Virus record (IMG/VR): IMGVR_UViG_3300015184_000033 | From: a virus | Taxonomy: Duplodnaviria; Heunggongvirae; Uroviricota; Caudoviricetes | Direction: 5' to 3' (one strand) | Length of the DNA stretch: 45,562 bases | In this document: piece by piece, positions 1 through 45,562 of the stretch | Position numbering within the stretch: the first letter of the stretch is position 1 | Layout of the letters: each line of letters begins with the position of its first letter | Position numbers and translations under genes: made by a program | Notes under the pieces: model-generated | Seen by the model: the letters and a program-made list of their open reading frames with translations, nothing else | Databases searched by the model: none | Told to the model about the DNA's origin: nothing

Positions 1-27
1 TGTTTACCGTTTCCTGTAAACCGAGGT
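1..27. repeat. Terminal inverted repeat, left copy (27 bp); exact reverse complement of 45536-45562
   Basis: Direct comparison of window ends: TGTTTACCGTTTCCTGTAAACCGAGGT at 1-27 equals the reverse complement of the last 27 nt. Confidence 0.95.
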
Positions 28-1363
28 ATTCGATAACGGCGGCAACGGTCGATTTCGCAAGAATATCCCGCCCGACTTTTGTCAGAGTTGCCAGGCTGGC
101 GACATCATTCCCCGTAAAATACGGAAACCTGTCTGCCGCAGTAGCAAGCCCGGCCAGCGCCGTCAGGGTGGCATCTTTCGGTTGCTTACCCGCAAGCGCG
201 TTAGTCATGGTGGTCGCAAAATTCGGGTCGTTGCCCAACGCCGCAGCCAGCTCGTTCAGCGTATTCAGTGCGTCAGGCGACGAGTCCACGAGGGCAGCGA
301 TCGCAGCCATAACATAAGCCGTGCTTGCGATCTGAGTATTGTTAGTACCTTTTGGCGCAGTTGGTGTTGTTGGTGTTCCGGTCAGCGCCGGACTGTTCAG
401 GGGCGCTTTCTTGTTCGTTTCATCCATTACCACCTTTACAGCTTTCGATGTCGCGGCCAGTGTTTCAGACGTGCTGTTGGTGGCACTACTGAGCTGAGTT
501 ATTCCCCTTACAGTCAGTGAAGCTACAGGCACATTTGTTATCTGCTCCCACGAATGCGTGTGATTGGACGGAGCCTTTCCGGCCGCAAGATCATACGCTG
601 CCTTAACAGCCTTTGGTGTTGCTGCTAGCGTTTCAGACGTGCTGTTGGTGGCACTACTGAGCTGAACAATCCCTTTTCGCGCTGTGGTAGCGTCCTGTGC
701 GGTGTATTTAGCGTTAGCAAGGTCATATGCTGCCTTAACAGCCTTAGGCGTCGCAGCAAGCGTTTCAGACACGCTATTGGTGGCGCTGCTAAGTTGAACA
801 AAGCCTTTTGAGGTTAAAGTTGCATCAGGATGATTACGTGATTGTTCATGTTTCACAATGGATTGCTTAAGCCGCTTTGCTGAAACAGCAAGGGAATCAT
901 CTGTACCGTCATCAATTTCTTGTTCATTGGCAAATCTTGCTACCCCAACAACAGTTTCGGTTGCGGGAGGATTAATAAACTCAATATCACCAAATGTAAT
1001 ATTTTTAGTATCAAGAGTCTTGATTGCTATGTCACTTGATATTAAAGCAATAGTAGATGATGCTTTATTTATTATTGCTTGTTCTTGCGAGTATACAGCA
1101 AACAACGTTCCCTTATTTGTATACAATCCTATTGTATGGACAACATACTCATCTTTACTATCATCCTTCGCCGTCACATGAATTGTATCAGGGGAAACAA
1201 CTTTGCCACCTATTGTGGTAAGTCGTTTTATTTCGTCTGTTATATTTGTTTGTGAGGTTGACGTGACATAATATCTACTACCTAAACCAACAGACACAAT
1301 CTCAACTTTATTTGTTCCTGTTTTGTTGGCATTAACCAACTCCTGACGCCCGGCGTCAGTCAT
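1..1363 (-). CDS. Tail fibre protein, N-terminal constant part; 3' end partial, ORF runs off the window through the gix-like site
   Basis: Hand translation from ATG at 1363-1361 is open to position 1 (MTDAGRQELVNANKTGTNKVEIVSVGLG ... VAAVIEYLGLQETVN); repeated QLSSATNS-SETLAAT-KAVKAAYDLA units typical of P2 H / Mu S-type fibres; not in ORF track because no stop lies in the window. Confidence 0.8.
   Translation of the reverse strand, partial: MTDAGRQELVNANKTGTNKVEIVSVGLGSRYYVTSTSQTNITDEIKRLTTIGGKVVSPDTIHVTAKDDSKDEYVVHTIGLYTNKGTLFAVYSQEQAIINKASSTIALISSDIAIKTLDTKNITFGDIEFINPPATETVVGVARFANEQEIDDGTDDSLAVSAKRLKQSIVKHEQSRNHPDATLTSKGFVQLSSATNSVSETLAATPKAVKAAYDLANAKYTAQDATTARKGIVQLSSATNSTSETLAATPKAVKAAYDLAAGKAPSNHTHSWEQITNVPVASLTVRGITQLSSATNSTSETLAATSKAVKVVMDETNKKAPLNSPALTGTPTTPTAPKGTNNTQIASTAYVMAAIAALVDSSPDALNTLNELAAALGNDPNFATTMTNALAGKQPKDATLTALAGLATAADRFPYFTGNDVASLATLTKVGRDILAKSTVAAVIEYLGLQETVN
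11..36. other. gix/hix-like serine-invertase crossover site (left), TTCCTGTAAACCGAGGTATTCGATAA
   Basis: Close match to remembered Mu gixL (TTCCTGTAAACCGAGGTTTTGGATAA); lies inside the 3' end of the tail-fibre ORF; a Hin/Gin-family invertase gene sits next to the right copy. Confidence 0.6.
440..830. repeat. Three tandem intragenic repeats inside the tail-fibre gene
   Basis: Near-identical DNA blocks around 461-497, 630-667 and 760-800 (gtttcagacgtgctgttggtggcactactgagctga and variants) encoding G-I/F-V-QLSSATNSxSETLAAT-KAVKAAYDLA three times. Confidence 0.8.
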
Positions 1364-1414
1364 CGTAAATAATAATTTACTCACGCTTAATTCCTTGAAT
1401 TAACAAATTGCGAA

Positions 1415-1996
1415 TTAGCACTCGCCAATTAATCGTACATAGGACACAGGCTGACAAGCACCAACAATACCAACACCACCAGAAACATTGGCAGCTTGCG
1501 AAAATGTAAATAATGTTCTTGCCGACTTTGCGCTCTTGATACTTCTTAACGTATCTTCCAACATCTCTTTCGAAGGAACGGCACCATCAAAAGAGTTAAT
1601 CGAAGCAACAATTGAGGCTGTATATGGTTCGCCAGGTGGTGATGTTTCAAACCATTCTGTTATGTTTACCTCTCCACCCAAGCTATTTACTACATCTTCA
1701 ACCGCTGCCCTTGTACCCTTTATTCGCTTTGTTCGTATTATTGATTTAAAAACAGAACGCTTTAACGATATAGGCCAACTATCCCTCCATGTATCAGCAT
1801 TCCATTGCCAGGCTAAATGATCGAGAACAACTGAGTCCAGGTTATCAACAACGCTATATATTTCTGTCTTATATATTAAATTGTTAATTGCTTGTAGTTC
1901 ATTATCGATAGCTTTCGACATAGCTATCACGTTGGGATCTCTAGCTAAGTTAGGAGGTAAAACATCCAACAAGCTAACATTAAAGATATCAGCCAT
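1415..1996 (-). CDS. Baseplate/tail protein, P2 gpI-like
   Basis: 193-aa ORF between J-like gene and tail fibre; N-terminus MADIFNVSLLDVLPPNLA resembles phage tail protein I family; 8-nt overlap with upstream gene. Confidence 0.55.
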   Translation of the reverse strand: MADIFNVSLLDVLPPNLARDPNVIAMSKAIDNELQAINNLIYKTEIYSVVDNLDSVVLDHLAWQWNADTWRDSWPISLKRSVFKSIIRTKRIKGTRAAVEDVVNSLGGEVNITEWFETSPPGEPYTASIVASINSFDGAVPSKEMLEDTLRSIKSAKSARTLFTFSQAANVSGGVGIVGACQPVSYVRLIGEC

Positions 1997-3113
1997 CCTC
2001 TAACCCCGCATACTGGCAATTTATATTTCTCTCTCTGGCGACCTGCGTCTCTCCAACAACAGTAAATACAGGACTTGATATTTCTAATCTTTTAGCCCCG
2101 GCATTTTTTAAACGTTGAATAATTTCATCTGGATTTATATCTCTTCCCATAACCGAACGTTGCCATTGTTTATACTCATCAATAGCTTTCTCAACCTCAC
2201 TTTGAATTAATGTTGTTCTGTTTTTGTCCGATGAGTTAATCCAGTATTTAATTATTATATCGTATTCAATGCTCTCTGGTTTCTTAACAAGAACTTTATC
2301 TGTGAATGGTCGAATATTAGTTGCAGAGAGAACGCTATTTATCTGCTCCAATAGTTCATCAGAAGGTATATCTCCGTTCTCTAACAAAGAACGGATTTCT
2401 ACAGTTCCGGGCGATGGTGTATATACATTCACATCTTTTATATTCTGATTGGCTGTCCTTGTCCAATATTTATAAGAATCCTCCGGCCCTGCTGTAGACA
2501 GTTTTTCCGGCGACAGTTTTATTCTTTCAGCATAATTATCATCTGACTCTGTATCAGCACCAGAATTAGATGTTGTTAGATTCCTTACGCTGGAAACATA
2601 CGGCAACGGGGTCACCAACTCGTTTATTTGCCCAGGTAAAAAGCCATTCCCCGATAAGCCAGGTATAACGGCATATCCTGAGACTGTACCAACTGTTTTC
2701 CCAGCTGGTATTTCCAACAAAACATCTGTTTGGAAAATAACACTATTTCCAGTTGAAATTTGAGTGCCAGCAGGTATTGTATATATCCCCGATAATTTTG
2801 TTGACAGATTAAACTCAAATGTAGTCAAGGCAGATTGAGCTTCCAGCCTAGGCGTATCCGTCAGATAGCCTATATGGTCGAGATATTCACCCCCACCATA
2901 TGTAAGAAGGTTTTGTTTTGCAGAAAAATCGATAGCTTTTCTTTGCTGTATAATAATCTCACACAATGACAAGATGAATAATCTACGTGGATCAGCAGGT
3001 GCTAATGTTTCACCTGTTATACTCTCAAAAGCCCTGATTGAACGAGTTGTTATATCAGTCGGGTTAGAATCTGCGAAAGTAATATCTGGCAAACCACCGC
3101 GCGGCAACGTCAT
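1989..3113 (-). CDS. Baseplate J-like protein
   Basis: 374-aa ORF in W-J-I-fibre order typical of P2/Mu baseplate modules; overlapping stop/start with neighbours. Confidence 0.6.
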   Translation of the reverse strand: MTLPRGGLPDITFADSNPTDITTRSIRAFESITGETLAPADPRRLFILSLCEIIIQQRKAIDFSAKQNLLTYGGGEYLDHIGYLTDTPRLEAQSALTTFEFNLSTKLSGIYTIPAGTQISTGNSVIFQTDVLLEIPAGKTVGTVSGYAVIPGLSGNGFLPGQINELVTPLPYVSSVRNLTTSNSGADTESDDNYAERIKLSPEKLSTAGPEDSYKYWTRTANQNIKDVNVYTPSPGTVEIRSLLENGDIPSDELLEQINSVLSATNIRPFTDKVLVKKPESIEYDIIIKYWINSSDKNRTTLIQSEVEKAIDEYKQWQRSVMGRDINPDEIIQRLKNAGAKRLEISSPVFTVVGETQVARERNINCQYAGLEDG

Positions 3114-3430
3114 TCTCTAACTCCTATCACAAGTTTTGGCCTAATAAAACCATCAGAAACGTCCGTTCTTTCAAAAGTAACAGAATGGATAATCGCTCTA
3201 GGCTCAAACTCACTAATTTTTTGAATTATTTCTCGTGTTGCTGTAGCAATAAAAATTGGGCTGGGGCTATCAACAAGACTTGAATTAACTCCTAATTTTC
3301 TGGCATATGGTACAGTGCCAATCTGAGTATTAATAATAGTAGAGACATTTTGCAAAACTTCTTCTACAACTGTTTTGGGCGACCAATCAATCGAGTAAGA
3401 AGGTGATGATATGGTAAACGTATTATTCAT
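3110..3430 (-). CDS. Baseplate wedge protein gpW/gp25-like
   Basis: 106-aa ORF; size and position (just upstream of J-like gene) match GPW/gp25 family. Confidence 0.6.
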   Translation of the reverse strand: MNNTFTISSPSYSIDWSPKTVVEEVLQNVSTIINTQIGTVPYARKLGVNSSLVDSPSPIFIATATREIIQKISEFEPRAIIHSVTFERTDVSDGFIRPKLVIGVRE

Positions 3431-3894
3431 AATAATTTACCTAACGCACTTCTAGTTTTTGACTCTATATTGCCAGCAATATCAACTAATGCTTCTTTCA
3501 GAGAGGTCTGTCCGACTTCCTGTAATTTAATGCCGACGATAATCACTCGTGGATTCCCAGTTGGTCCGAAATAAGTCCATGATTCCTCTATATCTGTAAT
3601 TATAAAATTACCAAAATACTGAATACCAATTACAACAGGATTTACTTCCTGAATTGATTGCATTGTCCTAAGTAATGAAAGCGCAGCCAATGGAACAATG
3701 CCAAGTGTTGTATCCAACCGCATATTAAAACTAACTTCATCCAGATCTGGACCTATATCCTCCAGAACAGGTTTAAGCCCAATAACATCATGGCGCGCTA
3801 CACGACGCTTTGACGTCCTTTTAAAATTGTTGAACGTATTCACCACTATTGATGAGGCAACAAAAGGCATTGTACCAAGCATACCCACAATCAT
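3427..3894 (-). CDS. Tail/baseplate-associated protein (function unknown)
   Basis: 155-aa ORF translationally coupled between gpV-like and gpW-like genes; assignment by position only. Confidence 0.4.
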   Translation of the reverse strand: MIVGMLGTMPFVASSIVVNTFNNFKRTSKRRVARHDVIGLKPVLEDIGPDLDEVSFNMRLDTTLGIVPLAALSLLRTMQSIQEVNPVVIGIQYFGNFIITDIEESWTYFGPTGNPRVIIVGIKLQEVGQTSLKEALVDIAGNIESKTRSALGKLL

Positions 3895-4511
3895 GCCTGA
3901 GCCTCCGTTGTCGGAGCGTATTCCCCCTGAGCTGTGTGATGGTGGCCTTTAGATTTAATCCCATCAACATCTATATCACCACCAACAACCTTAACATCCC
4001 CAGAAATTGTAGCTGCAACACCTCCAGCAGAAGAGCCTTTCATTCCACCTTTGAAGGTTAGTAATCCTTCAACTGTAGCATTTCCGGTAATGATGGTTTC
4101 TGGAGCATCAATAGTTACGGTTCCTGTAGCCTTAACGGTTACATCTCCGACAGCATCAACAAGGAGTAAATTAGATTCTCTGTCTACCTCAATACGAGTT
4201 CCGTTATTAAATCTAATGACGCGTTTATTAACAGTATTAGATGGCGGCTTCTGTGTTTCATCATAAAAACTACCAAGAATAAAACCTTGTTGCGGCCCTG
4301 CGGGATGAAAGATACACAAAACTTGCTCACCAATATCTGGCATCCAGTAATCAGCATTCTTATCCGTATTTTTCACAATAACTGATAACTTTGCCGAAGT
4401 GACGTTATCCTGATCATCGAAAGTAACTCTTGCTGTAACATCACCATCATCAATATCAGAAACAACGCCAACTCTTATAGTCTGACGCAATAATGTTTCT
4501 AAATCATTCAT
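3891..4511 (-). CDS. Baseplate spike/assembly protein gpV-like
   Basis: 206-aa ORF; N-terminal OB-fold-like region followed by Gly-rich repeats (TVKATGTVTIDAPETIITGNATVEG) as in P2 V / Mu gp45 spikes. Confidence 0.6.
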   Translation of the reverse strand: MNDLETLLRQTIRVGVVSDIDDGDVTARVTFDDQDNVTSAKLSVIVKNTDKNADYWMPDIGEQVLCIFHPAGPQQGFILGSFYDETQKPPSNTVNKRVIRFNNGTRIEVDRESNLLLVDAVGDVTVKATGTVTIDAPETIITGNATVEGLLTFKGGMKGSSAGGVAATISGDVKVVGGDIDVDGIKSKGHHHTAQGEYAPTTEAQA

Positions 4512-4513
4512 AA

Positions 4514-5515
4514 TTAATACCCATTAATTACTCTTCGGACATCAATCGAGGTGGTATAACCACTAGCCCCAATTGAATGCACAGCTTTCGATATAAGATA
4601 TTTTCCAGAAAATGAACCGAATCCGTCCAGATTTATAGTTACACCAGCTACCAATCTGGTGTCTCCAACCAATACTAAAGATCCTGTATTTTGATATCTA
4701 TTTTTAAGCCGCAAAGCAGCCTTTGCCTTACGTTTTGCTTCATCTAAATTAGCTACCAGTTTTCTTATCTTAAGATTCGACCCTTCTTCTACGGATGGAT
4801 CTACCCAAGTATACGAAAGCGACTTTCTTTTTTTAGGTACGCGATATTTGCACGTGCAACTTTTATACAAATCTGTAGATTGTGTGCTAAAGCTATATCT
4901 GATTATCTCATCAATACCTAACGTAAGCGTAGCGATAGGATCTTTTTGCTCAAACATCTCTTGAGCAAATATTATTAATTGGCTATCAGTGACCTTTAAC
5001 GACAACCCTTCATCCTGGCAAAGTCGATGGAGAAATTTTAAATCGCTTTCCTCCATTTGATCTTCACGCGCATAATATGGATTACTATCACCATCAATAA
5101 GAAACAACAGTTCAAGGTTAGCTAATTTAGCTATAGAAGTTGCTATATCTTTAAGAGTTGTTTTTTCCCATGCATTACTTTTTAAATCACGTCTAATGCC
5201 TGATGAAACAGGAACAGAAACAGCAGTTACCTCAACAACAGAAGGTGGTCCAGAGCAAGTTATGCCATCTACCTGGAATTTCCCGCACTCAAGGACGATT
5301 TGATTTATAGGCTTAAAGCTCAAATCAATAAAATCACCCTTTTTAGGTGTCCAATCTCCAGACCATTTCCCATCATCATTTTTTAATATAATAGAAATAT
5401 CATCGACCTGACCATCTTCATTATCTGTATAAGACATTGACAAAACATCAGGTGACATATGAGCGGTAATATTTACATTCTGATATATAACATCAAAAAG
5501 CGTTTTACGTAACAC
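4514..5515 (-). CDS. Tail protein, P2 gpD-like (late control D / baseplate hub family)
   Basis: 333-aa ORF directly after tape measure and X-like gene; size and position fit gpD-like tail proteins. Confidence 0.45.
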   Translation of the reverse strand: MLRKTLFDVIYQNVNITAHMSPDVLSMSYTDNEDGQVDDISIILKNDDGKWSGDWTPKKGDFIDLSFKPINQIVLECGKFQVDGITCSGPPSVVEVTAVSVPVSSGIRRDLKSNAWEKTTLKDIATSIAKLANLELLFLIDGDSNPYYAREDQMEESDLKFLHRLCQDEGLSLKVTDSQLIIFAQEMFEQKDPIATLTLGIDEIIRYSFSTQSTDLYKSCTCKYRVPKKRKSLSYTWVDPSVEEGSNLKIRKLVANLDEAKRKAKAALRLKNRYQNTGSLVLVGDTRLVAGVTINLDGFGSFSGKYLISKAVHSIGASGYTTSIDVRRVINGY

Positions 5516-5723
5516 TATTGCGTCTCCACGGAGGCAAATTGTTTACTGATATTGGCATAACCGGAGCATCAGGAACTTTAAGAATAATTCCCGCAGAAAA
5601 AAGCACCGTAAAGCGGTGCTCAGTATTAGCATCAATAAGAAGATAAGACAGGTACTCATTACCATACAACTTTAACGCGATACTATCCCATGAGTCCCCT
5701 TGAACCGTTCTATAATCATCCAA
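5505..5723 (-). CDS. Tail protein X-like (LysM-like)
   Basis: 72-aa ORF MDDYRTVQGDSWDSIALKLYGNEYLSYLLIDAN...; pattern TxxQGDxxDxIAxxxYG...LLxAN matches P2 gpX family. Confidence 0.55.
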   Translation of the reverse strand: MDDYRTVQGDSWDSIALKLYGNEYLSYLLIDANTEHRFTVLFSAGIILKVPDAPVMPISVNNLPPWRRNSVT

Positions 5724-8508
5724 AACTTAATCTCCGTTGTTGGAACATATGAGCACTCAATTTCTTCTCAAAATCAGAATATCCCGCATCTAATGCTCTT
5801 TTAGCTGCCGCCTCAGTTTCCTTTGGTGAACCAGCCGGAAGATTGATTACAGGCGAATAGGTTATTCCACCAGTCACAGCGTTAACGTTCTGGCGAGGTC
5901 CAGAAGTCCCGGCGGCAGATATCCCGTGAGGTGATAAATTTGATTGCCCGAACTTTGTTGCTATTGCATTCTGTAAGCTGTTATTCCTGCTAACACCTGA
6001 TGCCAGAGTAGTCATTATTGCACCACCTGACTTTGTTAGCTGCGAGAATGGACCTTTTTTCGCGTCAGAGAACGGTAAATACTCACGTACAGAAGAAAAA
6101 ACGCCTTTCACTTCATTAATTAAAGCATTTGCTTTTGATTTTATCCCAGTGATTAACGTCTCAATTATTTTTGCACCTGACTCACTCCAGTTTATTCCAG
6201 ATAAATAAGCCGTTACAGATTGGAATGCTCTTATAAAGAGTCCAACTGGTGAAAAACGCATAAAAACAGACACCAGTGTATCTATGATTTTCTTTCCTGT
6301 TTCGCTCCAGTTAATGCCAGAAAGGTAATTTGTTGTAAGTTTAAATGCTTTAATTAAGAACGGAAGCGGAGACATCCATTTAAAAGCACTAATTAATGTA
6401 CTGTAAATTCTTACTCCTGCCGAACTCCAGTTTATGTTGGAAAGATAATCCCATGCTTTACCAAACATAGATATAATCCATCCATTGAGATCAAAGTTTA
6501 AGATAAAGTTTTTTATAGCTTCAAACGATTTAACTGTATATTCCTTAACAGAAGGCCAAACTCTGACAGCATAATCTCTGATCTTATCCCAGTTCTGATA
6601 GAGCAATATTCCTGCGGCAACCAGCGCAGATATAGCCATCTGAATCCACCCGAAGGGTGTTAGCTTTGTCGCTACAGATAAAGCCAGCATAGCTACCCTA
6701 CACGCTATAACCACACTTTTCATGGTTAGAAACGCACCTGCCGCCATCACAATCTGAGACACAAAATTGGGGTTGTTAGCTACAAATTCACTAATTTTTG
6801 TAATCAGCGGAACCAAAACACTAAGCGCGGCATTCAAAGCAGGTTGCAAGGCCTGACCAAAACTTAATGATGCATTGCTAGCCTGAATACGTAATTGTTT
6901 CAATCGCTCCGCATTGTCTTTCGTTATGTTGGCAAAATCGCGGTCAATAACAGCACTTCCAGCACCAAGAGATGTTGCTTTGATTCTCTGGTATTCCTTC
7001 CAGTTTTGAATCATCGGACGAACAAAGTTCTGAACCTGCATATCGCCAAATAGCTCACCAAGTAACTTCTGATCTCCGTTCTTAGTCATTTTCATGACAG
7101 AATGCATTGCAGCTTCGAATGGATTCTTCCCTTTTTTCTGCGCTGTTGTGACAATTTTATATAAATCTACACCGAAATTTTTCTTTGCTTTTTTTAGCGT
7201 TTCAGGGGAAAGTATTTTCGCCAAAAAGTTGTTCATATTATTAGCAGCCTCATCCGAAGTTGCAGCACCTTTGCGAGCTATCTGCAAAGCTGCCCCCATC
7301 GTCGCGGCGGCTTCTTTACCTCCCATTTTTAATGCCTGGAACTGGGCACCAAGCACAGGAAGATTTTTGGCCATATCTTTAAATTCAAAGTTTCCCTCTT
7401 TCCCTGCCTGAACCAGAATCCCCATTGCAGACTTCATTTGAGATGGATCAATCTTCAATGAGTCACTTAATGTAAATGATGCTTTCGAGACATCGAGGAT
7501 ATCAGAGCCAGTAGCTGTAGCTGTTCGCCCAATAGTTAGTAGATTCGCCTGAGCCTCTTTATAATCCTGCCCAGCAGCGACGAGAAAACCCTGAGCGGCC
7601 TGAATATCAGATGCAAACTGGTTGGTAGCCGTTCCGGTAACAAGCATCGCCTGCCCCATCGCCTGAACTTCTTCCGGCTTCATATCTGCCGTAAGACCAA
7701 TCATTTTGTTTTCACGATTGAAATTTGCTGCATTGTTAGCAGCAGCAAATGCACCAGCCGCTACAGCACCAGTTTGTAATCCTGACCTTACAAGTTGACT
7801 CTTTGCCTCACCAAGATGCTCTCGCTTCAATTCACGCTGCCTTTCCAACGCGCGGTTTAACTCCTCCTGAGCACGTTTTACTGCAAGAACATTTTTCCGT
7901 GCTTCAGCCAACGCATTTTTATAGCTGTTAATTTTATCAATACGTTGTTTTTCTAATGCCCGGTTAAGTTCCTCCTGCTGTTTTTTCACTTGCTGAACAT
8001 TTGCTCTGGCTAAAGCCAAAGCCGTTCTGTAGCGGTTAACCTGCTCAACGCTACGGGCCTGAGCCTCACGATTACGATCAATGCTGGCTTTAAGTTCTTT
8101 CTCTCTTGAGGCCAAAGCTCTGGCAGATGTATCAGCTCCCTGATAGGCAGACTTTAAAGCGGCCAGTTCTTCACGCTGAGAACGTAGTGATGCTCGTAAA
8201 TTCGATGAATGTGTTTTTGCCTTCTCAAAGTCACGAAGCATCGCTCTGGTTGGATTGGCCGTGTTTTTTATTTGCTTCTGTAACTCTTCAACGCGAGCGG
8301 CAGCTTTATGATATTCGAGGGCAGTCTGTCCAACCTTTACTTTTACAGATTGTAGCTTTTGAATTTCCCCATGTTCTTTCGTTAATCCAGCAAGCTCGGC
8401 ATTTAATTTAGCAACAGCCTGATTAGCTGTAGTAAAACTTTTGGGGAGAGAGGCGGCAACTTTGCCGCCAATTTCAAAAGCCAGCTTAAAGTTCTTATTG
8501 CTGGCCAT
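5716..8508 (-). CDS. Tail tape measure protein
   Basis: 930-aa ORF, long alpha-helical/coiled N-terminal half with repeated LNRALE motifs, hydrophobic central segments; follows frameshifted chaperone pair. Confidence 0.85.
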   Translation of the reverse strand: MASNKNFKLAFEIGGKVAASLPKSFTTANQAVAKLNAELAGLTKEHGEIQKLQSVKVKVGQTALEYHKAAARVEELQKQIKNTANPTRAMLRDFEKAKTHSSNLRASLRSQREELAALKSAYQGADTSARALASREKELKASIDRNREAQARSVEQVNRYRTALALARANVQQVKKQQEELNRALEKQRIDKINSYKNALAEARKNVLAVKRAQEELNRALERQRELKREHLGEAKSQLVRSGLQTGAVAAGAFAAANNAANFNRENKMIGLTADMKPEEVQAMGQAMLVTGTATNQFASDIQAAQGFLVAAGQDYKEAQANLLTIGRTATATGSDILDVSKASFTLSDSLKIDPSQMKSAMGILVQAGKEGNFEFKDMAKNLPVLGAQFQALKMGGKEAAATMGAALQIARKGAATSDEAANNMNNFLAKILSPETLKKAKKNFGVDLYKIVTTAQKKGKNPFEAAMHSVMKMTKNGDQKLLGELFGDMQVQNFVRPMIQNWKEYQRIKATSLGAGSAVIDRDFANITKDNAERLKQLRIQASNASLSFGQALQPALNAALSVLVPLITKISEFVANNPNFVSQIVMAAGAFLTMKSVVIACRVAMLALSVATKLTPFGWIQMAISALVAAGILLYQNWDKIRDYAVRVWPSVKEYTVKSFEAIKNFILNFDLNGWIISMFGKAWDYLSNINWSSAGVRIYSTLISAFKWMSPLPFLIKAFKLTTNYLSGINWSETGKKIIDTLVSVFMRFSPVGLFIRAFQSVTAYLSGINWSESGAKIIETLITGIKSKANALINEVKGVFSSVREYLPFSDAKKGPFSQLTKSGGAIMTTLASGVSRNNSLQNAIATKFGQSNLSPHGISAAGTSGPRQNVNAVTGGITYSPVINLPAGSPKETEAAAKRALDAGYSDFEKKLSAHMFQQRRLSFG

Positions 8509-8513
8509 TAGTA

Positions 8514-8696
8514 TTAATCCTCATTAAACACATCAATCCATGCGACAATTCGCCTCAACCGAAGCGAAAGCCAGTAGGATATAGGTGTTGATTGAGATGA
8601 TTGAGATAGAGAACTCGCGGCCCTCATTATTTGCTTATCAATAGGTTTTTGCTCATCAAAACCTACGAGAGCAAAAAATTCTGTACCTTTTGGCAA
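8514..8696 (-). CDS. Tail assembly chaperone, -1 frame extension (E'-like part)
   Basis: 60-aa ORF overlapping upstream chaperone ORF by 34 nt in the -1 frame; slippery TTTTTTG in overlap. Confidence 0.5.
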   Translation of the reverse strand: MPKGTEFFALVGFDEQKPIDKQIMRAASSLSQSSQSTPISYWLSLRLRRIVAWIDVFNED

Positions 8697-8944
8697 ACTT
8701 TAACAAAGTCTTTCGCTGGCAATCCATTCAGATACTCTATCGGACGGCCAATACAGCGAGCAGCCAGAGCAACGTGGACTTTATGATCAAGTGATGTTTG
8801 AACTGTAACATGCCCTTGAGATTGCAGTAAGTCCGATACTTCTAAAATATCGCTGCCTTTTAGGTTGTCTAAATCAAGGTTGAGTTCAGTCACCGGCTCG
8901 AAGTCTTCAAAACGATACTCTTTACTTAATTTAACGGTTTCCAT
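8663..8944 (-). CDS. Tail assembly chaperone (E-like)
   Basis: 93-aa acidic ORF between tail tube and tape measure, canonical position for frameshifting chaperones. Confidence 0.55.
   Translation of the reverse strand: METVKLSKEYRFEDFEPVTELNLDLDNLKGSDILEVSDLLQSQGHVTVQTSLDHKVHVALAARCIGRPIEYLNGLPAKDFVKVCQKVQNFLLS
8672..8678 (-). other. Candidate -1 programmed frameshift slippery heptamer T-TTT-TTG
   Basis: Minus-strand sequence cag aat ttt ttg ctc in the 0 frame; -1 shift enters the downstream ORF frame (gaa ttt ttt gct). Confidence 0.5.
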
Positions 8945-8953
8945 TTTGTCACC

Positions 8954-9475
8954 TTATAAACCTAAATCATCACGAACGCTTTTTAATATATCTTCACCAT
9001 CGAAGATACAAATAAAGTTCAATTTATCAATTTCCAGGACTTCTTTTCCATCAATAAATAATTTTATATAGAGAACTTCAAATTCATTCTCTGAATCAGT
9101 AGCCTTTGCCACCTGTAGCGAACCTAAATCCAGTTTTTTAGGGTTTAGCTTCATTGAAGCCCGAATGGGAACCGTTTTATATTTTCCTGTTCCGGCATCA
9201 TAAACCTGCTGGCTACCACGAAAATCTACCTGATGCGATGAGGATAGAAATAATTTTGTACCAGCAGAGGTTAGGGTTCGCCATTTAAGAGAGACGGTCA
9301 TTGGTTTGAAATGCCCCAGCGTTCCGCTCTCAAGCTCTCCAGCAATACCTGCACCACTAACTGTCTCTGTCATCATCTCGATTGATGGCAGCTTTGCGTC
9401 AGCAACACCGATAATACGGTTTCCCTCACCGTATACTGTAAAGTTAATAAGTCTCTCAGGAATTTGATTGCTCAA
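8954..9475 (-). CDS. Tail tube protein
   Basis: 173-aa ORF immediately downstream of sheath gene, standard myovirus order. Confidence 0.65.
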   Translation of the reverse strand: MSNQIPERLINFTVYGEGNRIIGVADAKLPSIEMMTETVSGAGIAGELESGTLGHFKPMTVSLKWRTLTSAGTKLFLSSSHQVDFRGSQQVYDAGTGKYKTVPIRASMKLNPKKLDLGSLQVAKATDSENEFEVLYIKLFIDGKEVLEIDKLNFICIFDGEDILKSVRDDLGL

Positions 9476-9491
9476 AGCAACCTCCTATTAT

Positions 9492-10955
9492 TTATTCAGA
9501 AAACAAGTTCAGCAGATAATCAGGATTATATTCCATGACGAACTCTATATCTCTGGCAGGTGAGAATGGTGTCATTTTTACATGGAATTTAACAATCCCG
9601 TCCATCAATGACGTAATCGTGTTTTCAGACTGATCAAAGGTAACAACACCACCTGCAATATCCTGATTACCTGTGAGGCCGTTAAGCCAAATATTCGCAC
9701 TTGTAACAATCGATTCAATTAATCGACGGTTTGCAGGATTGTCTATTTTTGACCAATGCGAAAGAATTAACGTATTACCCACCCAGTTAAACATACGTCG
9801 GCAAACACGAAATGCGTCTTTGGGGTCTGTAGATGTTGGATAAATAGCATTACGGTTTCCCCATGATTTCCAACCATCAAAATTAAGGCTTGTTACAATC
9901 CCCTGTCCATTTAAGTAGTTTGCCTGGCTAATGTTAAGCCATACTTCACTGCCATCTTTACGTACAGCACCGTCCATCTGTAGTTTTATATTTGACGGAG
10001 AACGTGATGGAATATCACCATACTGACTATCCAGCAAGCATGTTGCGGCCGCTAAATGGGTTGAGTGATGGTAAATATTGTCACCAAGTTTCACCATCGG
10101 CCAGCACACTGTCTGGTTAGCGGCCATGTGATTATTGTTCTGTTTCCATTCAGGAACAGCCGAGTAATCACTGATAGTAGATTTATCGGTCGGCGCATCC
10201 GTTATAGCTTCTGCTTTGAACAATTCACTAATCAGCGCGGCTTTAGCCGCCATTAGCTGACCAACTTCACTATCAGAACTAAATCCAGGTGCAATCACTT
10301 GTCCAGGAACTAACTTGAAGCGGGGATACACATCTGACAGTAACTCAAGCCCTGTATTGGCTTTAGTGTTGGAATCCACACCACCGATAATGTCATTTTT
10401 AGTTACGGCACCGGGATCAAGATGCGTATAACTAACCTTAAGAGTAGCGTCTTTTTCGGTAATTTTTCCTCCGCTAATAGCTGTAATGACCGTATAGCCA
10501 TTATCATCCAGCGCCAGCACATAATCGGTATCAACCGTTAACCCAGGCGAATCACCATCTGCTTTTTTCACAACAACAGATTTATATAAGACACCATCGT
10601 TAGAGAGCGTACCTTTCCCGCCAGAAAGTTTTACTAACTCATCAGTAACGTCTTTCTTATGCTTTGCTGGATCAAGCACATTGATAAATACAACTGGCGC
10701 AACACCATATATTCCAAATGCGACTTTAATTACTTCGCTTAAAGTATATTTCTCGAAGTTTGTGCTATATCCTATTTTAGATACGGCCTCTGCGTATGTA
10801 TAAGCAATGATAGGTTTATTTACCGCTGAGGCTGGATCTTCTAACTGATTAACAGGAGCCGTACCAAATGCGACAATCAACCCAGCACTAACTTGCACTG
10901 GAGGAGTTATAGATGTAGCCAGCTCAGATATATAAATACCGTGGCGATATCCCAT
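9492..10955 (-). CDS. Contractile tail sheath protein
   Basis: 487-aa ORF, size and position upstream of tube gene; N-terminus MGYRHGIYISELATS typical of sheath proteins. Confidence 0.8.
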   Translation of the reverse strand: MGYRHGIYISELATSITPPVQVSAGLIVAFGTAPVNQLEDPASAVNKPIIAYTYAEAVSKIGYSTNFEKYTLSEVIKVAFGIYGVAPVVFINVLDPAKHKKDVTDELVKLSGGKGTLSNDGVLYKSVVVKKADGDSPGLTVDTDYVLALDDNGYTVITAISGGKITEKDATLKVSYTHLDPGAVTKNDIIGGVDSNTKANTGLELLSDVYPRFKLVPGQVIAPGFSSDSEVGQLMAAKAALISELFKAEAITDAPTDKSTISDYSAVPEWKQNNNHMAANQTVCWPMVKLGDNIYHHSTHLAAATCLLDSQYGDIPSRSPSNIKLQMDGAVRKDGSEVWLNISQANYLNGQGIVTSLNFDGWKSWGNRNAIYPTSTDPKDAFRVCRRMFNWVGNTLILSHWSKIDNPANRRLIESIVTSANIWLNGLTGNQDIAGGVVTFDQSENTITSLMDGIVKFHVKMTPFSPARDIEFVMEYNPDYLLNLFSE

Positions 10956-11245
10956 TATTTAATCTCCATGATAGAAGAAGAAACTCTAGAGTACATTACA
11001 TACTCGACACTGGTTTTATCAGAAAGTCTTTTCTCTGCATCTGCAAAATCACTGGTTGCCACAAACAAACACTTTGCACCAGGAATATGTGATATTAATT
11101 TTTTACACTCTGGAGATAAGCCATTCTTAAATAGTTTATGCTTCAAAATTGAGAGTTGAGGGATTGTTGGTCCTATATATACAAATGTTTGAGCAACATC
11201 TTCCTTCTTTTCTATATCTTCTTTACTACTTTTCTTATTAGCCAT
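10955..11245 (-). CDS. Hypothetical protein (neck region)
   Basis: 96-aa ORF between head-completion genes and sheath; no recognised motif. Confidence 0.4.
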   Translation of the reverse strand: MANKKSSKEDIEKKEDVAQTFVYIGPTIPQLSILKHKLFKNGLSPECKKLISHIPGAKCLFVATSDFADAEKRLSDKTSVEYVMYSRVSSSIMEIK

Positions 11246-11731
11246 TTAGATAAACTCCTGAGACTGAATATTCTGAGGCTTTAATACTAGCCACGTTCCA
11301 GTTGCTTCCGTTATCCAATATGGATACGGTTGATCATCAAACATTCGCCATCTGATATCGCCCTGAAAAAGAAATTTATCTTCAAGTAAAGGCTTCTCCT
11401 GAAAATGAAACATCATCCTTTCAAGAAGAGCCATTACCCATTCATATCCAGTATGGTCCTCACAAAAACCACCTAGAAGAAACTTAACCTTAACTTCATC
11501 CGTTTCAGGCTGCATTCCTCCTTCCGTGGGCCTGATAATCACATGAGGAAATTCTGGCGGTTTATCTGGAGATGGTTGTGATTTAGGAGGCAAGTACCCT
11601 TTAAATATTGTTGGAACAAACAATTTAATATCGCTGTCTGTTTCATCATAAGGAGGCCCCTGCACTAATAAATCATGGAAAACCTCATGTTCCAACCGAT
11701 TTTTTATTGCATCTATCAAAAGATTAATCAA
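11246..11731 (-). CDS. Putative tail-completion/neck protein
   Basis: 161-aa ORF, position-based call within head-tail joining module. Confidence 0.4.
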   Translation of the reverse strand: MINLLIDAIKNRLEHEVFHDLLVQGPPYDETDSDIKLFVPTIFKGYLPPKSQPSPDKPPEFPHVIIRPTEGGMQPETDEVKVKFLLGGFCEDHTGYEWVMALLERMMFHFQEKPLLEDKFLFQGDIRWRMFDDQPYPYWITEATGTWLVLKPQNIQSQEFI

Positions 11732-12072
11732 ATCGGCATTCCTCTGTTAGTATTAACAGTGAGAGTTATTTCCAATACACCAACATTATCTGATACTTCA
11801 TCAACAATATAATTTTTACCGTTGATTTTCATTGACTGGTCTTTGACTGGGAGAACAGGAAAATCTTTTCTTGAAACAAACAATATTATTTGCCCCTGAT
11901 TTATTCCCTCTGCAAACTCAGCATATGAGCGTTTATTCCGCTCATGAATAAGGTCTGTATCAATAACGGCAAGGATATCCTTGCCGTCTATGTTATATGT
12001 ATCGGCAAACTCTTTTTCATTGAGGAATATTGCAGAAATATCTTGCGCTATAACCTCTTTGAAGGAGTTCAT
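11728..12072 (-). CDS. Putative head-tail connector (FII-like position)
   Basis: 114-aa ORF translationally coupled to neighbours downstream of capsid gene. Confidence 0.4.
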   Translation of the reverse strand: MNSFKEVIAQDISAIFLNEKEFADTYNIDGKDILAVIDTDLIHERNKRSYAEFAEGINQGQIILFVSRKDFPVLPVKDQSMKINGKNYIVDEVSDNVGVLEITLTVNTNRGMPI

Positions 12073-12464
12073 TACTTCTTATTACCTTTTTTTTGCGTTG
12101 ATTTTTTCGCATTACTGGTATCAGAAGTAGCTACAGATTCAGATGAATCATCAGCAACCGTTTCCTCATTGCCGCCATCATCCTCAAACTCAACCTCGAA
12201 TACACAGCTACCCGCCTCCGTTCGCGTAATCAACCCCGCGTCCACAGCATCATTAACAGCAGATGCGTATCCATGCTCAAAAGCTAACTTAGCAGCATCA
12301 TAGCCCCCGGCCGATGCCAAATCCCCATCCTCTTCGGTGGCAATAGCATGTCCTGACGCAATCAGTTCAGCAATTCTGGAGTTATCCATTAGCCCATTAA
12401 GCAAACGGCCCGCTTTTAGCGAGCCGTGGCTTATCGTATCAATATTTTTAATCAGTCTGGCCAT
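12072..12464 (-). CDS. Putative head completion/DNA-packaging accessory protein (FI-like position)
   Basis: 130-aa acidic ORF directly after major capsid gene; basic C-terminal tail KKSTQKKGNKK. Confidence 0.4.
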   Translation of the reverse strand: MARLIKNIDTISHGSLKAGRLLNGLMDNSRIAELIASGHAIATEEDGDLASAGGYDAAKLAFEHGYASAVNDAVDAGLITRTEAGSCVFEVEFEDDGGNEETVADDSSESVATSDTSNAKKSTQKKGNKK

Positions 12465-13508
12465 TTAAACCACCTTAGCCACCAGATAGGCATCAGCCAC
12501 ACCTGGATTAGGCAGTGGAGATGACTTCATGGCAACATAACGGCCAGCCGGCTTACGAGTTACCCAGGTGTCTGGAACTCGTGGCGACTCAACAATCGTT
12601 AGAGTCTTTTCGGCGTCATCTACAAGCTCTACAGCACCATACAGCATCGTTCCTCGACCAGGAGAGCCAAAGAGGATCTTATCTTCCGGTACTAATGGTT
12701 CTGGTTTTCCTGTTTTATCATTGCGAATAAGTTCGTCGTAACCATAAAAATCGACACCTTCAAGATTGCCATAATGAGTTACGCCTTCTTCTAACTCCTT
12801 AGGCTCAATATACCCAAGCTCTTTTCGGCGATTATCAAGATATTTAGTTACTGCTTCATTTTTAACGAAGGCATCAACAACTTTTGCGCCCATTACGGCA
12901 ACACGAGGTGTAAAACCTGAAGTTAGTGATACCCGACGTTTCCAGTTGCGAACATTGACCAACGGATCTGATTTTGCTGCACTCCATAAATCATCACCTG
13001 TCAGTTCAAGATATGGTTTATCTCCTTCCTCTTCAGGCCAAAAATAAACTGTGTCATCCACTCCTTCACCAACAATATCAACCTGCCCCGTAAACAAGAC
13101 TTGTGCACACATCCATTCTTCACGGCGGTTAACCATTTCATCAAGCTCAAGCAAATCTTTACCTAATTGCTCGGCGGCTCGTTCTGCTGGCGATTTTGCG
13201 TTGTAAATATTCTCACCCGGAAGCCTGTTTAAAAGCAGCTCGGCTGTTGTTACCAAATCAGGTGCAACAAGTGGTGGCTCCAGAGTTCTCGTTACAAAGC
13301 CGCGTCGCTCAACGGTTTTTGAGCCAAAACCTTTACCAACAAACGGAGCCATAGTACGGCCACCGCGAACAAAATCCAGATCAACTTTCTTTGTATTAAA
13401 GGTCTGAACACCAGGAAAAAAGGTACGAAGAAGAAAACGACGAGCCTTGAAATTCTGAATAACAGGCTCAAGCATTGTACGTCGTTCAAAAATATCAATA
13501 TTCGGCAT
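12465..13508 (-). CDS. Major capsid protein, lambda gpE family
   Basis: 347-aa ORF; size and placement after decoration protein; sequence pattern similar to remembered lambda E. Confidence 0.8.
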   Translation of the reverse strand: MPNIDIFERRTMLEPVIQNFKARRFLLRTFFPGVQTFNTKKVDLDFVRGGRTMAPFVGKGFGSKTVERRGFVTRTLEPPLVAPDLVTTAELLLNRLPGENIYNAKSPAERAAEQLGKDLLELDEMVNRREEWMCAQVLFTGQVDIVGEGVDDTVYFWPEEEGDKPYLELTGDDLWSAAKSDPLVNVRNWKRRVSLTSGFTPRVAVMGAKVVDAFVKNEAVTKYLDNRRKELGYIEPKELEEGVTHYGNLEGVDFYGYDELIRNDKTGKPEPLVPEDKILFGSPGRGTMLYGAVELVDDAEKTLTIVESPRVPDTWVTRKPAGRYVAMKSSPLPNPGVADAYLVAKVV

Positions 13509-13528
13509 AAAAATACGACCTCTTTATA

Positions 13529-13912
13529 TTATGCAGATGGATTTTGTTGTGCGGTATTAAGGAATATCCCAACCTTCCGGCAAGCCAGATATACATCGGC
13601 AATCTTTGCTGATTCAGGAAGGATAACCGCATGTGCATTGAACATTCCGGTCAGCCATGCTGTTCCAACTTGCGCTGAATCAGTCGCATCAATACTATGT
13701 TGAGCGATACAATACGGTTCTTTTGCCACCCCCTCACCAGAGAGATTTATTGGTGCCACAGTGACAACATTTGTTGTCTGATCAATACTGACAAAAGCAA
13801 GCAACTCACCTCGATTTACTTTACCGCTGGCAAGTTTAATACTTGTTGTAATTGCTGGCATACCACCAGAAATAATCAGATTATCTGGTTCAAATGAAAA
13901 AGACTCTCGCAT
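13529..13912 (-). CDS. Head decoration protein (lambda gpD-like)
   Basis: 127-aa ORF between protease/scaffold and major capsid gene, as in lambda C-Nu3-D-E order. Confidence 0.6.
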   Translation of the reverse strand: MRESFSFEPDNLIISGGMPAITTSIKLASGKVNRGELLAFVSIDQTTNVVTVAPINLSGEGVAKEPYCIAQHSIDATDSAQVGTAWLTGMFNAHAVILPESAKIADVYLACRKVGIFLNTAQQNPSA

Positions 13913-13921
13913 AAACTCACC

Positions 13922-15010
13922 TTAATTATTATCGCGGTTTTTAAATACTGACCCAATAACATTTTTTACTACTTCAGCTTGTTTATCGCCGTTGTTTTCT
14001 GGTTGATTAACATCAACTGAATCATTCACCTCATTTGCGTCTTCTTGCCGTTGATTAAGAAAGTTTTTGTTACGCGCTCGCTCTGCATTCATAATTTCCA
14101 AAGCAAGTTCAGCCGCAGAAATTCCCGTTTTAAATTTTGCATTCTTAACCAAGTCGTCATGACCTGGAATTACGCTATTCTCGATTGTTTCAATGCGCTC
14201 GCGTTCTGATTTAACGCCCTCGTCTTTACCAGCATTAAAAACCTGATTGTATAATTCTGGATGTTTATTTTTTAATTCATCAAGAGTCACAACATCGTCC
14301 TCATTTTGTTCATTTAATTCAGTAGATAATTCATTTTTATTTTGTGGCAACTTTGCGAGCGAATCAGGTAATTTTGAAAACCTTGATGCTTCAAAAGTTA
14401 TTCCATTGAGCGAAAGCATCCCTTCCTTTATAGAAGCGGATAAGCGCATTGGTTTTTCAACTTCGTCAGCAAATCCAAGCTCTACAGCCTCTTCTGCATT
14501 TAGCCATGTTTCCTGATCCATTAGTTCAATTAATTTATCCTCAGAAAGCCCTGTTTTCTCCTTATATGCAGATAAAATACTATCTCGTATCTTATCCATC
14601 ATCTCAGCAATATCACGTAGTTCATCCGCATCACCAGCAGCAAATGTCCACGGATTATGGATCATCATCATAGCATTAGATGGGATAACAACTTTATCAC
14701 CTGCCATTGCAATAATGGTTGCAGCCGATGCAGCAATACCATCAATATAAACAGTAATATTAGCCTTATGACGTTTTAATGAAGAAAGAATAGCTTGAGC
14801 AGTAAAAACAGAACCACCATAACTATTAATTTTTACGTTGATAGCATTTGATGATATATCCTTTAATTTATTAACTATGTCAGAAGAAGAAACCTCATCA
14901 AATTCGCCAATATATCCGTAGATTAAAAGTTCAGCCGGAGAGTCATCTTCACCCGTGCTATTTTTTATTTCCCACCAATTAGGCATCATCTGTCTCCATA
15001 TTTTGTTCAT
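13922..15010 (-). CDS. Head maturation protease (S49/ClpP-like) with C-terminal scaffold-like region
   Basis: 362-aa ORF; N-terminal peptidase region (YGGSVFTAQAI, IDGIAASAATIIAMAGDK) followed by acidic helical C-terminus; follows portal. Confidence 0.75.
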   Translation of the reverse strand: MNKIWRQMMPNWWEIKNSTGEDDSPAELLIYGYIGEFDEVSSSDIVNKLKDISSNAINVKINSYGGSVFTAQAILSSLKRHKANITVYIDGIAASAATIIAMAGDKVVIPSNAMMMIHNPWTFAAGDADELRDIAEMMDKIRDSILSAYKEKTGLSEDKLIELMDQETWLNAEEAVELGFADEVEKPMRLSASIKEGMLSLNGITFEASRFSKLPDSLAKLPQNKNELSTELNEQNEDDVVTLDELKNKHPELYNQVFNAGKDEGVKSERERIETIENSVIPGHDDLVKNAKFKTGISAAELALEIMNAERARNKNFLNQRQEDANEVNDSVDVNQPENNGDKQAEVVKNVIGSVFKNRDNN

Positions 15011-16553
15011 TTACCTCAGAAACAGGAGGCGTAATCAGCCCAAACTCACGGCGAGCATTCTCTTCTCTGCCACAAATTTGTGCGGTTTCTTCCCAGTTAA
15101 GACCTGACATTTCAGCCGCTTCCTTTTCACGGGTAGAGAATGTTTCCTCAACACGCAGTTTTGCAGCTTTGACTTCTTTAAGGGGATCTAATTGGCCTTG
15201 TGATGGGCCATACCATTGAGCGCCACTCCATGCAGCGCGATATTCAGGCCCATAAAAAAAACCAGGGGCAATAACACGACCTTTAGCAACGGCTTCGGCC
15301 AACCATTCCTCATAGATCGGTTGGCAAAATGACTGAACCATCCAGTCACGTCGCATACGGAACATTTTCCAGGCTTCAAGTAATGCGGCCCTGCTTGCGC
15401 TATAACTTGCTGTAAAATGCTTTACCAAAAGTTCGTAAGGGAGTTCTAAAGCAGCCCCAATTTGACGGCATATGGCGACAACAAAACCATCAAATGCCGT
15501 ATTTGGTCGCCCGGGATTTGCTGTATCTATCGACTCACCTTCACCCAAACTTACTATGGAGCCATTCCCCATTTCTTGGGTGTTATCATCATGGTTATCG
15601 ATCTGCTCGTACTGAGGGATACCCGATTCACCGACTGGTCCATCAGGAGCGTCTGTTTTAATAAAGACAGTAAACATCCCTGACACAACCGCAGCAACCA
15701 ATTCAGCATCGGTGTATCGTCCTAACTGCTTCAATGCTTCAATTACAGGAGCAAGGACAGGAACGCCACGGCGTTGCCCAGGCCTTTCAAAATCCTGCAT
15801 GACATGCAGAATATTTCTTCTTCCTGTTTTACTCCCATATGCGGGAATACGTTCCCACTTGCGGGTTACAAAACCAGAAGTCCCGGCTGGGTGATGTTTT
15901 GCAACCCAGTACGCCACAGGCTCGCTAAATTCACCAACCTCTACGCCACCGTAAAGATTTGGTATAAAACGATCCTCTGGATTGCAAACACGATCACCTT
16001 CAATTAAATAGACGCACAAATCATATATAACACCCTTACGCTTAATAACTGGTAGCGCAGCAAATATATCGCCAGATGTTAAAGCAGATATTTGAACCAA
16101 TGATTGCAATTGTCCAAAAGTACACATTCTTGATGCATCACAATTTGGAGAATCAGCCCATAATCTAAACTCACGCTCAACATGCTTTTCCCATGCTCGC
16201 GCTTCTTCCTGCGTCATCCCCAAGAAATCGGCATCAATGTTCGCATTTAGTTTTAAACCGGAACCAACAACGTTTGTCCTGATAGTTTTTATTGCGCCAA
16301 CCGATAGCGGGTTTCCCATGAAGAGATCACGAGAACGCTCACGCAATTTATCTATATTTTTAACAATATCATCATCAGGAGAACCAGCTTTACTAAACCA
16401 ACCCCTTAATGATTTTTTATGAGTGCTTGCACCATGACGTGAATATCCAAGGTTATTAATACCTTCAAGTGCTTCTAACCGTTTTCTTGCCAAAGCTCGA
16501 TTTAATGCCCTCTGAGGTGAAAACGGCGCAATAACTCGATCAAGAATATTCAT
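14979..16553 (-). CDS. Portal protein (lambda gpB family)
   Basis: 524-aa ORF between gpW-like gene and protease; size and order match lambda B. Confidence 0.8.
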   Translation of the reverse strand: MNILDRVIAPFSPQRALNRALARKRLEALEGINNLGYSRHGASTHKKSLRGWFSKAGSPDDDIVKNIDKLRERSRDLFMGNPLSVGAIKTIRTNVVGSGLKLNANIDADFLGMTQEEARAWEKHVEREFRLWADSPNCDASRMCTFGQLQSLVQISALTSGDIFAALPVIKRKGVIYDLCVYLIEGDRVCNPEDRFIPNLYGGVEVGEFSEPVAYWVAKHHPAGTSGFVTRKWERIPAYGSKTGRRNILHVMQDFERPGQRRGVPVLAPVIEALKQLGRYTDAELVAAVVSGMFTVFIKTDAPDGPVGESGIPQYEQIDNHDDNTQEMGNGSIVSLGEGESIDTANPGRPNTAFDGFVVAICRQIGAALELPYELLVKHFTASYSASRAALLEAWKMFRMRRDWMVQSFCQPIYEEWLAEAVAKGRVIAPGFFYGPEYRAAWSGAQWYGPSQGQLDPLKEVKAAKLRVEETFSTREKEAAEMSGLNWEETAQICGREENARREFGLITPPVSEVNEQNMETDDA

Positions 16554-16789
16554 AAATCTCTTATCACCACTCGTTTAATTCGTGGGCCTCGGCGTATACC
16601 TGCTGATAATCTTTCTACTTCATTACGCCAGTAATCCATCTCTTTTCTGACTTCTGATAAATCCGCACGAGTTAACTGCCGCGTACCAAATTTATATGAC
16701 TGACCGCCAATAGCAATAGCGCGATATGCTTCCCGCCAGACAGATAACATCTCTCTGGCTTCACTCAGAGATAATGCTTCATTGTTCAT
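16550..16789 (-). CDS. Head-to-tail joining protein gpW-like
   Basis: 79-aa ORF between terminase large subunit and portal; C-terminal RRGPRIK resembles lambda W. Confidence 0.55.
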   Translation of the reverse strand: MNNEALSLSEAREMLSVWREAYRAIAIGGQSYKFGTRQLTRADLSEVRKEMDYWRNEVERLSAGIRRGPRIKRVVIRDL

Positions 16790-16800
16790 TTATATTTCCT

Positions 16801-18657
16801 CTATATGGTTACGCCTTTACTTATAACTCTACGGCGTCTTCTACGTATACCTGACGAGTTCTGCACATACACATTACCTCGCATTTCCTGTTCGGCAAGC
16901 CAGTTAAAATTAGGGTTCAGAATTTCCATCGCGGCAGTTGCATAGTTACGGCAATCAAGAGGCTCGTTACGCTCGTAGACTTTCACCCATTTTTCTTTTG
17001 TCTGCCCATTTTTATATTCAAATATTTTTTTCTCTGATAATAATCCTTTAAAGTATTCGGTATCATATCCTCTGTCAGAATCTAATGGGAAATGCATATA
17101 ACCAGGACCAGGATCATGCAGTTTAATTCTTGCCATGATGGTCCCTTTACCATCATCAACCCCCAAATTAAACAACATAGCACCCACACGGTTATTATTA
17201 CTTGGCTTTCCTATAAATGGTAAACCTACCCCACCACGCCCCCTGATAGAGTATATTCGCCTTGATTCTCTCGGCTTAGTAAAGCGATATACCTCTGTCG
17301 TAAAATGCCCACCAGAGTCAATACAAACGGAAGAAATCTGTAATTTTCGACCGTCACGGAATGACCAGCTACGAAGTAAGTATTCATCAAGTTGTTTCCA
17401 GACAACATCTTGTGCGGGATCACCTGGGAATATTTTATATTCTATCCCCCATGACTCCTTACCTTTTCCCCAACCGACCAATTCACAAACTAAATACGTG
17501 TCCTGTACGTCAACACCAGCACTTAACAATAAAACATCATCTGGTAAAAACTCTTCAAACCTTATTCTGCGTTGCAACAAGTATTCAGGATCGATATCGT
17601 CTTTAGCATCCTCTTTCCATGGCTCACCCAGCTTAAGGTTAATAAACTCCATTAATCCATTTTTATCGCGGTTTCTGGTTGCTTCCGTAAATTCTTCAAC
17701 CAGCTCTGACAATGCAACCCACGGGGAGTAAAGACTGTTAATATGAAAACCAACAATACCTTTAACTCCAGTATGTTCAGCTACCCATACCCCCTTCGCC
17801 AACCAATCAACGTCTGGTTTACCAGATCCGCGCATAATCCCGCCGCACTCACAGCACTCATATCTGGCCGTTTCCGGTAACGCCTCACCTGAATCGCTCT
17901 TATCCCATCTGACTTGCGACCATTTCATCACCTGCATGGTGCCACAACATGGGCAAGGAACATGGTAGTAACGCTGATCGGAGAGCTTAAACCACTTGTG
18001 GATTTTGCTCGTTTCCTCCAAAACAGGAGTAGAAACAAAAACTTTCTTACGATTATGAAAGTTGGTAGTACGCTGAATACCTAGTTTTAGTGGGTCGCCC
18101 TCCTGCGTCACACCGTAACGATCAATCTCATCAGCTAACAGTATTCGAATTGGCCTGGATGCAAGACCTGCTGGGGAATTAGCACCAACAAGTGCTATAT
18201 ATCCACCAGCGTAATGCTTCATACGTATAGTCGTGCTGGACTTTTTGGCTGCACCGCGCCCCTCTTTCCCTTCATGCAGCTTGTGTTTCAAACCAGGGGA
18301 ATATTTGAACGTCGGATCAATACGCTCTTTTGAAAAAGCCTCAGCCGCCTCTACCGTTGGATAAATCATCAACTGAGGAGATGGCTCCTGATCTGCAAAG
18401 TAACCCATAACATTTAGCTGTAATTCGGATTTACCAATTTGCGAGCTACATTGCATCACTACTGTTTCTGTATCAGCGTCACCAATAACATCCATTGGTT
18501 CACGCAAATATGGCACTCGGCTTGTACGCCACGGCCCTGGCTCTGGAGACGTTCCCGGCGCTACATGACGATACTTATCAGCCCATTCGGAAACAGTTAG
18601 CCGTGATTTAGGGCGAAGCGCACGGAAAAAAGCGGTGCTCCATACTGTTTCGCCCAT
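16801..18657 (-). CDS. Terminase large subunit (lambda gpA-like)
   Basis: 618-aa ORF; N-terminal ATPase region and C-terminal nuclease-size domain; flanked by TerS and gpW-like genes. Confidence 0.9.
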   Translation of the reverse strand: MGETVWSTAFFRALRPKSRLTVSEWADKYRHVAPGTSPEPGPWRTSRVPYLREPMDVIGDADTETVVMQCSSQIGKSELQLNVMGYFADQEPSPQLMIYPTVEAAEAFSKERIDPTFKYSPGLKHKLHEGKEGRGAAKKSSTTIRMKHYAGGYIALVGANSPAGLASRPIRILLADEIDRYGVTQEGDPLKLGIQRTTNFHNRKKVFVSTPVLEETSKIHKWFKLSDQRYYHVPCPCCGTMQVMKWSQVRWDKSDSGEALPETARYECCECGGIMRGSGKPDVDWLAKGVWVAEHTGVKGIVGFHINSLYSPWVALSELVEEFTEATRNRDKNGLMEFINLKLGEPWKEDAKDDIDPEYLLQRRIRFEEFLPDDVLLLSAGVDVQDTYLVCELVGWGKGKESWGIEYKIFPGDPAQDVVWKQLDEYLLRSWSFRDGRKLQISSVCIDSGGHFTTEVYRFTKPRESRRIYSIRGRGGVGLPFIGKPSNNNRVGAMLFNLGVDDGKGTIMARIKLHDPGPGYMHFPLDSDRGYDTEYFKGLLSEKKIFEYKNGQTKEKWVKVYERNEPLDCRNYATAAMEILNPNFNWLAEQEMRGNVYVQNSSGIRRRRRRVISKGVTI

Positions 18658-18662
18658 GAGGT

Positions 18663-19223
18663 TTATTCTTCCTGCTTAATAAATCGGGATTCCTGGAGCG
18701 CCTGAAGCGCAAAATTAATCTCGTCTTCAATAATGCGTTCGATCTCCCTGGCTGTTTTGCCTTCACAACGGGGAGCTGCTCTTGGAGCAATACTAAATAA
18801 GCGGCTACGCAATTCATTAGCTGCCAGAAATGCATCATCCCTGACCGCATCTTTAGCGATGAGAGAGCCTTCCTTTTCTTCAAATTCAAGGCGTTTCAGC
18901 TTTGCCTGATAAATTTTTTCTGCGGTCTTAGCCTTGTTGAATTGCACCGCAACACCGGAAGTACCACCAGCTAATCCGGCATCATCAGCGGGTAACTCTG
19001 GTTGTTCCGAAGATATCCCATGCCCTCTTTTTCCGTTTTCAGCAGATACCTCACGACCAACCTGTCGGCTCGCTTCATAAGCCGCACTTGCTTTATCAAA
19101 ATCCAGCTTGCCGCTTTTCAGCACTGGAATGCGACCGGAACGACAGAGCTTCGTAACCATTGCCGGAGAAATACCTTTCCGGCGGGCAAACTCTGACTTA
19201 CTGACGATGGCCATTACTTGCAA
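18663..19223 (-). CDS. Terminase small subunit
   Basis: 186-aa ORF immediately upstream of TerL; N-terminal HTH-like segment SKSEFARRKGISPAMVTKLCRSGRIPV. Confidence 0.6.
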   Translation of the reverse strand: MQVMAIVSKSEFARRKGISPAMVTKLCRSGRIPVLKSGKLDFDKASAAYEASRQVGREVSAENGKRGHGISSEQPELPADDAGLAGGTSGVAVQFNKAKTAEKIYQAKLKRLEFEEKEGSLIAKDAVRDDAFLAANELRSRLFSIAPRAAPRCEGKTAREIERIIEDEINFALQALQESRFIKQEE

Positions 19224-19804
19224 CCATTAGCAAGATACTGAACAAATCCCTCATGCGTTTCATGCGCGTCGTGGTACTGACGATAAACATCCAGCAACAA
19301 TGCAATTTCCATATCCGTCGCGGGAATACGTTCTTTATCAATAGCCAGGTACTTAATTTGAACAACAGGGGAAGAATTATCGTCTTCTTCCTGCGGCTGT
19401 TCATCGCTTAACATTTCGTCAAGCTCTGCATCATTAAACCCAAGCAGATCAATATCAAAATCATCATCCATTAACTCTTTGACTTCTTCGGCCAGAAGCT
19501 GCATATCCCAGCCAGCATTTAAGGCCAGCTTGTTATCTGCAATCCTGTAAGCCTTCTTCTGTTTTTCAGAAAGGTTACTCAACCGAATCGCCGGAACTTT
19601 ATCCATTTCCAGAATTTCGGCTGCTGCAAGCCGACCATGCCCCGCAATCAGTTCATTCTTTTCATCGATCAGCACAGGATTAGTGAAACCGAACTCACGG
19701 ATACTGTTCACCAACTGTTCAACTTGCTCATCTGAATGAGTCCGTGAATTTTTGGCATATCTGAGCAGCTTACCGACTGGTAAATATTCGATTTTTAGAG
19801 CCAT
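19214..19804 (-). CDS. ParB-like nuclease domain protein
   Basis: 196-aa ORF with ParB N-terminal motif NPVLIDEKNELIAGHGRLAAA; common partner of terminase genes. Confidence 0.75.
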   Translation of the reverse strand: MALKIEYLPVGKLLRYAKNSRTHSDEQVEQLVNSIREFGFTNPVLIDEKNELIAGHGRLAAAEILEMDKVPAIRLSNLSEKQKKAYRIADNKLALNAGWDMQLLAEEVKELMDDDFDIDLLGFNDAELDEMLSDEQPQEEDDNSSPVVQIKYLAIDKERIPATDMEIALLLDVYRQYHDAHETHEGFVQYLANGCK

Positions 19805-20361
19805 TTTTTAACCGCCATAACACAACAGGTTAAAGAAAACTGTTTAACTTATTGATACTAAAAGAGAAAAATGACGATCTTTTTACTCATAAAAAATCAC
19901 ACAAACCAGCATAATTATCTGATTTTATTAAGTTTTTATAAGTAAAAAGGATCTTGCGATGGTGTTTTGGTTAAAAGATTGGATGTATTTGCATGATTTA
20001 TAACGATTTTTATCAGAACAACATCACATTGGTTAAAGATCTGCGCGTATCTTGATGATCTAAAAGAAAATTTTCTACTTTCTTTTTACCAGCACAAATA
20101 CAGCAAAAAATCACGTTTTCCCGATATTTTTCAATGAGATGAGTAAATTTCTTTTACCGCAACTTTTAACCTAACTTTTTTCACGTTTAGCTAGCCGAAC
20201 ATCGGGGTTCGAATGACCCGCATCCAACGCTTTTGGCCAGAAGGACCCAATTCTGCCGGACGATGAAACGATGCTCGTGCTCCCCCACAGACAGCCAGCG
20301 AGCGACGCTACAGAACACAGTGAATACACTCTGCATAACAACACCATCAACCACACGATGA
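19805..20361. promoter_or_regulatory. AT-rich, ORF-poor region upstream of the packaging operon (candidate late promoter and/or cos region)
   Basis: About 550 bp with only weak overlapping ORFs; lies upstream of ParB-TerS-TerL; no cohesive-end site can be identified by eye. Confidence 0.3.
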
Positions 20362-21081
20362 TTAACGAGAGAAGGTCTTAGAAAGAATGTCATCAATAGC
20401 CTTTGTGACTTCATCAGCAAACGCATCCTCACCAGCACGCAGCGCCACGCCATGCCAATCAAGACGCTGCGAATAGTTAGGTTGCTGGATAAACGTAAGG
20501 ATCAACGTAGGACGCCGCCCAACGCGCTGCCAGACGCCTGGTTGAAGCGGGTTACTTGTACCAGGTCGAACAACAAAAAACTCCGTAGGCTTGCCCTGAC
20601 GGCGATTTTGATGCGCATCTCGCTGAACTCTTAGGCCAGATAAGACCTGCTGTAATTGCCCCCGCGAAATATTCCCATATTTGTCCAGCTTTGCGCCGGG
20701 ACCAGGAGCAAGCTGCCAGCCGTTAGGCAAATATCCACCAGCCCTTAGCGCCCCTTCTGAGCGTTTGTACTGTCGTTGGCCACCTTCGATTTGCGGGGTC
20801 AACGTTACAGGGGCTGGCGTTCCTCCCCATTCACGAGCATACACAATGGCTGTAGGATCGCTCTTCTTTGCGGCCAAAACGTAAGTAGAGTTCTGAATCC
20901 ACGGCGTGGGCCTGTCAAATACCCGATTAATTTCATTCTTAATCGCAGCCTGAGAAGCCTTTGCCGTTCTGGTTGCCGCAAGCGCCATTGCGAACGGCAA
21001 TTCGCGTTCTTCAAGGCGCTGGAGTTGTCGTTGAATATCCTGAGAAGAAAAATCCATCTTTATCTCAATTCTGTCAGCCAC
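20362..21081 (-). CDS. Hypothetical protein
   Basis: 239-aa ORF downstream of ParB-methyltransferase gene; no recognised motif. Confidence 0.5.
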   Translation of the reverse strand: MADRIEIKMDFSSQDIQRQLQRLEERELPFAMALAATRTAKASQAAIKNEINRVFDRPTPWIQNSTYVLAAKKSDPTAIVYAREWGGTPAPVTLTPQIEGGQRQYKRSEGALRAGGYLPNGWQLAPGPGAKLDKYGNISRGQLQQVLSGLRVQRDAHQNRRQGKPTEFFVVRPGTSNPLQPGVWQRVGRRPTLILTFIQQPNYSQRLDWHGVALRAGEDAFADEVTKAIDDILSKTFSR

Positions 21082-21097
21082 CAGCGCCTCCTACAGA

Positions 21098-22477
21098 CTA
21101 CTTAATCAACGGCCGGAAAGCCGCCAGCACATCATCAGATCGTCCGATTGTTGAACCACCAGGCAACGGCAACTCAAACTCAAAACGAACAGCTTTCTCC
21201 AGACTCGCCCAACTAAGGGAATCATCGTTAATGACGTGCAAATACCAGCTCTTACAGTTGAATATTGACCGCTTAATCCTGAAACCATGTACACGGCACA
21301 ACTGCTTCACTTCATCATCAGAGTGAAACTTCTGGTAAAACCAGTGCCCCTTCCGGTACAACGCGGTAAAACCGTTATGATCAATAAAATAAAGCCGGCT
21401 TTTGGAACTCGCCGCTTGTGTTTGCTTCAGGACTGTTTCCAGCTCTCCACGGCTACGACCAGAAAAGAATATTGACCCACCAGCTTTACACAGGCCTTTC
21501 AGAACCGTCAGAACGGACCATTCAGCCTCGACACTATCGACCGAGTTCAAAACGCTATCGCAAATCACGTAGTCGTAACGCCCTCGCGTTTTTAAGTCGT
21601 CCACCAGCGTATCAATCATCCGGTTTGTTGCGGTCCTATCCAGAGTGTTTCCAGCGCCCTTACGGCGAAAAAGCTCGAGATCATGCAGGTTATATCCCTT
21701 TGCCCTGAGCATTCGCGCGTAGTCTCCCTGCCCCGAACCAAAATCAATTCCTCTTGGCGTCTTGGCAATGATCGGGAGGATCAACGACTCATACAGATTT
21801 GATTTCAGGCTGCCACCATTACGCAACCGCATAAGCTGCGCATACGTCTGGATATATGTTGTTTTCTCCAGATGAGAATACTCAAATACACCATAAGTTT
21901 TATTCAGATAACTTTGGTATTTTTCCTTCTCAACATCAGGGATCACAAACACCGTTAGCGGTGTGCGCGTCATTTTCGCTGCTAATGCATACTGAGCACA
22001 GTGAATAACCTCACCAGACTGAGTAGCAACACAACCACCCCACGGACCATACTTGATAACCAGTTCCGCTATGTTCTTTCGAACATATGCCATTTTCGCG
22101 CGCATATTGCCTGAGATCTGGCTTGCCGATACCTGAACAAAACCATGCTTATCTTCCAGACCGGACACCCTGCAACGCTCATCTCCGCTATCAAAATCCG
22201 TTCCGTTATGCAGTTGGTTAAACCGTACTTCATCGTATACCGTCGTTTCACAGGGCAACACATACACCGCAGCACGCGTTATTCCCAACTTACGTAGCGC
22301 CTTCGTCCTTTGGTGTCCCGCCACCAGCAAATCGCCGCGCACTATCAATGGCTTCACAAGCCCCAGCTCCCTGACGCTTTCCGCCAGCCTCGCAAGATCA
22401 TCCTCACCGATAAAACGCGGGTTATATTCCGCGCCGCGTAGGTGCGTTATGTCGTAATTCAGGTGAAGCATCAGCAC
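21098..22477 (-). CDS. ParB-N domain fused to SAM-dependent methyltransferase (putative DNA methyltransferase)
   Basis: 459-aa ORF; N-terminal ParB-like segment (KPLIVRGDLLVAGHQRTKALRKLG) and C-terminal motif-I-like IDFGSGQGDY. Confidence 0.6.
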   Translation of the reverse strand: MLMLHLNYDITHLRGAEYNPRFIGEDDLARLAESVRELGLVKPLIVRGDLLVAGHQRTKALRKLGITRAAVYVLPCETTVYDEVRFNQLHNGTDFDSGDERCRVSGLEDKHGFVQVSASQISGNMRAKMAYVRKNIAELVIKYGPWGGCVATQSGEVIHCAQYALAAKMTRTPLTVFVIPDVEKEKYQSYLNKTYGVFEYSHLEKTTYIQTYAQLMRLRNGGSLKSNLYESLILPIIAKTPRGIDFGSGQGDYARMLRAKGYNLHDLELFRRKGAGNTLDRTATNRMIDTLVDDLKTRGRYDYVICDSVLNSVDSVEAEWSVLTVLKGLCKAGGSIFFSGRSRGELETVLKQTQAASSKSRLYFIDHNGFTALYRKGHWFYQKFHSDDEVKQLCRVHGFRIKRSIFNCKSWYLHVINDDSLSWASLEKAVRFEFELPLPGGSTIGRSDDVLAAFRPLIK

Positions 22478-23094
22478 ACCTCCCCAGCCAGCAATGCGGA
22501 TACAAATCCGATATAGCTGCCATTATCATCAACATAACGAGACACCGCGCAGTCAAAACGATCCGCTTCCTCATCCGTTGCCGGGATTTTATGACCTCCA
22601 AATGACAGGTACTGAACTTTTACGCCTGATTTGGCCTCATCCTTCTCAAATGGGATATCCATACCCTCTGTGTCATCGTAGACCGCCGCACTCAATAAGT
22701 TATCCAGTTCGCGCTGAGTAAAACCAATTGAGTCCAGAGCAAAATCATCGGCCGCAAGATCTGCAAGCTCCGCGCTTAACAACTCTTCATCCCAACCAGC
22801 ATTCAGCGGAATACGGTTGTCGGCCAGACGATATGCCTTCTTCTGATTCTCCGTTAGCCCTTCCAGAACAATGCAGGGAACCTCATCCATCCCCAACTGA
22901 GTGGCCGCAGCAATTCGACCATGACCAGCAATTACAACGTTGTTCTCGTCTATCAGGATCGGATTAGTCCATCCGTACTCCTGTATGCTGGCAACAATCT
23001 GATCTACCTGCTCCACGGAGTGTGTGCGAGCGTTCTTTTCATAACCAATCAACACAGAAAGTGGTAAAGAAACCACATTAAGATGTTTTGTCAT
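22471..23094 (-). CDS. ParB-like nuclease domain protein (paralogue of 19214-19804)
   Basis: 207-aa ORF; NPILIDENNVVIAGHGRIAAA and NQKKAYRLADN closely parallel the other ParB-like protein. Confidence 0.75.
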   Translation of the reverse strand: MTKHLNVVSLPLSVLIGYEKNARTHSVEQVDQIVASIQEYGWTNPILIDENNVVIAGHGRIAAATQLGMDEVPCIVLEGLTENQKKAYRLADNRIPLNAGWDEELLSAELADLAADDFALDSIGFTQRELDNLLSAAVYDDTEGMDIPFEKDEAKSGVKVQYLSFGGHKIPATDEEADRFDCAVSRYVDDNGSYIGFVSALLAGEVC

Positions 23095-23328
23095 GCCGTT
23101 TATCCGCTAAAATCCCCTCGCTTGTGCAAGCAAGTGGGCCTCGGTTTGTATCCACGGCACCCTGTGGGTATGAATGACTGTCGTCAGGTCGCAACTGACG
23201 GCGGTCGCCCACCTTCCAGTAATAAAAAAGCCACCAGCATTAACTCCACAGCGAGCTGGAGTTAATGAGGCAGCTTTGGTTTGCGCATTATCGCAGCCCC
23301 TGATAAGCACAAGAGCTGCTGTAATGCG

Positions 23329-23739
23329 TTACGCAGGGATCAAACGGATGCGGCCGTTATTTACCTCAATACGAGAGTATTCCGGCTTACCATCAACGAT
23401 TCCGGTAATGACAAGTTCGCCATCAGACGAGCATTCTTCTTTGTCGTCTTCAAGTACCGCGCCTTCTGGCAAATCAACACAGGCAAAAACAGGGCAGCCT
23501 GGATAACGATCATCTTCCATCGCAATCAACATCGATTCACCGAACCACTCTGTGGTAGCACGACCATCAGCCGCCTGATAGTGAATCAAATACTGGTTTT
23601 CGCCATTTGCATACTGAGCACGGGCTTGAACTTCTCCCCACTCTTCACTGATACGCATTGTTACCAGTTGAGATAATTCAAACTTAAACGGAACAGACTC
23701 TGCACCAATGGCAATCGGTTTATCTTCTTTCTTTTCCAT
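23329..23739 (-). CDS. Hypothetical protein
   Basis: 136-aa acidic ORF with SD-like AGGTGA upstream; no recognised motif. Confidence 0.5.
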   Translation of the reverse strand: MEKKEDKPIAIGAESVPFKFELSQLVTMRISEEWGEVQARAQYANGENQYLIHYQAADGRATTEWFGESMLIAMEDDRYPGCPVFACVDLPEGAVLEDDKEECSSDGELVITGIVDGKPEYSRIEVNNGRIRLIPA

Positions 23740-23744
23740 AACAT

Positions 23745-23780
23745 CACCTGAAAATAAAAGCCCCGCGACACCGCGAGGCT
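23745..23780 (-). terminator. Putative intrinsic terminator/attenuator
   Basis: Minus-strand hairpin (cctcgcgg gtgt cgcgggg) followed by CTTTTATTTT, between small ORF and gene 23329-23739. Confidence 0.45.
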
Positions 23781-23787
23781 GTAAGAG

Positions 23788-23940
23788 TTACTTTCGATAG
23801 AAATCAAGGCGCATTTGCTCCCGCTTAAGCCGAAAAGCTCTCTGCGCCACTAAGATGCGCCACAGGACACCAGCAATAACCACCAGCGAGATACAAAAAC
23901 ACACGGCCACAATCATCAGAAAAATGCCAAGACCATTCAT
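23788..23940 (-). CDS. Small hydrophobic protein (50 aa), below ORF-track cutoff
   Basis: Hand translation MNGLGIFLMIVAVCFCISLVVIAGVLWRIL...; ATGA overlap with upstream gene stop. Confidence 0.35.
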   Translation of the reverse strand: MNGLGIFLMIVAVCFCISLVVIAGVLWRILVAQRAFRLKREQMRLDFYRK

Positions 23941-24143
23941 GAAACTATCCATTTTTCAATGAATACCTCCAGTAATATCAAGAGATACGCCGTACCCAGC
24001 GCGGTTCCTACCGATATAGCTAAGACAAACCTCAAAGATAACGAGGTGTCTTTCGCTTTTCTCCAGACGTAAGCGCCAGCCAGAAATACCAACAAATCTC
24101 TTATTGGAAGCGGAAACCAGAACAAATCACTCGGCAAGTCCAC
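23937..24143 (-). CDS. Small membrane protein
   Basis: 68-aa ORF with two hydrophobic segments. Confidence 0.45.
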   Translation of the reverse strand: MDLPSDLFWFPLPIRDLLVFLAGAYVWRKAKDTSLSLRFVLAISVGTALGTAYLLILLEVFIEKWIVS

Positions 24144-24145
24144 GG

Positions 24146-24601
24146 TTATATCCTTCCATTCATTTTTATCGGATGACCAGATAGCCTTACGCAGTTGAGC
24201 TGTAAAGCTCCGGTATCAACTAACTGATCAACTAACATGATTAGAGCTTCATATTCAGACTGATATCTAACCTGATGCATTCGACCGCTGTTGTTCTCCA
24301 GAATGTCGGCCACCTTTGCAGCCAACTCGCTTAGACAGGAGAACTTATTCCCATATATCGTTTTATACTCGCGCTTCTGGCATTCTTCGGCTTGCGGCTG
24401 GTTATCGAGAGCTATCAGCGACCGATGGCTATCAAGGAAGTCCACAATCTCATTCAGGCACTCTTTGGCTGCCTCATCGTGACTTTTTCCGTATGCTTCA
24501 TGGAGGACTTTCATCCTCATCATTGCTCCGTCACATATAGTCGAAAGCGCGTAAAGCACATCACTAACCGCCATTTCTTTTTTGGTGCTTGTCGAAGGCA
24601 T
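24146..24601 (-). CDS. Hypothetical protein
   Basis: 151-aa ORF; no recognised motif. Confidence 0.5.
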   Translation of the reverse strand: MPSTSTKKEMAVSDVLYALSTICDGAMMRMKVLHEAYGKSHDEAAKECLNEIVDFLDSHRSLIALDNQPQAEECQKREYKTIYGNKFSCLSELAAKVADILENNSGRMHQVRYQSEYEALIMLVDQLVDTGALQLNCVRLSGHPIKMNGRI

Positions 24602-24675
24602 CCCATGTTCTCCTTTGTCTGGATGTAAAAAAGCCCCGGCAATTGCCGAGGCTTGTTGTTCGTTATCGTTACGGT

Positions 24676-24876
24676 TTAATGCTCGCGTCGTCCGGCGACA
24701 ACTTCGGATTTGTATTTCAGGTCGCCCAGCAAGAATTGCAGTTTAAGCATCTTTGCCGCCGTGTAGTTCCCTGATTCCACAACCTCTTTCATGAAGTCAT
24801 AAACGGCCGCAACATCATCAGCCAGGAACTCTTTGCGTTGCTGCTCAGTCGCACGTTTGAAGGAAATACGCATCAC
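24676..24876 (-). CDS. Hypothetical protein
   Basis: 66-aa ORF overlapping upstream gene by 4 nt. Confidence 0.4.
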   Translation of the reverse strand: MMRISFKRATEQQRKEFLADDVAAVYDFMKEVVESGNYTAAKMLKLQFLLGDLKYKSEVVAGRREH

Positions 24877-25142
24877 TCATCATCTCCTGCCGCACATACA
24901 ACCTCACAAAAAACATCAGCGGAATGTTTCTTTTTGAATGAATGGCGCTCAAAACCGCACTCAATATCAGGCGCAAAAACATCCACCACATACGGTCTTT
25001 CAGAATGTTTGTTTTCCCAACGATAAACCGTAGTGACGTTGAAATGTTTTAACGCTTCACGGAACTCAACGCTGCCCGTCAGGTTTTTTGAGGTCAGGTA
25101 TTGCAGGAGTTTTTTTACTACTTCACGGTCTTGTACTTTCAT
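24873..25142 (-). CDS. Hypothetical protein, first gene after promoter/leader cassette copy 1
   Basis: 89-aa ORF; ATG preceded by conserved GGAGATAACCCG leader. Confidence 0.5.
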   Translation of the reverse strand: MKVQDREVVKKLLQYLTSKNLTGSVEFREALKHFNVTTVYRWENKHSERPYVVDVFAPDIECGFERHSFKKKHSADVFCEVVCAAGDDE

Positions 25143-25256
25143 CGGGTTATCTCCGGTTTAACCAGGGCGGGTATCGCTCGGTTTCGGGTATAACCATAGG
25201 AAATTTTTTCCCACCTGTAAAGCACTTTTTATATAAATATATAATTATATAATTCT
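25143..25256 (-). promoter_or_regulatory. Conserved promoter/leader cassette, copy 1
   Basis: About 105 bp almost identical to 32094-32200 and 41478-41587; candidate -35 TTTACA, 17-bp spacer, -10 TATGGT, conserved 5' leader and SD GGAGA. Confidence 0.55.
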
Positions 25257-25842
25257 ATGACACTTGCCAGAGAGCATCATGCAACTGGATACCTCCGTTG
25301 CACTGGTTGCCCCAGCCATGCCAGCCATCAGGTAAATCACCGCGAGCAAACAGCTCAATACGAGGAACATCGCCTAACAGCTTTACCAGCTTGTCACGGA
25401 CCACATCAGGCTTCCGAGAATGCTCCAGACGAGGCGATGTAAACGACTGAATGATCCCCGCATCAAGACGTGTCGGTAGTTTGCCTTTCACTGCAAACAA
25501 GCAATCTTCACTGTTTGCACGAGTCATATGCCCCATCCCCATCACCAGCTTATCTGGTTGTCGGCTACCACATTTGTTCCATGTGAAGCCCTTCATGGTC
25601 ATCAGCCTGAATCCCCATGCTTTCACCACCAGCAACGCTTCTTCTGGCTGAGTCGGAACCCACCACATGGCCAACAAACACGATTCAGGATTAGCAAGCT
25701 GCCAGACAGGAATACGAGCAATATCCTCAGCTTTCATCGTTGGATACTTAAAACCAGCGCCACGATTCCCATCCTTACACTTGTCTTTGTATTCCCAGGG
25801 GGGATCTGCATAAATCAGATTAAACAATGCAATTGCCTCCAT
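25255..25842 (-). CDS. MT-A70 family N6-adenine DNA methyltransferase
   Basis: 195-aa ORF with diagnostic DPPW motif (IYADPPWEYK). Confidence 0.8.
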   Translation of the reverse strand: MEAIALFNLIYADPPWEYKDKCKDGNRGAGFKYPTMKAEDIARIPVWQLANPESCLLAMWWVPTQPEEALLVVKAWGFRLMTMKGFTWNKCGSRQPDKLVMGMGHMTRANSEDCLFAVKGKLPTRLDAGIIQSFTSPRLEHSRKPDVVRDKLVKLLGDVPRIELFARGDLPDGWHGWGNQCNGGIQLHDALWQVS

Positions 25843-26150
25843 GTTAGTTGTGTCTCCGGCGCTTATCTCCGGCAGTCATAACGCTGGCCAGCTCTACAGC
25901 AAACACAACGAAAAGGGCACTAACCAGACTGATTAATGCCCTTGCCTGTTGTGTGCCGGATATCGCCCGACAACGCTGTTTTGGTAACACGGCTACAGTT
26001 CCGTGCCGCTCCAGCTTTTACCCCTTTGCGGATAACAGGCCCTGCCTGTAACTTAGCCCCACGTTCGCCCGAAATGCGCACCAGGCACGCATAAAGATGA
26101 GCACGAAGGAAGTAACTCCACCGCGCTTATCTTTATGTGTGAGAGTGAAT

Positions 26151-26226
26151 TGGTGGCCCCTACCGGATTTGAACCGATGACCGTGCGATTATGAGTCGCC
26201 TGCTCTAACCACTGAGCTAAGGGGCC
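26151..26226 (-). tRNA. tRNA with CAU anticodon (tRNA-Ile2/lysidine type more likely than tRNA-Met), CCA encoded
   Basis: Hand-folded cloverleaf: acceptor GGCCCCU/AGGGGCC, D-arm GCUC-AGUGGUUA-GAGC, anticodon loop CUCAUAA, T-arm AUCGG-UUCAAAU-CCGGU; 5' half matches remembered enterobacterial ileX. Confidence 0.8.
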
Positions 26227-26236
26227 ATATTTGATT

Positions 26237-26310
26237 TGTTTGTCTGGTGTGGCGCCGCGCACGAAAATCCCAGCCAATAAATTCAGGATTTTTGGGCGCG
26301 GCGGCATATC
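26237..26310. repeat. Long imperfect palindrome next to the tRNA
   Basis: gtttgtctg...cgccgcgcacgaaaatcc / ggatttttgggcgcggcg...cagacaaac, arms of about 30 bp around a 15-bp centre. Confidence 0.6.
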
Positions 26311-26395
26311 AGACAAACATGGTTGATGCGTGCGCCCATGAGAAAAGCGCATAGAATGTTGTAACTATATATTTATATAATTATAGAAATATATA

Positions 26396-26605
26396 TTACT
26401 TTGGACAGTTGATTTCCCATGCCCTGTTATGAGCCAGAATATCTTTCTTTGTCTGGCGGTCCATAACATCGATGTCGTGATCAGTCAGGTAGATGGGCTT
26501 TACCCAATCACAGGCGGTATCAACCACCACCGGGACGCTTCCACGACTCCCGCAGCTCGCGATCAACATCGTCATCAGCCATATGGTTAACACTCTGCTG
26601 TACAT
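26396..26605 (-). CDS. o-spanin-like outer-membrane lipoprotein (Rz1-like)
   Basis: 69-aa ORF with signal peptide and lipobox LIASC; start embedded in the 3' end of the i-spanin-like gene in another frame. Confidence 0.55.
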   Translation of the reverse strand: MYSRVLTIWLMTMLIASCGSRGSVPVVVDTACDWVKPIYLTDHDIDVMDRQTKKDILAHNRAWEINCPK

Positions 26606-26798
26606 TCCCCACCTCTTTTGTCACTTCTATACGCCGCTCCGCAGTGGCTTTTACGGCGGCTGCATTCTCATTAATGCGCTGCTTTTCAGCTTCATCTTCG
26701 GCCTTTTCTCGCCCCTTCATACGACCAAAACCAAACGCGCCAAATGCAACCAATATAATTGTGCCAATAAATGACAAAACGGCCTTCAAACCAGTCAT
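26520..26798 (-). CDS. i-spanin-like protein (Rz-like)
   Basis: 92-aa ORF with N-terminal transmembrane helix followed by charged coiled region; downstream of endolysin. Confidence 0.55.
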   Translation of the reverse strand: MTGLKAVLSFIGTIILVAFGAFGFGRMKGREKAEDEAEKQRINENAAAVKATAERRIEVTKEVGNVQQSVNHMADDDVDRELRESWKRPGGG

Positions 26799-27337
26799 AC
26801 CACCACTCGCTCTTTCATCCAGCCGTAGACAAACGACTCATTAGCCTCGCGCTTCTCCGCCAACTCCAGATAGCGTTCGCCCTGCGTACAGTTCAGCGAC
26901 GTCAGCATCACCCGTTCGCCGTCTTTTCCCCGATTCCCAAGATAAGCACGCAGCGCATTAATGGTACGTGGACCGATTCGTCCGTCTGCATCCAAATCGG
27001 GATACAGCTTCCCGCGCAGGTTGAACACATTCAGCCAGCGTTGAAGCATTTTTGACGCCACTGTTGGCCCCATGTTCACCCCCGTGTCACACAGCTCTGC
27101 GGCAATATCAGAGGATAATGCGGCCACCTGATCAAAGCGTGGTCCGTACCAGTAATCAGCCTCAAGGATTTCCAGTGCCTGTTCGCGGGTTAAATCGCGC
27201 ATATCGCCACGGTATCCATGAGCACGGGCAGTGTTCTGAGTAATGCCCCACTTTGTTGGGCCTCCCTTGTCGTCAGGGTGATCCACATAGCCGCCCTCTT
27301 TTCCAAGAACGCTGTTAAAAATCTCATCTTTGGTCAT
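26795..27337 (-). CDS. Endolysin, GH108 N-terminal domain with peptidoglycan-binding C-terminal domain
   Basis: 180-aa ORF with EGGYVDHPDDKGGPTKWGIT motif characteristic of GH108-type lysins. Confidence 0.7.
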   Translation of the reverse strand: MTKDEIFNSVLGKEGGYVDHPDDKGGPTKWGITQNTARAHGYRGDMRDLTREQALEILEADYWYGPRFDQVAALSSDIAAELCDTGVNMGPTVASKMLQRWLNVFNLRGKLYPDLDADGRIGPRTINALRAYLGNRGKDGERVMLTSLNCTQGERYLELAEKREANESFVYGWMKERVVV

Positions 27338-27656
27338 GATTAAACCCTAATGCGTCAACTATCCGCGCCAGATTGCCCCTGAAATACAGAACAACGATGC
27401 AGATAATCAGATTTCCAATAACCACCAGCCAGTGTGATTCTTGATAAAGACCGAACACATAACGGAAGGGAACATTGGCGTATACAATGACGTAGATATA
27501 AGCCAGAAAGGAAACAAATGGACGATGCCTGGAGTCTTTCCGTCGATAAAGCATCAGCGCCATTACTATTACTGTGCAAAGCACCGCATTAATCAGTGCT
27601 GACGGGTCACTGCTTACCATTTGAACCCCCTCCACGTAAGCGGGAAAGCATTCCAA
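27324..27656 (-). CDS. Membrane protein (holin/antiholin-like); start uncertain
   Basis: 110-aa ORF with three hydrophobic segments immediately upstream of endolysin; 50-nt overlap with preceding ORF suggests an internal start. Confidence 0.45.
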   Translation of the reverse strand: MECFPAYVEGVQMVSSDPSALINAVLCTVIVMALMLYRRKDSRHRPFVSFLAYIYVIVYANVPFRYVFGLYQESHWLVVIGNLIICIVVLYFRGNLARIVDALGFNHDQR

Positions 27657-28002
27657 AGATGCTACCGAGATCCTGGCTGTTTACGAACGTGAGGATTTTA
27701 ATGGTCAATGCAGCCACAATAACCGCACCAAGCGCATCCAGAGGACGATCGTTGTAGCTGGTCCATTTGGCAAGAAATGAGCCAACTAACGGCGCTCCAA
27801 TCACTCCAACAATGAACGATGTAAAGAAATAGCCAATCAGCTTGAGACGGCTAATATTCACCGCTGTAGCAACATAGAAAACAGCGCCAGCAAATGCCCC
27901 GAATACAACGCCGTAATCAATACCAGTTGCAATACCAAAAACGCTGGCACCCATCAGGCCACCAGCAGCAACGGCCGTACCGGAAATTGGTTCTGCTGAC
28001 AT
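27607..28002 (-). CDS. Holin-like membrane protein
   Basis: Start moved to internal ATG at 28002 (SD GAGGA upstream) because the first 16 codons of the tracked ORF overlap a terminator hairpin; multiple Gly/Ala-rich hydrophobic segments. Confidence 0.5.
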   Translation of the reverse strand: MSAEPISGTAVAAGGLMGASVFGIATGIDYGVVFGAFAGAVFYVATAVNISRLKLIGYFFTSFIVGVIGAPLVGSFLAKWTSYNDRPLDALGAVIVAALTIKILTFVNSQDLGSIFGMLSRLRGGGSNGKQ

Positions 28003-28015
28003 TGAAATCCTCGTT

Positions 28016-28048
28016 AAAAAAAAAGCCCCGCCGAAAAGGCAGGGCTTC
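28016..28048 (-). terminator. Intrinsic terminator immediately upstream of the lysis cassette (tR'-like position)
   Basis: Minus-strand hairpin AAGCCCTGCC-TTTTC-GGCGGGGCTT followed by a run of about 9 T. Confidence 0.55.
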
Positions 28049-28380
28049 ATAAAGCAACAAATTACGCGGTAATCGCTTAACGCAGTTTTACTACGTTAAA
28101 TGAAACACTACACCCAGTTACCACCTAAAACAAGGTTTTCCCATAAAAAAACCTTCATATCGTGGTTAATCGATCAATAAAAAAGCAATGTTCAACTTTT
28201 TACCAACCGAACATCCCGACCAGGACTTCCATAATATTCGCCGATATGCCACTGCTTAAGTTGAGTAATCTTCTCCAACTTAACTCCCATAGAGTCCAGT
28301 TTCTGCCATGTTTTCGGTTGTATGTGCTTCATTACCCGCTCTGAATATCTGAATAGTGCTCGTAAGCGCATGGTTTCTCA

Positions 28381-28563
28381 CTACAGCTTATATAAGTGGT
28401 TTTTCCAGCGGTTTTGCGCCGCGCTGGGCTTTTTGCAAAAACCACAATCCATCATCCCGTAATATTTCATCAACCCCATCCGTCGGTTGCTGAGTCTCAC
28501 CCACTGCCAGACGCCAGGAGCGTTTCTACGAACTAACAGAATCTTTGCTTTACGGTTTTTCAT
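28381..28563 (-). CDS. Hypothetical small protein
   Basis: 60-aa ORF; weak coding evidence. Confidence 0.3.
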   Translation of the reverse strand: MKNRKAKILLVRRNAPGVWQWVRLSNRRMGLMKYYGMMDCGFCKKPSAAQNRWKNHLYKL

Positions 28564-28732
28564 CGTTCTGCTCTCCTGCGTTTCTTTGCTGCTCGTCGTG
28601 CAGCTGCAATACCTGTGCGCCGTTTCGCTAATGGGTAGCGCATGTCATAAGTAAAAACATGCGGCTTTGCGATTACCGGTAAATCCCAAAACCGCATCGG
28701 GAATGGTAATAAACCGACAAATACCACACGCA

Positions 28733-29275
28733 TTACTCACCTCCTTTGATGCGAATGCCAGCGGCGCGTGGCACATTAACTTCCACGATGCGCACAGTTG
28801 GTTTGTACATCTCAATTGCTGTCAGCCAGTCAGCGCCAGTCATACGCTTTTCTGCATCGCCATTAGTCCACTTAACCGGTACACCAATAGCCTTCATAGC
28901 GATTTCTATTTCCCCGGCAATGGCGCTTTTTCCGCAACCAGTAAAACCAGAAACAACGACAAGAACTTCACCTTTGGCTGGTTTTATTTCCCGTGCTTCC
29001 AGCTCTGCAATGCGTTTGCTTTGTGCTTCCCGTTCATTCAGCAACGCCTGCACTACTTCTGGGTTGAAAGCTGCGATATAACGAGCGTTGTTCTCTGCGT
29101 TTTTCTGTCCGTCAAAGCCGGTCCATTTGATAACGTCTTCACATCGTTTATCACCGGGTGTATGCACCGCATATGTACCAGTACCCGACGAAATAAATGC
29201 GACCCATTCGCCTTGTGTTGCCTGTTTTGCTATCTCACGTAGCGCCTGATAATTAATTGCTGTGATGTTAGTCAT
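28733..29275 (-). CDS. Ead/Ea22-like protein; start at internal ATG 29275
   Basis: N-terminus MTNITAINYQALREIAKQATQGEW resembles Ea22-like early proteins; ATG overlaps stop of upstream ORF (ATGACTAA); the tracked 286-aa ORF has an implausible N-terminal extension. Confidence 0.45.
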   Translation of the reverse strand: MTNITAINYQALREIAKQATQGEWVAFISSGTGTYAVHTPGDKRCEDVIKWTGFDGQKNAENNARYIAAFNPEVVQALLNEREAQSKRIAELEAREIKPAKGEVLVVVSGFTGCGKSAIAGEIEIAMKAIGVPVKWTNGDAEKRMTGADWLTAIEMYKPTVRIVEVNVPRAAGIRIKGGE

Positions 29276-29609
29276 TCCAAGACTCCAGCTCTGTTTCAAT
29301 TTCTTTATCGATCTCATCGTTTGTGGCTTCTTCATCCAGATGGTCACGAGCCTCTTTACGATACTTTTCTCTATGCGCTTCATACCAGTTAGAAAACTCA
29401 GGCGACCAGCCAGTGTCCTTGCCGTCGTAGTCAAACTTGGCATTTTTCTCAGCCATGCTTTCAACCATGTTTTCAGCCGTAATAAGCCCCAATTCACGCA
29501 TCCCACGCAAAAAACTCTTACGCATGTGAGGACTAACTTTCGAATCACAAATAGGCTTAAATTTGATTTCCCAACGGCGAATACAACGTGCATTAAGTGA
29601 TTTGTTCAT
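29268..29609 (-). CDS. Hypothetical acidic protein
   Basis: 113-aa ORF with acidic C-terminus. Confidence 0.45.
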   Translation of the reverse strand: MNKSLNARCIRRWEIKFKPICDSKVSPHMRKSFLRGMRELGLITAENMVESMAEKNAKFDYDGKDTGWSPEFSNWYEAHREKYRKEARDHLDEEATNDEIDKEIETELESWND

Positions 29610-29611
29610 AG

Positions 29612-30295
29612 TTATGCTTCCTGAATACGCTTAAACTCAATTACCCATACCCACGGGTTAGATAGCCAGTTCTCTTGCCCGTAAATACCGCGCCAGATAT
29701 CACCAAAGCCAACGCGATAAACAGCTTCCGGCGGTGTAATCTTGTACGTCGCCGGAGATGCGCCTTCCGCTTTAGCATCTGCCTCGCTCATGTCATGCAG
29801 CCGTTCCACACGCACGTCGGTAATTTCCAGCAAAATACGCGAAGCCCAGCGCGGCATGTGAATTGATGGACGCCACCCACCATCAAACTTTTCATTCACA
29901 GTGTGAGGCTTCCAGTCGGCATCATCGGGTATCGACCATAAGCCATAATCCCCCGGTTTTTGCTCACAACTGGCCCGATAAATCCTTGCTGCGTTCTTCT
30001 CATCGCCACGACAAAGGTTGTCGTTCCAGTCCACACTGCAACCATCCTCATTGCCTAATATCGCCCACGCTTCACGGACCCATATGCGATCACCAACGTT
30101 ACCGAACGGGCATAAACCATATTCAGGTGCATCCATAACGTGGGTATAGACACCATTGCGTTTCTTTGTCGGTTTACGGATAACCAGGCAGTTATCGGCC
30201 CTGACATTTTTTACAGGTCGGCGAGTCTGCGTCTTCCTGCCTTCGAGGATGGCCCTGACCATCGCATCATTAAAAATCATGCCGCGCTCTTTCAT
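29612..30295 (-). CDS. ASCH-domain-like protein; start uncertain
   Basis: Motif MIFNDAMVRAILEGRKTQTRRP resembles ASCH GxKxxExR signature; start placed at ATG 30295 to avoid overlap with upstream gene. Confidence 0.45.
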   Translation of the reverse strand: MKERGMIFNDAMVRAILEGRKTQTRRPVKNVRADNCLVIRKPTKKRNGVYTHVMDAPEYGLCPFGNVGDRIWVREAWAILGNEDGCSVDWNDNLCRGDEKNAARIYRASCEQKPGDYGLWSIPDDADWKPHTVNEKFDGGWRPSIHMPRWASRILLEITDVRVERLHDMSEADAKAEGASPATYKITPPEAVYRVGFGDIWRGIYGQENWLSNPWVWVIEFKRIQEA

Positions 30296-30300
30296 CTTGC

Positions 30301-30666
30301 TCACTTCAACTCCTCCCGACGACGTTCCTGAAGCTCTAGCATTGCGGCTCGGAAATCCTGCCACCATTCCTCATCTGCAACGGGGGTGTTCCGCTCCAGC
30401 ACCTTGTCCGCATCGGCGATCAGGTTTGCCAGACTCTTGTCTGAAATCTTCGTTACCGGAGTCGTTGGTTGCTCAACCTGCCCGATAGGTTTTATCGTGC
30501 TCAAAAGGAGGCGACGGCGGGAAAGTGGTGCCCCACAACGACGGCCATCTTCCTTGCGATATGTTTCTTTCGGACCAACACACCAGGTTGTCGGCGTTTC
30601 GCGCAACTTCACTCTTTTCTCGCCATCATTGGTAATGATTATTCCGGTATGGGTTTTGATGCTCAT
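30301..30666 (-). CDS. Hypothetical protein
   Basis: 121-aa ORF; no recognised motif. Confidence 0.45.
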   Translation of the reverse strand: MSIKTHTGIIITNDGEKRVKLRETPTTWCVGPKETYRKEDGRRCGAPLSRRRLLLSTIKPIGQVEQPTTPVTKISDKSLANLIADADKVLERNTPVADEEWWQDFRAAMLELQERRREELK

Positions 30667-30965
30667 GCCACAGCCCCTCTCAACGGCTTAACTTTGGCTA
30701 ATAAGGTGTTAAACAACATGGAGTTAGGATTCATGCCAAATGGCAATTCCGGTTTAGCGGAGTAGTACAGGCAACCATTTATTTTCCTGGTTGTTATCTG
30801 TCCTTCGGCAACCATGCTTCTCAGTCTGCAACGCATAGAGTTCTGCGACACACCAATGTGCTCCGCGATTACGTCCACTTTTGAACATGGGTGATCGGTC
30901 AGGAAATTAATCACATCTTGGGGGTTAATAATTTTGCGTTTCATTGTCGAGGCGTCCTTATACAT
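30663..30965 (-). CDS. Winged-helix regulator, FaeA/PapI-like; true start may be Met8 (30944)
   Basis: Pattern KIINPQDVINFLTDHP...VDVIAEHIGVSQNSMRCRLRSMVAEGQI resembles FaeA-like wHTH proteins; annotated start overlaps the AT-rich motif. Confidence 0.45.
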   Translation of the reverse strand: MYKDASTMKRKIINPQDVINFLTDHPCSKVDVIAEHIGVSQNSMRCRLRSMVAEGQITTRKINGCLYYSAKPELPFGMNPNSMLFNTLLAKVKPLRGAVA

Positions 30966-31021
30966 TTATATAAATATATAATTCTATATACGGCGGGAGA
31001 CATCCCGCCGTAGGCTTACTG

Positions 31022-32089
31022 TCAGGCTTTCAATAGCGATTCTTTCAGATATCGGGCATCAGCCAGGGCGTTTGGAGTAATCTTGCGAACCCATGCATTA
31101 CGGGTTGGACTCCACTTAAAGGCGCGTGATTTAAGCAGCGAACGAATGTTTGCCTCTGGTTTGCCAGGGAAATAAAACAGGATGCGGTTATCCTCTGGAT
31201 CTATCTCCATAGAAAAGCCGTCGTATTCTTCGCACTGTGCTCCTGTTACAGACTTGACCGATTCAAGCTCCTTAATACGGCTCTGTAGTCGTTTGATTTC
31301 GGCCTTATTGTTGCTCAGTGCGTATGAAGGGAATCCGATGTGCCCACAGAAATCTCCGGACAGTAACTCTTTGGCTTCGCTTTCTGTAAACCTGAGATCG
31401 ATTAATGCAGAAAGCTGCTGTAATTGGTCTTTTTTGTATTTGCGAATGGCCTTATTTGCGGCCTTCATTTTGACGTGTGACTTCATGCAGCCTTGCAGCT
31501 TACGAAGCAACTTAAATAGCGCATCAGGATCATCAGACGAAATTCCATTACGACCAACACCTGCGGCTTTGCTCTCGTAGTGTGATGCTCTACTTTCGCA
31601 TTCAACAAACGCTTTTCTGAATAACGCATCAGCTTTAGACAAACGGCGGCGATGGCCTTTCGCGCTATAATGGTCAACTAAAATCGGCTGGCCTAACGGG
31701 ATCACATCCAACAGGTCATGCGCTCGCTTATGCGCTACCGCACCTTCTTTTCTGGCTTTTTCTGCACGAGCAATATATCGGGCAAGACGCGCGTTCTGGC
31801 GTTCCTGATAGGTGTTTACGTAATCATCTCCGCGCTGCTGCTGTTCAAGCCATGCTTTACGAAGATCTTCTGTTACGTCCACCAGCTCCGCAGGGATACA
31901 ACCAGTTTGGGCTTCATAAGAGTAACCATCCTCATAGATACGCCCATCGTCTTCAACAAAGAAAAAGGTTTCGTGCTCATCGCTTTTGACCATACGACCA
32001 TTAACATGGCGTAATAGGTAGCCAGTATCAGTGCTTAACAGGCTGTTAGGGTTGTTGATCCAGTCAGAAATAATTACTTGTTTATTCAT
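31022..32089 (-). CDS. DUF3560-like protein (function unknown), first gene after cassette copy 2
   Basis: 355-aa ORF; C-terminal LLKSRAFKWSPTRNAWVRK recalled as DUF3560-type; ATG preceded by conserved leader. Confidence 0.45.
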   Translation of the reverse strand: MNKQVIISDWINNPNSLLSTDTGYLLRHVNGRMVKSDEHETFFFVEDDGRIYEDGYSYEAQTGCIPAELVDVTEDLRKAWLEQQQRGDDYVNTYQERQNARLARYIARAEKARKEGAVAHKRAHDLLDVIPLGQPILVDHYSAKGHRRRLSKADALFRKAFVECESRASHYESKAAGVGRNGISSDDPDALFKLLRKLQGCMKSHVKMKAANKAIRKYKKDQLQQLSALIDLRFTESEAKELLSGDFCGHIGFPSYALSNNKAEIKRLQSRIKELESVKSVTGAQCEEYDGFSMEIDPEDNRILFYFPGKPEANIRSLLKSRAFKWSPTRNAWVRKITPNALADARYLKESLLKA

Positions 32090-32215
32090 CAGATTTCTCC
32101 GGTTTAACCAGGGCGGGTATCGCTCGGTTTCGGGTATAACCTTAGGAAATTTTTTCCCACCTGTAAAGCACTTTTTATATAAATCTATAATTATATATTT
32201 ATAGATTTTCGATGT
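32090..32215 (-). promoter_or_regulatory. Conserved promoter/leader cassette, copy 2
   Basis: Identical to copy 3 from tctccggtttaacc through ttatataaatctataattatata; candidate -35 TTTACA and -10 TAAGGT; immediately downstream of Q-like gene. Confidence 0.55.
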
Positions 32216-32258
32216 TCACGATGTCTACACACCATCAAAACAGCTCAAAATGACACTT

Positions 32259-32636
32259 TTACTCTCTTCGCTTTTTCAAATAGTCGACAACATACGCCCT
32301 GGCTTTTGCCAGCTTCCGGCGATACTGTCTGAGACTAAGAGAAAGGGCGTGGGCTTTATCAATATGCGGTGCATTTATGTCGAGGCCCCGAATCTCCCAC
32401 GCCCCGTATTCAATTCGGACAACCAGCGCCGCAGTCTCATCAACTACCGTGAGGGCCGTCACCGCTCCCTCGATACTGGTTTCCAGTGAGTCATTTGGTG
32501 CGCCGCCCCCTCCGGTAAACTGGCAACGCGTAACCATCATCATTTCTAACATCGACGCGAAACCGCTACGGGCGTTGCAGCCATTGCGCACCCACAGCGC
32601 CCATAGCTCAAACAAGCTATCCAGATCGCGTCTCAC
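32259..32636 (-). CDS. Possible Q-like antiterminator (QuuD/Q21-like), tentative
   Basis: 125-aa ORF; N-terminal MRRDLDSLFELWALWVRNG resembles remembered QuuD start; position at end of nin-like block before a promoter cassette. Confidence 0.35.
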   Translation of the reverse strand: MRRDLDSLFELWALWVRNGCNARSGFASMLEMMMVTRCQFTGGGGAPNDSLETSIEGAVTALTVVDETAALVVRIEYGAWEIRGLDINAPHIDKAHALSLSLRQYRRKLAKARAYVVDYLKKRRE

Positions 32637-32639
32637 TGT

Positions 32640-32972
32640 TCAGATCTCCCGTATCGTGACGGGATAAAGCGCCTCTACCTGCTTTTTCTTCATGATGTAG
32701 ACGTCTGTTCGCACACCTTTAGTGTCGACACAATCAATCGTCCCATCGTCATAAAACACCATGAAATCAAGTTTATAAACGACACCACCAGGCAGATGAA
32801 AAGGCACCTGCATAAGAAACGTCACAACGCGGCCAGCTTTTCTCAGTAGCTTCAGTTCGCAGTAGTAATCAGCCTCTTTTTTGCTATCAAAAGCGATATC
32901 ATCGACAACAGTTTTTTTATTGCCGTATTTGCTTTTCCTGGTCGCTGGTTTGCGAAAGCCGGTATATCTCAT
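32640..32972 (-). CDS. DUF1064-like phage protein
   Basis: 110-aa ORF with KYGNKKTVVDDIAFDSKKEADYY motif typical of DUF1064. Confidence 0.55.
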   Translation of the reverse strand: MRYTGFRKPATRKSKYGNKKTVVDDIAFDSKKEADYYCELKLLRKAGRVVTFLMQVPFHLPGGVVYKLDFMVFYDDGTIDCVDTKGVRTDVYIMKKKQVEALYPVTIREI

Positions 32973-33373
32973 TTGGTATCCCCTGGTACTTCACCAAGAC
33001 TAAGATCAAACCCAATTTCGTCTTTAACTGACTGCGGCAACAGCTCCCACGTCTGCGCACACAAAAATTCATCGGTGCCATAACGCTCAACAAAGCGAGC
33101 ACAATTACTCAGGGGAGGGTGACGAACGGCAATATGCGGAGGCACGCGCCCACCACCAGGCACAACACCGCGATGATGTGGTGCGCACAACCCAAAGCTA
33201 TGGAAGTGGCAATTCTCATCAACGCTGCCGTAATCAGGATCGTGATGTAGCTCCGTCCACAGCTCTGGATTCTCAATTTCACGGCCATCAATAATGCAAG
33301 CTATGCAACCCACGTGAGTGAGCACCGCTTGTATATAAAGTTTCTCTTTCTTCGTTGGTGTACGTCCGTTCAT
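32969..33373 (-). CDS. Cys/His-rich protein (possible zinc-binding nuclease-like)
   Basis: 134-aa ORF with CIACI, HHDPDYG, CHFHSFGLCAPHH clusters. Confidence 0.4.
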   Translation of the reverse strand: MNGRTPTKKEKLYIQAVLTHVGCIACIIDGREIENPELWTELHHDPDYGSVDENCHFHSFGLCAPHHRGVVPGGGRVPPHIAVRHPPLSNCARFVERYGTDEFLCAQTWELLPQSVKDEIGFDLSLGEVPGDTK

Positions 33374-33606
33374 CAGCGCCCCTTACCATTGATAAAGAGG
33401 TTGAACTCGTTGATTAACTGGACATACATGCTTCTGGCCGCGTAGTTCTTTGCCAGCTCTTTACGGGATGAGATCCCGCAAAACTCACGCAGAATCACAG
33501 AGGCCTCAGAACTGTTTGAAACGTTCTTCCCTGTTTTACTGGTCAGAAAGCGCCAGAATTGGGGATTCTGGCAATGCATCGCAGCACCGCGAACATAACT
33601 ACTCAT
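33373..33606 (-). CDS. Hypothetical protein
   Basis: 77-aa ORF, start overlaps stop of upstream gene. Confidence 0.35.
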   Translation of the reverse strand: MSSYVRGAAMHCQNPQFWRFLTSKTGKNVSNSSEASVILREFCGISSRKELAKNYAARSMYVQLINEFNLFINGKGR

Positions 33607-34118
33607 TGATGGCCCCCGTCATTTCTGGTGCTTTTCACCGTGCGGCTTCTTAAAAACCTGCCATCACGAACAACAGACACTTCTCGTTTACCCAACCTCA
33701 TTTCACGGCGGTAACATTCAGAAAATGCCTCGTCCGGCATCATATAAATGCGACGCTTCGCCTCCGTATCCAGAAGGGAACGGCTTGGGGTTACATATAA
33801 AAACGACTCATCAATAGGGACAAAACCACGAGCAAGAATTACTGGCAGAATGCCAGGAAGAACGCAGAAAACAGCTCCACGATGCAGCAACATCTGGTAC
33901 TCCATGACCTCCGTTATCCCCGTGACTACTGTTACGGTGTCACGTCTGTTACGGCTGGCAACCAGTCGCTGCACACGTCCAATTTTCTGATCTACAGATA
34001 GATGTTTGCTATCGTTATCAATATGATCGATAACAAATCCTTTAATCGTTTGATCAAGGTAGTGCACCACCTTCGATTGAATCTGGTGATTATCACCAAA
34101 GAAGGCCAGAATCATCAT
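33603..34118 (-). CDS. Hypothetical protein (nin-like region)
   Basis: 171-aa ORF translationally coupled to the Cro-like gene. Confidence 0.45.
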   Translation of the reverse strand: MMILAFFGDNHQIQSKVVHYLDQTIKGFVIDHIDNDSKHLSVDQKIGRVQRLVASRNRRDTVTVVTGITEVMEYQMLLHRGAVFCVLPGILPVILARGFVPIDESFLYVTPSRSLLDTEAKRRIYMMPDEAFSECYRREMRLGKREVSVVRDGRFLRSRTVKSTRNDGGHQ

Positions 34119-34609
34119 TCCTCAAGCCTCCCAAGTGCTGAACGCCGGGCGTTGCTAATCTCCTTATGAATCAGCTCGATATCGCTGGAATCTTTATTCT
34201 TAAGCTCCAGCACGGTAATCGCATCACGAACCTCTGAAACGGTTACGTGTGAGTGTTTCCAGCGAGCAATGAATCGCGGACCGCGTAGATTGCAACGCTC
34301 CGCAGGCATCCCCAGCTCAGAGAAAACCGCTTTCAGCCTTGATAAGCAGTTAACAGGGAGATTCCCTTTGATCTTGTTCTGCCGAACCGATGTGCCATCG
34401 CTACGCTGGCGCTGACGTTCGGCAAAATCTGCCGCCCATTGCTGGACGTTAATCCGGCCTTCCGAATACGCCACCAGCAGCGTCAGGTTATCCGCACGAG
34501 GGAATCTCTCGAAGCGATACCAGGCACCAATCAGTGATGACGTAAAGCCAAACTTTCTGGCAACACCAATTTGGCCTCCATTTTCGTCAACCCACTCCTG
34601 AAAGGTCAT
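34115..34609 (-). CDS. Cro/YdaS-like HTH regulator, divergent from cI-like gene
   Basis: 164-aa ORF; N-terminal GGQIGVARKFGFTSSLIGAWYR resembles YdaS/Cro-type HTH. Confidence 0.5.
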   Translation of the reverse strand: MTFQEWVDENGGQIGVARKFGFTSSLIGAWYRFERFPRADNLTLLVAYSEGRINVQQWAADFAERQRQRSDGTSVRQNKIKGNLPVNCLSRLKAVFSELGMPAERCNLRGPRFIARWKHSHVTVSEVRDAITVLELKNKDSSDIELIHKEISNARRSALGRLEE

Positions 34610-34628
34610 TTAACGAACTCCAGTTAAA

Positions 34629-34746
34629 ACCACGATATGTGGTATTAAAACCACATATCGTGAGTTTTTCAATGGGCGAAACAAAAAATAACCTTCTATT
34701 TGTGGTCCACCTCTCGTCTTACCATGTGAAAACCACTAAATGTGGT
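34629..34746. promoter_or_regulatory. Operator cluster between divergent Cro-like and cI-like genes (ACCAC-N5-GTGGT sites)
   Basis: ACCACGATATGTGGT at 34629-34643, ACCACATATCGTGAG at 34650-34664, ACCACTAAATGTGGT at 34732-34746, plus GTGGTCCAC at about 34702. Confidence 0.6.
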
Positions 34747-34783
34747 AATGTATAAAGAACCCACCATTCACGATTGATGAGAC

Positions 34784-35440
34784 ATGAAAAGCAACGACGA
34801 GAACATCAAGAAAGAAATAGGTCTGCGCATTCAGACTCTACGGAAACAATCCGGCATGACTGCCGGAGATCTCCAGCAAGTCACTGGAATAGGCTTAAGC
34901 ACCTTGCAGAACTATGAGGCCGGATTAAGACAACCATCTATACCTGCCATCAAGAAAATCGCGCACGCCCTGAAAGCATCAGCGCCTTATATCGCGTGCT
35001 TAACAGATAACCCGTTCCCACCCCAGAATACTAACGCTCCTGTTATTCCTGGGCTTGTAGCTATAAAAAATGACATAGCATCGCACGCCGGAGAAAAGCC
35101 AGTGCTGGCGATAGAACAGGAGATTCTACGAAGCAAGAACATCAACCCATCGTCTCTGTCAGTTCTCCAGAGCAACGATGAGTTAATGTCACCAACAATA
35201 TCCCCTGGCTCCCAAGTCCTGATTAATACAGACGATACAGAGATTCATGAGGGGATCTATGCCCTTGAAGACAGAAATGGCCTGGTTGTTTTGAGGCACT
35301 GTAGAGTCATACCGGGTGACAATGCTGTTATGCTGTCAACCGAAAGGGATGCTGAAATGAACACTAAGCATCTGAATAACGAGGAATTTAAGCGTTATAA
35401 AGTTCTTGGCCGCGTAGTTAGTGTTGTCAACTGGTTATGA
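34784..35440 (+). CDS. cI-like repressor (HTH_XRE plus LexA-type S24 autopeptidase domain)
   Basis: 218-aa ORF; N-terminal HTH (LRKQSGMTAGDLQQVTGIGLSTLQNYEAG), C-terminal domain with MSPTISPG serine motif and a downstream Lys. Confidence 0.8.
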   Translation: MKSNDENIKKEIGLRIQTLRKQSGMTAGDLQQVTGIGLSTLQNYEAGLRQPSIPAIKKIAHALKASAPYIACLTDNPFPPQNTNAPVIPGLVAIKNDIASHAGEKPVLAIEQEILRSKNINPSSLSVLQSNDELMSPTISPGSQVLINTDDTEIHEGIYALEDRNGLVVLRHCRVIPGDNAVMLSTERDAEMNTKHLNNEEFKRYKVLGRVVSVVNWL

Positions 35441-35482
35441 TACACAGCACGGCGAAAGCCGTGCATTTCTACGCTCAAAAAA

Positions 35483-35497
35483 ACCACATTTTGTGGT
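35483..35497. promoter_or_regulatory. Operator-like palindrome ACCACATTTTGTGGT downstream of cI-like gene
   Basis: Same dyad as the immunity-region operators; also a hairpin. Confidence 0.45.
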
Positions 35498-35532
35498 TTT
35501 GACAACATGTAAAAGTATAAAAGAGGCTACGC

Positions 35533-35907
35533 ATGGAATTACATACAGCCAATAAAAACGAAACTCTGATCACTGCTGGAATCGAAATCCAAGCGTTGAA
35601 CATAGCGATTGAGTGTATGTTATGCCAAATCATTGATAATGAGAAAGATATCGACTGGATAGAATCTATCCTTCATCTGGCATCAGAACAAAAAGTCTGC
35701 CTCAAAACGGCCTTACAATACGATGTGCCAGCGGTATCGAAGCTGTGCCAGCCATTGATGGCATATAACAGGGCTATTATTTCTGTATGCCTCATGATTC
35801 TTGATGAAAACACCCCTCTTAGCGACCGCTCAGAAGCTGCTCTAACCCTCTCACGTAAACAGCGACAGCTAGCAAATCAACTGATATCAACGATAGCTGA
35901 CCTCTGA
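35533..35907 (+). CDS. Hypothetical protein
   Basis: 124-aa ORF downstream of cI-like gene; followed by hairpin. Confidence 0.5.
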   Translation: MELHTANKNETLITAGIEIQALNIAIECMLCQIIDNEKDIDWIESILHLASEQKVCLKTALQYDVPAVSKLCQPLMAYNRAIISVCLMILDENTPLSDRSEAALTLSRKQRQLANQLISTIADL

Positions 35908-35911
35908 CTGC

Positions 35912-35931
35912 AAGCGGGCTAACGCCCGCTT
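35912..35931 (+). terminator. Putative terminator hairpin
   Basis: AAGCGGGC-TAAC-GCCCGCTT followed by A/T-rich tract. Confidence 0.45.
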
Positions 35932-36036
35932 ATATGATTATAGATTTATATAATTATATAAAACGCTTTTCATCCGCCAAAAAGTTGGTTATGCTTACCT
36001 CGTTCTATAAATATAGATTTATAGAATTATATAACC
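35929..36036. repeat. Two copies of the AT-rich ATAGATTTATATAA-type motif upstream of parF (candidate centromere/operator)
   Basis: gattatagatttatataattatataaaa (35929-35966) and ctataaatatagatttatagaattatataa (36003-36036); third copy at 36709-36743. Confidence 0.5.
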
Positions 36037-36057
36037 AAACACATGGAGTCTCGACAA

Positions 36058-36711
36058 ATGACTATCTCTGTAGGTATTTTCAACGGAAAAGGCGGCGTAA
36101 CCAAATCAACAATTGCCCGTGCTTTAGCAGTTGCTTATGCAAAGGCCGGCTGGAATGTATGCCTGATCGATATGGATGTGCTTAACGGAACGGTAACGCG
36201 TTGGGTACAACGCAGAATGGCCAACAATATCGAACCAGCAATCGCGGCACAGCCGTGCGGCACACCATCACAAGTCCAGAAAATCATCGAATCAGAAGTA
36301 TACGACCTGGTTATCGTAGATGGCGGTGCCTACGCATCTGAATCAGTACCGAAGCTCTCTGAATTTCTGGATATGGTTATTTTGCCAACCAGATTCTCTA
36401 CCGATGACCTGGAAACCACCGTTAACACAGCTCACGGCATCGTTAAAAAGGGTGTACCAATCAAGAAAATTTGCATGGTGTTTTCCGGCGCGGCTGAAAA
36501 CGAAGCTGACTATATTGAAGCCCAAGAGTACCTGGCTAATACGCCATACTTTGTTGTCGATAAGTACATTCCCCACAAGCCAGCTCTGAGCAAAGCTCAG
36601 GATAAGGGCTTAAGCCTCATTGAGTGCTCATACGTTGCGCCACGCAAAAAGGCAGACGACGTTATTCAGGGGATTATCAACCAGCTTGAGGCTCTGACTA
36701 CTGCCGCGTAA
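36058..36711 (+). CDS. ParA/ParF-type partition ATPase
   Basis: Deviant Walker A GKGGVTKST near N-terminus; start placed at ATG 36058 with GGAG 9 nt upstream; about 217 aa as for small type-Ib ParA. Confidence 0.85.
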   Translation: MTISVGIFNGKGGVTKSTIARALAVAYAKAGWNVCLIDMDVLNGTVTRWVQRRMANNIEPAIAAQPCGTPSQVQKIIESEVYDLVIVDGGAYASESVPKLSEFLDMVILPTRFSTDDLETTVNTAHGIVKKGVPIKKICMVFSGAAENEADYIEAQEYLANTPYFVVDKYIPHKPALSKAQDKGLSLIECSYVAPRKKADDVIQGIINQLEALTTAA

Positions 36712-36754
36712 TATATAATTATAGTTTTATAGATTTATATAAGAGGGGATACAC

Positions 36755-37003
36755 ATGGCCGCACCATCAAAACCACCAAAGAAGAACAGCAAAGGCGTAC
36801 CGCCATCGATCGAACAACCGCAAGTTTTCGACCCGACTGAAACGCCAGCCAGAACCAAATCAGGTGGGGCACAAATGGCGTTTAACGTCGACCCTGAATT
36901 TAAACGCGAGTACAAAACGTTCGCCAGCTCAATGGATATGTCATTGAAAGAAGTGCTGACAAAATCTTTTGAGTTACTCAAGGCTCAATACAACCAGAAG
37001 TAA
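36755..37003 (+). CDS. ParG-like ribbon-helix-helix partition/centromere-binding protein
   Basis: 82-aa ORF directly after ParA; C-terminus AFNVDPEFKREYKTFASSMDMSLKEVLTKSFELLK parallels remembered ParG RHH region. Confidence 0.6.
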   Translation: MAAPSKPPKKNSKGVPPSIEQPQVFDPTETPARTKSGGAQMAFNVDPEFKREYKTFASSMDMSLKEVLTKSFELLKAQYNQK

Positions 37004-37065
37004 GAGAAGGTGACGGCCTCCAGCGCCAACTGTTGGCCGTCGCGACACAACAAGGGGAATTTGTT

Positions 37066-37215
37066 ATGTCCGAGCAACAATATACACGGTTACTGAAAAC
37101 TCGTCTAACCGACCTCAAACGGCTGCAAGCTGGTCGCTTATTTGCCCTGCTATCCACCAGGCCAGAATGGGTACGTGAAGCAGTTCTAAAAGGCTTAATG
37201 CGCTCCAGCGTTTAA
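37066..37215 (+). CDS. Hypothetical small protein
   Basis: 49-aa ORF from ATG 37066 with AAGGGGAA upstream. Confidence 0.35.
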   Translation: MSEQQYTRLLKTRLTDLKRLQAGRLFALLSTRPEWVREAVLKGLMRSSV

Positions 37216-37230
37216 ATTCAACCATAAAAA

Positions 37231-37248
37231 AGGCCCCCGAAGGGGCCT
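37231..37248 (-). terminator. Intrinsic terminator hairpin
   Basis: AGGCCCC-CGAA-GGGGCCT; on the minus strand followed by TTTTTATGG. Confidence 0.55.
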
Positions 37249-37253
37249 AATCG

Positions 37254-37376
37254 CTACTTGCTGCTAATGTTTATCGTCACATTCAGAGCGTTATCAGTAA
37301 TCTTCCAACCCTCCCCATGTGGCGTAAACAAAGCTCCAGTAACAACGATAAAAATACACATACAGTATTTTTTCAT
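37254..37376 (-). CDS. Small hydrophobic peptide (40 aa), candidate type-I toxin
   Basis: MKKYCMCIFIVVTGALFTPHGEGW...; SD-like AAGGG 5 nt upstream of ATG 37376; terminator immediately downstream. Confidence 0.35.
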   Translation of the reverse strand: MKKYCMCIFIVVTGALFTPHGEGWKITDNALNVTINISSK

Positions 37377-37440
37377 TGTGTGGCCCTTACAGGCCGTTTC
37401 ACGGCATCCCCACCGACGAAAATGACGCGAGAGCAAGCAC

Positions 37441-37460
37441 GCTGTTTGTGCCTGCGTGGT
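37441..37460. repeat. 20-bp direct repeat, copy 1 (GCTGTTTGTGCCTGCGTGGT)
   Basis: Matches 37691-37710 at 19 of 20 positions; lies 65 nt upstream of the small peptide ATG. Confidence 0.85.
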
Positions 37461-37690
37461 ACGGCAAGTGGATAATCCTTTCCTGAAAGTCAGTGCCCGG
37501 GTGCGAATCGGCGGAAAGGCCCCAAGCCATATTACACGTCATACCCTTCATAATGAAGGAATAAAAAACGCTTTTATTACATAAGATTACACGTAAATAA
37601 GTTAAAAACCTTCATTTTGCATGAGCTAATGAGCTAAATTTTTTTATATGAATAGTGGACTATTCACCTCAGTTGGGTAAGAATGTAGTT

Positions 37691-37710
37691 GCTGTTTGTG
37701 CTTGCGTGGT
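37691..37710. repeat. 20-bp direct repeat, copy 2 (GCTGTTTGTGCTTGCGTGGT)
   Basis: See copy 1; lies about 60 nt upstream of a plus-strand terminator. Confidence 0.85.
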
Positions 37711-37768
37711 TGTATTAGTACAACGACGTTATGCTGAAAGGACCGCGAATCCGATCAGCACGAAAGAA

Positions 37769-37793
37769 CCGTCCTCAAAAGGACGGTTTTTTT
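37769..37793 (+). terminator. Intrinsic terminator (bidirectional hairpin)
   Basis: CCGTCCT-CAAAA-AGGACGG followed by TTTTTTT on plus strand; also overlaps the stop codon of the minus-strand HTH gene. Confidence 0.5.
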
Positions 37794-38347
37794 GTTTCTC
37801 CCCCTTCCTTCCCAAATGATTCAAATGTTAATGAGAGAGAATCATTTGATATGTTCGATTTAGCGCCGTTATCGACCCAATTTCTGTATGCTTCATCACA
37901 ACAGTACCTTACAGCAGTTGGAATAACAGGAGAGCCGCCCAGAAATGAAAATCCCATTGAGCTTATGCTAATTCTTTCGAATGGCCTATTTCTCAATGCT
38001 TCAAATCCCTTGCTGTTGAAGTAACTCAGCATCAGAGGTAAAAGGTTATCCTCATCTTGACTGATTGTTCCCGGGAAAAAGTAGTAACCATGGCGATTAA
38101 ATTCGGGAATCAGTTTTTCTACCAACAACATGAAATTCATTGGGGTAATATTAAGGGCAGAGCAAGCACCAAAAAGAGCATCAACCGTTAATACAGACTG
38201 TCCGTTCTCTATCTTTGTCCATGCGTTTGGTGTTTTTCCAGCAGCTTGAGCCAGCACTCCTTGATGCACACCTCTTTCTAGCCTAAGTTCTTTTATGATC
38301 ATTAGGTGGATTGTTGAAAAACATGAGTTTTTTGACGTTTCAGTCAT
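37775..38347 (-). CDS. XRE-family HTH regulator (second repressor-like protein)
   Basis: Start placed at ATG 38347 (GGGGA upstream); HTH segment IKELRLERGVHQGVLAQAAGKTPNAWTKIENGQ. Confidence 0.55.
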   Translation of the reverse strand: MTETSKNSCFSTIHLMIIKELRLERGVHQGVLAQAAGKTPNAWTKIENGQSVLTVDALFGACSALNITPMNFMLLVEKLIPEFNRHGYYFFPGTISQDEDNLLPLMLSYFNSKGFEALRNRPFERISISSMGFSFLGGSPVIPTAVRYCCDEAYRNWVDNGAKSNISNDSLSLTFESFGKEGGETKKPSF

Positions 38348-38485
38348 TTTTTTATCCCCATATTGAATTTTTTCCTTGTTCCCAACTTTAACAAAACACC
38401 ACAACCCAGGATTGAGTCATTCCTTACAGGAACTATACATTCCCGTCTTTGGTATATCAAGAAAATTAAAAGCTCGGCATTCAAA

Positions 38486-38500
38486 CCCACACTATGTGGT
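38486..38500. promoter_or_regulatory. Operator-like dyad CCCACACTATGTGGT between HTH gene and antirepressor operon
   Basis: Matches ACCAC-N5-GTGGT family at 9 of 10 half-site positions. Confidence 0.45.
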
Positions 38501-38612
38501 TTAGTCTGTTAAAATCCGCCGTATTGACATGAATGCGCCATTGGTGGACACTTTCCGAGCCGTAGCAAAATCTACGGTCGGGATTGGAACCCCGATAATC
38601 ATCATGGCGCAT

Positions 38613-38635
38613 ACCGCGTTAGCGGTTTTTTTATG
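38613..38635 (+). terminator. Attenuator-like hairpin with T-run in the antirepressor leader
   Basis: ACCGC-GTTA-GCGGT followed by TTTTTTTAT; outer arms GCGCATA/TATGCG allow an alternative pairing. Confidence 0.4.
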
Positions 38636-38797
38636 CGTAAAGCACTGCTACACCCAAATTATGGTGGGGCGTGCGGGGGAGTCGTTAGACTCGCCGGATT
38701 CCATGGTGACCGGTAGTTCCAACCCTGTACGTCTCACCACCCAATGATTGGAACCAGACGGTGGTGAGTATCCTTAACCTTTAAGGGAACTATCACC

Positions 38798-38989
38798 ATG
38801 ACAAACTTACCCCATGACTATTACGTCAACCTCGTAAAGATCCTTCTCAAGAAAGCCTCATACGCCGATAAATTACGCCTGGCTGAAATCATCGAGCGCG
38901 AAGCTATGCGCATCGCCAGCAACGATAACGCTGTTTCTGACGCAAAAATCTCCCTCGTAACCAAAGTAGTTATGGGAGGTGCAAAATGA
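38798..38989 (+). CDS. Small protein preceding antirepressor (Icd-like position)
   Basis: 63-aa ORF with SD AAGGGAA; stop overlaps the antirepressor ATG (ATGA). Confidence 0.45.
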   Translation: MTNLPHDYYVNLVKILLKKASYADKLRLAEIIEREAMRIASNDNAVSDAKISLVTKVVMGGAK

Positions 38990-40155
38990 AAACGCTTCCG
39001 ACCGTTAACACCCTACAGCCTATCCTGCATAACCAGATCCCCGTTATCACTACTGAACTTTTGGCGCAGTTTTACGGCACCGAGATCAACAATATCAAAG
39101 TCAATTACACCCGTAATGCTGAAAGGTTTGTTGAGGGAAAACACTTTTTCAAAGTTGGTGGCGATGCCCTGAAAAATTTGCGGGTTACTTTAAGTAACTC
39201 ACAAAATTTGCAACCATCTTTAAGAGGGTTACAAATTTCCCCGAAAGCCCGCTCCCTCATTCTCTGGACAGAACGCGGGGCTGCACGTCACGCTAAAATG
39301 CTCGAAACCGATCAGGCGTGGGATGTATTCGAACGGCTGGAAGACTGCTATTTCAACCAGAACGCGCAAACGGCCGCGACCGTAACCGTCTCGCCAAACA
39401 ATGCTCGTGAGGTTGTCGATACGCTCAACGCCAAACCGATGTTTTACATTAAGGTGTGCAATAACGAGCCACTCACAACCTCAGCCGATGTTGCCCAGGC
39501 ATTCAGCACCACAAACAATTCCATCGTTATGGCCATCGATGCGTTACGCATTCCTCGCACAGCTGCGGCGCGTCATTTCTTTAAAGAGCAACGACCGTTG
39601 GAAGGAAGCGACCGCGAAATAACAATCTATCGCATGACAAAAGACGGATTTACCTTGCTCATGGAAAGTATCGACGGTCCAGGCGTGAAGGATATCAAGC
39701 TGGCCTACATTGAAGCCTTTAACGCTATCAGCAGCGTGTTAAAAACACAGTACGAGCGCGATCTGGCTAAACGACTGTACCAGGAAAAAACGATTATCCG
39801 CGCGGCAACAGAGCATAATCGGCTATTAACGGAACCGAACTACAGGAAGGAACTAATCAAGGAGTTTGACAAGGCAACAGGGAAAACCAAAGCGGCGCTA
39901 AATCTGCCAGCAATGACTCAGGAAAATGTGATATCAGCCTTACTTCTTGATCTGCTCAGAAACGCCAGAGCACTGATCAGCTTTGACGAAAACCTGAATC
40001 CTCAGCTCAAGCTACTACCACCGACAGGCAAAGTAGTCGACCAGGCAGATCACAACAGCATACTCAGCGTACTGGATGCAAACCTGCCAGCCAGGACACT
40101 ACAGGAGCTGATAAAAACATGTGCTGATAAGCTCGCACAGAAAAGCAGACCATAA
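38986..40155 (+). CDS. Antirepressor (AntA-like N-terminal domain)
   Basis: 389-aa ORF; N-terminus HNQIPVITTELLAQFYGTEINNIKVNYTRNAERFVEGKHFFKV matches the phage antirepressor N-terminal signature. Confidence 0.8.
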   Translation: MKTLPTVNTLQPILHNQIPVITTELLAQFYGTEINNIKVNYTRNAERFVEGKHFFKVGGDALKNLRVTLSNSQNLQPSLRGLQISPKARSLILWTERGAARHAKMLETDQAWDVFERLEDCYFNQNAQTAATVTVSPNNAREVVDTLNAKPMFYIKVCNNEPLTTSADVAQAFSTTNNSIVMAIDALRIPRTAAARHFFKEQRPLEGSDREITIYRMTKDGFTLLMESIDGPGVKDIKLAYIEAFNAISSVLKTQYERDLAKRLYQEKTIIRAATEHNRLLTEPNYRKELIKEFDKATGKTKAALNLPAMTQENVISALLLDLLRNARALISFDENLNPQLKLLPPTGKVVDQADHNSILSVLDANLPARTLQELIKTCADKLAQKSRP

Positions 40156-40687
40156 CAACAAAGGGGCTACGGCCCCTTTAAGACACACCCCCCCTCCCCC
40201 CATACAGGGTGCCCTTTACCGGAGTTCCGGCCCCTTCTCAAAAGCATCAAAAAAAGCTCGAGATAGAGTACCGGAACTCATGCCACCAGATAGCTCCACA
40301 TCGTTTCCAATGCTTCGCCGCCGTGTGCGCCCTGTGGCCCACAATCATGCCATTGGTCGTCTGATATACCTTCTTCTGCTCATAGAGCACAGGCGAGTTG
40401 TCGCACTCCTGCCTTTCTCAGACTCGACTTAGTTTAGATCGCTGTTCCTGGCTTGCGTCAGCACACTTTCCCCTTGTACGCATACCCGCGCGCCACTTCG
40501 CCCAAAAACACCGAACCCAACGAAGTGGCAAAGACAACGACGCGAGCGTGAGTCTGAAATGGGCACCAGTAAAAAAGGGGTTGCAGGCGCAAAAAGATTT
40601 GATTATCTTTAGACGCAAGAAAGCCGCCCCAATCAAGAGGTGTCTTTTTAAATCCAGCCTACCAAGCAAGATTTAAATTTCAGACTG

Positions 40688-40714
40688 AAAACCGCCCGGC
40701 AAGGCGGTTTTTGT
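40688..40714 (+). terminator. Intrinsic terminator
   Basis: AAAACCGCC-CGGCAA-GGCGGTTTT followed by TGTCTTTCT on plus strand. Confidence 0.55.
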
Positions 40715-40760
40715 CTTTCTGGCGCTTACATTACACCACCATAAAACGATCCGTAAAGGA

Positions 40761-41066
40761 TCATTTGATCCCTTGTTCCAATTCTGCCGACACTTTAACC
40801 TTTTCCCATACAAGGGTTTGCAGCCTTAACAGAATCGCATCTTTATCAAGGTGTGAAAGATCCTTCACCATATCGTCAAACGACAGAACGCGAATGGCCA
40901 TCTCAATGACCCTCGGCGGCTCCCCCTTCTCATATCGCTTATATGTAGCCAACGATATCCCAAATTCTTCGGCGGCTCGCTCCTGCGTCCAGTTCATCCC
41001 ACGACGCCATAATTTCAATTCATAACCCGTCATAGCACCCTCCTCGCACAATATTAACACTCGCAA
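40761..41066 (-). CDS. XRE-family HTH protein
   Basis: HTH segment WTQERAAEEFGISLATYKRYEKGE; probable start at internal Met (MTGYELK). Confidence 0.5.
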   Translation of the reverse strand: MRVLILCEEGAMTGYELKLWRRGMNWTQERAAEEFGISLATYKRYEKGEPPRVIEMAIRVLSFDDMVKDLSHLDKDAILLRLQTLVWEKVKVSAELEQGIK

Positions 41067-41096
41067 AGTGTCAAAATGACACTTTGCGCATTGTGT

Positions 41097-41477
41097 TTAC
41101 TTAACGAGGAATAAAAATGGTTTATTGTTCGGCGGTGTAATCGGGGCTGGCTCGCTTTTGCTCATGCGATCAGTGTACCAGGCCAACTCCTTGTCAAAGT
41201 AAGCCTGATTAAAATAGGCCATGAATGTAGTTTCAAATCCATAACGACCGCTAATACGCAGCATCTGATTGCCGTTCTCTGTTTCCAGATATACCTGGGC
41301 ACGTTCCTGATTCTCCTTCAGCCAGGTTAAAGCCTCATCGCATGAGGACACACGATACTCATCATCGTAGCAGTCATCGATGCGGCTTGAGGAAGAACGG
41401 CAAATCACGCCAACAGAACCAGCCAGGATAGTTTGAATTTTAAGGAAAGCGTTTTTGCGGATTTTAATCATGCTCAT
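41097..41477 (-). CDS. Hypothetical protein, first gene after cassette copy 3
   Basis: 126-aa ORF; ATG preceded by conserved GGAGATAACCCG leader. Confidence 0.5.
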   Translation of the reverse strand: MSMIKIRKNAFLKIQTILAGSVGVICRSSSSRIDDCYDDEYRVSSCDEALTWLKENQERAQVYLETENGNQMLRISGRYGFETTFMAYFNQAYFDKELAWYTDRMSKSEPAPITPPNNKPFLFLVK

Positions 41478-41590
41478 CGGGTTATCTCCGGTTTAACCAG
41501 GGCGGGTATCGCTCGGTTTCGGGTATAACCTTAGGAAATTTTTTCCCACCTGTAAAGCACTTTTTATATAAATCTATAATTATATAAGCA
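41478..41590 (-). promoter_or_regulatory. Conserved promoter/leader cassette, copy 3
   Basis: Near-identical to copies at 25143-25256 and 32090-32215. Confidence 0.55.
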
Positions 41591-41591
41591 C

Positions 41592-41617
41592 AAAAAAGCC
41601 CCTTTGCAACAGGGGCT
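41592..41617 (-). terminator. Intrinsic terminator after the HigA-like gene
   Basis: Hairpin AGCCCCT-GTTGCAA-AGGGGCT on minus strand followed by TTTTTT. Confidence 0.55.
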
Positions 41618-41632
41618 TATCATTCGTTCTGA

Positions 41633-41932
41633 TCAGATGTTAAACGCTATTCGTTTTCCTGTGGGAAGCTCAACATCCAGGCTTAATTTGCCTCCCATAG
41701 CTTCAACGTAACGCTTTAATGTCGCCAGCTTTAAATCATTTCCGCGCTGCTCCAGCTTTGTTACTGCTGGCTGGCTTATACCCATCGCCTCAGCAACCTG
41801 TTTTTGTGATAACTGGAGTTCTTCACGCATCATCTGCAAGCCGACCTCAAGAATCATCTCATCTGCCATTTCTTTAATTCGCGCCTGGCTTTCCGGTGAA
41901 CGGCTGGCAATCGCCTCATCTAATGTTCTCAT
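41633..41932 (-). CDS. HigA-like HTH antitoxin
   Basis: 99-aa ORF with XRE-type HTH (LQLSQKQVAEAMGISQPAVTKLEQ); immediately downstream of toxin-like ORF. Confidence 0.65.
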   Translation of the reverse strand: MRTLDEAIASRSPESQARIKEMADEMILEVGLQMMREELQLSQKQVAEAMGISQPAVTKLEQRGNDLKLATLKRYVEAMGGKLSLDVELPTGKRIAFNI

Positions 41933-42279
41933 TACTTGCTCTCCAGTGTGTTCAGATGTGCTGCAAACTCATCCTCAGCTATACGCACCAGTTTTTCATA
42001 AAACCGCTTATCGTTACTTTTGTCTCCTGCACAAAGAACGATGGCCCGGCGAATCGGATCGAACGCATAAAAGGCTCTTATCGGACGGCCAGAAAACTGA
42101 ACGCGAAGCTCTTTCATATTTTTGTACCGAGAACCTTTTACGGTATCGGCATATGGCCTGGGTAACTCAGGTCCGTAAACCTGTAGCTTTTTCAAATCAG
42201 CCAAAACCTTTTCCTGAAGAGCGTCTTCTTGCTCATTTAGCCAGTCGTCAAATCGCTGGCTAAAAAGTACCGTCCACAT
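41932..42279 (-). CDS. HigB/RelE-superfamily toxin-like protein (Gp49-like)
   Basis: About 115 aa from ATG 42279 (AGGA upstream); motifs KELRVQFSGRPIRAFYAF and VLCAGDKSND typical of HigB-like killer proteins; toxin-first order. Confidence 0.6.
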   Translation of the reverse strand: MWTVLFSQRFDDWLNEQEDALQEKVLADLKKLQVYGPELPRPYADTVKGSRYKNMKELRVQFSGRPIRAFYAFDPIRRAIVLCAGDKSNDKRFYEKLVRIAEDEFAAHLNTLESK

Positions 42280-42523
42280 GCTCAATCCTATAACCTGTAG
42301 TTTATATCACTAACTATATAACCTGTGAGTTATAATTTCAAGAAAAACGGGGCTATTTAACATAATGGACGTTATCGGCACCACCGGATCACCGTTCATT
42401 GTCGGATCTAAAAAATCCGCTCAAAAGATCATGTTTTCCTGGGCGTTTTCCACCGTTTTTTATGTTGCTTATTTGTTAATGAAATCTCGTTTTCAGTTTC
42501 GCCTCATTTTCGACGCGAAAGCC

Positions 42524-42814
42524 CTATTTTTGTGACTTTACTCCTGGCATATGGACTTCCCAGCGACGAATCCCCATAGCTGCGCAAAAATCAGCCACAT
42601 AATTCAATCCCGCCCATTCGCGGATACCACCACGGGCTTTTTCAATGAAAACGGCAATCCCTTTTTTATTGAGAGCAAAAAGCCGCCAGCTTTTTGTCAC
42701 TTCGTCCTGGGTAGCCACAACACAAGTGAAAGCTCCCATGCGATACAGGTCCAAGAACTCTTTGCGTGTTTTGCGTACAAGTTCCATAACAAACCTCATA
42801 TTTGCATGTTTCAA
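42524..42814 (-). CDS. Hypothetical protein
   Basis: 96-aa ORF translationally coupled to upstream small gene. Confidence 0.4.
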   Translation of the reverse strand: MKHANMRFVMELVRKTRKEFLDLYRMGAFTCVVATQDEVTKSWRLFALNKKGIAVFIEKARGGIREWAGLNYVADFCAAMGIRRWEVHMPGVKSQK

Positions 42815-43110
42815 ACATCTGTTTTGTTATCAATGAAGATTAACCCTAACCCAGCGAAGTAACACAGCAGCGCCCAGGCTGCATACGGAATGCTGGATCT
42901 GGATGTGGACTCCTTTAACATCTGCCAGTTGCGAACATTGCGACTATCTTTTAAGCCTAGTTTTTTTGCCAACTGCGAGCCACTCATTCCGGTCAGGCCA
43001 ATGACTGCCCGAACTTCTCCACATGTAGGAGATTCCCATTCATCCGCTTTTTTTAAACAAGCCGGATTCAACATTTTTAAAACAGTATCTTTATCCATAA
43101 CCATCTCCAT
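42811..43110 (-). CDS. Hypothetical protein with HTH-like segment
   Basis: 99-aa ORF; segment GMSGSQLAKKLGLKDSRNVRNWQ. Confidence 0.4.
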   Translation of the reverse strand: MEMVMDKDTVLKMLNPACLKKADEWESPTCGEVRAVIGLTGMSGSQLAKKLGLKDSRNVRNWQMLKESTSRSSIPYAAWALLCYFAGLGLIFIDNKTDV

Positions 43111-43290
43111 TTATTATATCTACGATGGTAGGAAATCTTTTCCTATGTGGCAATAGAAATTTACTACATTGCGTATAAGACAAGTTTTCTATGTCTAATA
43201 GGAAATGATGTTTCTTACGTTTTATCGCGTTCTGATGGCTACTGTGTGCGTATTTATCGAAGTTTATCGATAAGGCTCGCCCCTTCCTCC

Positions 43291-43449
43291 TGCAAAGCCC
43301 GGCCGTAGGCCTTATTTCGGCCTTATATAAATTGATTTTGTATAGTTCGAAACGTGCCGTTTCGAAAAGGATGATCAGGCTGCTCCATGCCTCCGGCAAG
43401 TGCCGGAGGAGGTATATATTTGAGCGTAGCGACTCGAACCGGCGCGAGC
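43291..43449. repeat. Cluster of short palindromes/hairpins downstream of the origin region
   Basis: AGGCC-TTATTTC-GGCCT (43297-43313), TTCGAAACG-TG-CCGTTTCGAA (43336-43355), CCTCCGGCA-AG-TGCCGGAGG (43380-43399), GCGAGC-TTTA-GCTCGC (43434-43449). Confidence 0.6.
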
Positions 43450-43499
43450 TTTAGCTCGCTGCAAGGGCGAACATATTCACAGGCAAAGCCTGCGTAAGT

Positions 43500-43700
43500 T
43501 AAATAAAGAAAGTCTTAATAAAAGAAAGTGATTTTGCATTTATTTGTTTAGTGCATCTATTATAAAAAACCATTTGCATATACATATCAAAACTGTGGAT
43601 AACTTTATTAGCCGATGCCTGTGAAGGCGATATTTTTGCTGTGTTCAGGTTTAGAGAAAATTAATTTAGATTGTTTTTTGAACAGACATTTTATTGCGAC
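43500..43700. other. Candidate plasmid-type origin (oriR-like): AT-rich region with DnaA box downstream of repA
   Basis: Strongly AT-rich block; TGTGGATAA (complement of TTATCCACA) at 43584-43592; position matches IncFII oriR arrangement. Confidence 0.5.
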
Positions 43701-43743
43701 GTAGATAATCCTCCGGTAAAACCGGATTCATCATTAAGGTGGG

Positions 43744-44592
43744 TTAATGTTGGAGTGATTTCCAGGTCTTTCTTAACCTGTTATAACGCTGCTCAACGAG
43801 GGATCGTAAATATGCAAGGTCAGCTCCAGGATACATGCCATCAGCAAATTCCTGGCTAACCTCTCTAGTGATTTGATGACGAAGTTCGGCCTCTCCCTTT
43901 TCCCGAACAAGACGCGCAGCTCTCTCCGCTGCTTTCTGTTTTGCCTTTATCTCTCTGGCCGTCTTCCTCTGACGCCATACATTCTCCATCTGCTCCTGAA
44001 TAACAATACGCTTATAATCAGCCTCCGTTATCGCTTTTTTAAGCCGTTCGCTATTCTTCGCATTGAAGTAATTAAGTTTCTGGCTAACCGCACGTCTCCA
44101 TGCTTGTTCAGTAATACCAACGGTTTCCAGCAGTTGATCACGAATCTCTATTTTCGCTGGCCAATACTGTTTATTCACCCGATCCCAGCGACGTTCATAA
44201 TCAATAAAACCTAACTCTTTCAGTTGCGACAACGCCCTTGTACAGCGCGTTATAGACTTGTTCCCAGCTTCGGATACGGTAGACAGGCCGCAAAAATCAG
44301 CCAACGCCTCAGCACTGGCCAGAACCCGCTTAGAAATGATGTTTACATGGTGCAAAATCGCAGCAATCACAGCATTAATTGCCCGACGACGATGCTCGTT
44401 TATCCGGCGTTTCCGCTCTGACGGTTGATTAACGTAGAACGCAACCTCACACGTAAGATCACGACCATTAATGCGCTGTAAAGCATCAGATAACACCAGC
44501 GGCAGCTTGTGCGTATGGTGCTTTGGAGGCTGGAACTCCGGCGACAAATTACAAACGTAAGCTGAACGTAGAGACGGCATTGGTCTATCCAT
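43744..44592 (-). CDS. repA: Replication initiator RepA (IncFII RepA1 family)
   Basis: Block SITRCTRALSQLKELGFIDYE aligns with remembered R100 RepA1 SITRATRALTFLSELGLITYQ; start set at ATG 44592 because the tracked ORF starts at GTG 44736 and its first codons overlap an antisense-strand terminator hairpin. Confidence 0.75.
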   Translation of the reverse strand: MDRPMPSLRSAYVCNLSPEFQPPKHHTHKLPLVLSDALQRINGRDLTCEVAFYVNQPSERKRRINEHRRRAINAVIAAILHHVNIISKRVLASAEALADFCGLSTVSEAGNKSITRCTRALSQLKELGFIDYERRWDRVNKQYWPAKIEIRDQLLETVGITEQAWRRAVSQKLNYFNAKNSERLKKAITEADYKRIVIQEQMENVWRQRKTAREIKAKQKAAERAARLVREKGEAELRHQITREVSQEFADGMYPGADLAYLRSLVEQRYNRLRKTWKSLQH

Positions 44593-44690
44593 ATGTTCGC
44601 TCTTGCGTCCACGGAAAACCAACGTATAATGGGAGTTGTCGAGGCGCCCATGGTTAGTTGTTGGTTTTCCTTTCCGTGGATGTCGCAAGA

Positions 44691-44722
44691 AGCCCGCAGA
44701 TTTATCTGCGGGCTTTTTGTTT
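44691..44722 (+). terminator. Hairpin plus T-run antisense to the repA leader (candidate CopA-like antisense RNA terminator)
   Basis: GCCCGCAGA-TTTA-TCTGCGGGC followed by TTTTTGTTT on the plus strand. Confidence 0.45.
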
Positions 44723-44762
44723 CCATATCTGGTCACTTTTCAACCAGACACCCACAATCATA

Positions 44763-44777
44763 ACCACGTTACGTGGT
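44763..44777. promoter_or_regulatory. Operator-like dyad ACCACGTTACGTGGT upstream of the repA leader
   Basis: Perfect ACCAC-N5-GTGGT dyad, same family as immunity-region operators. Confidence 0.5.
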
Positions 44778-44907
44778 TTTAAGAGAACTCTACCACAACA
44801 CTTTCGGTCATGCACGAAGTCTCTCACTGATCGAACGATAATCCACCAGTAAAAGGATCTAAATTGGATCTCGTTTTGCGAGCATCATACTACTGGCCTA
44901 ACTCCAG

Positions 44908-45462
44908 TCAATGATTCCCAGCCGGAAACCTGCGGTAAAGCGTGGATAAGGTAACATCGAAGATAATCGCTATCCGCTTACGTGAAACACCATTCGCAAT
45001 AAGCCTTCCGATCTGTTCCCATTGCTCTGGTGCCAATTTTGAGCGGCGTCCTCCTATCCTGCCGTTAGCCCTTGCCACCGCCAATCCTGCACGCGTTCTT
45101 TCAATCATATTTTCCCGCTCCATCTCTGCGACTGCACTCAGCATCGTGTAGGCAAAGCGGCCAATTGAAGTGCTAATTTTTATCCCTTCCGTAATCGAAA
45201 TAAACTCAATGTTGTTTGATAAAAAATGGTTAAGTAAATCAACAAGATGAATCAGAGAACGCCCCATTCGGTCCAGCTTCCAGACAATAACCGTATCGCC
45301 CGGCCGTAACACCTTCAGTAGCTTATCAAGTCCTGGTCGTTTTGATTTAGCACCGGATATTTTATCTTCAAAAATCCGGTCACATCCTGAACTCCTGAGC
45401 GCCTCCAGTTGTAATTCCAAATTCTGGTCAAAAGTTGACACCCTCGCATAACCATATTGCAT
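44908..45462 (-). CDS. Serine recombinase, DNA invertase of the Hin/Gin/Cin/Pin family
   Basis: 184-aa ORF; MQYGYARVSTFDQNLELQ...GDTVIVWKLDRMGRS...RIAIIFDVTLSTLYRRFPAGNH parallels remembered Hin sequence including catalytic Ser region and C-terminal HTH. Confidence 0.9.
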   Translation of the reverse strand: MQYGYARVSTFDQNLELQLEALRSSGCDRIFEDKISGAKSKRPGLDKLLKVLRPGDTVIVWKLDRMGRSLIHLVDLLNHFLSNNIEFISITEGIKISTSIGRFAYTMLSAVAEMERENMIERTRAGLAVARANGRIGGRRSKLAPEQWEQIGRLIANGVSRKRIAIIFDVTLSTLYRRFPAGNH

Positions 45463-45526
45463 ACTTTCTAAACCGCGATTGTTGCTAAAAGCGGGAAAAA
45501 ATATCGTTCAGACGACACAGAGGCAA

Positions 45527-45552
45527 TTCGCAAAAACCTCGGTTTACAGGAA
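45527..45552. other. gix/hix-like invertase crossover site (right), TTCGCAAAAACCTCGGTTTACAGGAA
   Basis: Inverted relative to site at 11-36; close to remembered gix (TTATCCAAAACCTCGGTTTACAGGAA); 65 bp from invertase gene start. Confidence 0.6.
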
Positions 45553-45562
45553 ACGGTAAACA
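45536..45562. repeat. Terminal inverted repeat, right copy (27 bp)
   Basis: Exact reverse complement of positions 1-27. Confidence 0.95.

What the first reader, a model, noticed from the sequence alone, without database searches (positions are those of the whole stretch)
1..45562. Phage-plasmid architecture: complete virion and lysis modules with IncFII-type RepA, ParF/ParG-like partition and toxin-antitoxin, but no integrase or lambda-type replication genes
The window holds a full lambda-like head/packaging set and a P2/Mu-like contractile tail plus a lysis cassette and a cI/Cro-like switch. The only recombinase is a small serine invertase. Maintenance functions are plasmid-type: a RepA1-family initiator with a downstream AT-rich origin and DnaA box, a ParF/ParG-like pair, and a HigB/HigA-like pair. 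Between the Cro-like gene and the Q-like gene there are only four small ORFs, with no O/P, helicase or primase. This suggests lysogeny as an extrachromosomal replicon in which RepA may also serve lytic replication.
Basis: partly seen in the sequence, partly recalled or inferred. Interest (0 to 1): 0.7.

Follow-up and report, generated by a model that had tools for sequence, protein, structure and literature searches.

The report
Known-type E. coli phage-plasmid

Summary
The window carries an intact lambda-type head and packaging set, a P2-type contractile tail, a lysis cassette, a repressor with palindromic operators, one Hin/Gin-type invertase and no integrase. It also carries an IncFII-superfamily RepA with a DnaA box and AT-rich origin, a small ParA with a ribbon-helix-helix partner, and HigBA.

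The two window ends are a perfect 27-nt inverted repeat identical to the phage Mu G-segment boundary. So the contig is the whole element minus a roughly 3-kb invertible tail-fibre segment, not a piece of chromosome.

It is 97-99% identical to 47-52 kb circular E. coli plasmids and to three deposited Yersinia phages. In 62 of 5,426 complete E. coli genomes its hin-repA-TA end lies on a plasmid-sized record in all 60 listed.

New here: the repressor's operator palindrome recurs exactly in the repA leader, next to a predicted antisense RNA. That fits one replicon serving both plasmid and lytic modes, but it is untested.

Verdict: real, interpretation supported, a member of a known kind, modest interest.

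The parts
1..27 (.). Left inverted repeat (gix-type crossover site) at the contig end
   Evidence: Perfect reverse complement of 45536-45562. Corresponds to inverted repeat I3 in relative L002.
2..1384 (-). Tail-fibre gene, constant N-terminal part, cut by the window start
   Evidence: Phage_fiber_2 repeats, E=2.7e-58. In L002 the gene runs a further 851 nt into the invertible segment.
1415..10955 (-). P2-type contractile tail and baseplate module: I, J, W, GpU-like, V, D, X, tape measure, chaperones, tube, sheath
   Evidence: Tail_P2_I, Baseplate_J, a weak GPW_gp25 match, Phage_P2_GpU, Phage_base_V, Phage_GPD, PhageMin_Tail, Phage_TAC_7 and Phage_tube. The sheath 9492-10955 is assigned by position and RefSeq annotation of relatives.
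10955..18657 (-). Lambda-type head and packaging module: connector ORFs, capsid protein, 127-aa ORF, ClpP-type protease, portal, DUF6148, large terminase
   Evidence: Phage_cap_E, CLP_protease, Phage_portal_2, DUF6148, GpA_ATPase plus GpA_nuclease.
18663..19804 (-). Putative small terminase (186 aa, by position only) and a ParB-N domain protein (196 aa)
   Evidence: ParB_N at 33.7 bits. The 186-aa ORF has no Pfam hit.
19805..20361 (.). AT-rich non-coding stretch, probable cos region
   Evidence: All three Yersinia phage records begin within about 12 nt of window position 20218. This is an inference.
20362..25842 (-). Accessory block: 239-aa ORF, ParB-N/methyltransferase fusion (459 aa), ParB-N protein (207 aa), small ORFs, MT-A70 methyltransferase
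   Evidence: Methyltransf_23 plus ParB_N, ParB_N, MT-A70. The other ORFs have no Pfam hit.
26151..26226 (-). tRNA-Met
   Evidence: ARAGORN. Rfam tRNA at 67 bits.
26396..28050 (-). Lysis cassette: two holins, GH108 endolysin, spanin-like pair, preceded by a strong terminator-like hairpin at 28022-28048
   Evidence: Phage_holin_8, Phage_holin_3_7, Glyco_hydro_108 plus PG_binding_3. Terminator-like site. The spanins are assigned by position and a lipobox.
28733..32089 (-). Middle block: Ead/Ea22-like protein, 113-, 251-, 121- and 100-aa ORFs, DUF3560 protein (31022-32089)
   Evidence: Ead_Ea22 and DUF3560. DUF3560 relatives are fused to PF08401 and to PF18850/PF18847.
32259..32636 (-). 125-aa candidate late regulator (Q21-like fold, sigma region-4-like C-terminus)
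   Evidence: AlphaFold model, pLDDT 77. The top PDB fold hits are Q21 structures, with TM about 0.5 and E about 0.3. No Pfam hit.
32640..34609 (-). Early operon: 164-aa first gene (Cro position), 171 aa, 77 aa, Ref-family nuclease, DUF1064
   Evidence: RecA_dep_nuc and DUF1064. PHROGs of unknown function. Same gene order in the Salmonella and Serratia relatives.
34610..34783 (.). Divergent control region with operator palindromes ACCAC-N5-GTGGT (34629-34643, 34732-34746, and a degenerate copy at 34650-34664)
34784..35440 (+). cI-type repressor (HTH_3 plus a weak S24-like C-terminal domain)
   Evidence: HTH_3 at 43 bits. Peptidase_S24 at 18.4 bits, below its cut-off of 23.3.
35483..35497 (.). 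Exact operator palindrome between the repressor gene and the 124-aa/parA genes
   Evidence: Present at the same place in L001-L004 with different spacers.
35930..37003 (+). Partition module: AT-rich TATA-box arrays (35931-35960, 36006-36031, 36712-36739), ParA (36043-36711), 82-aa ribbon-helix-helix partner (36755-37003)
   Evidence: CbiA/ParA/MipZ hits. NF041546 at 78 bits, below its cut-off. ParF structure 4dzz at E=3e-4. Seventeen of 47 relatives of the 82-aa protein hit RHH_10. Arrays.
37226..37524 (-). ryfA-family RNA containing a 40-aa hydrophobic ORF (37254-37376)
   Evidence: Rfam RF00126 at 131 bits against a gathering score of 80. ORF seen.
37775..38404 (-). Second HTH regulator, divergent from the antirepressor operon
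   Evidence: HTH_3 at 29.4 bits.
38486..40155 (+). P1 immI-like module: operator-like palindrome (38486-38500, one mismatch), isrK-like RNA (38559-38632), C4 antisense RNA (38657-38744), 63-aa ORF (38798-38989), ORF6N plus Rha antirepressor (38986-40155)
   Evidence: RF01394 at 70 bits against 50, and RF01695 at 84 bits against 45. ORF6N plus Phage_pRha. A sequence complementary to part of C4 is repeated at 38582-38591 and 38746-38755.
41633..42285 (-). HigB-like toxin (41932-42285) followed by an HTH antitoxin (41633-41932)
   Evidence: Gp49 PF05973 at 81 bits. HTH_3 and HTH_37.
42355..42382 (-). dif/cer-like XerCD site GGTGCCGATAA-CGTCCA-TTATGTTAAAT
   Evidence: XerD arm 11/11, XerC arm 9/11. 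Conserved in L001-L004; a diverged copy is present in L005.
43500..43602 (-). Probable origin: DnaA box (43594-43602) plus an AT-rich region
   Evidence: The only exact TTATCCACA in the window. Sequence.
43744..44736 (-). repA (IncFII superfamily). The likely true start is the ATG at 44592, giving 282 aa
   Evidence: PF02387 and NF040977. A 2-nt indel in L001 breaks the upstream extension, and the Salmonella and Serratia genes are annotated at 277-278 aa.
44637..44727 (+). Predicted countertranscript against the repA leader (promoter TTGCGT-16-TATAAT at 44603-44630, terminator hairpin 44685-44720)
   Evidence: Fold z-score -8.55. In the Serratia relative the hairpin is kept with differing bases and the -10 region is conserved. 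There is no Rfam CopA match.
44763..44777 (.). Exact operator palindrome ACCACGTTACGTGGT in the repA promoter/leader region
   Evidence: Conserved upstream of repA in L001-L004; the spacer differs in Salmonella.
44908..45462 (-). Hin/Gin/Cin-type serine DNA invertase
   Evidence: Resolvase at 151 bits plus HTH_7. 89.8% DNA identity to the pin region of phage SJ46.
45536..45562 (.). Right inverted repeat (gix-type crossover site) at the contig end
   Evidence: The last 30 nt are 100% identical to the annotated G-segment boundary of phage Mu.

Best explanation
The window is a temperate myovirus that is kept in lysogens as a low-copy circular plasmid of about 48.6 kb: a phage-plasmid. It was assembled as one contig that broke at the inverted repeats flanking its invertible tail-fibre segment.

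Shown here: intact lambda-type head and P2-type tail genes, a lysis cassette, no integrase, and plasmid-only location of close relatives.

Inferred plasmid mode:
- An IncFII-superfamily RepA acts on a downstream DnaA-box/AT-rich origin. A roughly 90-nt countertranscript against the repA leader restrains it.
- A small ParA and a ribbon-helix-helix partner segregate copies, using AT-rich arrays of 8-bp-phased TATA boxes.
- Host XerCD resolves multimers at a dif-like site.
- HigBA, and possibly a ryfA-type toxin RNA, penalise loss of the element.

Inferred immunity:
- A cI-type repressor binds ACCAC-N5-GTGGT palindromes. These lie at the divergent early promoter region, downstream of its own gene next to the par genes, near the antirepressor operon and in the repA leader.
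- A P1-like C4 antisense RNA holds down an ORF6N/Rha antirepressor.

Inferred lytic mode: loss of repressor opens the early operon and at the same time releases repA. The single replicon then amplifies the genome. Ref and DUF1064 nucleases may help make concatemers, which the lambda-type terminase would cut at a cos site near 20218. A Q21-like protein may switch on late genes. The invertase flips the tail-fibre segment to alternate host range.
For: Architecture.

Contig ends: the two ends are a perfect 27-nt inverted repeat. The right-end copy is 100% identical over 30 nt to the Mu G-segment boundary. In the complete relative L002 the ends are joined by 3.06 kb holding tail-fibre C-termini and two pairs of assembly genes.

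Episomal state:
- 63 circular non-mobilizable PLSDB plasmids of 44-52 kb.
- 62 of 5,426 complete E. coli genomes carry at least 80% of the hin-repA-TA block. The 60 listed records are all 32-94 kb; chromosomes hold only 19 of the 294 matching places, and with a longer probe only 1-2% fragments.

Virion production: three phage genome records with Y. pestis EV76-CN as host are 97-99% identical and carry the same RepA.

Replicon:
- PF02387 at 150.7 bits and NF040977 at 232 bits against a cut-off of 70.
- A unique DnaA box.
- The leader folds strongly, z=-8.55. Its hairpin is kept with differing bases in Serratia.

Operators: four exact palindromes where 0.035 are expected by chance, all intergenic. 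They sit at the same places in E. coli, E. albertii, Yersinia-phage and Salmonella relatives, with constant arms and variable spacers.

Other maintenance and immunity parts: Xer site; C4 and isrK RNAs plus the antirepressor; ribbon-helix-helix partner; arrays, 13 matches against 0.013 expected.

No other replication protein: Pfam, PHROGs and NCBIfam find no O/P, helicase, primase or polymerase. The same early operon is kept in a Serratia relative that has a different (siphovirus) tail.
Against: - Circularity and copy number of this particular element cannot be read from one contig.
- No paper in the held library documents induction or plaques for this family, so virion production rests on database records alone.
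- The operator-repressor pairing is assumed from position, and no binding data exist. The copy near the antirepressor operon has one mismatch and sits about 25 nt upstream of both divergent -35 boxes.
- No clear promoter overlaps the repA-leader operator.
- Several early proteins (164, 171 and 77 aa) have no assignable function and could include a replication factor. The 171-aa model was uninformative.
- The PHROG that matches the DUF3560 C-terminus is labelled 'primase'.
- No LexA box sits near any control region, and the S24 match is below cut-off, so the induction signal is unknown.
- The Q-like assignment is weak (E about 0.3).
Confidence: 0.85

Rival explanations
1. RepA and its origin run plasmid-mode replication only. 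Lytic amplification depends on an unrecognised function among the early-operon proteins (164, 171 or 77 aa) or the DUF3560 protein, as phage P1 uses RepL/oriL separately from RepA/oriR.
For: Three conserved early proteins have no assignable function. They occupy the position where lambdoid phages carry O and P. The DUF3560 C-terminus matches a PHROG labelled 'primase' at E=2e-36. P1 sets the precedent of two replicons (established knowledge).
Against: No helicase, primase, polymerase or initiator domain was detected in any of them. DUF3560 relatives are fused to PF08401 and PF18850/PF18847 rather than to primase domains. The 171-aa model is a generic alpha/beta fold. No second DnaA-box or iteron-like origin was seen. 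The repressor-type operator sits in the repA leader.
Confidence: 0.3
2. The element is a decaying, plasmid-borne prophage remnant that no longer makes infectious particles and persists only as a cryptic plasmid.
For: No published induction data were found. Some relatives are visibly damaged: E. albertii pEA15_3 has IS3 insertions in the J and I tail genes, and shortened 31-39 kb versions exist.
Against: In the window every structural ORF has the same length as in the relatives. Three near-identical genomes were deposited as phages with Y. pestis as host. Conservation is 97-99% across many hosts.
Confidence: 0.1
3. It is an integrated prophage whose integrase and att sites lie just outside the window.
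For: The window is a linear contig and lacks about 3 kb of the full element.
Against: Both ends are the gix-type inverted repeats. Complete relatives close the circle with tail-fibre genes only and have no integrase. No chromosomal copy appears among the records listed from 5,426 complete E. coli genomes.
Confidence: 0.03
4. The window is an assembly chimera that joins a plasmid contig to a phage contig.
For: None, apart from the mixed gene content.
Against: It is collinear over its whole length with more than 60 independently assembled circular records and with three phage records.
Confidence: 0.01

Closest known systems
Phage P1 / P7 (circular phage-plasmid, myovirus)
   Same: Episomal prophage. 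Immunity includes a C4 antisense RNA upstream of a small ORF and an antirepressor (immI layout; Rfam C4 at 84 bits). A serine invertase flips a tail-fibre segment. Repressor operators are scattered around the genome. It also carries a partition system and a toxin-antitoxin pair.
   Different: This element is half the size, at about 48.6 kb against 94 kb. Its head is lambda-type and its tail P2-type. Its RepA belongs to the IncFII superfamily and has a predicted antisense RNA, where P1 has an iteron RepA. No separate RepL/oriL lytic replicon is found. It has a small ParA with a ribbon-helix-helix partner, not ParA/ParB; a Xer site, not Cre/lox; HigBA, not Phd/Doc; and a cI-type HTH repressor, not C1. 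The P1 features listed are from established knowledge.
Phage N15 (linear phage-plasmid)
   Same: A lambdoid-style cB/cro/Q-type immunity layout, an antirepressor locus, and one replication gene used in both prophage and lytic modes (my recollection of the N15 literature, not checked here).
   Different: N15 is linear with a protelomerase, is a siphovirus, and its RepA is a primase-helicase. Here the genome is circular and the initiator belongs to the IncFII superfamily.
IncFII replicon of R1/R100 (RepA1, CopA, CopB, tap, oriR)
   Same: The RepA Pfam family (PF02387). The origin lies downstream of repA, with a DnaA box beside an AT-rich region. A predicted roughly 90-nt countertranscript targets the repA leader.
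   Different: RepA scores 81.6 bits against a cut-off of 447 for the incFII_RepA equivalog, and is only about 32% identical over residues 130-255. No Rfam CopA match. No copB gene. A phage-repressor-type operator occupies the place where CopB would act.
ParF/ParG of plasmid TP228 (type Ib partition) and omega of pSM19035
   Same: A small Walker ATPase without an N-terminal DNA-binding domain, followed by a roughly 80-aa protein with a disordered tail and a ribbon-helix-helix fold. Repeat arrays lie upstream of the ATPase gene. The arrays recur at other promoters, as omega sites do.
   Different: Only a weak ParF match (E=3e-4). The 82-aa protein is outside the ParG Pfam family. The repeat unit is TATA-N4 rather than the ParG boxes or the omega heptads. 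Binding is untested.
Phage Mu G segment / Gin
   Same: The last 30 nt of the window are 100% identical to the Mu G-segment boundary. The invertase lies next to the segment, which carries alternative tail-fibre C-termini and assembly genes in opposite orientation.
   Different: The rest of the genome is unrelated to Mu. There is no transposase.
SSU5/pHCM2/pSLy3 supergroup of enterobacterial phage-plasmids
   Same: Same lifestyle and the same host range of genera.
   Different: Those are roughly 100-kb siphoviruses with other replicons. No DNA similarity to them appeared among the hits.

Membership tests
Phage-plasmid (sense of Pfeifer et al. 2021, PMC7969092) | Complete set of phage structural, packaging and lysis genes | tested here: met
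   Only the distal tail-fibre parts are outside the window, and relatives carry them.
Phage-plasmid (sense of Pfeifer et al. 2021, PMC7969092) | Plasmid-type replication and partition genes | tested here: met
   RepA, ParA.
Phage-plasmid (sense of Pfeifer et al. 2021, PMC7969092) | Extrachromosomal replicon in lysogens | tested here: met
   Shown for close relatives only: 63 circular plasmids, and plasmid-sized records in all 60 listed of 62 complete E. coli genomes. It cannot be tested directly for this contig.
Phage-plasmid (sense of Pfeifer et al. 2021, PMC7969092) | Infectious virions | not testable with these tools
   Three relatives at 97-99% identity are deposited as phages with Y. pestis EV76-CN as host. 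No paper was found.
IncFII RepA1 replicon (R1/R100) | RepA in Pfam IncFII_repA | tested here: met
   150.7 bits against a cut-off of 22.9.
IncFII RepA1 replicon (R1/R100) | RepA reaches the incFII_RepA equivalog cut-off (TIGR03474) | tested here: not met
   81.6 bits against 446.9. It instead passes NF040977 RepA_IncFII_LM, at 232 bits against 70.
IncFII RepA1 replicon (R1/R100) | CopA-family antisense RNA | tested here: not met
   No CopA hit, even at E<=10. An analogous countertranscript is predicted from the fold and from conservation.
IncFII RepA1 replicon (R1/R100) | CopB repressor gene upstream of repA | tested here: not met
   Only 171 nt separate the invertase gene from repA, and no ORF lies there.
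IncFII RepA1 replicon (R1/R100) | Origin downstream of repA with a DnaA box and an AT-rich region | tested here: met
ParF/ParG type Ib partition | Small ParA-type Walker ATPase | tested here: met
   222 aa; CbiA/ParA/MipZ hits; ParF structure 4dzz at E=3e-4.
ParF/ParG type Ib partition | Partner belongs to Pfam ParG (PF09274) | tested here: not met
   No hit for the 82-aa protein. One of 47 relatives matches at E=0.018.
ParF/ParG type Ib partition | Partner has a ribbon-helix-helix fold | tested here: inconclusive
   Seventeen of 47 relatives hit RHH_10 and 12 hit Antitox_RHH. The query itself gives no hit, and no structure was predicted.
ParF/ParG type Ib partition | Repeat-array centromere or operator near the ATPase gene | tested here: inconclusive
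   Arrays are present at 35931-36031 and 36712-36739. Binding is untested.
HigBA toxin-antitoxin | Toxin gene first, RelE/ParE-superfamily toxin, HTH antitoxin | tested here: met
   Gp49 PF05973 at 81 bits, followed by HTH_3/HTH_37. Gene order.
Lambda-type cI/Cro switch | HTH repressor with an S24 autocleavage domain | tested here: inconclusive
   HTH_3 is met. S24 scores 18.4 bits, below its cut-off of 23.3.
Lambda-type cI/Cro switch | Several palindromic operators between divergent genes | tested here: met
Lambda-type cI/Cro switch | Cro-family HTH as the first rightward gene | tested here: not met
   No Pfam hit for the 164-aa protein or its N-terminal 72 aa at E<=10. The assignment is positional only.
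P1/P7 immI (c4-icd-ant) | C4 antisense RNA | tested here: met
   RF01695 at 84 bits against a gathering score of 45.
P1/P7 immI (c4-icd-ant) | Small ORF and antirepressor downstream, with target sequences complementary to C4 | tested here: inconclusive
   The layout is met. A 7-nt core complementary to C4 is repeated upstream and downstream of it. No function was tested.
Q antiterminators (Q21 type) | Sequence or fold membership | tested here: inconclusive
   No Pfam hit. Q21 structures are the top fold hits, but with E of 0.3-0.9 and TM of 0.44-0.54.
Gin/Hin/Cin invertible tail-fibre switch | Serine invertase with crossover sites in inverted orientation | tested here: met

The most novel reading that the evidence does not exclude
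A single IncFII-like, antisense-RNA-controlled theta replicon is wired into the phage immunity circuit. The prophage repressor binds an operator in the repA leader, taking the place CopB holds in R1. It also binds beside the partition genes and near the antirepressor operon. The same RepA and origin would then give low-copy plasmid maintenance under repression and runaway lytic replication on induction, with no dedicated lytic replicon. A ribbon-helix-helix partition protein may add a second, plasmid-style global regulon through eight dispersed TATA-box arrays.
Probability: 0.35. Interest if true: 0.5.

Novelty: new member of a known kind. Interest (0 to 1): 0.3.

Why it matters
Phage-plasmids are a recognised and common class. 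This family is in about 1% of complete E. coli genomes, including the quality-control strain ATCC 25922, yet I found no paper in the held library that describes it. One prophage-induction study of ATCC 25922 searched only the chromosome for prophages.

If the repressor-repA link is real, the family is a compact, tractable model of how one replicon switches between plasmid and viral modes. It would also show how plasmid copy control can be handed over to a phage repressor.

The Serratia relative carries the same maintenance and immunity backbone with a siphovirus tail. That shows the backbone moving between virion types as a unit.

In practice, such contigs in short-read assemblies break at the invertible segment and are easily misfiled as 'plasmid' or as 'incomplete prophage'.

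Tried and rejected
- Literature: I guessed the element belonged to the pSLy3 group, but that group is part of the roughly 100-kb SSU5 supergroup. Searches by accession, phage name and keywords found no description of this family. The Gilcrease and Casjens 2018 paper is not held.
- RepA search in species-representative genomes found nothing.
- DUF3560 as a primase: rejected. Relatives are fused to PF08401 and PF18850/PF18847, not to primase domains, and there is no similarity to any solved structure.
- The 171-aa early protein: only 10 relatives, a low-confidence model, and generic alpha/beta fold hits.
- Sequence searches of solved structures for the 125-, 171- and 82-aa proteins found nothing useful.
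- CopA or any other Rfam family in the repA leader: only sub-threshold terminator-like matches.
- LexA boxes: one match, inside a structural gene, at chance level.
- Co-variation of the operator with the repressor in the Serratia relative could not be tested, because its half-site (GTGGTTAT-like) is nearly the same as here.
- I looked for a canonical sigma-70 promoter overlapping the operators at 35483 and 44763 and found none.

Full report
WHAT IS THERE

Nearly all genes run on the minus strand.

- Positions 2-10955 encode a P2-type contractile tail. Pfam finds Tail_P2_I, Baseplate_J, Phage_P2_GpU, Phage_base_V, Phage_GPD, a tape measure and the FII tube.
- Positions 10955-18657 encode a lambda-type head and packaging set: capsid protein E family, ClpP-type protease, lambda-family portal and a gpA-type large terminase.
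- A lysis cassette lies at 26396-28050, with two holins, a GH108 endolysin and a spanin-like pair.
- The remaining third holds regulatory and plasmid functions.
- No tyrosine integrase or large serine recombinase was found in about 58 ORFs scanned. The only recombinase is a 184-aa Hin/Gin-type invertase.

THE WINDOW ENDS EXPLAIN THE CONTIG

The first 27 nt are the exact reverse complement of the last 27 nt. The last 30 nt are 100% identical to the annotated G-segment boundary of phage Mu.

In the complete circular relative OR545054, the two window ends map to positions 20218 and 23279. The 3.06 kb between them holds the variable tail-fibre C-termini and two pairs of tail-fibre assembly genes in opposite orientation, flanked by the same inverted repeat.

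The window is therefore the whole element minus its invertible segment. That is the usual break point for a short-read assembler. The full size would be about 48.6 kb.

IS IT EPISOMAL?

- The window is 97-99% identical over most of its length to circular E. coli, E. albertii, E. fergusonii and Klebsiella plasmids of 47-52 kb. One of them is the 48,488-bp plasmid of ATCC 25922.
- A family-specific protein finds 63 PLSDB records, all typed non-mobilizable.
- In 5,426 complete E. coli genomes, the invertase-repA-toxin block is at least 80% covered in 62 genomes. The 60 records listed are all 32-94 kb.
- Chromosomal hits are only short partial matches. With a longer probe they cover 1-2% of the query, mostly antirepressor-gene fragments.
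- Three phage genome records (vB_YpM_39, 41 and 44, host Y. pestis EV76-CN) share the structural genes and the same RepA.

THE PLASMID FUNCTIONS

RepA matches Pfam IncFII_repA at 150.7 bits and passes the NCBIfam equivalog RepA_IncFII_LM at 232 bits against a cut-off of 70. It falls far short of the classical incFII_RepA model, at 81.6 bits against 447. It is only about 32% identical to R1-type RepA over residues 130-255.

The likely true start is the ATG at 44592, which gives 282 aa. Three things point to it. The family models begin near residue 57-62 of the long ORF. A 2-nt indel in ATCC 25922 breaks the upstream extension. The Salmonella and Serratia genes are annotated at 277-278 aa.

The only TTATCCACA in the window lies about 140 nt downstream of repA and is followed by an AT-rich stretch.

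Upstream, the plus strand at 44603-44727 carries a TTGCGT-16-TATAAT promoter-like site and a hairpin with a U-run. The region folds far better than shuffles (z=-8.55). In the diverged Serratia replicon the hairpin is kept with differing bases and the -10 region is conserved. I read this as a CopA-like countertranscript, although Rfam finds no CopA match. This step is inferred.

ParA is a 222-aa Walker ATPase with a weak match to ParF. Its 82-aa partner has no Pfam hit of its own. However, 17 of 47 relatives found by an exhaustive HMMER search hit the ribbon-helix-helix family RHH_10, and only one hits ParG, weakly. 'ParG-like' is therefore right for fold class and gene position, but not for family.

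HigB (Gp49 family) precedes an HTH antitoxin.

- A dif/cer-like XerCD site lies at 42355-42382, with a perfect XerD arm. It is conserved in all five relatives examined, with a diverged copy in Serratia. It supplies multimer resolution without an element-encoded resolvase.
- A ryfA-family RNA at 37226-37524 scores 131 bits. It contains a 40-aa hydrophobic ORF and may be a second, type I addiction module.
- An isrK-like RNA and a C4 antisense RNA (84 bits against a gathering score of 45) sit directly upstream of a 63-aa ORF and an ORF6N/Rha antirepressor. This reproduces the P1/P7 immI layout. A short sequence complementary to part of C4 is repeated on both sides of it.

IMMUNITY AND ITS LINK TO THE REPLICON

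The 218-aa repressor has an HTH_3 domain and a sub-threshold S24 match. It is divergent from a 164-aa gene. The 174-nt spacer between them holds two exact copies and one degenerate copy of ACCAC-N5-GTGGT.

The same palindrome occurs exactly at 35483, between the repressor gene and the par genes, and exactly at 44763, in the repA leader. A copy with one mismatch lies at 38486, between the second HTH gene and the antirepressor operon.

Exact matches expected by chance number 0.035 per window, and four are seen. The sites sit at the same places in the E. coli, E. albertii, Yersinia-phage and Salmonella relatives, with constant arms and variable spacers. That is the pattern of a protein-binding site.

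I infer that the prophage repressor also acts on repA. This would let the single replicon be released on induction.

Consistent with this, no O/P, helicase, primase or polymerase domain was found anywhere. The early operon (164, 171 and 77 aa, Ref nuclease, DUF1064) is kept even in the Serratia plasmid pJSRIV006_2, which carries the same RepA/Par/repressor backbone with a lambda-like siphovirus tail.

The weak points are these:
- No binding data exist.
- No clear promoter overlaps the repA operator.
- Three early proteins have unknown function.
- The induction signal is unknown, because no LexA box lies near any control region.

LATE CONTROL

The 125-aa 'Q-like' protein has no Pfam hit. An AlphaFold model built from 24 relatives reached pLDDT 77. 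Its best matches among solved structures are five entries of the Q21 antiterminator, followed by sigma region-4 domains. However, E is about 0.3 and TM about 0.5. This is weak support only.

The DUF3560 protein that follows it matches a PHROG labelled 'primase'. Its relatives, though, are fused to PF08401 and PF18850/PF18847, which I recall as ArdC-N and polyvalent-protein domains. I do not count it as a replication protein.

DISPERSED ARRAYS

Arrays of 8-bp-phased TATA boxes, with core TATAGATTTATATAATTATATAA, occur at eight intergenic loci, each co-oriented with the gene downstream. Two lie upstream of parA and one between parA and its partner. The others lie upstream of the DUF3560 gene, a 100-aa ORF, a 126-aa ORF, tRNA-Met and an 89-aa ORF.

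The pattern gives 13 matches where 0.013 are expected.

The Serratia relative has no such arrays. It has a different AT-rich repeat at equivalent places, again with two clusters upstream of parA.

My best guess is that these arrays bind the ribbon-helix-helix partition protein. It would then act as both centromere binder and global regulator, like omega of pSM19035 or KorB of RK2. They could instead be promoter or UP elements. Nothing here decides between these readings.

COMPARISON AND VERDICT

The element works like P1 in lifestyle, immI module and invertible tail fibre. It may work like N15 in using one replicon for both modes. It is built from different parts: a lambda-type head, a P2-type tail, an IncFII-superfamily replicon, a type Ib partition system, a Xer site and HigBA.

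It is not a member of the P1, N15 or SSU5/pSLy3 groups. I found no paper in the held library that names this family.

Phage-plasmids as a class are well established (PMC7969092), and near-identical sequences are already public. The finding is therefore correct but not surprising. The repressor-repA coupling and the array regulon are the parts worth an experiment.

Noticed in passing
window 38486-40155: A P1/P7 immI-like module: isrK-like RNA, C4 antisense RNA, a 63-aa ORF and an ORF6N/Rha antirepressor. A short motif complementary to part of C4 is repeated at 38582-38591 and 38746-38755.
   Followed up: partly
window 37226-37524 (-): A ryfA-family RNA (131 bits) containing a 40-aa hydrophobic ORF at 37254-37376. 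It may be a type I toxin-antitoxin module in addition to HigBA.
   Followed up: partly
window 42355-42382 (-): A dif/cer-like XerCD recombination site with a perfect XerD arm. It is conserved in all five relatives examined, with a diverged copy in the Serratia plasmid.
   Followed up: yes
window 25230-25259, 26366-26395, 30959-30988, 32178-32203, 35931-35960, 36006-36031, 36712-36739, 41567-41586: Eight intergenic arrays of 8-bp-phased TATA boxes, each co-oriented with the downstream gene. Three share a further identical 31-nt extension containing TTTACA. The Serratia relative has a different AT-rich repeat at equivalent places.
   Followed up: partly
L005 (Serratia sp. JSRIV006 plasmid pJSRIV006_2), whole record: It has the same RepA, ParA, repressor, early-operon and Rha backbone, but a lambda-like siphovirus tail and a fused protease-capsid gene. 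The maintenance and immunity module has moved between virion types.
   Followed up: partly
window 19805-20361: A roughly 550-nt AT-rich non-coding stretch upstream of the ParB-N, putative TerS and TerL genes. All three Yersinia phage records begin within about 12 nt of window position 20218, which suggests the cos site.
   Followed up: partly
window 19214-19804, 21098-22477, 22471-23094, 25255-25842: Three ParB N-terminal-domain proteins, one fused to a methyltransferase domain, plus a separate MT-A70 methyltransferase. Their roles are unknown; they are unlikely to be the partition system.
   Followed up: no
window 26151-26226 (-): A tRNA-Met lies just downstream of the lysis cassette and is preceded by one of the TATA-box arrays.
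   Followed up: no
window 28022-28048 (-): A strong terminator-like hairpin (11 pairs followed by a T-run) lies immediately upstream of the RefSeq-annotated holin start. It recalls the terminator that lambdoid Q proteins override, but the Q-like gene is 4 kb upstream.
   Followed up: no
L003 (E. albertii pEA15_3) 4830-9200: IS3-family insertions interrupt the baseplate J and tail I genes, so some family members are decaying into plain plasmids.
   Followed up: no
NZ_CP032086.1 (E. coli ATCC 25922, 94,204-bp record): This record holds six matching places and is about twice the 48,488-bp plasmid seen in other ATCC 25922 assemblies. It is probably a dimer or an assembly duplication.
   Followed up: no
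Paper PMC10567762: A prophage-induction study of ATCC 25922 searched only the chromosome record for prophages, so the plasmid-borne phage of that strain was not considered.
   Followed up: no

What the first reader, a model, noticed from the sequence alone, without database searches (positions are those of the whole stretch)
1..36. Window is bounded by inverted gix-like sites; the tail-fibre ORF reads through the left site, implying an invertible tail-fibre segment just outside the window
Positions 1-27 are the exact reverse complement of 45536-45562. Both copies contain a 26-bp sequence close to Gin/Hin crossover sites, and a Hin-family invertase gene ends 65 bp from the right copy. The tail-fibre ORF is still open at position 1 and its last codons (EYLGLQETVN) are encoded by the site itself, as in Mu S and P1 S where the constant fibre part is fused to alternative C-termini by inversion. 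The window may be a contig that broke at the inversion repeats.
Basis: partly seen in the sequence, partly recalled or inferred. Interest (0 to 1): 0.6.

Follow-up and report, generated by a model that had tools for sequence, protein, structure and literature searches.

The report
Mu-type invertible tail-fibre switch, cut by assembly
The window is a whole ~48.6-kb E. coli plasmid-prophage lacking only a ~3-kb DNA segment that a Gin-like enzyme flips to swap the tip of the tail fibre; this is a well-known kind of host-range switch, here in a plasmid-phage family where no description of it was found.

Summary

- **Sites.** Window 1-27 is the exact reverse complement of 45536-45562. The only two matches to the phage Mu gix site lie at 11-36 and 45527-45552, with none expected by chance.
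- **Genes.** A tail-fibre frame (window 2-1384, minus strand) is open for 461 codons and ends ...EYLGLQETVN at the left end. A 184-aa serine invertase, 55% identical to Mu Gin, starts 64 nt from the right site.
- **What is missing.** Near-identical complete circular genomes (Yersinia phages vB_YpM_39/41/44 and many 46-50 kb E. coli plasmids, including one in ATCC 25922) are collinear with the whole window. Between its two ends they carry a 2.9-3.3 kb segment laid out as in Mu: fibre C-terminal cassette, chaperone gene, then a second chaperone gene and cassette on the other strand.
- **Inversion seen directly.** Two assemblies each hold two copies of the element with the segment as an exact reverse complement and identical flanks. 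One of them encodes the window's exact invertase. A marker base confines the crossover to 10 bp around the central GA.

The window is therefore a contig that broke at the inversion sites. This is a new member of a known kind, and interest is low.

The parts
1..27 (.). Left arm of the terminal inverted repeat: 22 nt of segment-internal sequence, the 2-nt core, and 3 nt of outer half-site
   Evidence: Exact reverse complement of 45536-45562. Identical to the end of the Mu G segment, TGTTTACCGT TTCCTGTAAACC GA GGT.
11..36 (+). Left 26-bp gix-like crossover site (TTCCTGTAAACC GA GGTATTCGATAA), central dinucleotide at 23-24; lies inside the tail-fibre coding sequence
   Evidence: 24 of 26 bases match Mu gix; 0 matches expected by chance. 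Same site in all relatives.
2..1384 (-). Constant N-terminal part of the tail-fibre gene (461 codons, no stop), equivalent to Mu Sc. Its last 7 codons (GLQETVN, window 2-22) lie beyond the crossover and belong to the variable cassette
   Evidence: Open frame. Pfam Phage_fiber_2, E 2.7e-58. Continues into 744-840 aa fibre genes in relatives.
45527..45552 (-). Right 26-bp gix-like crossover site (TTCCTGTAAACC GA GGTTTTTGCGAA), central dinucleotide at 45539-45540
   Evidence: 23 of 26 bases match Mu gix. Same site in relatives next to the invertase gene.
45536..45562 (.). Right arm of the terminal inverted repeat; 45541-45562 is the start of the silent cassette, read inward
   Evidence: The + frame reads ...RKNLGLQETVN with no start codon upstream.
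44908..45462 (-). Gin/Hin-family serine DNA invertase gene (184 aa, Ser9), read away from the right site
   Evidence: Resolvase + HTH_7. E 8.8e-62 to the Mu Gin structure 3UJ3. 55% identity to Mu Gin over 181 aa. Identical protein in L010/L011, where both orientations are seen.
45378..45440 (-). Candidate recombinational enhancer: two Fis-consensus 15-mers (45426-45440 TGTCAACTTTTGACC; 45378-45392 GTTCAGGATGTGACC), centres 48 bp apart, at +30 and +78 of the invertase gene
   Evidence: Same +30/+78 pair in Mu gin and in a Cin-like gene, absent from a Tn3-type resolvase gene. 2% of shuffles give any 48-bp pair and 0.02% give this one. Consensus match only; binding was not tested.

Best explanation
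The window is the constant part of a circular plasmid-prophage of about 48.6 kb, with contractile-tail and P2-type baseplate genes and an IncFII-type RepA. The assembly broke at the two crossover sites of a Mu G-segment-type inversion switch.

**How it works.**
- The serine invertase (44908-45462) binds the two inverted 26-bp gix-like sites (11-36 and 45527-45552).
- It is probably activated by host Fis bound to an enhancer inside the 5' part of its own gene. It cuts both sites at the central GA and rotates the half-sites. This flips a ~3-kb segment that is absent from the window except for its terminal 22 nt on each side.
- The segment carries two opposed fibre C-terminal cassettes, each with its own tail-fibre assembly chaperone gene.
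- Only the cassette joined in frame to the constant 461-codon N-terminal part is expressed. The junction peptide ...EYLG|LQETVN... is encoded by the site itself. A lysogen population therefore releases phage with either of two receptor-binding tips.

**Shown:** the sites, the invertase, the open fibre frame, the segment architecture and both orientations in near-identical relatives, and the crossover within 10 bp of the core.

**Inferred:** Fis dependence, the host-range consequence, the content of the window's own segment, and that both orientations were present in the sequenced sample.
For: **Sites and repeat**
- 27-nt exact terminal inverted repeat.
- Only two gix matches in the window, one at each end, 0 expected by chance.
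- Inner half-site, core and inner flank identical to Mu gixL.

**Invertase**
- Resolvase+HTH_7; E 8.8e-62 to the Gin structure; 55% identity to Gin.

**Fibre**
- Frame open through the site, with fibre repeats.

**Collinearity**
- Window 3-45562 is collinear with the circular plasmid JE86-ST05_p3 (positions 1777-47534). The only arc missing is the 2,908 bp between its two sites.
- Same result for vB_YpM_41/44/39.

**Segment content in relatives**
- Two Caudo_TAP genes and two cassettes.
- One cassette type is more than 90% identical to Mu S'.

**Inversion**
- L010 vs L011, same contig, window's exact invertase: 3,035-bp exact reverse complement, flanks identical.
- L020 vs L022, ATCC 25922 plasmid two-copy record: 3,058-bp exact reverse complement, with a T/C marker in the inner half-site moving with the segment.
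- Seven cassette types are found in the expressed position in one genome and the silent position in another.

**Enhancer**
- Fis-consensus pair at the positions homologous to those in Mu gin.

**Other contigs breaking at this repeat**
- L016 and L029.
Against: - The window's own segment is not available, so its cassettes, its intactness and its orientation mixture are not observed.
- The enhancer rests on a degenerate consensus inside conserved coding sequence.
- No sigma-70-like promoter was found between the right site and the invertase gene.
- The assembler and its k-mer size are unknown, so a break caused by a very small k rather than by mixed orientations cannot be excluded.
Confidence: 0.93

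Rival explanations
1. The switch architecture is present but frozen in this particular element. The segment sits in one orientation, and the contig broke only because the assembler could not pass the 27-nt inverted repeat or because coverage dropped.
For: The assembler and k are unknown. L029 shows that longer inverted repeats (over 46 nt) exist in some relatives and could break assemblies on their own.
Against: - The invertase is intact and identical to the protein in a contig where both orientations co-exist, and both sites are intact.
- Inference: a 27-nt repeat breaks a de Bruijn assembly only if k is at most 27. The contig ends would then carry at most k-1 = 26 nt of the repeat, not the full 27 nt observed.
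Confidence: 0.05
2. The missing DNA is a multi-site, multi-cassette inversion region with more than two crossover sites (as in the Min system of plasmid p15B), not a simple two-cassette segment.
For: At least 10 cassette types and a second cassette class circulate in the family. The chaperone module is independently inverted between vB_YpM_41 and _44.
Against: - Every complete relative examined has exactly two good sites and one 2.9-3.3 kb segment.
- The window length plus ~3 kb matches the 48-49 kb of complete relatives.
Confidence: 0.02
3. The terminal inverted repeat marks the ends of a linear replicon (hairpin telomeres as in N15-type plasmid prophages, or transposon-like terminal repeats), or is a fold-back assembly artefact.
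For: A perfect inverted repeat at both contig ends is formally what such ends look like.
Against: - Relatives are circular and continue through both sites into a fibre-cassette segment.
- The repeat is a gix site identical to Mu's, lies inside an open fibre frame and sits next to a Gin homologue.
Confidence: 0.01

Closest known systems
Phage Mu G segment with Gin invertase (Sc - Sv U / U' S'v - gin)
   Same: - Same gene order.
- Same 22-nt segment ends and inner half-site, and the same GA core.
- Segment 2,984-3,271 bp in relatives against 3,056 bp in Mu.
- Same junction peptide GLQETVN, and the same 175/177-aa chaperone pair.
- One cassette type more than 90% identical to Mu S'.
- Invertase 55% identical to Gin.
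- Fis-consensus pair at the same gene positions.
- Invertase gene just outside the segment and read away from it.
   Different: - The backbone is an IncFII-RepA plasmid-prophage with a different constant fibre part, not a transposable phage.
- The outer half-sites differ from Mu's and from each other (GGTATTCGATAA and GGTTTTTGCGAA against GGTTTTGGATAA).
- The inverted repeat is 27 nt in the window, against 34 bp quoted for Mu (from my own knowledge).
- The cassette repertoire is highly variable between otherwise near-identical genomes.
P1/P7/D6 C segment with Cin invertase
   Same: - Also a plasmid-prophage with an invertible S-U / U'-S' region and an adjacent invertase (PMC6799933).
- The window also has P1-type C4 antisense RNA immunity.
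- IS26 replacement of the region occurs in both families (L007, L012).
   Different: - P1-type elements are about 90-100 kb with a different replicon.
- P1's C segment is flanked by roughly 0.6-kb inverted repeats (from my own knowledge).
- The window's sites match gix, not cix.
Salmonella Hin / H segment, the e14 Pin / P segment and other prophage Pin systems
   Same: Same enhancer-dependent serine invertase subclass, with two 26-bp sites and a Fis-bound enhancer (PMC3798978).
   Different: Hin flips a promoter rather than swapping gene ends. Pin systems sit in defective chromosomal prophages.
Min multiple-inversion system of plasmid p15B
   Same: Plasmid-borne prophage-like element whose fibre gene 3' ends are shuffled by a Din-family invertase (from my own knowledge).
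   Different: p15B has six crossover sites and many cassettes. Relatives of the window have two sites and two cassettes.

Membership tests
Enhancer-dependent serine DNA invertases (Gin/Hin/Cin/Pin subclass) | Small serine recombinase: N-terminal catalytic domain with the nucleophilic serine near residue 9-10, and a C-terminal helix-turn-helix domain | tested here: met
   Resolvase (E 2.6e-44) plus HTH_7 (E 2.9e-13). Full-length alignment to the Gin structures 3UJ3/4M6F, with Ser9 aligned to the Gin serine. 55% identity to Mu Gin.
Enhancer-dependent serine DNA invertases (Gin/Hin/Cin/Pin subclass) | Two 26-bp imperfectly symmetric recombination sites in inverted orientation with identical central dinucleotides | tested here: met
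   Sites at 11-36 and 45527-45552, inverted, both with core GA, 24/26 and 23/26 matches to Mu gix, 0 expected by chance. The family definition is in PMC3798978.
Enhancer-dependent serine DNA invertases (Gin/Hin/Cin/Pin subclass) | The DNA between the sites actually inverts | tested here: met
   Exact reverse-complement segments with identical flanks within single assemblies of relatives: L010/L011 with the identical invertase, and L020/L022. For the window's own DNA this cannot be tested, because the segment and the reads are absent.
Enhancer-dependent serine DNA invertases (Gin/Hin/Cin/Pin subclass) | Strand exchange at the central 2 bp of the site | tested here: inconclusive
   In the ATCC 25922 plasmid the T/C marker 5 nt inside the core moves with the segment, and the outer half-sites stay put. 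The crossover is thus confined to AAACC-GA-GGT. This is consistent, but the resolution is 10 bp, not 2 bp.
Enhancer-dependent serine DNA invertases (Gin/Hin/Cin/Pin subclass) | Cis-acting enhancer of about 60 bp with two Fis sites; for Mu it lies within the invertase gene | tested here: inconclusive
   Two Fis-consensus 15-mers 48 bp apart at +30/+78, at the same positions in Mu gin and a Cin-like gene and absent from a resolvase control. This is a consensus match in conserved coding DNA only. Fis binding and dependence cannot be tested with these tools.
Mu G-segment-type invertible tail-fibre module | The constant N-terminal fibre part reads through the crossover site into the segment | tested here: met
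   461-codon open frame ending ...EYLGLQETVN at window position 2. The site codons are Y-L-G-L-Q.
Mu G-segment-type invertible tail-fibre module | The segment holds two opposed variable C-terminal cassettes, each followed by its own tail-fibre assembly gene | tested here: met
   Met in all complete relatives. Inferred, not seen, for the window itself.
Mu G-segment-type invertible tail-fibre module | The two orientations give phage with different host ranges | not testable with these tools
   Needs adsorption or plating assays with orientation-locked phage.

The most novel reading that the evidence does not exclude
The conserved 22-nt segment end with its GLQETVN junction acts as a universal splice joint. 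Through it this plasmid-phage family, Mu, P1-like plasmid-prophages and chromosomal prophages would draw on one shared, rapidly exchanged pool of fibre-tip cassettes.

Observations that prompt this reading:
- At least 10 cassette types in about 10 backbones that are 97-99% identical, one of them shared with Mu at more than 90% identity.
- A second tier of rearrangement: the chaperone pair flips independently of the cassettes.
- One contig (L009) places the segment between invertase genes of two different plasmid-prophages.

If the invertase itself mediates exchange between replicons, the switch would also work as a cassette-capture device.
Probability: 0.2. Interest if true: 0.45.

Novelty: new member of a known kind. 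Interest (0 to 1): 0.2.

Why it matters
**Biology.** This is the classic Mu/P1 host-range switch, so it adds no new principle. It does show that a very common E. coli plasmid-prophage carries an active, Mu-identical fibre switch with a highly variable cassette set. About 700 plasmid records match, including a plasmid of the quality-control strain ATCC 25922. That bears on the host range of this family and on its use or avoidance in phage work.

**Practice.** It explains a recurrent assembly pattern: a ~45.5-kb contig with a 27-nt terminal inverted repeat, plus a separate ~3-kb contig. It also warns that such contigs are incomplete genomes whose fibre gene is truncated.

Tried and rejected
- **Whole-segment flip between vB_YpM_41 and _44.** Their chaperone ORF lengths swap, which suggested this. 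It was rejected: the outer junctions are the same, and only the inner ~1.2-kb chaperone module is inverted.
- **Contig-length bins for the invertase as evidence of recurrent breaks.** 856 blocks fall in the 20-50 kb bin. This was rejected as evidence, because intact 48-49 kb genomes fall in the same bin.
- **NCBIfam.** It gave no specific model for the invertase, fibre or chaperones.
- **Promoter scan.** It found no sigma-70-like site between the right site and the invertase gene.
- **Literature.**
  - Searches for vB_YpM, for ATCC 25922 with phage-plasmid, for IncFII with P2-like, and for inversion with Gin found no description of this family's switch.
  - The ETEC paper was irrelevant.
  - An id I recalled from memory for a review on serine invertases (PMC4384473) is not held.
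- **PLSDB typing.** It gave no replicon name.
- **Hairpin-telomere and transposon-end readings.** Both were rejected on the circular relatives.
- **The window's own source assembly.** It was not traced, so its segment contig was not recovered.

Full report
**1. The observation**

Both ends of the window were read. Window 1-27 is the exact reverse complement of 45536-45562, and the match extends to 30 nt with one mismatch.

The real Mu gix sequence was taken from the Mu genome record (L004) and searched in the window with up to 3 mismatches. It hits exactly twice, with none expected in 100 shuffles:

| Position | Strand | Mismatches | Sequence |
|---|---|---|---|
| 11-36 | + | 2 | TTCCTGTAAACC GA GGTATTCGATAA |
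| 45527-45552 | - | 3 | TTCCTGTAAACC GA GGTTTTTGCGAA |

The central dinucleotides are at 23-24 and 45539-45540. Window 1-22 and 45541-45562 therefore lie on the segment side of the crossover point.

The minus-strand frame from 1384 to 2 is open for 461 codons and ends ...AAVIEYLGLQETVN. It carries phage tail-fibre repeats (Pfam Phage_fiber_2, E 2.7e-58).

The ORF at 44908-45462 (-) is a 184-aa Resolvase+HTH_7 protein. Its start codon is 64 nt from the right site, and it is read away from the site.

**2. What lies between the two ends**

The window is 98.7% identical to three complete circular phage genomes, Yersinia phages vB_YpM_41, _44 and _39 (49.0-49.1 kb). In each of them the two window ends map about 3 kb apart.

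The window is also collinear, end to end, with the circular E. coli plasmid JE86-ST05_p3 (48,666 bp). Window 3-45562 matches plasmid 1777-47534. The only arc of that plasmid missing from the window is the 2,908 bp between its two sites.

In all relatives that arc has the Mu layout:
- the fibre gene continues through the left site into a C-terminal cassette;
- a 175- or 177-aa Caudo_TAP chaperone gene follows;
- on the other strand lie a second chaperone gene and a second, promoterless cassette that abuts the right site;
- the invertase gene comes next.

Between the core dinucleotides the segment is 2,984-3,271 bp in relatives and 3,056 bp in Mu. The window plus a 3,058-bp segment gives 48,576 bp, the size of complete relatives.

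The window is therefore the whole element minus the segment.

**3. Does the segment invert?**

Two assemblies each contain two copies of the element.

- **Contig CABEEY010000004.1** (77 kb; loci L010 and L011). Its invertase is identical to the window's. The 3,035 bp between the cores in one copy are the exact reverse complement of the other copy, and 2 kb of flank on each side are identical.
- **Record NZ_CP032086.1**, 94,204 bp, a plasmid of E. coli ATCC 25922 (loci L020 and L022). Its invertase differs from the window's by one residue.
  - The 3,058-bp segment is again an exact reverse complement, with identical flanks.
  - The annotated fibre protein changes from WP_145772481.1 to WP_341485483.1.
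  - A T/C difference in the inner half-site (TTCCTG[T/C]AAACC) moves with the segment, while the differing outer half-sites stay. The exchange point is thus confined to AAACC-GA-GGT, which contains the dinucleotide where this enzyme family cuts.

Across about 10 relatives there are at least 10 cassette types. Seven of them occur in the expressed position in one genome and the silent position in another.

**4. Relation to Mu**

- The 22 nt at each window end, the core and the first 3 nt of the outer half-site are identical to the left end of the Mu G segment.
- The junction peptide GLQETVN and the 175/177-aa chaperone pair are the same as in Mu.
- One cassette type in relatives is more than 90% identical to Mu S'.
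- The invertase is 55% identical to Gin over 181 residues. It aligns over its full length with the Gin crystal structures, with the catalytic serine in place.

In this enzyme subclass, recombination needs two 26-bp sites and a roughly 60-bp enhancer with two Fis sites. In Mu the enhancer lies within the invertase gene (PMC3798978 and the references it cites).

A degenerate Fis consensus was scanned over the invertase genes:
- The window's invertase gene has a pair of matches centred at +30 and +78, 48 bp apart (window 45426-45440 and 45378-45392).
- The same pair is at the same positions in Mu gin and in a Cin-like gene (L009).
- It is absent from a Tn3-type resolvase gene.
- 2% of shuffles give any 48-bp-spaced pair.

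The 48-bp spacing rule and the consensus come from my own knowledge of the Hin/Cin literature. The match lies in conserved coding DNA, so I treat the enhancer as inferred.

**5. Why the contig ends where it does** (inference)

If both orientations are present in the sequenced DNA, an assembly graph forks at the first base where the two cassettes differ. The constant contig then runs through the outer half-site, the core and the shared inner sequence, and stops there on both sides. That produces a terminal inverted repeat equal to the full shared length, which is what is seen (27 nt).

Relatives have inner flanks reading ...C|TGTTTACC...T|TGTTTACC or ...TGATTTACC. A stop exactly at TGTTT therefore fits one cassette starting N-R and the other starting N-K.

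A plain 27-nt repeat would break a de Bruijn assembly only at k of 27 or less, and would then leave at most 26 nt at each end.

Other public contigs break at the same repeat:
- IMG/VR contig L016 ends 32 nt inside the segment.
- Metagenome contig L029 (3,059 bp) is the counterpart of the window. It is the segment itself, starting exactly at ACC|TC, which is the outer limit of the repeat.

The assembler is unknown, so this point is supportive, not decisive.

**6. Rivals**

- **Frozen switch, with the break caused by the repeat alone.** Not excluded, but unlikely given the intact sites and an invertase identical to one seen with both orientations.
- **Multi-site shuffling region.** Unlikely, because all relatives have two sites and the sizes add up.
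- **Hairpin telomeres, transposon ends or a fold-back artefact.** Contradicted by the circular relatives and by the identity of the repeat.

**7. Novelty**

Invertible fibre regions with an adjacent invertase are textbook for Mu, P1, e14 and p15B. They are also described for D6-like plasmid-prophages (PMC6799933).

I found no paper describing this switch in the roughly 48-kb IncFII-RepA plasmid-phage family. The searchable library is partial, and the GenBank records already label the gene hin or recombinase.

I rate it a new member of a known kind, with low interest.

Noticed in passing
window 43744-44736 (-), 36043-36711 (+): An IncFII-type RepA gene (NCBIfam RepA_IncFII_LM, E 8e-69) lies right next to the invertase gene, and relatives annotate a ParA gene. 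The element is a plasmid-prophage. About 700 plasmid records match, among them dozens of 46-50 kb circular plasmids of E. coli, E. fergusonii and E. albertii, including pATCC25922_1 of the reference strain ATCC 25922.
   Followed up: partly
window 25230-25257, 26366-26393, 30969-30988, 32178-32203, 35931-36031, 36712-36739, 41567-41586: An AT-rich 20-mer (TATAAATCTATAATTATATA) occurs 14 times (up to 3 mismatches) at 7 intergenic places, against 0.01 expected. These look like dispersed operator or promoter sites for a phage regulator, reminiscent of the scattered C1 operators of P1.
   Followed up: partly
window 38559-38632 (+), 38657-38744 (+), 38986-40155 (+): Rfam isrK and C4 antisense RNA lie just upstream of an ORF6N/pRha antirepressor-like ORF. 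This is a P1/P7 immI-type immunity region in a phage with P2-type baseplate and tail genes.
   Followed up: no
window 37226-37524 (-) and 26151-26226 (-): A full-length ryfA sRNA match (131 bits) and a tRNA-Met (CAT) gene.
   Followed up: no
L001 3516-4720 versus L002 3514-4717: Between the near-identical phages vB_YpM_41 and vB_YpM_44, the ~1.2-kb module holding both chaperone genes is inverted, while the two fibre cassettes keep their orientation. The module is bounded by ~405-bp imperfect inverted repeats (75-83% identical) that cover the fibre tips and the chaperone gene starts. Across relatives the same cassette type is found next to either the 175-aa or the 177-aa chaperone. This could be a second rearrangement by homologous recombination, or a misassembly.
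   Followed up: partly
L009 5693-10555: On a 137-kb contig the invertible segment lies between a P1-like Cin-type invertase gene (with DarA/LydB neighbours) and this family's invertase and RepA genes. This is either an assembly chimera across the shared segment or a cointegrate of two plasmid-prophages.
   Followed up: no
L015, L024, L026 (right-site junction): In three metagenome or virome contigs the invertase-side site is joined to a different cassette class (GLRELGTSGEKIP...) with a different inner half-site (TTCTCGTAAACC). Cassettes of another inversion family can apparently occupy this locus.
   Followed up: no
L007 8920-9624, L012 9066-9770: In two relatives an IS26-type transposase gene abuts the right site and the fibre segment is gone, replaced in L007 by resistance-type genes (APH, an ABC-F-like ABC ATPase). 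These look like defective plasmid derivatives, paralleling the IS26 replacement reported for D6-like prophages.
   Followed up: no
L001 2200-6450 as query against E. coli genomes: 1,920 of 5,426 complete E. coli genomes hold a match to this fibre, chaperone and cassette region, mostly on chromosomes (3,134 places). The cassette and chaperone modules are shared very widely among E. coli prophages.
   Followed up: no

What the first reader, a model, noticed from the sequence alone, without database searches (positions are those of the whole stretch)
32090..32215. Three near-identical ~100-bp promoter/leader cassettes placed in front of unrelated genes
Copies at 25143-25256, 32090-32215 and 41478-41590 share about 98-100% identity over about 100 bp. 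Each ends at the ATG of a different minus-strand gene (89-aa hypothetical, DUF3560-like, 126-aa hypothetical). Each carries an upstream AT-rich 14-mer, a candidate -35 TTTACA and -10 TAAGGT/TATGGT, and a conserved roughly 45-nt leader ending in SD GGAGA. The leader has GGUUAU ... AUAACC complementarity that could occlude the SD. Copy 2 sits directly downstream of the Q-like gene, so the cassette could be a Q-utilisation-type late promoter present in triplicate, or a mobile promoter module driving early or anti-defence genes.
Basis: seen in the sequence. Interest (0 to 1): 0.75.

Follow-up and report, generated by a model that had tools for sequence, protein, structure and literature searches.

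The report
Triplicated regulated promoter-leader cassette, phage-plasmid
Three near-identical 110-bp units in this E. coli phage-plasmid are real promoter-plus-leader modules that combine repeats matching the plasmid's partition locus, an operator-like palindrome matched to an anti-CRISPR-associated-type repressor, and a conserved RNA hairpin, so a set of small accessory genes is probably switched on and off together.

Summary
In detail: three copies, 98-100% identical over 102-110 bp, each end at the ATG of a different minus-strand gene. The window is a nearly complete ~48-kb E. coli phage-plasmid. Each cassette has four parts.

- The "AT-rich 14-mer" is part of an array of three to four 8-bp units (TATAnAnn). 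Such arrays occur at exactly 8 sites, three of them at the parA/82-aa-protein partition locus.
- A sigma-70 promoter (TTTACA-17-TAAGGT) is conserved in position across four diverged clades.
- A 17-bp palindrome fills the promoter spacer. It recurs at a fourth promoter in front of a 95-99-aa HTH protein homologous to the AcrIF24 Aca domain.
- A 5'-proximal RNA hairpin has compensatory changes in 4 of 7 pairs.

Repeat sequence differs between clades. In each genome it matches that genome's own par locus.

Best reading: an Aca-type (DNA palindrome plus 5'-UTR hairpin) control module for accessory, possibly anti-defence, genes, additionally wired to a ParG/omega-like partition protein and homogenised by gene conversion. 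This is a new variant of a known kind. The transcription start, protein binding and cargo function are inferred, not shown.

The parts
32087..32205 (-). Cassette copy 2 (the finding), from the first 8-bp unit to the ATG of DUF3560 gene 31022-32089
32174..32205 (-). Copy 2 iteron array, 4 x 8 bp: TCTATAAA TATATAAT TATAGATT TATATAAA
32162..32167 (-). Copy 2 -35 hexamer TTTACA
   Evidence: position conserved across clades
32143..32159 (-). Copy 2 17-bp palindrome TGGGAAAAAATTTCCTA in the spacer, overlapping the first two bases of the -10. Candidate operator of the Aca-like HTH protein.
32139..32144 (-). Copy 2 -10 hexamer TAAGGT. Predicted start near 32131-32132.
   Evidence: Start site inferred, not measured.
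32106..32129 (-). Copy 2 5'-UTR hairpin AACCG-A-GCG-AUACC-CGC-CC-UGGUU
32096..32100 (-). Copy 2 Shine-Dalgarno GGAGA. ATG at 32087-32089.
25140..25259 (-). Cassette copy 1: array 25228-25259, -35 25216-25221, palindrome 25197-25213, -10 TATGGT 25193-25198, hairpin 25160-25183, SD 25150-25154, ATG 25140-25142 of the 89-aa ORF
41475..41594 (-). Cassette copy 3: array 41563-41586 (3 units, the 4th replaced by the terminator tail), -35 41551-41556, palindrome 41532-41548, -10 41528-41533, hairpin 41495-41518, SD 41485-41489, ATG 41475-41477 of the 126-aa ORF. An upstream terminator-like hairpin lies at 41596-41618.
43125..43153 (-). Fourth promoter P4: TTGCCA-17-TACCAT with the same palindrome (TAGGAAAAGATTTCCTA, 43129-43145), but no iterons and no hairpin
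42811..43110 (-). Aca-like HTH protein gene (95-99 aa; RefSeq start 43098), candidate binder of the palindrome
35931..36035 (+). parA control region: iteron array A 35931-35962, promoter-like TTTTCA-17-TATGCT (my reading of the sequence; the promoter scan did not list it), iteron array B 36004-36035
36058..36711 (+). Small Walker-type ParA (217 aa)
36712..36743 (+). Iteron array between parA and the 82-aa gene
36755..37003 (+). 82-aa candidate centromere-binding protein: disordered N-tail plus a predicted strand-helix-helix (ParG-like architecture)
26358..26400 (-). Iteron array without a cassette, upstream of tRNA-Met 26151-26226
30957..30988 (-). Iteron array without a cassette, directly in front of the start of wHTH gene 30663-30965

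Best explanation
Each cassette is a self-contained control module with four stacked elements. (1) An array of 8-bp repeats is bound by the plasmid's small partition protein, the 82-aa ORF after ParA, in the manner of ParG on parH/OF or omega on its heptads. (2) A sigma-70 promoter follows. (3) A 17-bp palindrome covers the spacer and the start of the -10, and is bound by the 95-99-aa Aca-type HTH protein made from promoter P4, which carries the same palindrome. (4) A short hairpin forms about 3 nt from the 5' end of the mRNA, followed by a strong SD. Proposed working: on entry into a cell that has neither protein, the three promoters fire and express small accessory genes, possibly anti-defence or establishment genes. 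As the Aca-like repressor and the partition protein accumulate, the promoters are shut down. By analogy with Aca1 and Aca2, the hairpin may also be bound to block translation. The arrays may double as extra centromeres. The copies are kept alike by gene conversion. Shown here: the repeats, their distribution, conservation and covariation, and the homologies. Inferred: the start site, all protein-nucleic acid contacts, repression, and cargo function.
For: Arrays: TATAnAnn arrays of at least 3 units occur at 8 loci only, where a Markov model expects 0.005-0.19. Three of the 8 are at the par locus.

Repeat type differs between clades and matches the par locus of the same genome: TATAnAnn (E. coli/Salmonella), TTAAAnnn (Serratia L025/L026), GATATAnn (IMG/VR clade 3) and AAAGAnTT (L046). 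ParA-39% relatives also have dispersed arrays of their own type (CTATAAAG, TAACGCAT). An unrelated conjugative plasmid with homologous parA plus a 77-aa protein has the same arrays.

The 82-aa protein has a disordered tail plus two helices, and its family weakly hits RHH Pfam models.

Promoter: -35/17/-10 is kept in all clades.

Palindrome: TAGGA-N7-TCCTA is present in every cassette and in P4 in Salmonella, both Serratia plasmids and L046. Arm changes are symmetric: TAGGAC/GTCCTA vs TAGGTC/GACCTA.

P4 protein: homologs occur in every clade. A family profile hits the AcrIF24 HTH domain at E 7.4e-8 and Aca3 at 3.4e-3. Foldseek top hits are AcrIF24, Aca1 and Aca2 (model pLDDT 83). In clade 3 the gene sits behind a cargo gene in a cassette-driven operon, the classical acr-aca layout.

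Hairpin: 98.9% of cells are paired. Four of 7 pairs have double changes, with G-U intermediates, 0/500 shuffles reach the score, and slid controls pair in 4-49% of cells. The same fold is the MFE in all six representative leaders folded, from four clades.

Precedent: acr-aca1 regions have a DNA IR in the promoter and a two-part hairpin directly after the start site, and Aca proteins control several operons (PMC13551039).

Constraint: cassettes are 88-90% identical between E. coli and Salmonella, whereas flanking genes are 52-80% identical.

Gene conversion: both -10 alleles occur at all three positions, and the copy-2 spacer occurs at position 1.
Against: No transcription start, binding or expression data exist. 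The start site is placed only by hexamer position.

The E. coli hexamers are mediocre (TTTACA, TAAGGT).

The 82-aa protein has no significant match to ParG, omega or any solved RHH, so its fold rests on weak hits.

Covariation of repeats with the clade cannot by itself separate the 82-aa protein from other diverging proteins.

The covariation count was made on an alignment fitted to the model, with perhaps only 4-6 independent events. E. coli-type leaders score only about 20 bits against the model, and their inner stem aligns one position off.

Hairpin loops vary within a genome, which argues against loop-specific recognition.

Hairpin and palindrome share no consistent sequence, unlike Aca2.

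Cargo proteins match nothing known, so 'anti-defence' is guilt by association.

Some arrays sit where no promoter fits.
Confidence: 0.55

Rival explanations
1. The arrays are primarily dispersed centromeres for plasmid partition, as in N15, where centromere copies are scattered through the genome. Their position next to promoters is secondary, and the partition protein does not control the cassette genes.
For: Arrays of about four contiguous units also lie where no promoter fits. pSM19035 has six parS arrays, and at least 4 contiguous repeats are needed to activate ParA (PMC9499535). Arrays are dispersed in all relatives.
Against: In every clade the array ends about 5-7 bp upstream of the -35 in all cassettes and in the parA promoter. 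This fixed register suggests promoter control. Known RHH partition proteins (ParG, omega) repress through the same repeats. The two roles are not exclusive.
Confidence: 0.15
2. The cassettes are constitutive strong-expression units. The hairpin is only a 5'-terminal mRNA stabiliser (ompA type), the AT-rich array acts as an UP element, and the palindrome has no dedicated binder.
For: The hairpin starts about 3 nt from the predicted 5' end. Its loops vary within genomes. The arrays occupy the usual UP-element position.
Against: An UP element would not change sequence in step with the par-locus repeats of each genome. The palindrome is kept, with symmetric arm changes, across clades, and recurs at the promoter of an Aca-type HTH gene that lacks array and hairpin.
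Confidence: 0.15
3. The repeated units are recombination substrates that shuffle small gene cassettes (integron-like or homologous-recombination hot spots). The regulatory look is incidental.
For: In clade 3, unit-plus-small-gene modules are arranged in tandem every 0.4-1 kb, and cargo differs between genomes. Gene-conversion tracts are visible.
Against: No integrase or attC-like feature is associated. The conserved positions are exactly those of a promoter (T-A-n-n-n-T, 17-bp spacing), an SD and an RNA helix with G-U pairs.
Confidence: 0.07
4. One reading: a Q-utilisation-type late promoter in triplicate, acted on by the upstream 'Q-like' gene. Alternatively, an SD-occluding leader hairpin GGUUAU/AUAACC.
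For: Copy 2 lies 40 bp downstream of the 125-aa gene. A palindrome between -35 and -10 recalls the lambda QBE position (own knowledge).
Against: The 125-aa protein has no Q or antiterminator match (PHROG 5285 unknown). In the tblastn of selected window proteins, only the Aca-like P4 protein, the 82-aa protein and the cI-like repressor had homologs in every cassette-bearing clade; the 125-aa protein itself was not among the queries. The cassettes precede small accessory genes, not the lysis/structural block. The GGUUAU/AUAACC pairing is absent in copy 2 and in all relatives.
Confidence: 0.03

Closest known systems
acr-aca operon 5' regions controlled by Aca1/Aca2 (DNA inverted repeat in the promoter plus RNA hairpin in the 5' UTR; multi-operon control), PMC13551039, and the Aca domain of AcrIF24, PMC9638941
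   Same: An HTH regulator homologous to the AcrIF24 HTH domain. A palindrome overlaps the promoter core. A two-part hairpin (lower stem, 1-2 unpaired bases, 3-bp upper stem with covariation) lies directly after the predicted start and ends about 16-17 nt before the ATG. The same motif occurs at several operons. In clade 3 the regulator gene follows a small cargo gene in the same operon.
   Different: In the window the regulator has its own promoter, 1.6-18 kb from the three targets. The targets are dispersed over 16 kb. The hairpin is absent from the regulator's own promoter. No known acr gene is among the cargo. An extra upstream layer of partition-type repeats is present. Binding was not tested.
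omega (ParB) of pSM19035/inc18: RHH protein binding arrays of 7-bp heptads that serve as parS and as operators of copS, delta and omega promoters (PMC9499535)
   Same: A small protein encoded after a small ParA. Contiguous short repeats occur in direct and inverted orientation, in arrays of about four or more units, at several promoters including the par operon's own.
   Different: 8-bp units rather than 7-bp. Arrays lie upstream of the -35 rather than over the promoter. Targets are phage-plasmid accessory genes. No detectable sequence homology.
ParF/ParG with parH and the OF operator of TP228 (PMC3130281)
   Same: 8-bp periodicity (a 4-bp box plus a 4-bp spacer). Boxes occur in either orientation. 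The protein has a flexible N-terminal tail plus a C-terminal strand-helix-helix. It autoregulates the par operon.
   Different: ParG sites are confined to the par locus, whereas here five of the eight arrays lie elsewhere in the genome. Only 1 of 44 family members weakly hits Pfam ParG.
Dispersed centromeres of phage-plasmid N15 (SopB sites) and the KorB regulon of RK2 (own knowledge, not checked here)
   Same: Partition-protein sites are scattered over a plasmid or phage-plasmid genome next to promoters, linking partition and gene control.
   Different: Those are type Ia HTH ParB proteins with 16-bp palindromic sites. Here it is a type Ib system with short tandem repeats.

Membership tests
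Aca-controlled anti-defence operon (acr-aca type) | Aca-family DNA-binding regulator encoded at the locus | tested here: met
   A profile of the P4 protein family hits the AcrIF24 HTH domain at E 7.4e-8 and Aca3 at 3.4e-3. Foldseek top hits are AcrIF24, Aca1 and Aca2.
Aca-controlled anti-defence operon (acr-aca type) | Inverted repeat overlapping the promoter core of the regulated operon and of the regulator's own operon | tested here: met
   A 17-bp palindrome lies in the spacer/-10 of all three cassettes and of P4, and is conserved in five clades.
Aca-controlled anti-defence operon (acr-aca type) | Regulator binds the repeat and represses transcription | not testable with these tools
   Needs EMSA or a reporter assay.
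Aca-controlled anti-defence operon (acr-aca type) | Structured RNA motif directly downstream of the start site with covariation (Aca1/Aca2 subtype) | tested here: met
   The start site itself is only predicted.
Aca-controlled anti-defence operon (acr-aca type) | Regulated genes are anti-CRISPR or other anti-defence genes | tested here: inconclusive
   Cargo proteins match no known family except DUF3560 and DUF1391.
Aca-controlled anti-defence operon (acr-aca type) | Regulator gene lies in the same operon as the regulated genes | tested here: not met
   In the window it has its own promoter P4. The feature is met in IMG/VR clade 3.
Type Ib partition system with RHH centromere-binding protein (ParF/ParG, delta/omega) | Small Walker ParA without an N-terminal DNA-binding domain, followed by a small protein gene | tested here: met
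   A 217-aa ParA (Pfam CbiA/ParA/MipZ) is followed by the 82-aa ORF.
Type Ib partition system with RHH centromere-binding protein (ParF/ParG, delta/omega) | Ribbon-helix-helix fold of the small protein | tested here: inconclusive
   The AF2 monomer has a disordered residue range 1-40 and helices at 47-59 and 62-81. Fifteen of 44 family members weakly hit RHH_10 and 11 hit Antitox_RHH. There is no PDB match by sequence or fold.
Type Ib partition system with RHH centromere-binding protein (ParF/ParG, delta/omega) | Arrays of short repeats at the par promoter, specific to the cognate protein | tested here: met
   Arrays flank the parA promoter in every clade, and repeat sequence differs by clade along with the protein.
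Type Ib partition system with RHH centromere-binding protein (ParF/ParG, delta/omega) | Sequence homology to ParG or omega | tested here: not met
   No Pfam ParG hit for the window protein. One of 44 relatives hits at E 0.018. The PDB profile search finds neither.
Type Ib partition system with RHH centromere-binding protein (ParF/ParG, delta/omega) | Centromere activity and ParA ATPase stimulation | not testable with these tools
   Needs plasmid stability and ATPase assays.
Lambda-type Q antitermination at a late promoter | Q-family protein encoded upstream | tested here: not met
   The 125-aa protein has no Pfam hit and belongs to PHROG 5285, unknown function.
Lambda-type Q antitermination at a late promoter | Single late promoter ahead of the lysis and structural genes | tested here: not met
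   Three to four or more copies precede small accessory genes.
Any curated RNA family (Rfam 15) | Match at gathering score within the cassette | tested here: not met
   The only hits in the window are C4, isrK, ryfA and a tRNA, all elsewhere.
5'-terminal stabilising stem-loop (ompA type) | Stem-loop within a few nucleotides of the mRNA 5' end | tested here: inconclusive
   The hairpin starts about 3 nt after the position 7 nt downstream of the -10 in all clades. The 5' end was not measured.

The most novel reading that the evidence does not exclude
In a widespread family of enterobacterial phage-plasmids, the partition centromere-binding protein doubles as a genome-wide regulator. Together with an Aca-type HTH protein that may read both a DNA palindrome and an mRNA hairpin, it gates a dispersed regulon of unknown small genes that are new anti-defence or establishment functions. 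The repeat arrays would make expression sensitive to entry into a naive cell and to copy number, through titration of the protein during lytic replication.
Probability: 0.35. Interest if true: 0.8.

Novelty: new variant of a known kind. Interest (0 to 1): 0.62.

Why it matters
Phage-plasmids must run a plasmid programme and a phage programme from one genome. Here the same 8-bp repeats mark the partition operon and a set of accessory-gene promoters. Those promoters also carry the hallmarks of Aca-type anti-defence control. That would be a direct wiring between plasmid maintenance and (anti-)defence or establishment gene expression.

Practically, the cassette is a searchable flag. The covariance model plus the palindrome picked out two to four unannotated small genes per genome in four clades. 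It therefore gives a guilt-by-association handle for finding new anti-defence proteins in Enterobacterales.

The element is present in 74 of 5426 complete E. coli genomes, including the reference strain ATCC 25922, so it can be tested easily.

Tried and rejected
C4 antisense RNA as regulator of the leaders: the C4 loops pair with its own icd-like start region (UCACCAUG, UUGGAAC), and I saw no matching sequence in the cassette by eye; no duplex computation was run.

cI/LexA-like repressor as binder: its operators (ACCACA...TGTGGT at 34610-34783) are absent from the cassettes.

RepA iterons: no arrays lie near repA.

Q/qut: see the rival explanations.

SD-occluding GGUUAU/AUAACC pairing: not conserved.

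A weak CGG/CCG pairing over the SD appears in some MFE folds but is absent in clade 3.

Sequence similarity between the DNA palindrome and the RNA stem (the Aca2 model): seen only in clade 3 (GGAC-N5-GUC) and not in other clades, so not claimed.

Fold search with the 82-aa monomer model gave nothing. PDB profile searches for that family were also empty.

Pfam, NCBIfam, PHROG and PDB searches of cargo proteins gave no function.

A literature search on DUF3560 returned five papers, none with the term in title or abstract; none was read.

ParA relatives at about 46% identity in Pectobacterium, Erwinia and Pantoea carry no palindrome or cassette.

Full report
**What the window is.**
The 45.5-kb window is almost the whole genome of a ~48-kb circular phage-plasmid. 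It is 99% identical to an unnamed plasmid of E. coli ATCC 25922 and to about 60 other E. coli plasmids, and to three Yersinia phages, vB_YpM_39/41/44. It carries contractile-tail (myovirus-type) structural genes, RepA, a small ParA, a cI/LexA-like repressor and a P1 immI-like C4/antirepressor locus. The cassette is found in 74 of 5426 complete E. coli genomes. The median is three copies per genome, and 214 of 217 places are on plasmids.

- The three copies lie on the minus strand at 25140-25259, 32087-32205 and 41475-41594. Copies 2 and 3 are 100% identical to each other over the 102 nt that all three share, and copy 1 is 98% identical to copy 3 over 110 nt.
- Each ends at the ATG of a different gene: an 89-aa ORF, a DUF3560 protein, and a 126-aa ORF.
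- A 31-nt core has three matches against none expected in shuffles.

**Anatomy, part 1: the AT-rich stretch is an iteron array.**
- The "14-mer" is part of an array of three to four contiguous 8-bp units, TATA(T/G)A(A/T)N, in direct or inverted orientation.
- Arrays of at least three units occur at exactly eight loci, where a second-order Markov model expects 0.005-0.19.
- The eight loci are:
  - the three cassettes;
  - two sites flanking the parA promoter (35931-35962 and 36004-36035);
  - one between parA and the following 82-aa ORF (36712-36743);
  - one upstream of tRNA-Met (26358-26400);
  - one directly in front of a wHTH gene (30957-30988).
- The parA promoter has the same layout as the cassette: array, 4-6 bp, then CTTT(T/A)CA.

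**Anatomy, part 2: who binds the arrays.**
- The 82-aa protein has a disordered, Lys/Pro-rich N-terminal half. This is followed by a conserved LNFKV segment and two helices.
- That is the architecture of ParG. In TP228, ParG reads ACTC boxes separated by 4-bp AT spacers, which gives an 8-bp period, in either orientation, at both the centromere and the operator (PMC3130281).
- Family members weakly hit RHH Pfam models: 15 of 44 hit RHH_10, 11 hit Antitox_RHH and 1 hits ParG. There is no significant match to ParG, omega or any solved structure. I therefore call it ParG-like in design, not a ParG homolog.
- The strongest argument is comparative. Relatives with diverged ParA and small protein use different 8-bp units. 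In each genome the units at the par locus and at the dispersed sites are the same:
  - TATAnAnn in E. coli and Salmonella;
  - TTAAAnnn in two Serratia phage-plasmids;
  - GATATAnn in an IMG/VR clade and AAAGAnTT in L046;
  - CTATAAAG and TAACGCAT in relatives with only 39% ParA identity, which also have dispersed arrays.
- A 28-kb conjugative cfr plasmid with a homologous parA and a 77-aa protein has TATA-type arrays at its par locus. It also has a cassette cut off by IS26.
- pSM19035 omega offers the functional precedent. It has six heptad arrays that are both parS and promoter operators, and four contiguous repeats are the minimum for ParA activation (PMC9499535).

**Anatomy, part 3: the promoter.**
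- TTTACA-17-TAAGGT/TATGGT is only a fair sigma-70 match.
- The homologous positions in other clades read TTGCAG-17-TAATAT, TTGCGC-17-TATTAT, TTGAAG-17-TATGGT and TTGTCA-17-TACTAT. T-A-n-n-n-T of the -10 is invariant.

**Anatomy, part 4: a palindrome in the spacer and its likely binder.**
- The last 15 bp of the spacer plus the TA of the -10 form a 17-bp palindrome:
  - TGGGAAAAAATTTCCTA in the window;
  - TAGGAAAATATTTCCTA in Salmonella;
  - TAGGA-N7-TCCTA in Serratia;
  - TAGGACTAAAAGTCCTA in clade 3;
  - TAGGTCAAAAAGACCTA in L046, where the arm changes are symmetric.
- The same palindrome sits at the same place in a fourth promoter, P4 (43125-43153, TTGCCA-17-TACCAT). P4 has no iterons and no hairpin, and it precedes a 95-99-aa gene.
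- This arrangement recurs in Salmonella, both Serratia plasmids and L046.
- The P4 protein is one of only three regulator-like proteins of those I tested that are conserved in every cassette-bearing clade. The other two are the cI-like repressor and the 82-aa protein.
- Its family profile matches the HTH domain of AcrIF24 (E 7.4e-8) and Aca3 (E 3.4e-3).
- Its AF2 model (pLDDT 83) is most similar to AcrIF24, Aca1 and Aca2. AcrIF24 uses that domain to bind an inverted repeat in its own promoter and repress it (PMC9638941).
- In clade 3 the homolog lies behind a small cargo gene inside a cassette-driven operon, which is the classical acr-aca layout.

**Anatomy, part 5: the leader.**
GGUUAU would also lie upstream of the predicted start.
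- A different hairpin is conserved: AACCG-A-GCG-AUACC-CGC-CC-UGGUU at 32106-32129. The Serratia form is GGCC-G-GGC-AUACC-GCC-AA-GGCC, the clade 3 form is GGCC-G-GAC-ACAAC-GUC-AA-GGCC, and the L046 form is GACC-G-AGC-AAUCU-GCU-AA-GGUC.
- A covariance model built from two clades found 29 credible copies in the loci held, two to four per genome.
- On that alignment 98.9% of cells pair. Four of seven pairs show changes on both sides, with G-U intermediates. No shuffle out of 500 reaches the covariation score, and sliding the partner by one to three columns drops pairing to 4-49%.
- Caveats:
  - the alignment is fitted to the model;
  - copies within a genome are not independent, so I count roughly four to six separate events;
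  - the E. coli-type leaders score only about 20 bits, and their inner stem is offset by one position in a plain MAFFT alignment.
- Independent MFE folding of six leaders from four clades gives the same fold, at -9.6 to -15.6 kcal/mol.
- The hairpin begins about 3 nt after the position 7 nt downstream of the -10, and it ends 5 nt before the SD (16-17 nt before the ATG).

**How it compares with what is known.**
- A 2026 survey of Aca proteins (PMC13551039) describes the same design for acr-aca1 and acr-aca2 operons. There is a DNA inverted repeat in the promoter. A hairpin lies directly after the start site, with a conserved lower stem, one or two unpaired bases and a covarying 3-bp upper stem, and it is bound by the Aca protein. 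One Aca protein controls several neighbouring anti-defence operons. The survey also reports an RHH-type Aca.
- The cassette therefore works like an Aca-controlled 5' region.
- It differs in five ways:
  - the regulator here has its own promoter;
  - the targets are dispersed over 16 kb;
  - no known acr gene is among the cargo;
  - hairpin and palindrome share no consistent sequence;
  - every cassette carries an upstream array of partition-type repeats.
- A term search of that paper found no mention of partition or phage-plasmids.

**Evolution of the copies.**
- Within a genome the copies are 98-100% identical.
- Between E. coli and Salmonella they are 88-90% identical, and all three Salmonella copies share the same substitutions.
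- Flanking genes are only 52-80% identical.
- Among E. coli-type genomes both -10 alleles occur at all three positions, and the copy-2 spacer AATCTG is found in front of the copy-1 gene.
- Together this indicates purifying selection plus gene conversion among copies.

**Cargo.**
- Downstream genes are small and recur across clades:
  - the 126-aa MSxxxIRxNAF family;
  - a 103-aa MTxxEIANTILxQLGG family;
  - an 86-aa family;
  - DUF1391;
  - DUF3560.
- None has a known function. "Anti-defence" is an inference from the Aca-type control only.

**Verdict.**
- The feature is real, and it is a regulated promoter-leader module.
- The most likely mechanism is dual control by an Aca-type HTH repressor, acting at the palindrome and possibly the hairpin, and by the ParG/omega-like partition protein acting at the iteron array. 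This would give burst-then-shut-off expression of accessory genes.
- My confidence in the whole model is about 0.55. It is higher for the promoter, palindrome and hairpin being functional elements, and lower for the identity of the binders and the nature of the cargo.
- It is a new variant of a known kind.

Noticed in passing
window 38559-40155 (+): P1 immI-like module: isrK-like RNA (38559-38632), C4 antisense RNA (38657-38744), a 63-aa icd-like ORF (38798-38989) and an ORF6N antirepressor (38986-40155). The C4 loop CAUGGUGA is complementary to UCACCAUG across the ORF's start codon.
   Followed up: partly
window 37226-37524 (-): Strong Rfam match to ryfA RNA (131 bits), between the 82-aa partition-protein gene and the HTH regulator gene 37775-38404.
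   Followed up: no
window 26151-26226 (-) and 26358-26400: A tRNA-Met (CAT) gene with an 8-bp iteron array about 130 bp upstream and no cassette-type promoter.
   Followed up: partly
window 36045-36060 and 30962-30978; also parA starts in L025, L026, L044-L049: A second repeated module: an iteron array directly followed by GGAG(T/C)CTCGACAA(A)TG at the start codon. It is nearly invariant in front of parA in all clades although ParA is only about 54% identical. It is also present in front of the wHTH gene 30663-30965.
   Followed up: partly
L003 (NZ_CP037908) 4001-4047; also NZ_CP140467: 28-kb conjugative cfr plasmids share the RelE/HTH toxin-antitoxin pair and the first 47 bp of cassette 3, which IS26 cuts inside the promoter spacer. 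They carry a homologous parA plus a 77-aa protein with TATA-type arrays.
   Followed up: partly
window 34610-34783: The divergent control region of the cI/LexA-like repressor (34784-35440) has ACCACA...TGTGGT operators, including a perfect 13-bp-arm inverted repeat at 34631-34662. These are unrelated to the cassette motifs.
   Followed up: partly
window 417-809 and 6167-6451: Three 93-nt repeats (73-83% identity) and three 45-nt repeats at exact 120-nt spacing, lying inside large minus-strand ORFs of the tail-gene region (the second set within the 930-aa ORF 5716-8508). Probably repeated protein domains.
   Followed up: no
window 19214-23094 (-): Three ParB/Srx N-terminal-domain proteins in a row (19214-19804, 21098-22477, 22471-23094), just upstream of the terminase genes and downstream of cassette 1's operon.
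   Followed up: no
L025, L026 vs window: The same plasmid/early backbone (RepA, cI-like, ParA, small protein, Ref, DUF1064, cassettes) is joined to different virion modules: two different contractile-tail sets and a lambda-like siphovirus set in Serratia pJSRIV006_2.
   Followed up: no

What the first reader, a model, noticed from the sequence alone, without database searches (positions are those of the whole stretch)
32259..34609. Rightward early region has a Q-like gene but no replication genes
Between the Cro-like gene and the Q-like ORF are only four small genes (171 aa, 77 aa, a Cys/His-rich 134 aa, and a DUF1064-like 110 aa). There is no O/P-like initiator/loader, helicase or primase. 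The Q-like call itself is tentative, resting on N-terminal resemblance to QuuD-type proteins and its position before a promoter cassette.
Basis: inference. Interest (0 to 1): 0.45.

Follow-up and report, generated by a model that had tools for sequence, protein, structure and literature searches.

The report
Phage-plasmid early operon with distant Q
The window is a ~48-kb phage that lives as a plasmid, so its early operon lacks replication genes because a plasmid-type RepA/ParA module elsewhere does that job, and the small "Q-like" gene is a real but very distant relative of the phage 21 Q antiterminator.

Summary
On the minus strand, a Cro-like gene (34609-34115) is followed by genes of 171 aa and 77 aa, a Ref-type nuclease (134 aa), a DUF1064 protein (110 aa) and a 125-aa ORF (32636-32259). 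None matches an initiator, loader, helicase or primase.

This is not an anomaly. The window is a phage-plasmid, 99% identical to Yersinia phages vB_YpM_39/41/44 and about 98% to hundreds of ~48-kb circular E. coli plasmids. It carries an IncFII-type RepA (43744-44736), ParA, a small ParG-like protein and a resolvase.

A profile of its family does find Q21 in the PDB (E 3.6e-5). hhalign against the Q21 family gives 95% probability over helix 1, the "torus" segment and helices 3-4. The AlphaFold model is an N-terminal helix, a conserved flexible segment and a sigma-region-4 domain, which is the Q21 plan.

Five co-directional intrinsic terminators stand before the lysis and packaging genes. The most likely role is a compact Q21-type late antiterminator. 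This is inferred, and its loading site is unidentified.

The "promoter cassette" after the gene is one of seven arrays of 8-bp repeats, probably bound by the partition protein.

The parts
34784..35440 (+). CI-type repressor (HTH plus a weak S24 peptidase match), divergent from the early operon
   Evidence: PF01381 E 4.5e-11 and PF00717 E 0.0018. PHROG 4 transcriptional repressor, E 1e-26.
34610..34783 (.). Divergent control region. It holds CCAC-N5-GTGG palindromes (34630-34663, about 34740). Read by eye, a PR-like TTGAAA-17-TTTAAT overlaps them.
   Evidence: Inverted repeat 34631-34662. Sequence read. The promoter assignment is inference.
34115..34609 (-). First early gene, 164 aa. The N-terminal ~70 aa are Cro-like; the C-terminal domain is unknown.
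   Evidence: PHROG 7452, and a weak PHROG 35 repressor match over residues 1-53. A 74-aa homologue sits in the same position in L031. Syntenic in all relatives examined.
33603..34118 (-). 171-aa protein of unknown function, conserved with the module
   Evidence: PHROG 7047, unknown function. No Pfam, NCBIfam or PDB hit even as a profile. Syntenic.
33373..33606 (-). 77-aa protein of unknown function
   Evidence: PHROG 5358. Syntenic.
32969..33373 (-). Ref-family RecA-dependent (HNH-like) nuclease, 134 aa
   Evidence: PF16786 E 1.6e-11. The RefSeq name on the ATCC 25922 plasmid is 'Ref family recombination enhancement nuclease'.
32640..32972 (-). DUF1064 protein, 110 aa. Its PHROG label is Holliday junction resolvase. 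It sits where NinG/Rap sits before Q in phage 21.
   Evidence: PF06356 E 6.8e-19. PHROG 190 E 9e-38. Phage 21 gene order.
32259..32636 (-). 125-aa distant Q21-type protein: helix 1, a conserved flexible 'torus-like' segment, then a sigma-region-4 domain with a canonical HTH. It is the last conserved gene of the early operon.
32085..32198 (-). Copy A of a 114-nt promoter-plus-leader cassette, upstream of the DUF3560 gene. It overlaps the 8-bp repeat array 32172-32209.
   Evidence: Repeat family D2. Alignment of the three copies. Conserved in L011 and L012. The leader is not a stable RNA fold, z -0.62.
25139..25252 (-). Copy B of the cassette, upstream of an 89-aa ORF (24873-25142) and two terminators
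41474..41587 (-). Copy C of the cassette, directly after terminator 41618-41596 and upstream of a 126-aa ORF
28060..28180 (-). Conserved non-coding block before the lysis genes. It is a candidate PR'-like leader or sRNA with GcvB-like architecture. It contains the direct repeat ATTGATCG-ATTAACCA (28178-28163).
   Evidence: The core is identical in L011 and L012 although the flanking genes diverge. RF00022 scores 34.6 bits, below the gathering score of 42, E 2.7e-6.
28022..28048 (-). Strong intrinsic terminator t1, about 20 nt before the first holin gene
   Evidence: -17.6 kcal/mol. The L020/L066 lineage has an equivalent terminator directly before its holin.
25913..25943 (-). Co-directional terminator t2, after tRNA-Met and before the methyltransferase gene
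24631..24654 (-). Co-directional terminator t3
23759..23780 (-). Co-directional terminator t4
23225..23265 (-). Co-directional terminator-like hairpin t5, before the ParB-like, terminase and structural genes
   Evidence: -18.6 kcal/mol. Sequence.
26795..28002 (-). Lysis cassette: two holin-family genes and a GH108 endolysin. An Rz-like spanin follows at 26520-26798.
   Evidence: RefSeq names on the ATCC 25922 plasmid. PHROG 1026 spanin.
43744..44736 (-). Plasmid replication initiator RepA (IncFII family). This is the replication gene that the early operon lacks.
   Evidence: PF02387 E 7e-44. NF040977 232 bits against a cutoff of 70. Annotated repA on homologous plasmids.
36043..36711 (+). ParA partition ATPase, flanked by 8-bp repeat arrays (35927-36037 and 36708-36743)
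   Evidence: PF01656 and related families. Arrays.
36755..37003 (+). 82-aa protein that I read as a ParG-like (ribbon-helix-helix) partition partner, by analogy. It is the likely reader of the 8-bp repeats.
   Evidence: Position after parA. Its putative beta-strand segment varies by lineage in step with the repeat unit. No HMM hit. The function is inference.
44908..45462 (-). Serine recombinase / resolvase
   Evidence: PF00239 E 2.6e-44.

Best explanation
The window is a temperate myovirus that is maintained as a circular plasmid (a phage-plasmid).

**Early operon.** Its cro-side early operon (34609 to 32259, minus strand) carries no replication module. Replication and segregation are supplied by a separate plasmid-type module: an IncFII-family RepA at 43744-44736, ParA plus a small ParG-like protein at 36043-37003, and a resolvase. 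The operon instead holds a Cro-like regulator, two conserved unknowns, two recombination nucleases (Ref-type and DUF1064) that are analogous to the lambdoid nin region, and, as its last conserved gene, a 125-aa protein.

**The 125-aa protein.** It is a distant, compact relative of the phage 21 Q antiterminator. It has helix 1, then a highly conserved but flexible segment equivalent to the Q21 'torus', then a sigma-region-4 domain.

**Proposed mechanism (inferred, not shown).**
- Once made from the early promoter, the protein docks on RNA polymerase through its sigma-R4-like domain.
- It places the flexible segment in the RNA-exit channel.
- This makes transcription resistant to the series of co-directional intrinsic terminators: 28048-28022 before the holins, then 25943, 24654, 23780 and about 23230. 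These separate the early and accessory genes from the lysis, packaging and structural genes.

The loading site is not identified. Two candidates are the conserved block at 28180-28060 in front of the pre-holin terminator and the 114-nt promoter/leader cassettes.
For: **Phage-plasmid identity.**
- 99% identity to Yersinia phages vB_YpM_39/41/44 over 7 kb.
- About 98% identity to ~48-kb circular E. coli plasmids, including the ATCC 25922 plasmid annotated with repA and ParA.
- RepA scores above the NCBIfam cutoff, with PF02387 at E 7e-44.

**No replication function in the operon.**

**Synteny.** The block cI | cro - 171 aa - 77 aa - Ref - (DUF1064) - Q-like, with parA beside it, is syntenic in viral contigs whose proteins have diverged to 30-60% identity. 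Genes after the Q-like gene vary. A more distant phage has cI | cro - 143 aa - Q-like.

**Homology to Q21.**
- The family profile finds Q21 chains 6jnx/6p18 at E 3.6e-5; the next hit is at E 0.3.
- hhalign against a Q21-family alignment gives 95.2% probability and E 2.6e-8. Residues 2-78 align to Q21 residues 12-89.
- All 27 Q21-family proteins are hit at 23-35 bits.
- 10 of 110 family members weakly match PF06530.

**Structure.**
- The AF2 model has pLDDT 86.6. Helices 51-124 are above 90 and residues 21-50 are at 55-66.
- That low-confidence stretch holds most of the invariant residues.
- Foldseek's top hits are Q21 chains.
- Q21 itself is a sigma-R4-like fold whose H1-H2-H3 segment refolds into the torus on RNA polymerase (bioRxiv 10.1101/651190).

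**Need for antitermination.** Five strong co-directional terminators lie between the early region and the terminase gene. None lies within the structural operon down to about 5600. The terminator directly before the holin is also present in a lineage whose holins are only about 28% identical.

**Precedent.** BrrG of the Bartonella gene transfer agent was recognised only by structural similarity to Q21. It is a processive antiterminator that acts at a promoter far from its own gene (bioRxiv 10.1101/2024.11.20.624540).
Against: - The protein itself has no hit to any Q Pfam family at E<=1. It has no PDB hit by single-sequence search.
- The detectable homology covers only the N-terminal about 78 residues.
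- The C-terminal HTH is a canonical sigma-R4 motif. It lacks the helix-turn-[loop]-helix of Q21, and the Q21 C-terminal tail that contacts RNA polymerase is absent.
- Unlike lambda, 21 and 82, no promoter / pause-element / terminator unit directly follows the gene. The first strong terminator is 4.2 kb downstream.
- The promoter-like cassette after the gene is not specific to it (three copies). In L011 and L012 an extra gene lies between it and the Q-like gene.
- No Q-binding element conserved across lineages was found, although the HTH is conserved.
- Some terminators may simply be the ends of inserted accessory units (morons). The fold-based terminator scan also found minus-strand hairpins in the related contigs.
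- No functional data exist.
Confidence: 0.55

Rival explanations
1. The 125-aa protein is a stand-alone sigma-region-4-type DNA-binding transcription factor. It would activate or repress late or accessory promoters by acting at initiation, and would not be a processive antiterminator.
For: - Some family members match Sigma70_r4_2 or ECF sigma profiles.
- The HTH is canonical.
- No promoter-terminator unit directly follows the gene.
Against: - The sequence homology to Q21 lies in helix 1, the torus segment and H3-H4, not in the HTH.
- The most conserved part of the family is the flexible N-terminal segment, which has no role in a plain HTH regulator.
- Q21 is itself a sigma-R4-like fold, so sigma-R4 hits do not discriminate between the two readings.
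- A stack of co-directional terminators precedes the late genes.
Confidence: 0.25
2. The early operon does contain the lytic replication function, hidden in the conserved unknown proteins (171 aa, 77 aa, or the C-terminal domain of the 164-aa Cro-like protein). RepA would serve only plasmid maintenance, as in P1, which has separate plasmid and lytic replicons.
For: - These three proteins are conserved in synteny across diverged relatives.
- They occupy the position of O/P in lambdoid phages.
- None has an assigned function.
Against: - No similarity to any initiator, loader, helicase, primase or polymerase, even with a family profile.
- The proteins are small.
- A complete RepA gene above the curated cutoff is present.
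- No second origin-like repeat set was seen in the operon.
Confidence: 0.12
3. The ORF is a degenerate remnant or an unrelated small helical protein, and the Q21 similarity is a chance match of helical, low-complexity profiles.
For: - The single-sequence searches are negative.
- The Foldseek E-values are weak, at 0.3-0.9.
Against: - The family has 130 cluster representatives at E<=1e-3, full-length and of uniform size.
- It is strongly conserved, with 26 invariant columns among 24 sequences.
- Its genomic position is fixed.
- Three independent methods put Q21 first: HMM against the PDB, hhalign and Foldseek.
Confidence: 0.05

Closest known systems
Q antiterminator of phage 21 (Pfam PF06530; PDB 6P18, 6P19, 6JNX)
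   Same: - Remote but significant profile homology over helix 1, the torus segment and H3-H4.
- Sigma-R4-like core.
- It is the last gene of the delayed-early operon, preceded by recombination nucleases. This parallels NinB...NinG/Rap before Q in phage 21.
- Terminators lie ahead of the lysis genes.
   Different: - 125 aa against 162 aa.
- No PF06530 hit for the protein itself.
- Canonical HTH instead of helix-turn-[loop]-helix, and no C-terminal tail.
- No pR'-QBE-pause-terminator unit directly after the gene. In phage 21 pR' starts 7 bp after the Q stop codon. Here the first strong terminator is 4.2 kb away.
- The binding element is unknown.
BrrG of the Bartonella gene transfer agent (and GafZ/GafA of alphaproteobacterial GTAs)
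   Same: - Q21-like proteins that are not recognisable by ordinary sequence annotation.
- BrrG is a processive antiterminator acting at a promoter that is not adjacent to its gene.
- It is a useful precedent for how such a distant Q21 relative can work.
   Different: - Different sequence family and host clade.
- No comparison with BrrG was run here.
- BrrG has experimental support; this protein has none.
PA0613 family (NCBIfam NF051483). PA0613 lies next to the R/F-pyocin lysis genes of Pseudomonas aeruginosa.
   Same: - Weak full-length match: 21 bits, residues 1-123 against profile positions 1-117 of 119.
- 57 of 110 family members match, best E 6.7e-9.
- One review lists PA0612-PA0613 as regulatory genes adjacent to the pyocin lytic genes (PMC11871291).
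   Different: - The score is far below the curated cutoff (100 bits), so this is a sister family, not membership.
- I found no described function for PA0613 in the held literature.
Phage-plasmids with plasmid-type replicons (P1, N15, SSU5 groups)
   Same: - A temperate phage maintained extrachromosomally, with rep and par genes placed outside the lytic early operon.
- A P1-type immI element is present: isrK and C4 antisense RNA upstream of an antirepressor.
   Different: - About 48 kb, with an IncFII-family RepA and a small ParA with a ParG-like partner.
- A lambda-like cI/cro switch.
- No DNA similarity to P1 beyond short patches.
- I could not place it in a named phage-plasmid group. The pSLy3 group, which I checked, belongs to the SSU5 supercommunity.

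Membership tests
Q21-type antiterminators (Pfam PF06530 Phage_antitermQ) | Protein matches the PF06530 HMM at or above its gathering score | tested here: not met
   No PF06530 match even at E<=1. Only 10 of 110 family members match weakly, best E 1e-4.
Q21-type antiterminators (Pfam PF06530 Phage_antitermQ) | Homology to Q21 detectable by profile methods over helix 1, the torus segment and H3-H4 | tested here: met
   Profile against the PDB: Q21 at E 3.6e-5. hhalign: 95.2% probability, E 2.6e-8, residues 2-78 against Q21 12-89. All 27 Q21-family proteins hit at 23-35 bits.
Q21-type antiterminators (Pfam PF06530 Phage_antitermQ) | Sigma-R4-like fold preceded by a mobile segment that forms the RNA-exit-channel torus | tested here: inconclusive
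Q21-type antiterminators (Pfam PF06530 Phage_antitermQ) | Helix-turn-[loop]-helix DNA-binding motif and a C-terminal tail contacting RNA polymerase | tested here: not met
   The model has a canonical HTH (helices 91-97 and 102-124) and ends at residue 125.
Q21-type antiterminators (Pfam PF06530 Phage_antitermQ) | Late promoter with a Q-binding element, a sigma-dependent pause element and a terminator directly downstream of the gene | tested here: not met
   A promoter-like site lies 40 bp downstream, but there is no terminator before 28048. The cassette is repeated elsewhere and in L011/L012 an extra gene separates it from the Q-like gene. A candidate unit lies 4 kb away at 28180-28022.
Q21-type antiterminators (Pfam PF06530 Phage_antitermQ) | Processive antitermination activity | not testable with these tools
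   Needs reporter or in vitro transcription assays.
Q-lambda (PF03589) and Q82 (PF06323) families | HMM match | tested here: not met
   No match at E<=1. Neither family appears among the matches of the 110 family members.
Lambdoid O/P-type replication module | Initiator plus helicase loader (or helicase/primase) between cro and the nin/Q region | tested here: not met
   No such domains in the six ORFs.
Phage-plasmid with an IncFII-family replicon | RepA above the curated family cutoff | tested here: met
   NF040977 RepA_IncFII_LM 232 bits against a cutoff of 70. PF02387 150.7 bits against 22.9.
Phage-plasmid with an IncFII-family replicon | The same element is found both as a circular plasmid and as an isolated phage genome | tested here: met
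   97-98% identity to ~48-kb circular plasmids. 99% identity to three Yersinia phage genomes. Terminase, tail and lysis genes are present.
PA0613 family (NCBIfam NF051483) | Score at or above the curated cutoff of 100 bits | tested here: not met
   21.3 bits. Best family member E 6.7e-9.

The most novel reading that the evidence does not exclude
The 125-aa protein, its about 130 cluster-level relatives and the PA0613 family would together form an unrecognised clade of compact, sigma-R4-derived Q21-like antiterminators. These would switch on lysis and particle genes in phage-plasmids and tailocin loci. They would load at sites distant from their own genes. In this element, the promoter cassettes involved would also be gated by the plasmid partition protein, whose 8-bp repeat arrays sit at seven promoter regions. 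That would couple plasmid maintenance to lytic gene control.
Probability: 0.2. Interest if true: 0.6.

Novelty: new variant of a known kind. Interest (0 to 1): 0.35.

Why it matters
**Annotation.** The gene is named 'hypothetical protein' on the homologous ATCC 25922 plasmid, one of hundreds of related E. coli plasmids, and PHROG 5285 is labelled 'unknown function'. A supported link to Q21 gives a testable role for the late switch of a common phage-plasmid. One copy is carried by the widely used reference strain ATCC 25922.

**Biology.** It would extend the Q21 mechanism to a shorter protein with a plain sigma-R4 HTH and a target that is not adjacent to the gene. It also points to PA0613 of the pyocin locus as a possible relative.

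**The replication puzzle.** The 'missing replication genes' are not a puzzle. This is the normal layout of a phage that replicates as a plasmid.

Tried and rejected
- **Direct tests of the 125-aa protein.** Pfam found no Q family. A single-sequence PDB search found nothing.
- **ACATCG direct repeats (32227-32207) as a Q-binding element.** Rejected. They are absent in L011 and L012, whose Q-like proteins are about 90% identical.
- **Tandem TATAAT-like hexamers after the gene as promoter plus sigma-dependent pause element.** Not upheld. They belong to 8-bp-periodic arrays found at seven sites, including both sides of parA. The repeat unit changes with lineage, while the Q-like HTH does not.
- **The 114-nt leader as a structured RNA (put-like).** No stable fold, z -0.62. 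No Rfam match.
- **A sigma-70 promoter in the conserved block 28180-28060.** No convincing -35/-10 by scan or by eye.
- **The Q21-QBE-like direct repeat ATTGATCG-ATTAACCA.** It matches 11 of 16 positions, and 13 of 16 in L012. It is post hoc, is expected by chance genome-wide at 11/16, and was not found in other lineages.
- **The 171-aa protein as a hidden replication protein.** No hits.
- **The PHROG 'primase' label on the DUF3560 protein.** No primase family appears in Pfam for it, only DUF3560.
- **Context of distant homologues.** The broad alignment A2 was too diverse for locus retrieval. P0106 gave no loci. The downstream genes in L020, L022 and L031 were uninformative accessory genes or integrases.
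- **Literature.** Nothing relevant on vB_YpM_41, CP009073 or a function for PA0613.
Full report
**What is there.** On the minus strand the window carries a compact operon that diverges from a CI-type repressor gene (34784-35440, +). Its genes are:
- a 164-aa protein with a Cro-like N-terminus (34609-34115);
- proteins of 171 aa and 77 aa;
- a 134-aa Cys/His-rich protein that is a Ref-type RecA-dependent nuclease (PF16786, E 1.6e-11);
- a 110-aa DUF1064 protein (PF06356, E 6.8e-19);
- a 125-aa ORF (32636-32259).

None of these proteins matches an initiator, helicase loader, helicase or primase in Pfam, PHROGs or NCBIfam. The 171-aa protein is the largest unknown. It gave nothing even as an 11-sequence profile against the PDB and Pfam.

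**Why there are no replication genes.** The window is a phage-plasmid.
- A 7-kb stretch around the finding is 99% identical to three Yersinia pestis phages, vB_YpM_39/41/44, of about 49 kb.
- The right 17.5 kb is 97-98% identical to hundreds of ~48-kb circular E. coli plasmids. One is the plasmid of strain ATCC 25922, whose annotation includes 'plasmid replication initiator RepA' and 'ParA family protein'.
- In the window, RepA is at 43744-44736(-). It scores PF02387 at E 7e-44 and NF040977 at 232 bits against a cutoff of 70.
- ParA is at 36043-36711(+), followed by a small 82-aa protein. A resolvase is at 44908-45462(-).

So the replication function lies in a plasmid-type module outside the lytic early operon. 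That is the usual arrangement for phages maintained as plasmids. The rest of the window is a normal late region: two holins, a GH108 lysin and a spanin; then a methyltransferase and ParB-like proteins; then the large terminase at 16801-18657 and the structural genes. All are on the minus strand.

**The early block is conserved.** In viral contigs whose proteins have diverged to 30-65% identity, the same order recurs: parA, cI, then cro, 171 aa, 77 aa, Ref, (DUF1064) and the Q-like gene. The genes after the Q-like gene differ from lineage to lineage. A still more distant phage has cI | cro (74 aa) - 143 aa - Q-like. The Q-like gene is therefore the last conserved gene of the early operon. It follows two recombination nucleases, much as Q follows NinB...NinG/Rap in phage 21.

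- No match to PF06530, PF06323 or PF03589 appears at E<=1.
- PHROG 5285 is 'unknown function'.
- The single-sequence PDB search is empty.

The family is real and sizeable: 31 close clusters, and 130 cluster representatives at E<=1e-3 with a profile. At family level the link to Q21 is consistent across methods.
- A 110-sequence profile finds the Q21 chains 6jnx and 6p18 at E 3.6e-5; the next hit is at E 0.3.
- hhalign against a 27-sequence Q21-family alignment gives 95.2% probability and E 2.6e-8. Residues 2-78 align to Q21 residues 12-89.
- The family HMM hits all 27 Q21-family proteins at 23-35 bits.
- 10 of 110 members weakly match PF06530.

Q21 is described as a sigma-R4-like fold. Its H1-H2 linker, H2 and H2-H3 linker move by 19-40 Å on binding RNA polymerase and form a torus in the RNA-exit channel (bioRxiv 10.1101/651190). 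In the present family the equivalent stretch is the most conserved part of the sequence (GFASMLEMMMVTRCQF.GGGG) and also the least confidently modelled. That pattern is what one expects of a segment that folds on a partner; this is my inference.

The differences from Q21 are clear:
- 125 aa against 162 aa;
- a plain HTH in place of the helix-turn-[loop]-helix;
- no C-terminal tail.

**Where would it act?** Using a fold-based scan, I found strong co-directional intrinsic terminators at five positions:
- 28048-28022, about 20 nt before the first holin;
- 25943-25913;
- 24654-24631;
- 23780-23759;
- about 23265-23225.

No terminator of that strength follows until the end of the structural operon near 5600. 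In a lineage whose holins are only about 28% identical, a strong terminator also sits directly before the holin gene. Late transcription coming from upstream must pass these signals. This is the situation that Q-type factors solve. Some of the terminators probably end inserted accessory units (morons), but late transcription would still have to read through them.

I could not identify the loading site. The promoter-like site 40 bp after the gene (TGAACA-17-TATAAT) belongs to a 114-nt promoter/leader cassette present three times: 32085-32198, 25139-25252 and 41474-41587. In L011 and L012 an extra gene separates the cassette from the Q-like gene. A second candidate is the non-coding block 28180-28060 upstream of the pre-holin terminator. 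Its core is identical in L011 and L012 although the neighbouring genes have diverged. I found no convincing sigma-70 promoter in it.

**The 'promoter cassette'.** The TATA-rich sequence after the Q-like gene is one of seven intergenic arrays of 8-bp-periodic TA(T/G)A repeats. There are 38 overlapping matches against 0.15 expected. Two arrays lie upstream of parA and a third lies between parA and the 82-aa ORF. In diverged relatives the repeat unit differs by lineage, but arrays sit upstream of parA and also downstream of the Q-like gene: directly after it in most lineages, and about 130-400 bp away in L018 and L020. The putative DNA-reading strand of the small ParG-like protein varies in step with the repeat unit. 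The Q-like HTH is nearly invariant. I therefore attribute these arrays to the partition protein, not to the Q-like protein. They may let that protein repress several promoters, as KorB or omega do on other plasmids. This is my inference, by analogy with those plasmid regulators.

**Comparison and verdict.** The protein works most probably like Q21 but is not a member of PF06530 by the curated test. I file it as a distant, compact variant of the Q21 kind.
- A precedent is BrrG of the Bartonella gene transfer agent. It was recognised only by structural similarity to Q21 and shown to be a processive antiterminator acting at a distant promoter.
- A weak full-length match to the NCBIfam PA0613 family (57 of 110 members match) suggests a sister family next to the pyocin lysis genes. 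I found no published function for PA0613.
- The main rival is a plain sigma-R4-type transcription factor.

The 'missing replication genes' are explained and ordinary. The antiterminator function is inferred, with no experiment behind it.

Noticed in passing
window 25226-25257, 26362-26399, 30955-30992, 32172-32209, 35927-36037, 36708-36743, 41561-41590: Seven intergenic arrays of 8-bp-periodic TA(T/G)A repeats: 38 overlapping matches against 0.15 expected. Two arrays lie upstream of parA and a third lies between parA and the 82-aa ORF; the others sit at promoter regions of other operons. In diverged relatives the unit sequence changes by lineage, together with the small ParG-like protein. This suggests that the partition protein also acts as a global repressor.
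   Followed up: partly
window 32085-32198, 25139-25252, 41474-41587 (minus strand): Three copies (90-98% identical) of a 114-nt promoter-plus-leader cassette that runs up to the start codons of three unrelated genes. Multiple copies (2-3) were also found per contig in related contigs. The leader has no stable RNA fold and no Rfam match.
   Followed up: partly
window 28017-28173 (minus strand): Conserved non-coding unit ending in the pre-holin terminator. It aligns full-length to the GcvB sRNA model: stem-loop, a G/U-rich linker GGUGUAGUGUUUCA, a second stem-loop and the terminator. The score is 34.6 bits, below the gathering score of 42 (E 2.7e-6). It may be a phage-plasmid sRNA, or the terminated leader of a late promoter.
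   Followed up: partly
window 38559-38744 (+) and 38986-40155 (+): isrK and C4 antisense RNA (both above Rfam gathering scores) lie directly upstream of an ORF6N/Rha antirepressor gene. This is a P1/P7-type immI immunity module, present in addition to the cI/cro switch.
   Followed up: no
window 37226-37524 (minus strand): ryfA RNA at 131 bits (gathering score 80), with its own terminator at 37248-37231. From memory, it may be a type I toxin-antitoxin or addiction element.
   Followed up: no
window 26151-26226 (minus strand): tRNA-Met (CAT) between the lysis genes and terminator 25943-25913. The 99-aa ORF 26053-26352 that overlaps it is probably spurious.
   Followed up: no
window 34630-34663 and about 34740: Three CCAC-N5-GTGG palindromes in the cI/cro intergenic region. 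Two of them bracket a PR-like TTGAAA-17-TTTAAT. An exact copy of the half-site CCACGATATG also lies in the pre-holin block at 28165-28156.
   Followed up: partly
window 31022-32089 (minus strand): 355-aa DUF3560 protein whose C-terminal half matches a PHROG labelled 'primase' (phrog_19458, E 2e-36). No primase domain is found in Pfam, so the label looks unreliable.
   Followed up: partly
L066 1900-2120 (contig IMGVR_UViG_640753048_000002): In a diverged relative, the 250-nt region before the holin contains, in order: two copies of the palindrome GTGACGCGTCAC, the sequence TTTAACCACACTATAT, a small hairpin with a T-run, and a strong terminator. This layout parallels the window's pre-holin block, which has TTAACCACGATATG.
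   Followed up: partly

What the first reader, a model, noticed from the sequence alone, without database searches (positions are those of the whole stretch)
34629..34746. ACCAC-N5-GTGGT operator family links the immunity switch, the antirepressor region and repA
Perfect or near-perfect dyads occur between the divergent Cro-like and cI-like genes (34629-34643, 34650-34664, 34732-34746), after the cI-like gene (35483-35497), between the second HTH regulator and the antirepressor operon (38486-38500), and immediately upstream of the repA leader (44763-44777). One repressor could therefore control the lytic switch, antirepressor expression and plasmid replication together, as I recall for N15 CB repressor and P1 C1.
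Basis: partly seen in the sequence, partly recalled or inferred. Interest (0 to 1): 0.65.

Follow-up and report, generated by a model that had tools for sequence, protein, structure and literature searches.

The report
Shared repressor operators in a phage-plasmid
A 48-kb virus that lives as a plasmid in E. coli carries six copies of one short palindromic DNA site, placed at its lysis/lysogeny switch, at its antirepressor operon and at its replication gene, so a single repressor probably ties plasmid copying to the decision to stay dormant.

Summary
ACCAC-N5-GTGGT occurs four times perfectly (0.03 expected). A matrix trained only on the four immunity-region sites ranks the repA site (44763) and the ant site (38486) among the six best of the window, far above random sequence. 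The window is a p-p47-family phage-plasmid (E. coli/Yersinia, about 48 kb).

In six diverged lineages the sites keep their places. The two 5-bp half-sites are almost invariant (2% pairwise difference), while the central N5 (40%) and outer flanks (32%) drift. Distant lineages use ACTAC-type switch sites and carry ACTAC-N5-GTAGC at the repA promoter.

The sites overlap conserved promoter elements:
- the -10/+1 and spacer of the cro-side promoter;
- the extended -10 of the cI promoter;
- the -35 zone of an upstream promoter of the isrK-C4-ant operon;
- +4 to +18 of a conserved TGnTAGAGT promoter of an IncFII-type repA, which has a CopA-like antisense RNA but no copB.

The 190-aa XRE regulator is dispensable, so the HTH cI-like protein is the likely binder, though binding is untested.

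The logic matches N15/phiKO2 CB (operators at repA) and P1 C1 (operator at c4-ant), on a different replicon. I rate it a new variant of a known kind, of moderate interest.

The parts
34629..34643 (.). Operator O-a, perfect dyad ACCACGATATGTGGT. It abuts the -10 of the cro-side promoter and covers about -6 to +9.
   Evidence: Conserved in all ACCAC-group relatives.
34650..34664 (.). Operator O-b, ACCACATATCGTGAG (2 mismatches). It fills the 17-nt spacer of the cro-side promoter and lies 21 bp centre-to-centre from O-a.
   Evidence: 24.5 bits. Relatives have ACCAC-N5-GTGGG here.
34626..34667 (.). 42-bp palindrome formed by O-a and O-b with their A/T flanks, centred on the AT-rich hexamer.
   Evidence: 21-nt arms, 86% complementary.
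34644..34672 (-). Candidate early (PR-like) promoter toward the 164-aa gene: -35 TTGAAA (34672..34667), 17-nt spacer, -10 TTTAAT (34649..34644).
   Evidence: Read. The same TTGAWA-17-TTWWAT layout is seen in Salmonella, L013, Serratia and L014. The consensus scan does not call it because position 2 of the -10 is T.
34115..34609 (-). 164-aa first gene of the leftward early operon, 'Cro-like' by position only.
   Evidence: No Pfam family even at E<=10. PHROG 7452, unknown function. The AlphaFold model is all-helical but low confidence, pLDDT 56.
34732..34746 (.). Operator O-c, perfect dyad ACCACTAAATGTGGT. Its right half supplies the TG of the extended -10 of the cI-side promoter.
   Evidence: Invariant half-sites in relatives.
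34743..34751 (+). Candidate cI (PRM-like) promoter, extended -10 TGgTAATGT.
   Evidence: Read. The pattern TGnTAnnnT directly after the dyad recurs in most lineages examined, but not in Serratia L003, which has TAgTAACCT.
34784..35440 (+). 218-aa cI-like repressor: N-terminal Cro/C1-type HTH and an uncharacterised C-terminal domain.
   Evidence: Pfam HTH_3 at 43 bits; Peptidase_S24 at only 18.4 bits against a cut-off of 23.3. PDB matches cover the HTH only. The model is confident for residues 4-70 only. The recognition helix STLQNYEAG is conserved in all lineages.
35483..35497 (.). Operator O-d, perfect dyad ACCACATTTTGTGGT. It lies after the cI terminator hairpin and 35 nt before the 124-aa/parA operon, a position like OL of lambda and N15.
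   Evidence: 30.0 bits, best in the window. Conserved in all lineages, including the distant ones.
38486..38500 (.). Operator O-e, CCCACACTATGTGGT (1 mismatch). It overlaps the -35 zone of the upstream promoter of the isrK-C4-ant operon.
   Evidence: 21.0 bits. Conserved in every E. coli-group locus whatever lies to its left. Equivalent site in L013 and L024. Absent from L002 and L027.
38507..38515 (+). Candidate operator-controlled promoter of the ant operon, extended -10 TGTTAAAAT.
   Evidence: Read. L013 and L024 have TGGTAGATT at the same offset.
38524..38552 (+). Conserved second promoter, TTGACA-17-GACACT, which would start transcription at the 5' end of the isrK-like RNA.
   Evidence: The isrK model starts at 38559.
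38559..38744 (+). isrK-like RNA (38559-38632) and C4 antisense RNA (38657-38744), the leader of the antirepressor operon.
   Evidence: Rfam isrK at 70.2 bits (cut-off 50); C4 at 84 bits (cut-off 45).
38798..40155 (+). 63-aa ORF and 389-aa antirepressor (ORF6N + Rha domains).
44763..44777 (.). Operator O-f, perfect dyad ACCACGTTACGTGGT. It lies at about +4 to +18 of the conserved proximal repA promoter.
   Evidence: 26.0 bits. Positional conservation and change of type with the switch sites.
44787..44795 (-). Proximal repA promoter P2, extended -10 TGGTAGAGT. TGnTAGAGT is present in five lineages; L016 has TGCTAAAGT.
44884..44911 (-). Distal repA promoter P1, TTGACT-16-TATGAT, conserved in all lineages.
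44607..44722 (+). CopA-like antisense RNA in the repA leader: a long hairpin plus a terminator GCCCGCAGATTTATCTGCGGGCTTTTT.
   Evidence: Structure detected as stem plus terminator. Conserved hairpin. Copy-up mutations in the family map to predicted CopA loop II (bioRxiv 10.64898/2026.08.19.745698).
43744..44736 (-). IncFII-type repA. The ORF is drawn from the first start codon; the real start is probably Met53, near 44580.
   Evidence: Pfam IncFII_repA at 150.7 bits, residues 57-323. Annotated starts in relatives.

Best explanation
The six dyads are the operator set of this phage-plasmid's own cI-type HTH repressor (218 aa). The product of the divergent 164-aa gene may share them.

Proposed mechanism:
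1. A repressor dimer recognises two ACCAC half-sites 10 bp apart, flanked by A/T tracts.
2. O-a and O-b, two helical turns apart, sandwich the -10 of the early leftward promoter and shut off the lytic operon.
3. O-c overlaps the extended -10 of the repressor's own promoter. It would give autoregulation, or be the target of the lytic regulator.
4. O-d sits after the cI terminator in the OL-like position. Its role is open: a looping partner, or an operator of the p124-parA operon.
5. O-e blocks the upstream of two promoters of the isrK-C4-ant operon.
6. O-f lies at +4..+18 of the proximal promoter of an IncFII-type repA, and downstream of the distal promoter.

In lysogeny the repressor would therefore hold repA transcription low. 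It would occupy the slot that CopB has in R1-type plasmids, while the CopA-like antisense RNA sets copy number. When the repressor is inactivated, most plausibly by the Ant antirepressor, the lytic operon, more ant and repA would all be released together, giving a replication burst from the only replicon the element has.

Shown: the sites, their enrichment, their conservation pattern and their overlap with conserved promoter motifs. Inferred: which protein binds, the transcription starts, and the effect on copy number.
For: - Enrichment: 4 perfect sites against 0.03 expected. Held-out sites rank #3 and #6 of the window with a matrix trained on the immunity region, with 0/500 and 1/500 random sequences reaching those scores.
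- Footprint-like conservation across six lineages with cI 61-100% identical: pairwise difference per position is 0.020 in half-sites, 0.091 in the inner A/T flanks, 0.400 in N5 and 0.321 in outer flanks.
- Same layout in Salmonella, Citrobacter, Klebsiella and Yokenella-type relatives.
- Change of type together: lineages whose switch sites are mainly ACTAC (L014-L018) carry ACTAC-AAAAC-GTAGC at the repA promoter. L019 and Serratia keep the half-site AAACCACAWWTT typical of their own switch. L016 has the ACTAC-type promoter and operator although its RepA body is 59% identical to the window's.
- Promoter overlap is conserved.
- The XRE regulator is absent from L002, L006 and L008-L010, which keep the sites.
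- cI has the only recognised DNA-binding domain next to the sites, and its recognition helix is conserved.
- The early operon shows no replication initiator or helicase; one 355-aa protein weakly matches a primase-annotated PHROG.
- There is no copB ORF between P1 and P2.
- Published precedent: N15/phiKO2 CB binds OL at the repA promoter and lowers copy number (PMC4997575).
- Family data: one high-copy mutant had only a SNP in 'a potential transcriptional regulator' on the phage-plasmid, and there was no induction by mitomycin C or ciprofloxacin. In line with the latter, no LexA box lies nearby.
Against: - No binding, footprint, transcription-start or reporter data exist for any site.
- CopA/CopT point mutations alone raise copy number up to about 400-fold with the repressor gene intact and without changing repA mRNA level. 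Repressor control at O-f therefore cannot be the main brake on copy number, and may be modest in lysogens.
- The regulator mutated in the high-copy mutant is not identified.
- The ant-side site is missing in two lineages, so that link is optional.
- The cro-side -10 lacks the canonical A at position 2, and no convincing promoter could be placed at O-d.
- All lineages share nearly the same recognition helix, so the ACCAC/ACTAC shift is a weak form of covariation.
- The 164-aa and 124-aa neighbours are universal in the family and cannot be excluded as binders.
Confidence: 0.72

Rival explanations
1. The dyads are real operators but are bound by another element-encoded protein. Candidates are the 164-aa 'Cro-like' product alone, the conserved 124-aa protein downstream of O-d, or the small ParG-like partner of ParA. 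The cI-like protein would then recognise something else.
For: These genes are present in every family member and lie next to sites. The 164-aa model is helical with a possible helix-turn-helix at residues 12-32. O-d sits directly upstream of the p124-parA operon, where partition operons are often autoregulated.
Against: None of them has a detectable DNA-binding domain, and the models are low confidence. Partition centromeres are clustered repeats, not single dyads at the cI, cro, ant and repA promoters. A dyad with 10-bp half-site spacing is what a dimeric Cro/C1-type HTH protein such as the 218-aa product would be expected to bind. In lambda-type switches, repressor and Cro usually share sites, so Cro binding would add to the main reading rather than replace it.
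Confidence: 0.12
2. Only the immunity-region sites are operators. The repA and ant sites would be look-alikes with another role, for example a CopB-type or host-factor (DnaA-box-like TTATCCACA) site intrinsic to the IncFII promoter.
For: The half-site AAAACCACA loosely resembles a DnaA box (from memory). IncFII PrepA promoters do carry a repressor operator at this place in R1 (textbook knowledge). CopA mutations alone suffice for runaway copy number.
Against: A perfect match outside the immunity region has a window-wide expectation of about 0.03, and the held-out score was reached in 0/500 random sequences. The site keeps exact ACCAC/GTGGT halves while its N5 changes between lineages. It switches to ACTAC in lineages with ACTAC switch sites. 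No copB-like ORF exists. DnaA boxes are not perfect 15-bp dyads.
Confidence: 0.06
3. The dyads act as RNA or DNA hairpins (terminators, attenuators or processing sites) rather than protein-binding sites.
For: The terminator scan flags 34630-34663 and 38487-38499 as stem-loops followed by T runs.
Against: Single dyads give only 5-bp stems. Selection acts on the identity of the half-site bases (the same ACCAC at six places and in six lineages), not merely on complementarity. No compensatory changes are seen, and the loop (N5) drifts freely. The sites lie at promoters, mostly upstream of or at transcription starts.
Confidence: 0.03

Closest known systems
N15 / phiKO2 prophage repressor CB with OR1-3 and OL1-2 operators (linear phage-plasmids)
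   Same: [quoted passage not shown] This lowers copy number and couples replication to the switch. CB also lacks the RecA-cleavage Ser/Lys residues, and induction goes through an antirepressor locus (PMC4997575; the antirepressor detail is from memory).
   Different: The operators differ: 16-bp T-A-N10-T-A against ACCAC-N5-GTGGT here. N15 RepA is a different protein, and its OL sites lie right next to cB. Here the replicon is IncFII-type, with CopA-like antisense control and two tandem promoters. Its single operator lies 9.3 kb from the repressor gene. The element is a circular myovirus-type genome, and the repressors share no more than the generic HTH.
Bacteriophage P1 C1 regulon, including the operator at the immI (c4-icd-ant) operon
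   Same: Repressor operators are dispersed over a phage-plasmid genome. An antirepressor operon is preceded by a C4 antisense RNA (Rfam C4, 84 bits here) and by tandem promoters, of which the upstream one carries a repressor operator. The replication gene used for lytic growth is under repressor control (PMC8546580; the Op51 detail is from memory).
   Different: C1 is an unrelated protein with 22 asymmetric 17-bp operators. In P1 it controls the separate lytic replicon repL, not the plasmid replicon. Here the sites are six symmetric dyads, and the single replicon is the target.
IncFII (R1/R100) copy-number control: CopA antisense RNA plus CopB repressor of PrepA
   Same: An IncFII_repA protein; a long leader with an antisense RNA hairpin and terminator; copy-up mutations in CopA loop II; two tandem promoters, with a repressor site at the proximal one.
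   Different: There is no copB gene between the promoters. The site at the proximal promoter is identical to the phage immunity operators, so the repressor would be the prophage repressor encoded 9 kb away. Rfam's CopA model does not match.
Lambda CI/Cro OR-OL switch
   Same: Divergent repressor and early genes, three dyad sites overlapping the two promoters, and a further site downstream of the repressor gene.
   Different: Two sites flank the early -10 as one 42-bp palindrome, and the third lies 82 bp away. The C-terminal domain shows no significant S24 peptidase signature. There is no LexA/RecA link, and extra operators sit at ant and repA.

Membership tests
Lambda-type CI/Cro immunity switch | Divergent repressor and early-operon genes separated by several dyad operators that overlap both promoters | tested here: met
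   Three sites in the 174-bp intergenic region overlap the candidate -35/-10 elements. The layout is conserved in about 10 lineages.
Lambda-type CI/Cro immunity switch | Repressor with an N-terminal HTH and a C-terminal S24 self-cleaving peptidase (Ser/Lys dyad, Ala-Gly site) | tested here: inconclusive
   The HTH_3 domain is clear (43 bits). The S24 hit is below the cut-off (18.4 against 23.3). hhalign against LexA and lambda CI aligns no C-terminal domain. The AlphaFold pLDDT is below 50 in that region. By eye, the GDSM motif position reads DELM. The family member p-p49 is not induced by mitomycin C.
Lambda-type CI/Cro immunity switch | A Cro protein that binds the same operators | tested here: inconclusive
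   The 164-aa product has no Pfam family, and its model is low confidence. Binding is not testable here.
N15/phiKO2-type dual control (prophage repressor operators at the plasmid replication gene) | Operators of the immunity type overlapping the repA promoter | tested here: met
   O-f is a perfect dyad at +4..+18 of the conserved TGnTAGAGT promoter. It ranks #3 of the window with the immunity-trained matrix, and it is conserved and changes type with the switch sites.
N15/phiKO2-type dual control (prophage repressor operators at the plasmid replication gene) | The repressor lowers repA transcription and plasmid copy number | not testable with these tools
   There is only an indirect hint: one high-copy mutant of p-p49 has a SNP in an unnamed regulator.
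N15/phiKO2-type dual control (prophage repressor operators at the plasmid replication gene) | Homology of the repressor, operators and RepA to those of N15 | tested here: not met
   RepA is IncFII_repA. The operator motif differs from T-A-N10-T-A. The repressor family is restricted to 13 clusters at 60% identity or more, none named CB.
P1 immI-type antirepressor control | C4 antisense RNA upstream of the ant gene(s) | tested here: met
   Rfam C4 at 84 bits (cut-off 45) at 38657-38744, preceded by isrK at 70.2 bits. The Ant protein has ORF6N + Rha domains.
P1 immI-type antirepressor control | Primary-repressor operator at a promoter of the c4-ant operon | tested here: met
   O-e lies 7 nt upstream of an extended -10, and the two are conserved as a unit in the E. 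coli group and in L013/L024. It is absent from L002 and L027.
P1 immI-type antirepressor control | C1-family repressor with asymmetric 17-bp operators | tested here: not met
   The sites are symmetric 15-bp dyads, and the repressor is an HTH_3 protein (PMC8546580).
IncFII R1-type replication control | IncFII RepA protein | tested here: met
   PF02387 at 150.7 bits.
IncFII R1-type replication control | CopA antisense RNA against the repA leader | tested here: inconclusive
   A conserved hairpin plus terminator lies on the antisense strand at 44607-44722. No Rfam CopA match at E<=1. Copy-up mutations in the predicted CopA loop II are reported for the family.
IncFII R1-type replication control | copB gene between the distal and proximal promoters, encoding the PrepA repressor | tested here: not met
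   Only about 100 nt separate P1 and P2. The sole ORF there is 10 codons long.

The most novel reading that the evidence does not exclude
In the p-p47 phage-plasmids, the prophage repressor has taken over the CopB slot of an IncFII replicon. Because it is plasmid-encoded, it would act both as a copy-number-sensing brake on the proximal repA promoter and as the trigger of runaway replication when the Ant antirepressor inactivates it. The same protein would also gate the upstream promoter of the ant operon, forming a positive-feedback loop. This would explain three published observations: the unexplained high-copy mutant with a regulator SNP, the drop in phage transfer at high copy number (more repressor genes), and the lack of SOS induction.
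Probability: 0.45. Interest if true: 0.65.

Novelty: new variant of a known kind. Interest (0 to 1): 0.55.

Why it matters
This phage-plasmid family is common in clinical E. coli: 118 members are reported, and 45 PLSDB plasmids cover most of this region. It can carry blaTEM-1, and changes in its copy number cause piperacillin-tazobactam heteroresistance (bioRxiv 10.64898/2026.08.19.745698). Its regulatory circuit has not been described.

A defined six-site operator map with predicted promoters turns three open questions into simple experiments: how lysogeny, antirepressor release and copy number are coupled; what induces the element; and which regulator mutation gives high copy number.

Conceptually, it shows the N15-type solution (the prophage repressor controls the plasmid replicon) arising on an unrelated, antisense-RNA-controlled IncFII replicon. 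That suggests convergent wiring in phage-plasmids.

Tried and rejected
- A genome-contig scan with RepA found no relatives. Relatives were obtained instead from PLSDB, IMG/VR and contigs that encode cI homologues.
- XRE regulator as the binder: rejected. It is absent from, or replaced in, relatives that keep every site, and the mosaic breakpoint lies at the left edge of O-e.
- Test for a self-cleaving S24 domain in cI: BLASTP and hhalign against LexA and lambda CI gave nothing for the C-terminal half, and PDB sequence matches cover the HTH only. AlphaFold with 12 homologues gave pLDDT below 50 there, so I ran no fold search.
- HTH in the Cro-like protein: no Pfam hit at E<=10, and the AlphaFold pLDDT is 56. 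Left open.
- Rfam CopA in the repA leader: no match at E<=1. Only generic stem-plus-terminator look-alikes appeared, such as Thr_leader at 34.6 bits, below its cut-off.
- LexA boxes: one in the whole window, at 11744, which is chance level and not near any regulatory region.
- A promoter at O-d: none convincing. TTGACA at 35499-35504 has no -10 at a workable distance.
- A possible seventh and eighth site (23051/23072, 21 bp apart) lies inside the first 15 codons of a ParB/Srx-like gene. It scores 15.8 bits, within the random range, and its conservation is explained by coding. Not counted.
- The supplementary tables of the p-p49 preprint, needed to identify the mutated regulator, are not held.

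Full report
**What the window is.** The region is 97-98% identical to Yersinia phages vB_YpM_39/41/44 (49 kb, circular) and to about 48-kb non-mobilisable E. coli plasmids, including that of ATCC 25922. It encodes myovirus structural genes, an IncFII-type RepA, ParA, a Hin-like invertase and toxin-antitoxin pairs. A 2026 preprint names what is very likely this group the 'p-p47 family' of phage-plasmids. I did not compare the window with its sequences. It reports 118 members, copy number 1-3, a CopA/CopT-controlled repA and no induction by mitomycin C or ciprofloxacin. It does not discuss repressors or operators.

**Checking the observation.**
- ACCAC-N5-GTGGT occurs perfectly at 34629, 34732, 35483 and 44763, four times against 0.03 expected.
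- 38486 has one mismatch.
- 34650 has two mismatches, but it is the mirror of 34629 within a 42-bp palindrome.
- All six sites share A-rich and T-rich flanks, giving the form AAA-ACCAC-N5-GTGGT-TTT.
- A matrix built only from the four immunity-region sites ranks 44763 third (26.0 bits) and 38486 sixth (21.0 bits) in the whole window. The next position scores 15.8. The best score in 500 random 45.5-kb sequences averaged 12.9, with a maximum of 21.2.

The other one-mismatch matches are coding-sequence noise.

**Comparative evidence.** I collected four groups of relatives:
- E. coli-group loci with cI 99-100% identical: L001, L004-L011 and L020.
- A Salmonella/Citrobacter/Klebsiella/Yokenella-like group with cI 61-66% identical: L002, L012, L013 and L024-L029.
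- A distant group with cI 28-33% and ParA 52-56% identical: Serratia L003 and L014-L019.
- Sources for all of these.

In every lineage of the first two groups the layout is the same: two sites 21 bp apart next to the early gene, one next to cI, one after the cI terminator, and one about 180 nt upstream of the annotated repA start. The ACCAC/GTGGT halves are intact and the central five bases differ. Across six lineages, the pairwise difference per position is 0.020 in the half-sites and 0.091 in the three flanking A/T positions. It is 0.400 in N5 and 0.321 further out. This is the footprint of a sequence-specific dimeric protein, not of an RNA hairpin, which would conserve pairing rather than base identity.

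In the distant group the switch sites read ACTACAWWWTG or ACCACAWWWTG. At the homologous position of the repA promoter:
- L014, L015 and L016 carry ACTAC-AAAAC-GTAGC.
- L019 carries AAACCACAAATTGGGAG, one of only five matches to that lineage's 10-mer motif in 20.6 kb; three of the others are in its switch.
- Serratia carries AAAACCACATTTCGGGGT.
- L016 has this ACTAC-type promoter and operator although its RepA body is 59% identical to the window's, against 31-36% for its sister lineages. The operator therefore follows the immunity type rather than the RepA type.

The recognition helix (STLQNYEAG) is almost unchanged in all lineages, with GL changed to PR just before it. The ACCAC/ACTAC shift is therefore a mild covariation.

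**Anatomy at each place.**
1. *cro side.* On the minus strand the sequence reads TTGAAA (34672..34667), a 17-nt spacer that is O-b, TTTAAT (34649..34644), and then O-a immediately after. The same TTGAWA-17-TTWWAT arrangement recurs in Salmonella, L013, Serratia and L014. A repressor on O-a and O-b would occlude this promoter.
2. *cI side.* O-c is followed directly by TAATGT, so its right half supplies an extended -10, TGgTAATGT. The pattern TGnTAnnnT is kept in most lineages examined; Serratia L003 reads TAgTAACCT instead. Occupancy here would repress cI transcription.
3. *After cI.* O-d lies after a terminator hairpin and 35 nt before the 124-aa/parA operon, the position of OL in lambda and N15. 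I could not place a convincing promoter there.
4. *ant.* Rfam finds an isrK-like RNA (38559-38632) and a C4 antisense RNA (38657-38744) ahead of the 63-aa ORF and the ORF6N/Rha antirepressor. A conserved TTGACA-17-GACACT promoter would start at the isrK 5' end. O-e lies upstream of it and 7 nt before an extended -10, TGTTAAAAT. In E. coli-group loci the sequence to the left of O-e is mosaic (three XRE variants, or no XRE gene at all), and the breakpoint falls exactly at the dyad's left edge. L013 and L024 have ACCACAATGCGTGAT followed by TGGTAGATT at the same place. Salmonella L002 and C. freundii L027 lack the upstream promoter and the site.
5. *repA.* Two tandem promoters are conserved in all lineages. 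The distal one is TTGACT-16-TATGAT (44911..44884). The proximal one is an extended -10, TGnTAGAGT (44795..44787); L016 reads TGCTAAAGT. O-f starts 9 nt after the proximal hexamer, at about +4..+18. Downstream, the leader carries a conserved antisense hairpin plus terminator (44607-44722, plus strand), where the preprint's copy-up mutations map. Between the two promoters there is no copB, only a 10-codon ORF and a conserved GATC pair.

**Who binds.**
- The XRE regulator is excluded by its absence from relatives that keep the sites.
- The 218-aa protein has a clear Cro/C1 HTH and is the natural candidate.
- Its C-terminal half could not be classified. The S24 hit is below threshold, there is no profile alignment to LexA or lambda CI, and the model is poor there.
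- The 164-aa divergent gene product has no recognisable domain.
- No LexA box lies near any regulatory region. This agrees with the reported lack of SOS induction and points to the antirepressor as the route of induction.

**Mechanism and its limits.** The best reading is an N15-like circuit on an IncFII replicon. The prophage repressor shuts the early operon, tunes its own gene, blocks the upstream ant promoter and damps repA transcription. Inactivating it releases all of these at once. The early operon contains no evident replication initiator or helicase, though one 355-aa protein weakly matches a primase-annotated PHROG. Lytic replication therefore probably depends on RepA.

Against a dominant role in lysogens, CopA/CopT mutations alone give up to 400-fold copy-number increases without changing repA mRNA. 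The repressor is thus at most a secondary brake, as CopB is in R1. The single high-copy mutant with a regulator SNP fits the model, but the gene is not named.

**Comparison and novelty.** Dual control of immunity and plasmid replication by one repressor is established for N15/phiKO2 (PMC4997575). Dispersed operators are established for P1 (PMC8546580); that they include the c4-ant operon (Op51) I recall from memory, unchecked here. The new elements are the operator motif, the family, the IncFII/CopA replicon with the phage repressor in the CopB position, and the optional ant link. I rate it a new variant of a known kind. It has practical relevance because copy number in this family drives antibiotic heteroresistance.

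Noticed in passing
window 37226-37524 (-): Full-length match to the ryfA RNA family (131 bits, cut-off 80). It lies inside the variable segment between the partition genes and the ant operon. It may be a type I toxin-antitoxin-like locus carried as cargo, next to the XRE regulator.
   Followed up: no
window 44830-44870 (-); L002, L003, L014, L019 at the homologous place: A pair of GATC sites in a short inverted repeat (GATCCAATTTAGATCC) is conserved between the distal and proximal repA promoters in all lineages, although the surrounding sequence drifts. It could be a Dam/SeqA-sensitive element or another protein's site.
   Followed up: partly
window 23051-23086: Two degenerate dyads 21 bp apart (AACAC-N5-GTGGT, then ACCAC-N5-GATGT), with perfect inner halves like the O-a/O-b pair. 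They lie in the first 15 codons of a ParB/Srx-like gene and are also present in Salmonella L002. They score within the random range, and coding explains their conservation.
   Followed up: partly
L016 18069-19700: This IMG/VR relative has a truncated L014-type repA leader and N-terminus, followed by a second, complete repA whose body is 59% identical to the window's. This suggests recombination inside the replication module.
   Followed up: partly
window 37775-38404 (-) and homologous places in L001, L005, L007, L011: The XRE-family regulator next to the ant operon exists in at least three sequence variants (80-93% identical). It is absent from other, otherwise near-identical elements, so it is a swappable accessory module. 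It has its own good promoter, TTGATA-17-TATAGT (38460..38432).
   Followed up: partly
window 41633-42285 (-) and 44908-45462 (-): A HigB/HigA-like toxin-antitoxin pair, and a Hin-type invertase next to inverted tail-fibre and assembly genes. The latter suggests host-range switching, as in P1 and Mu.
   Followed up: no
window 26154-26226 (-): A tRNA gene (67 bits). It is annotated tRNA-Met in Yersinia phage vB_YpM_41.
   Followed up: no
L003 (Serratia marcescens p2) 23202-24062: A distant family member carries blaTEM-1 just upstream of its repA region, as the p-p49 elements of the preprint do. The replication-proximal segment therefore looks like a recurrent cargo site.
   Followed up: no
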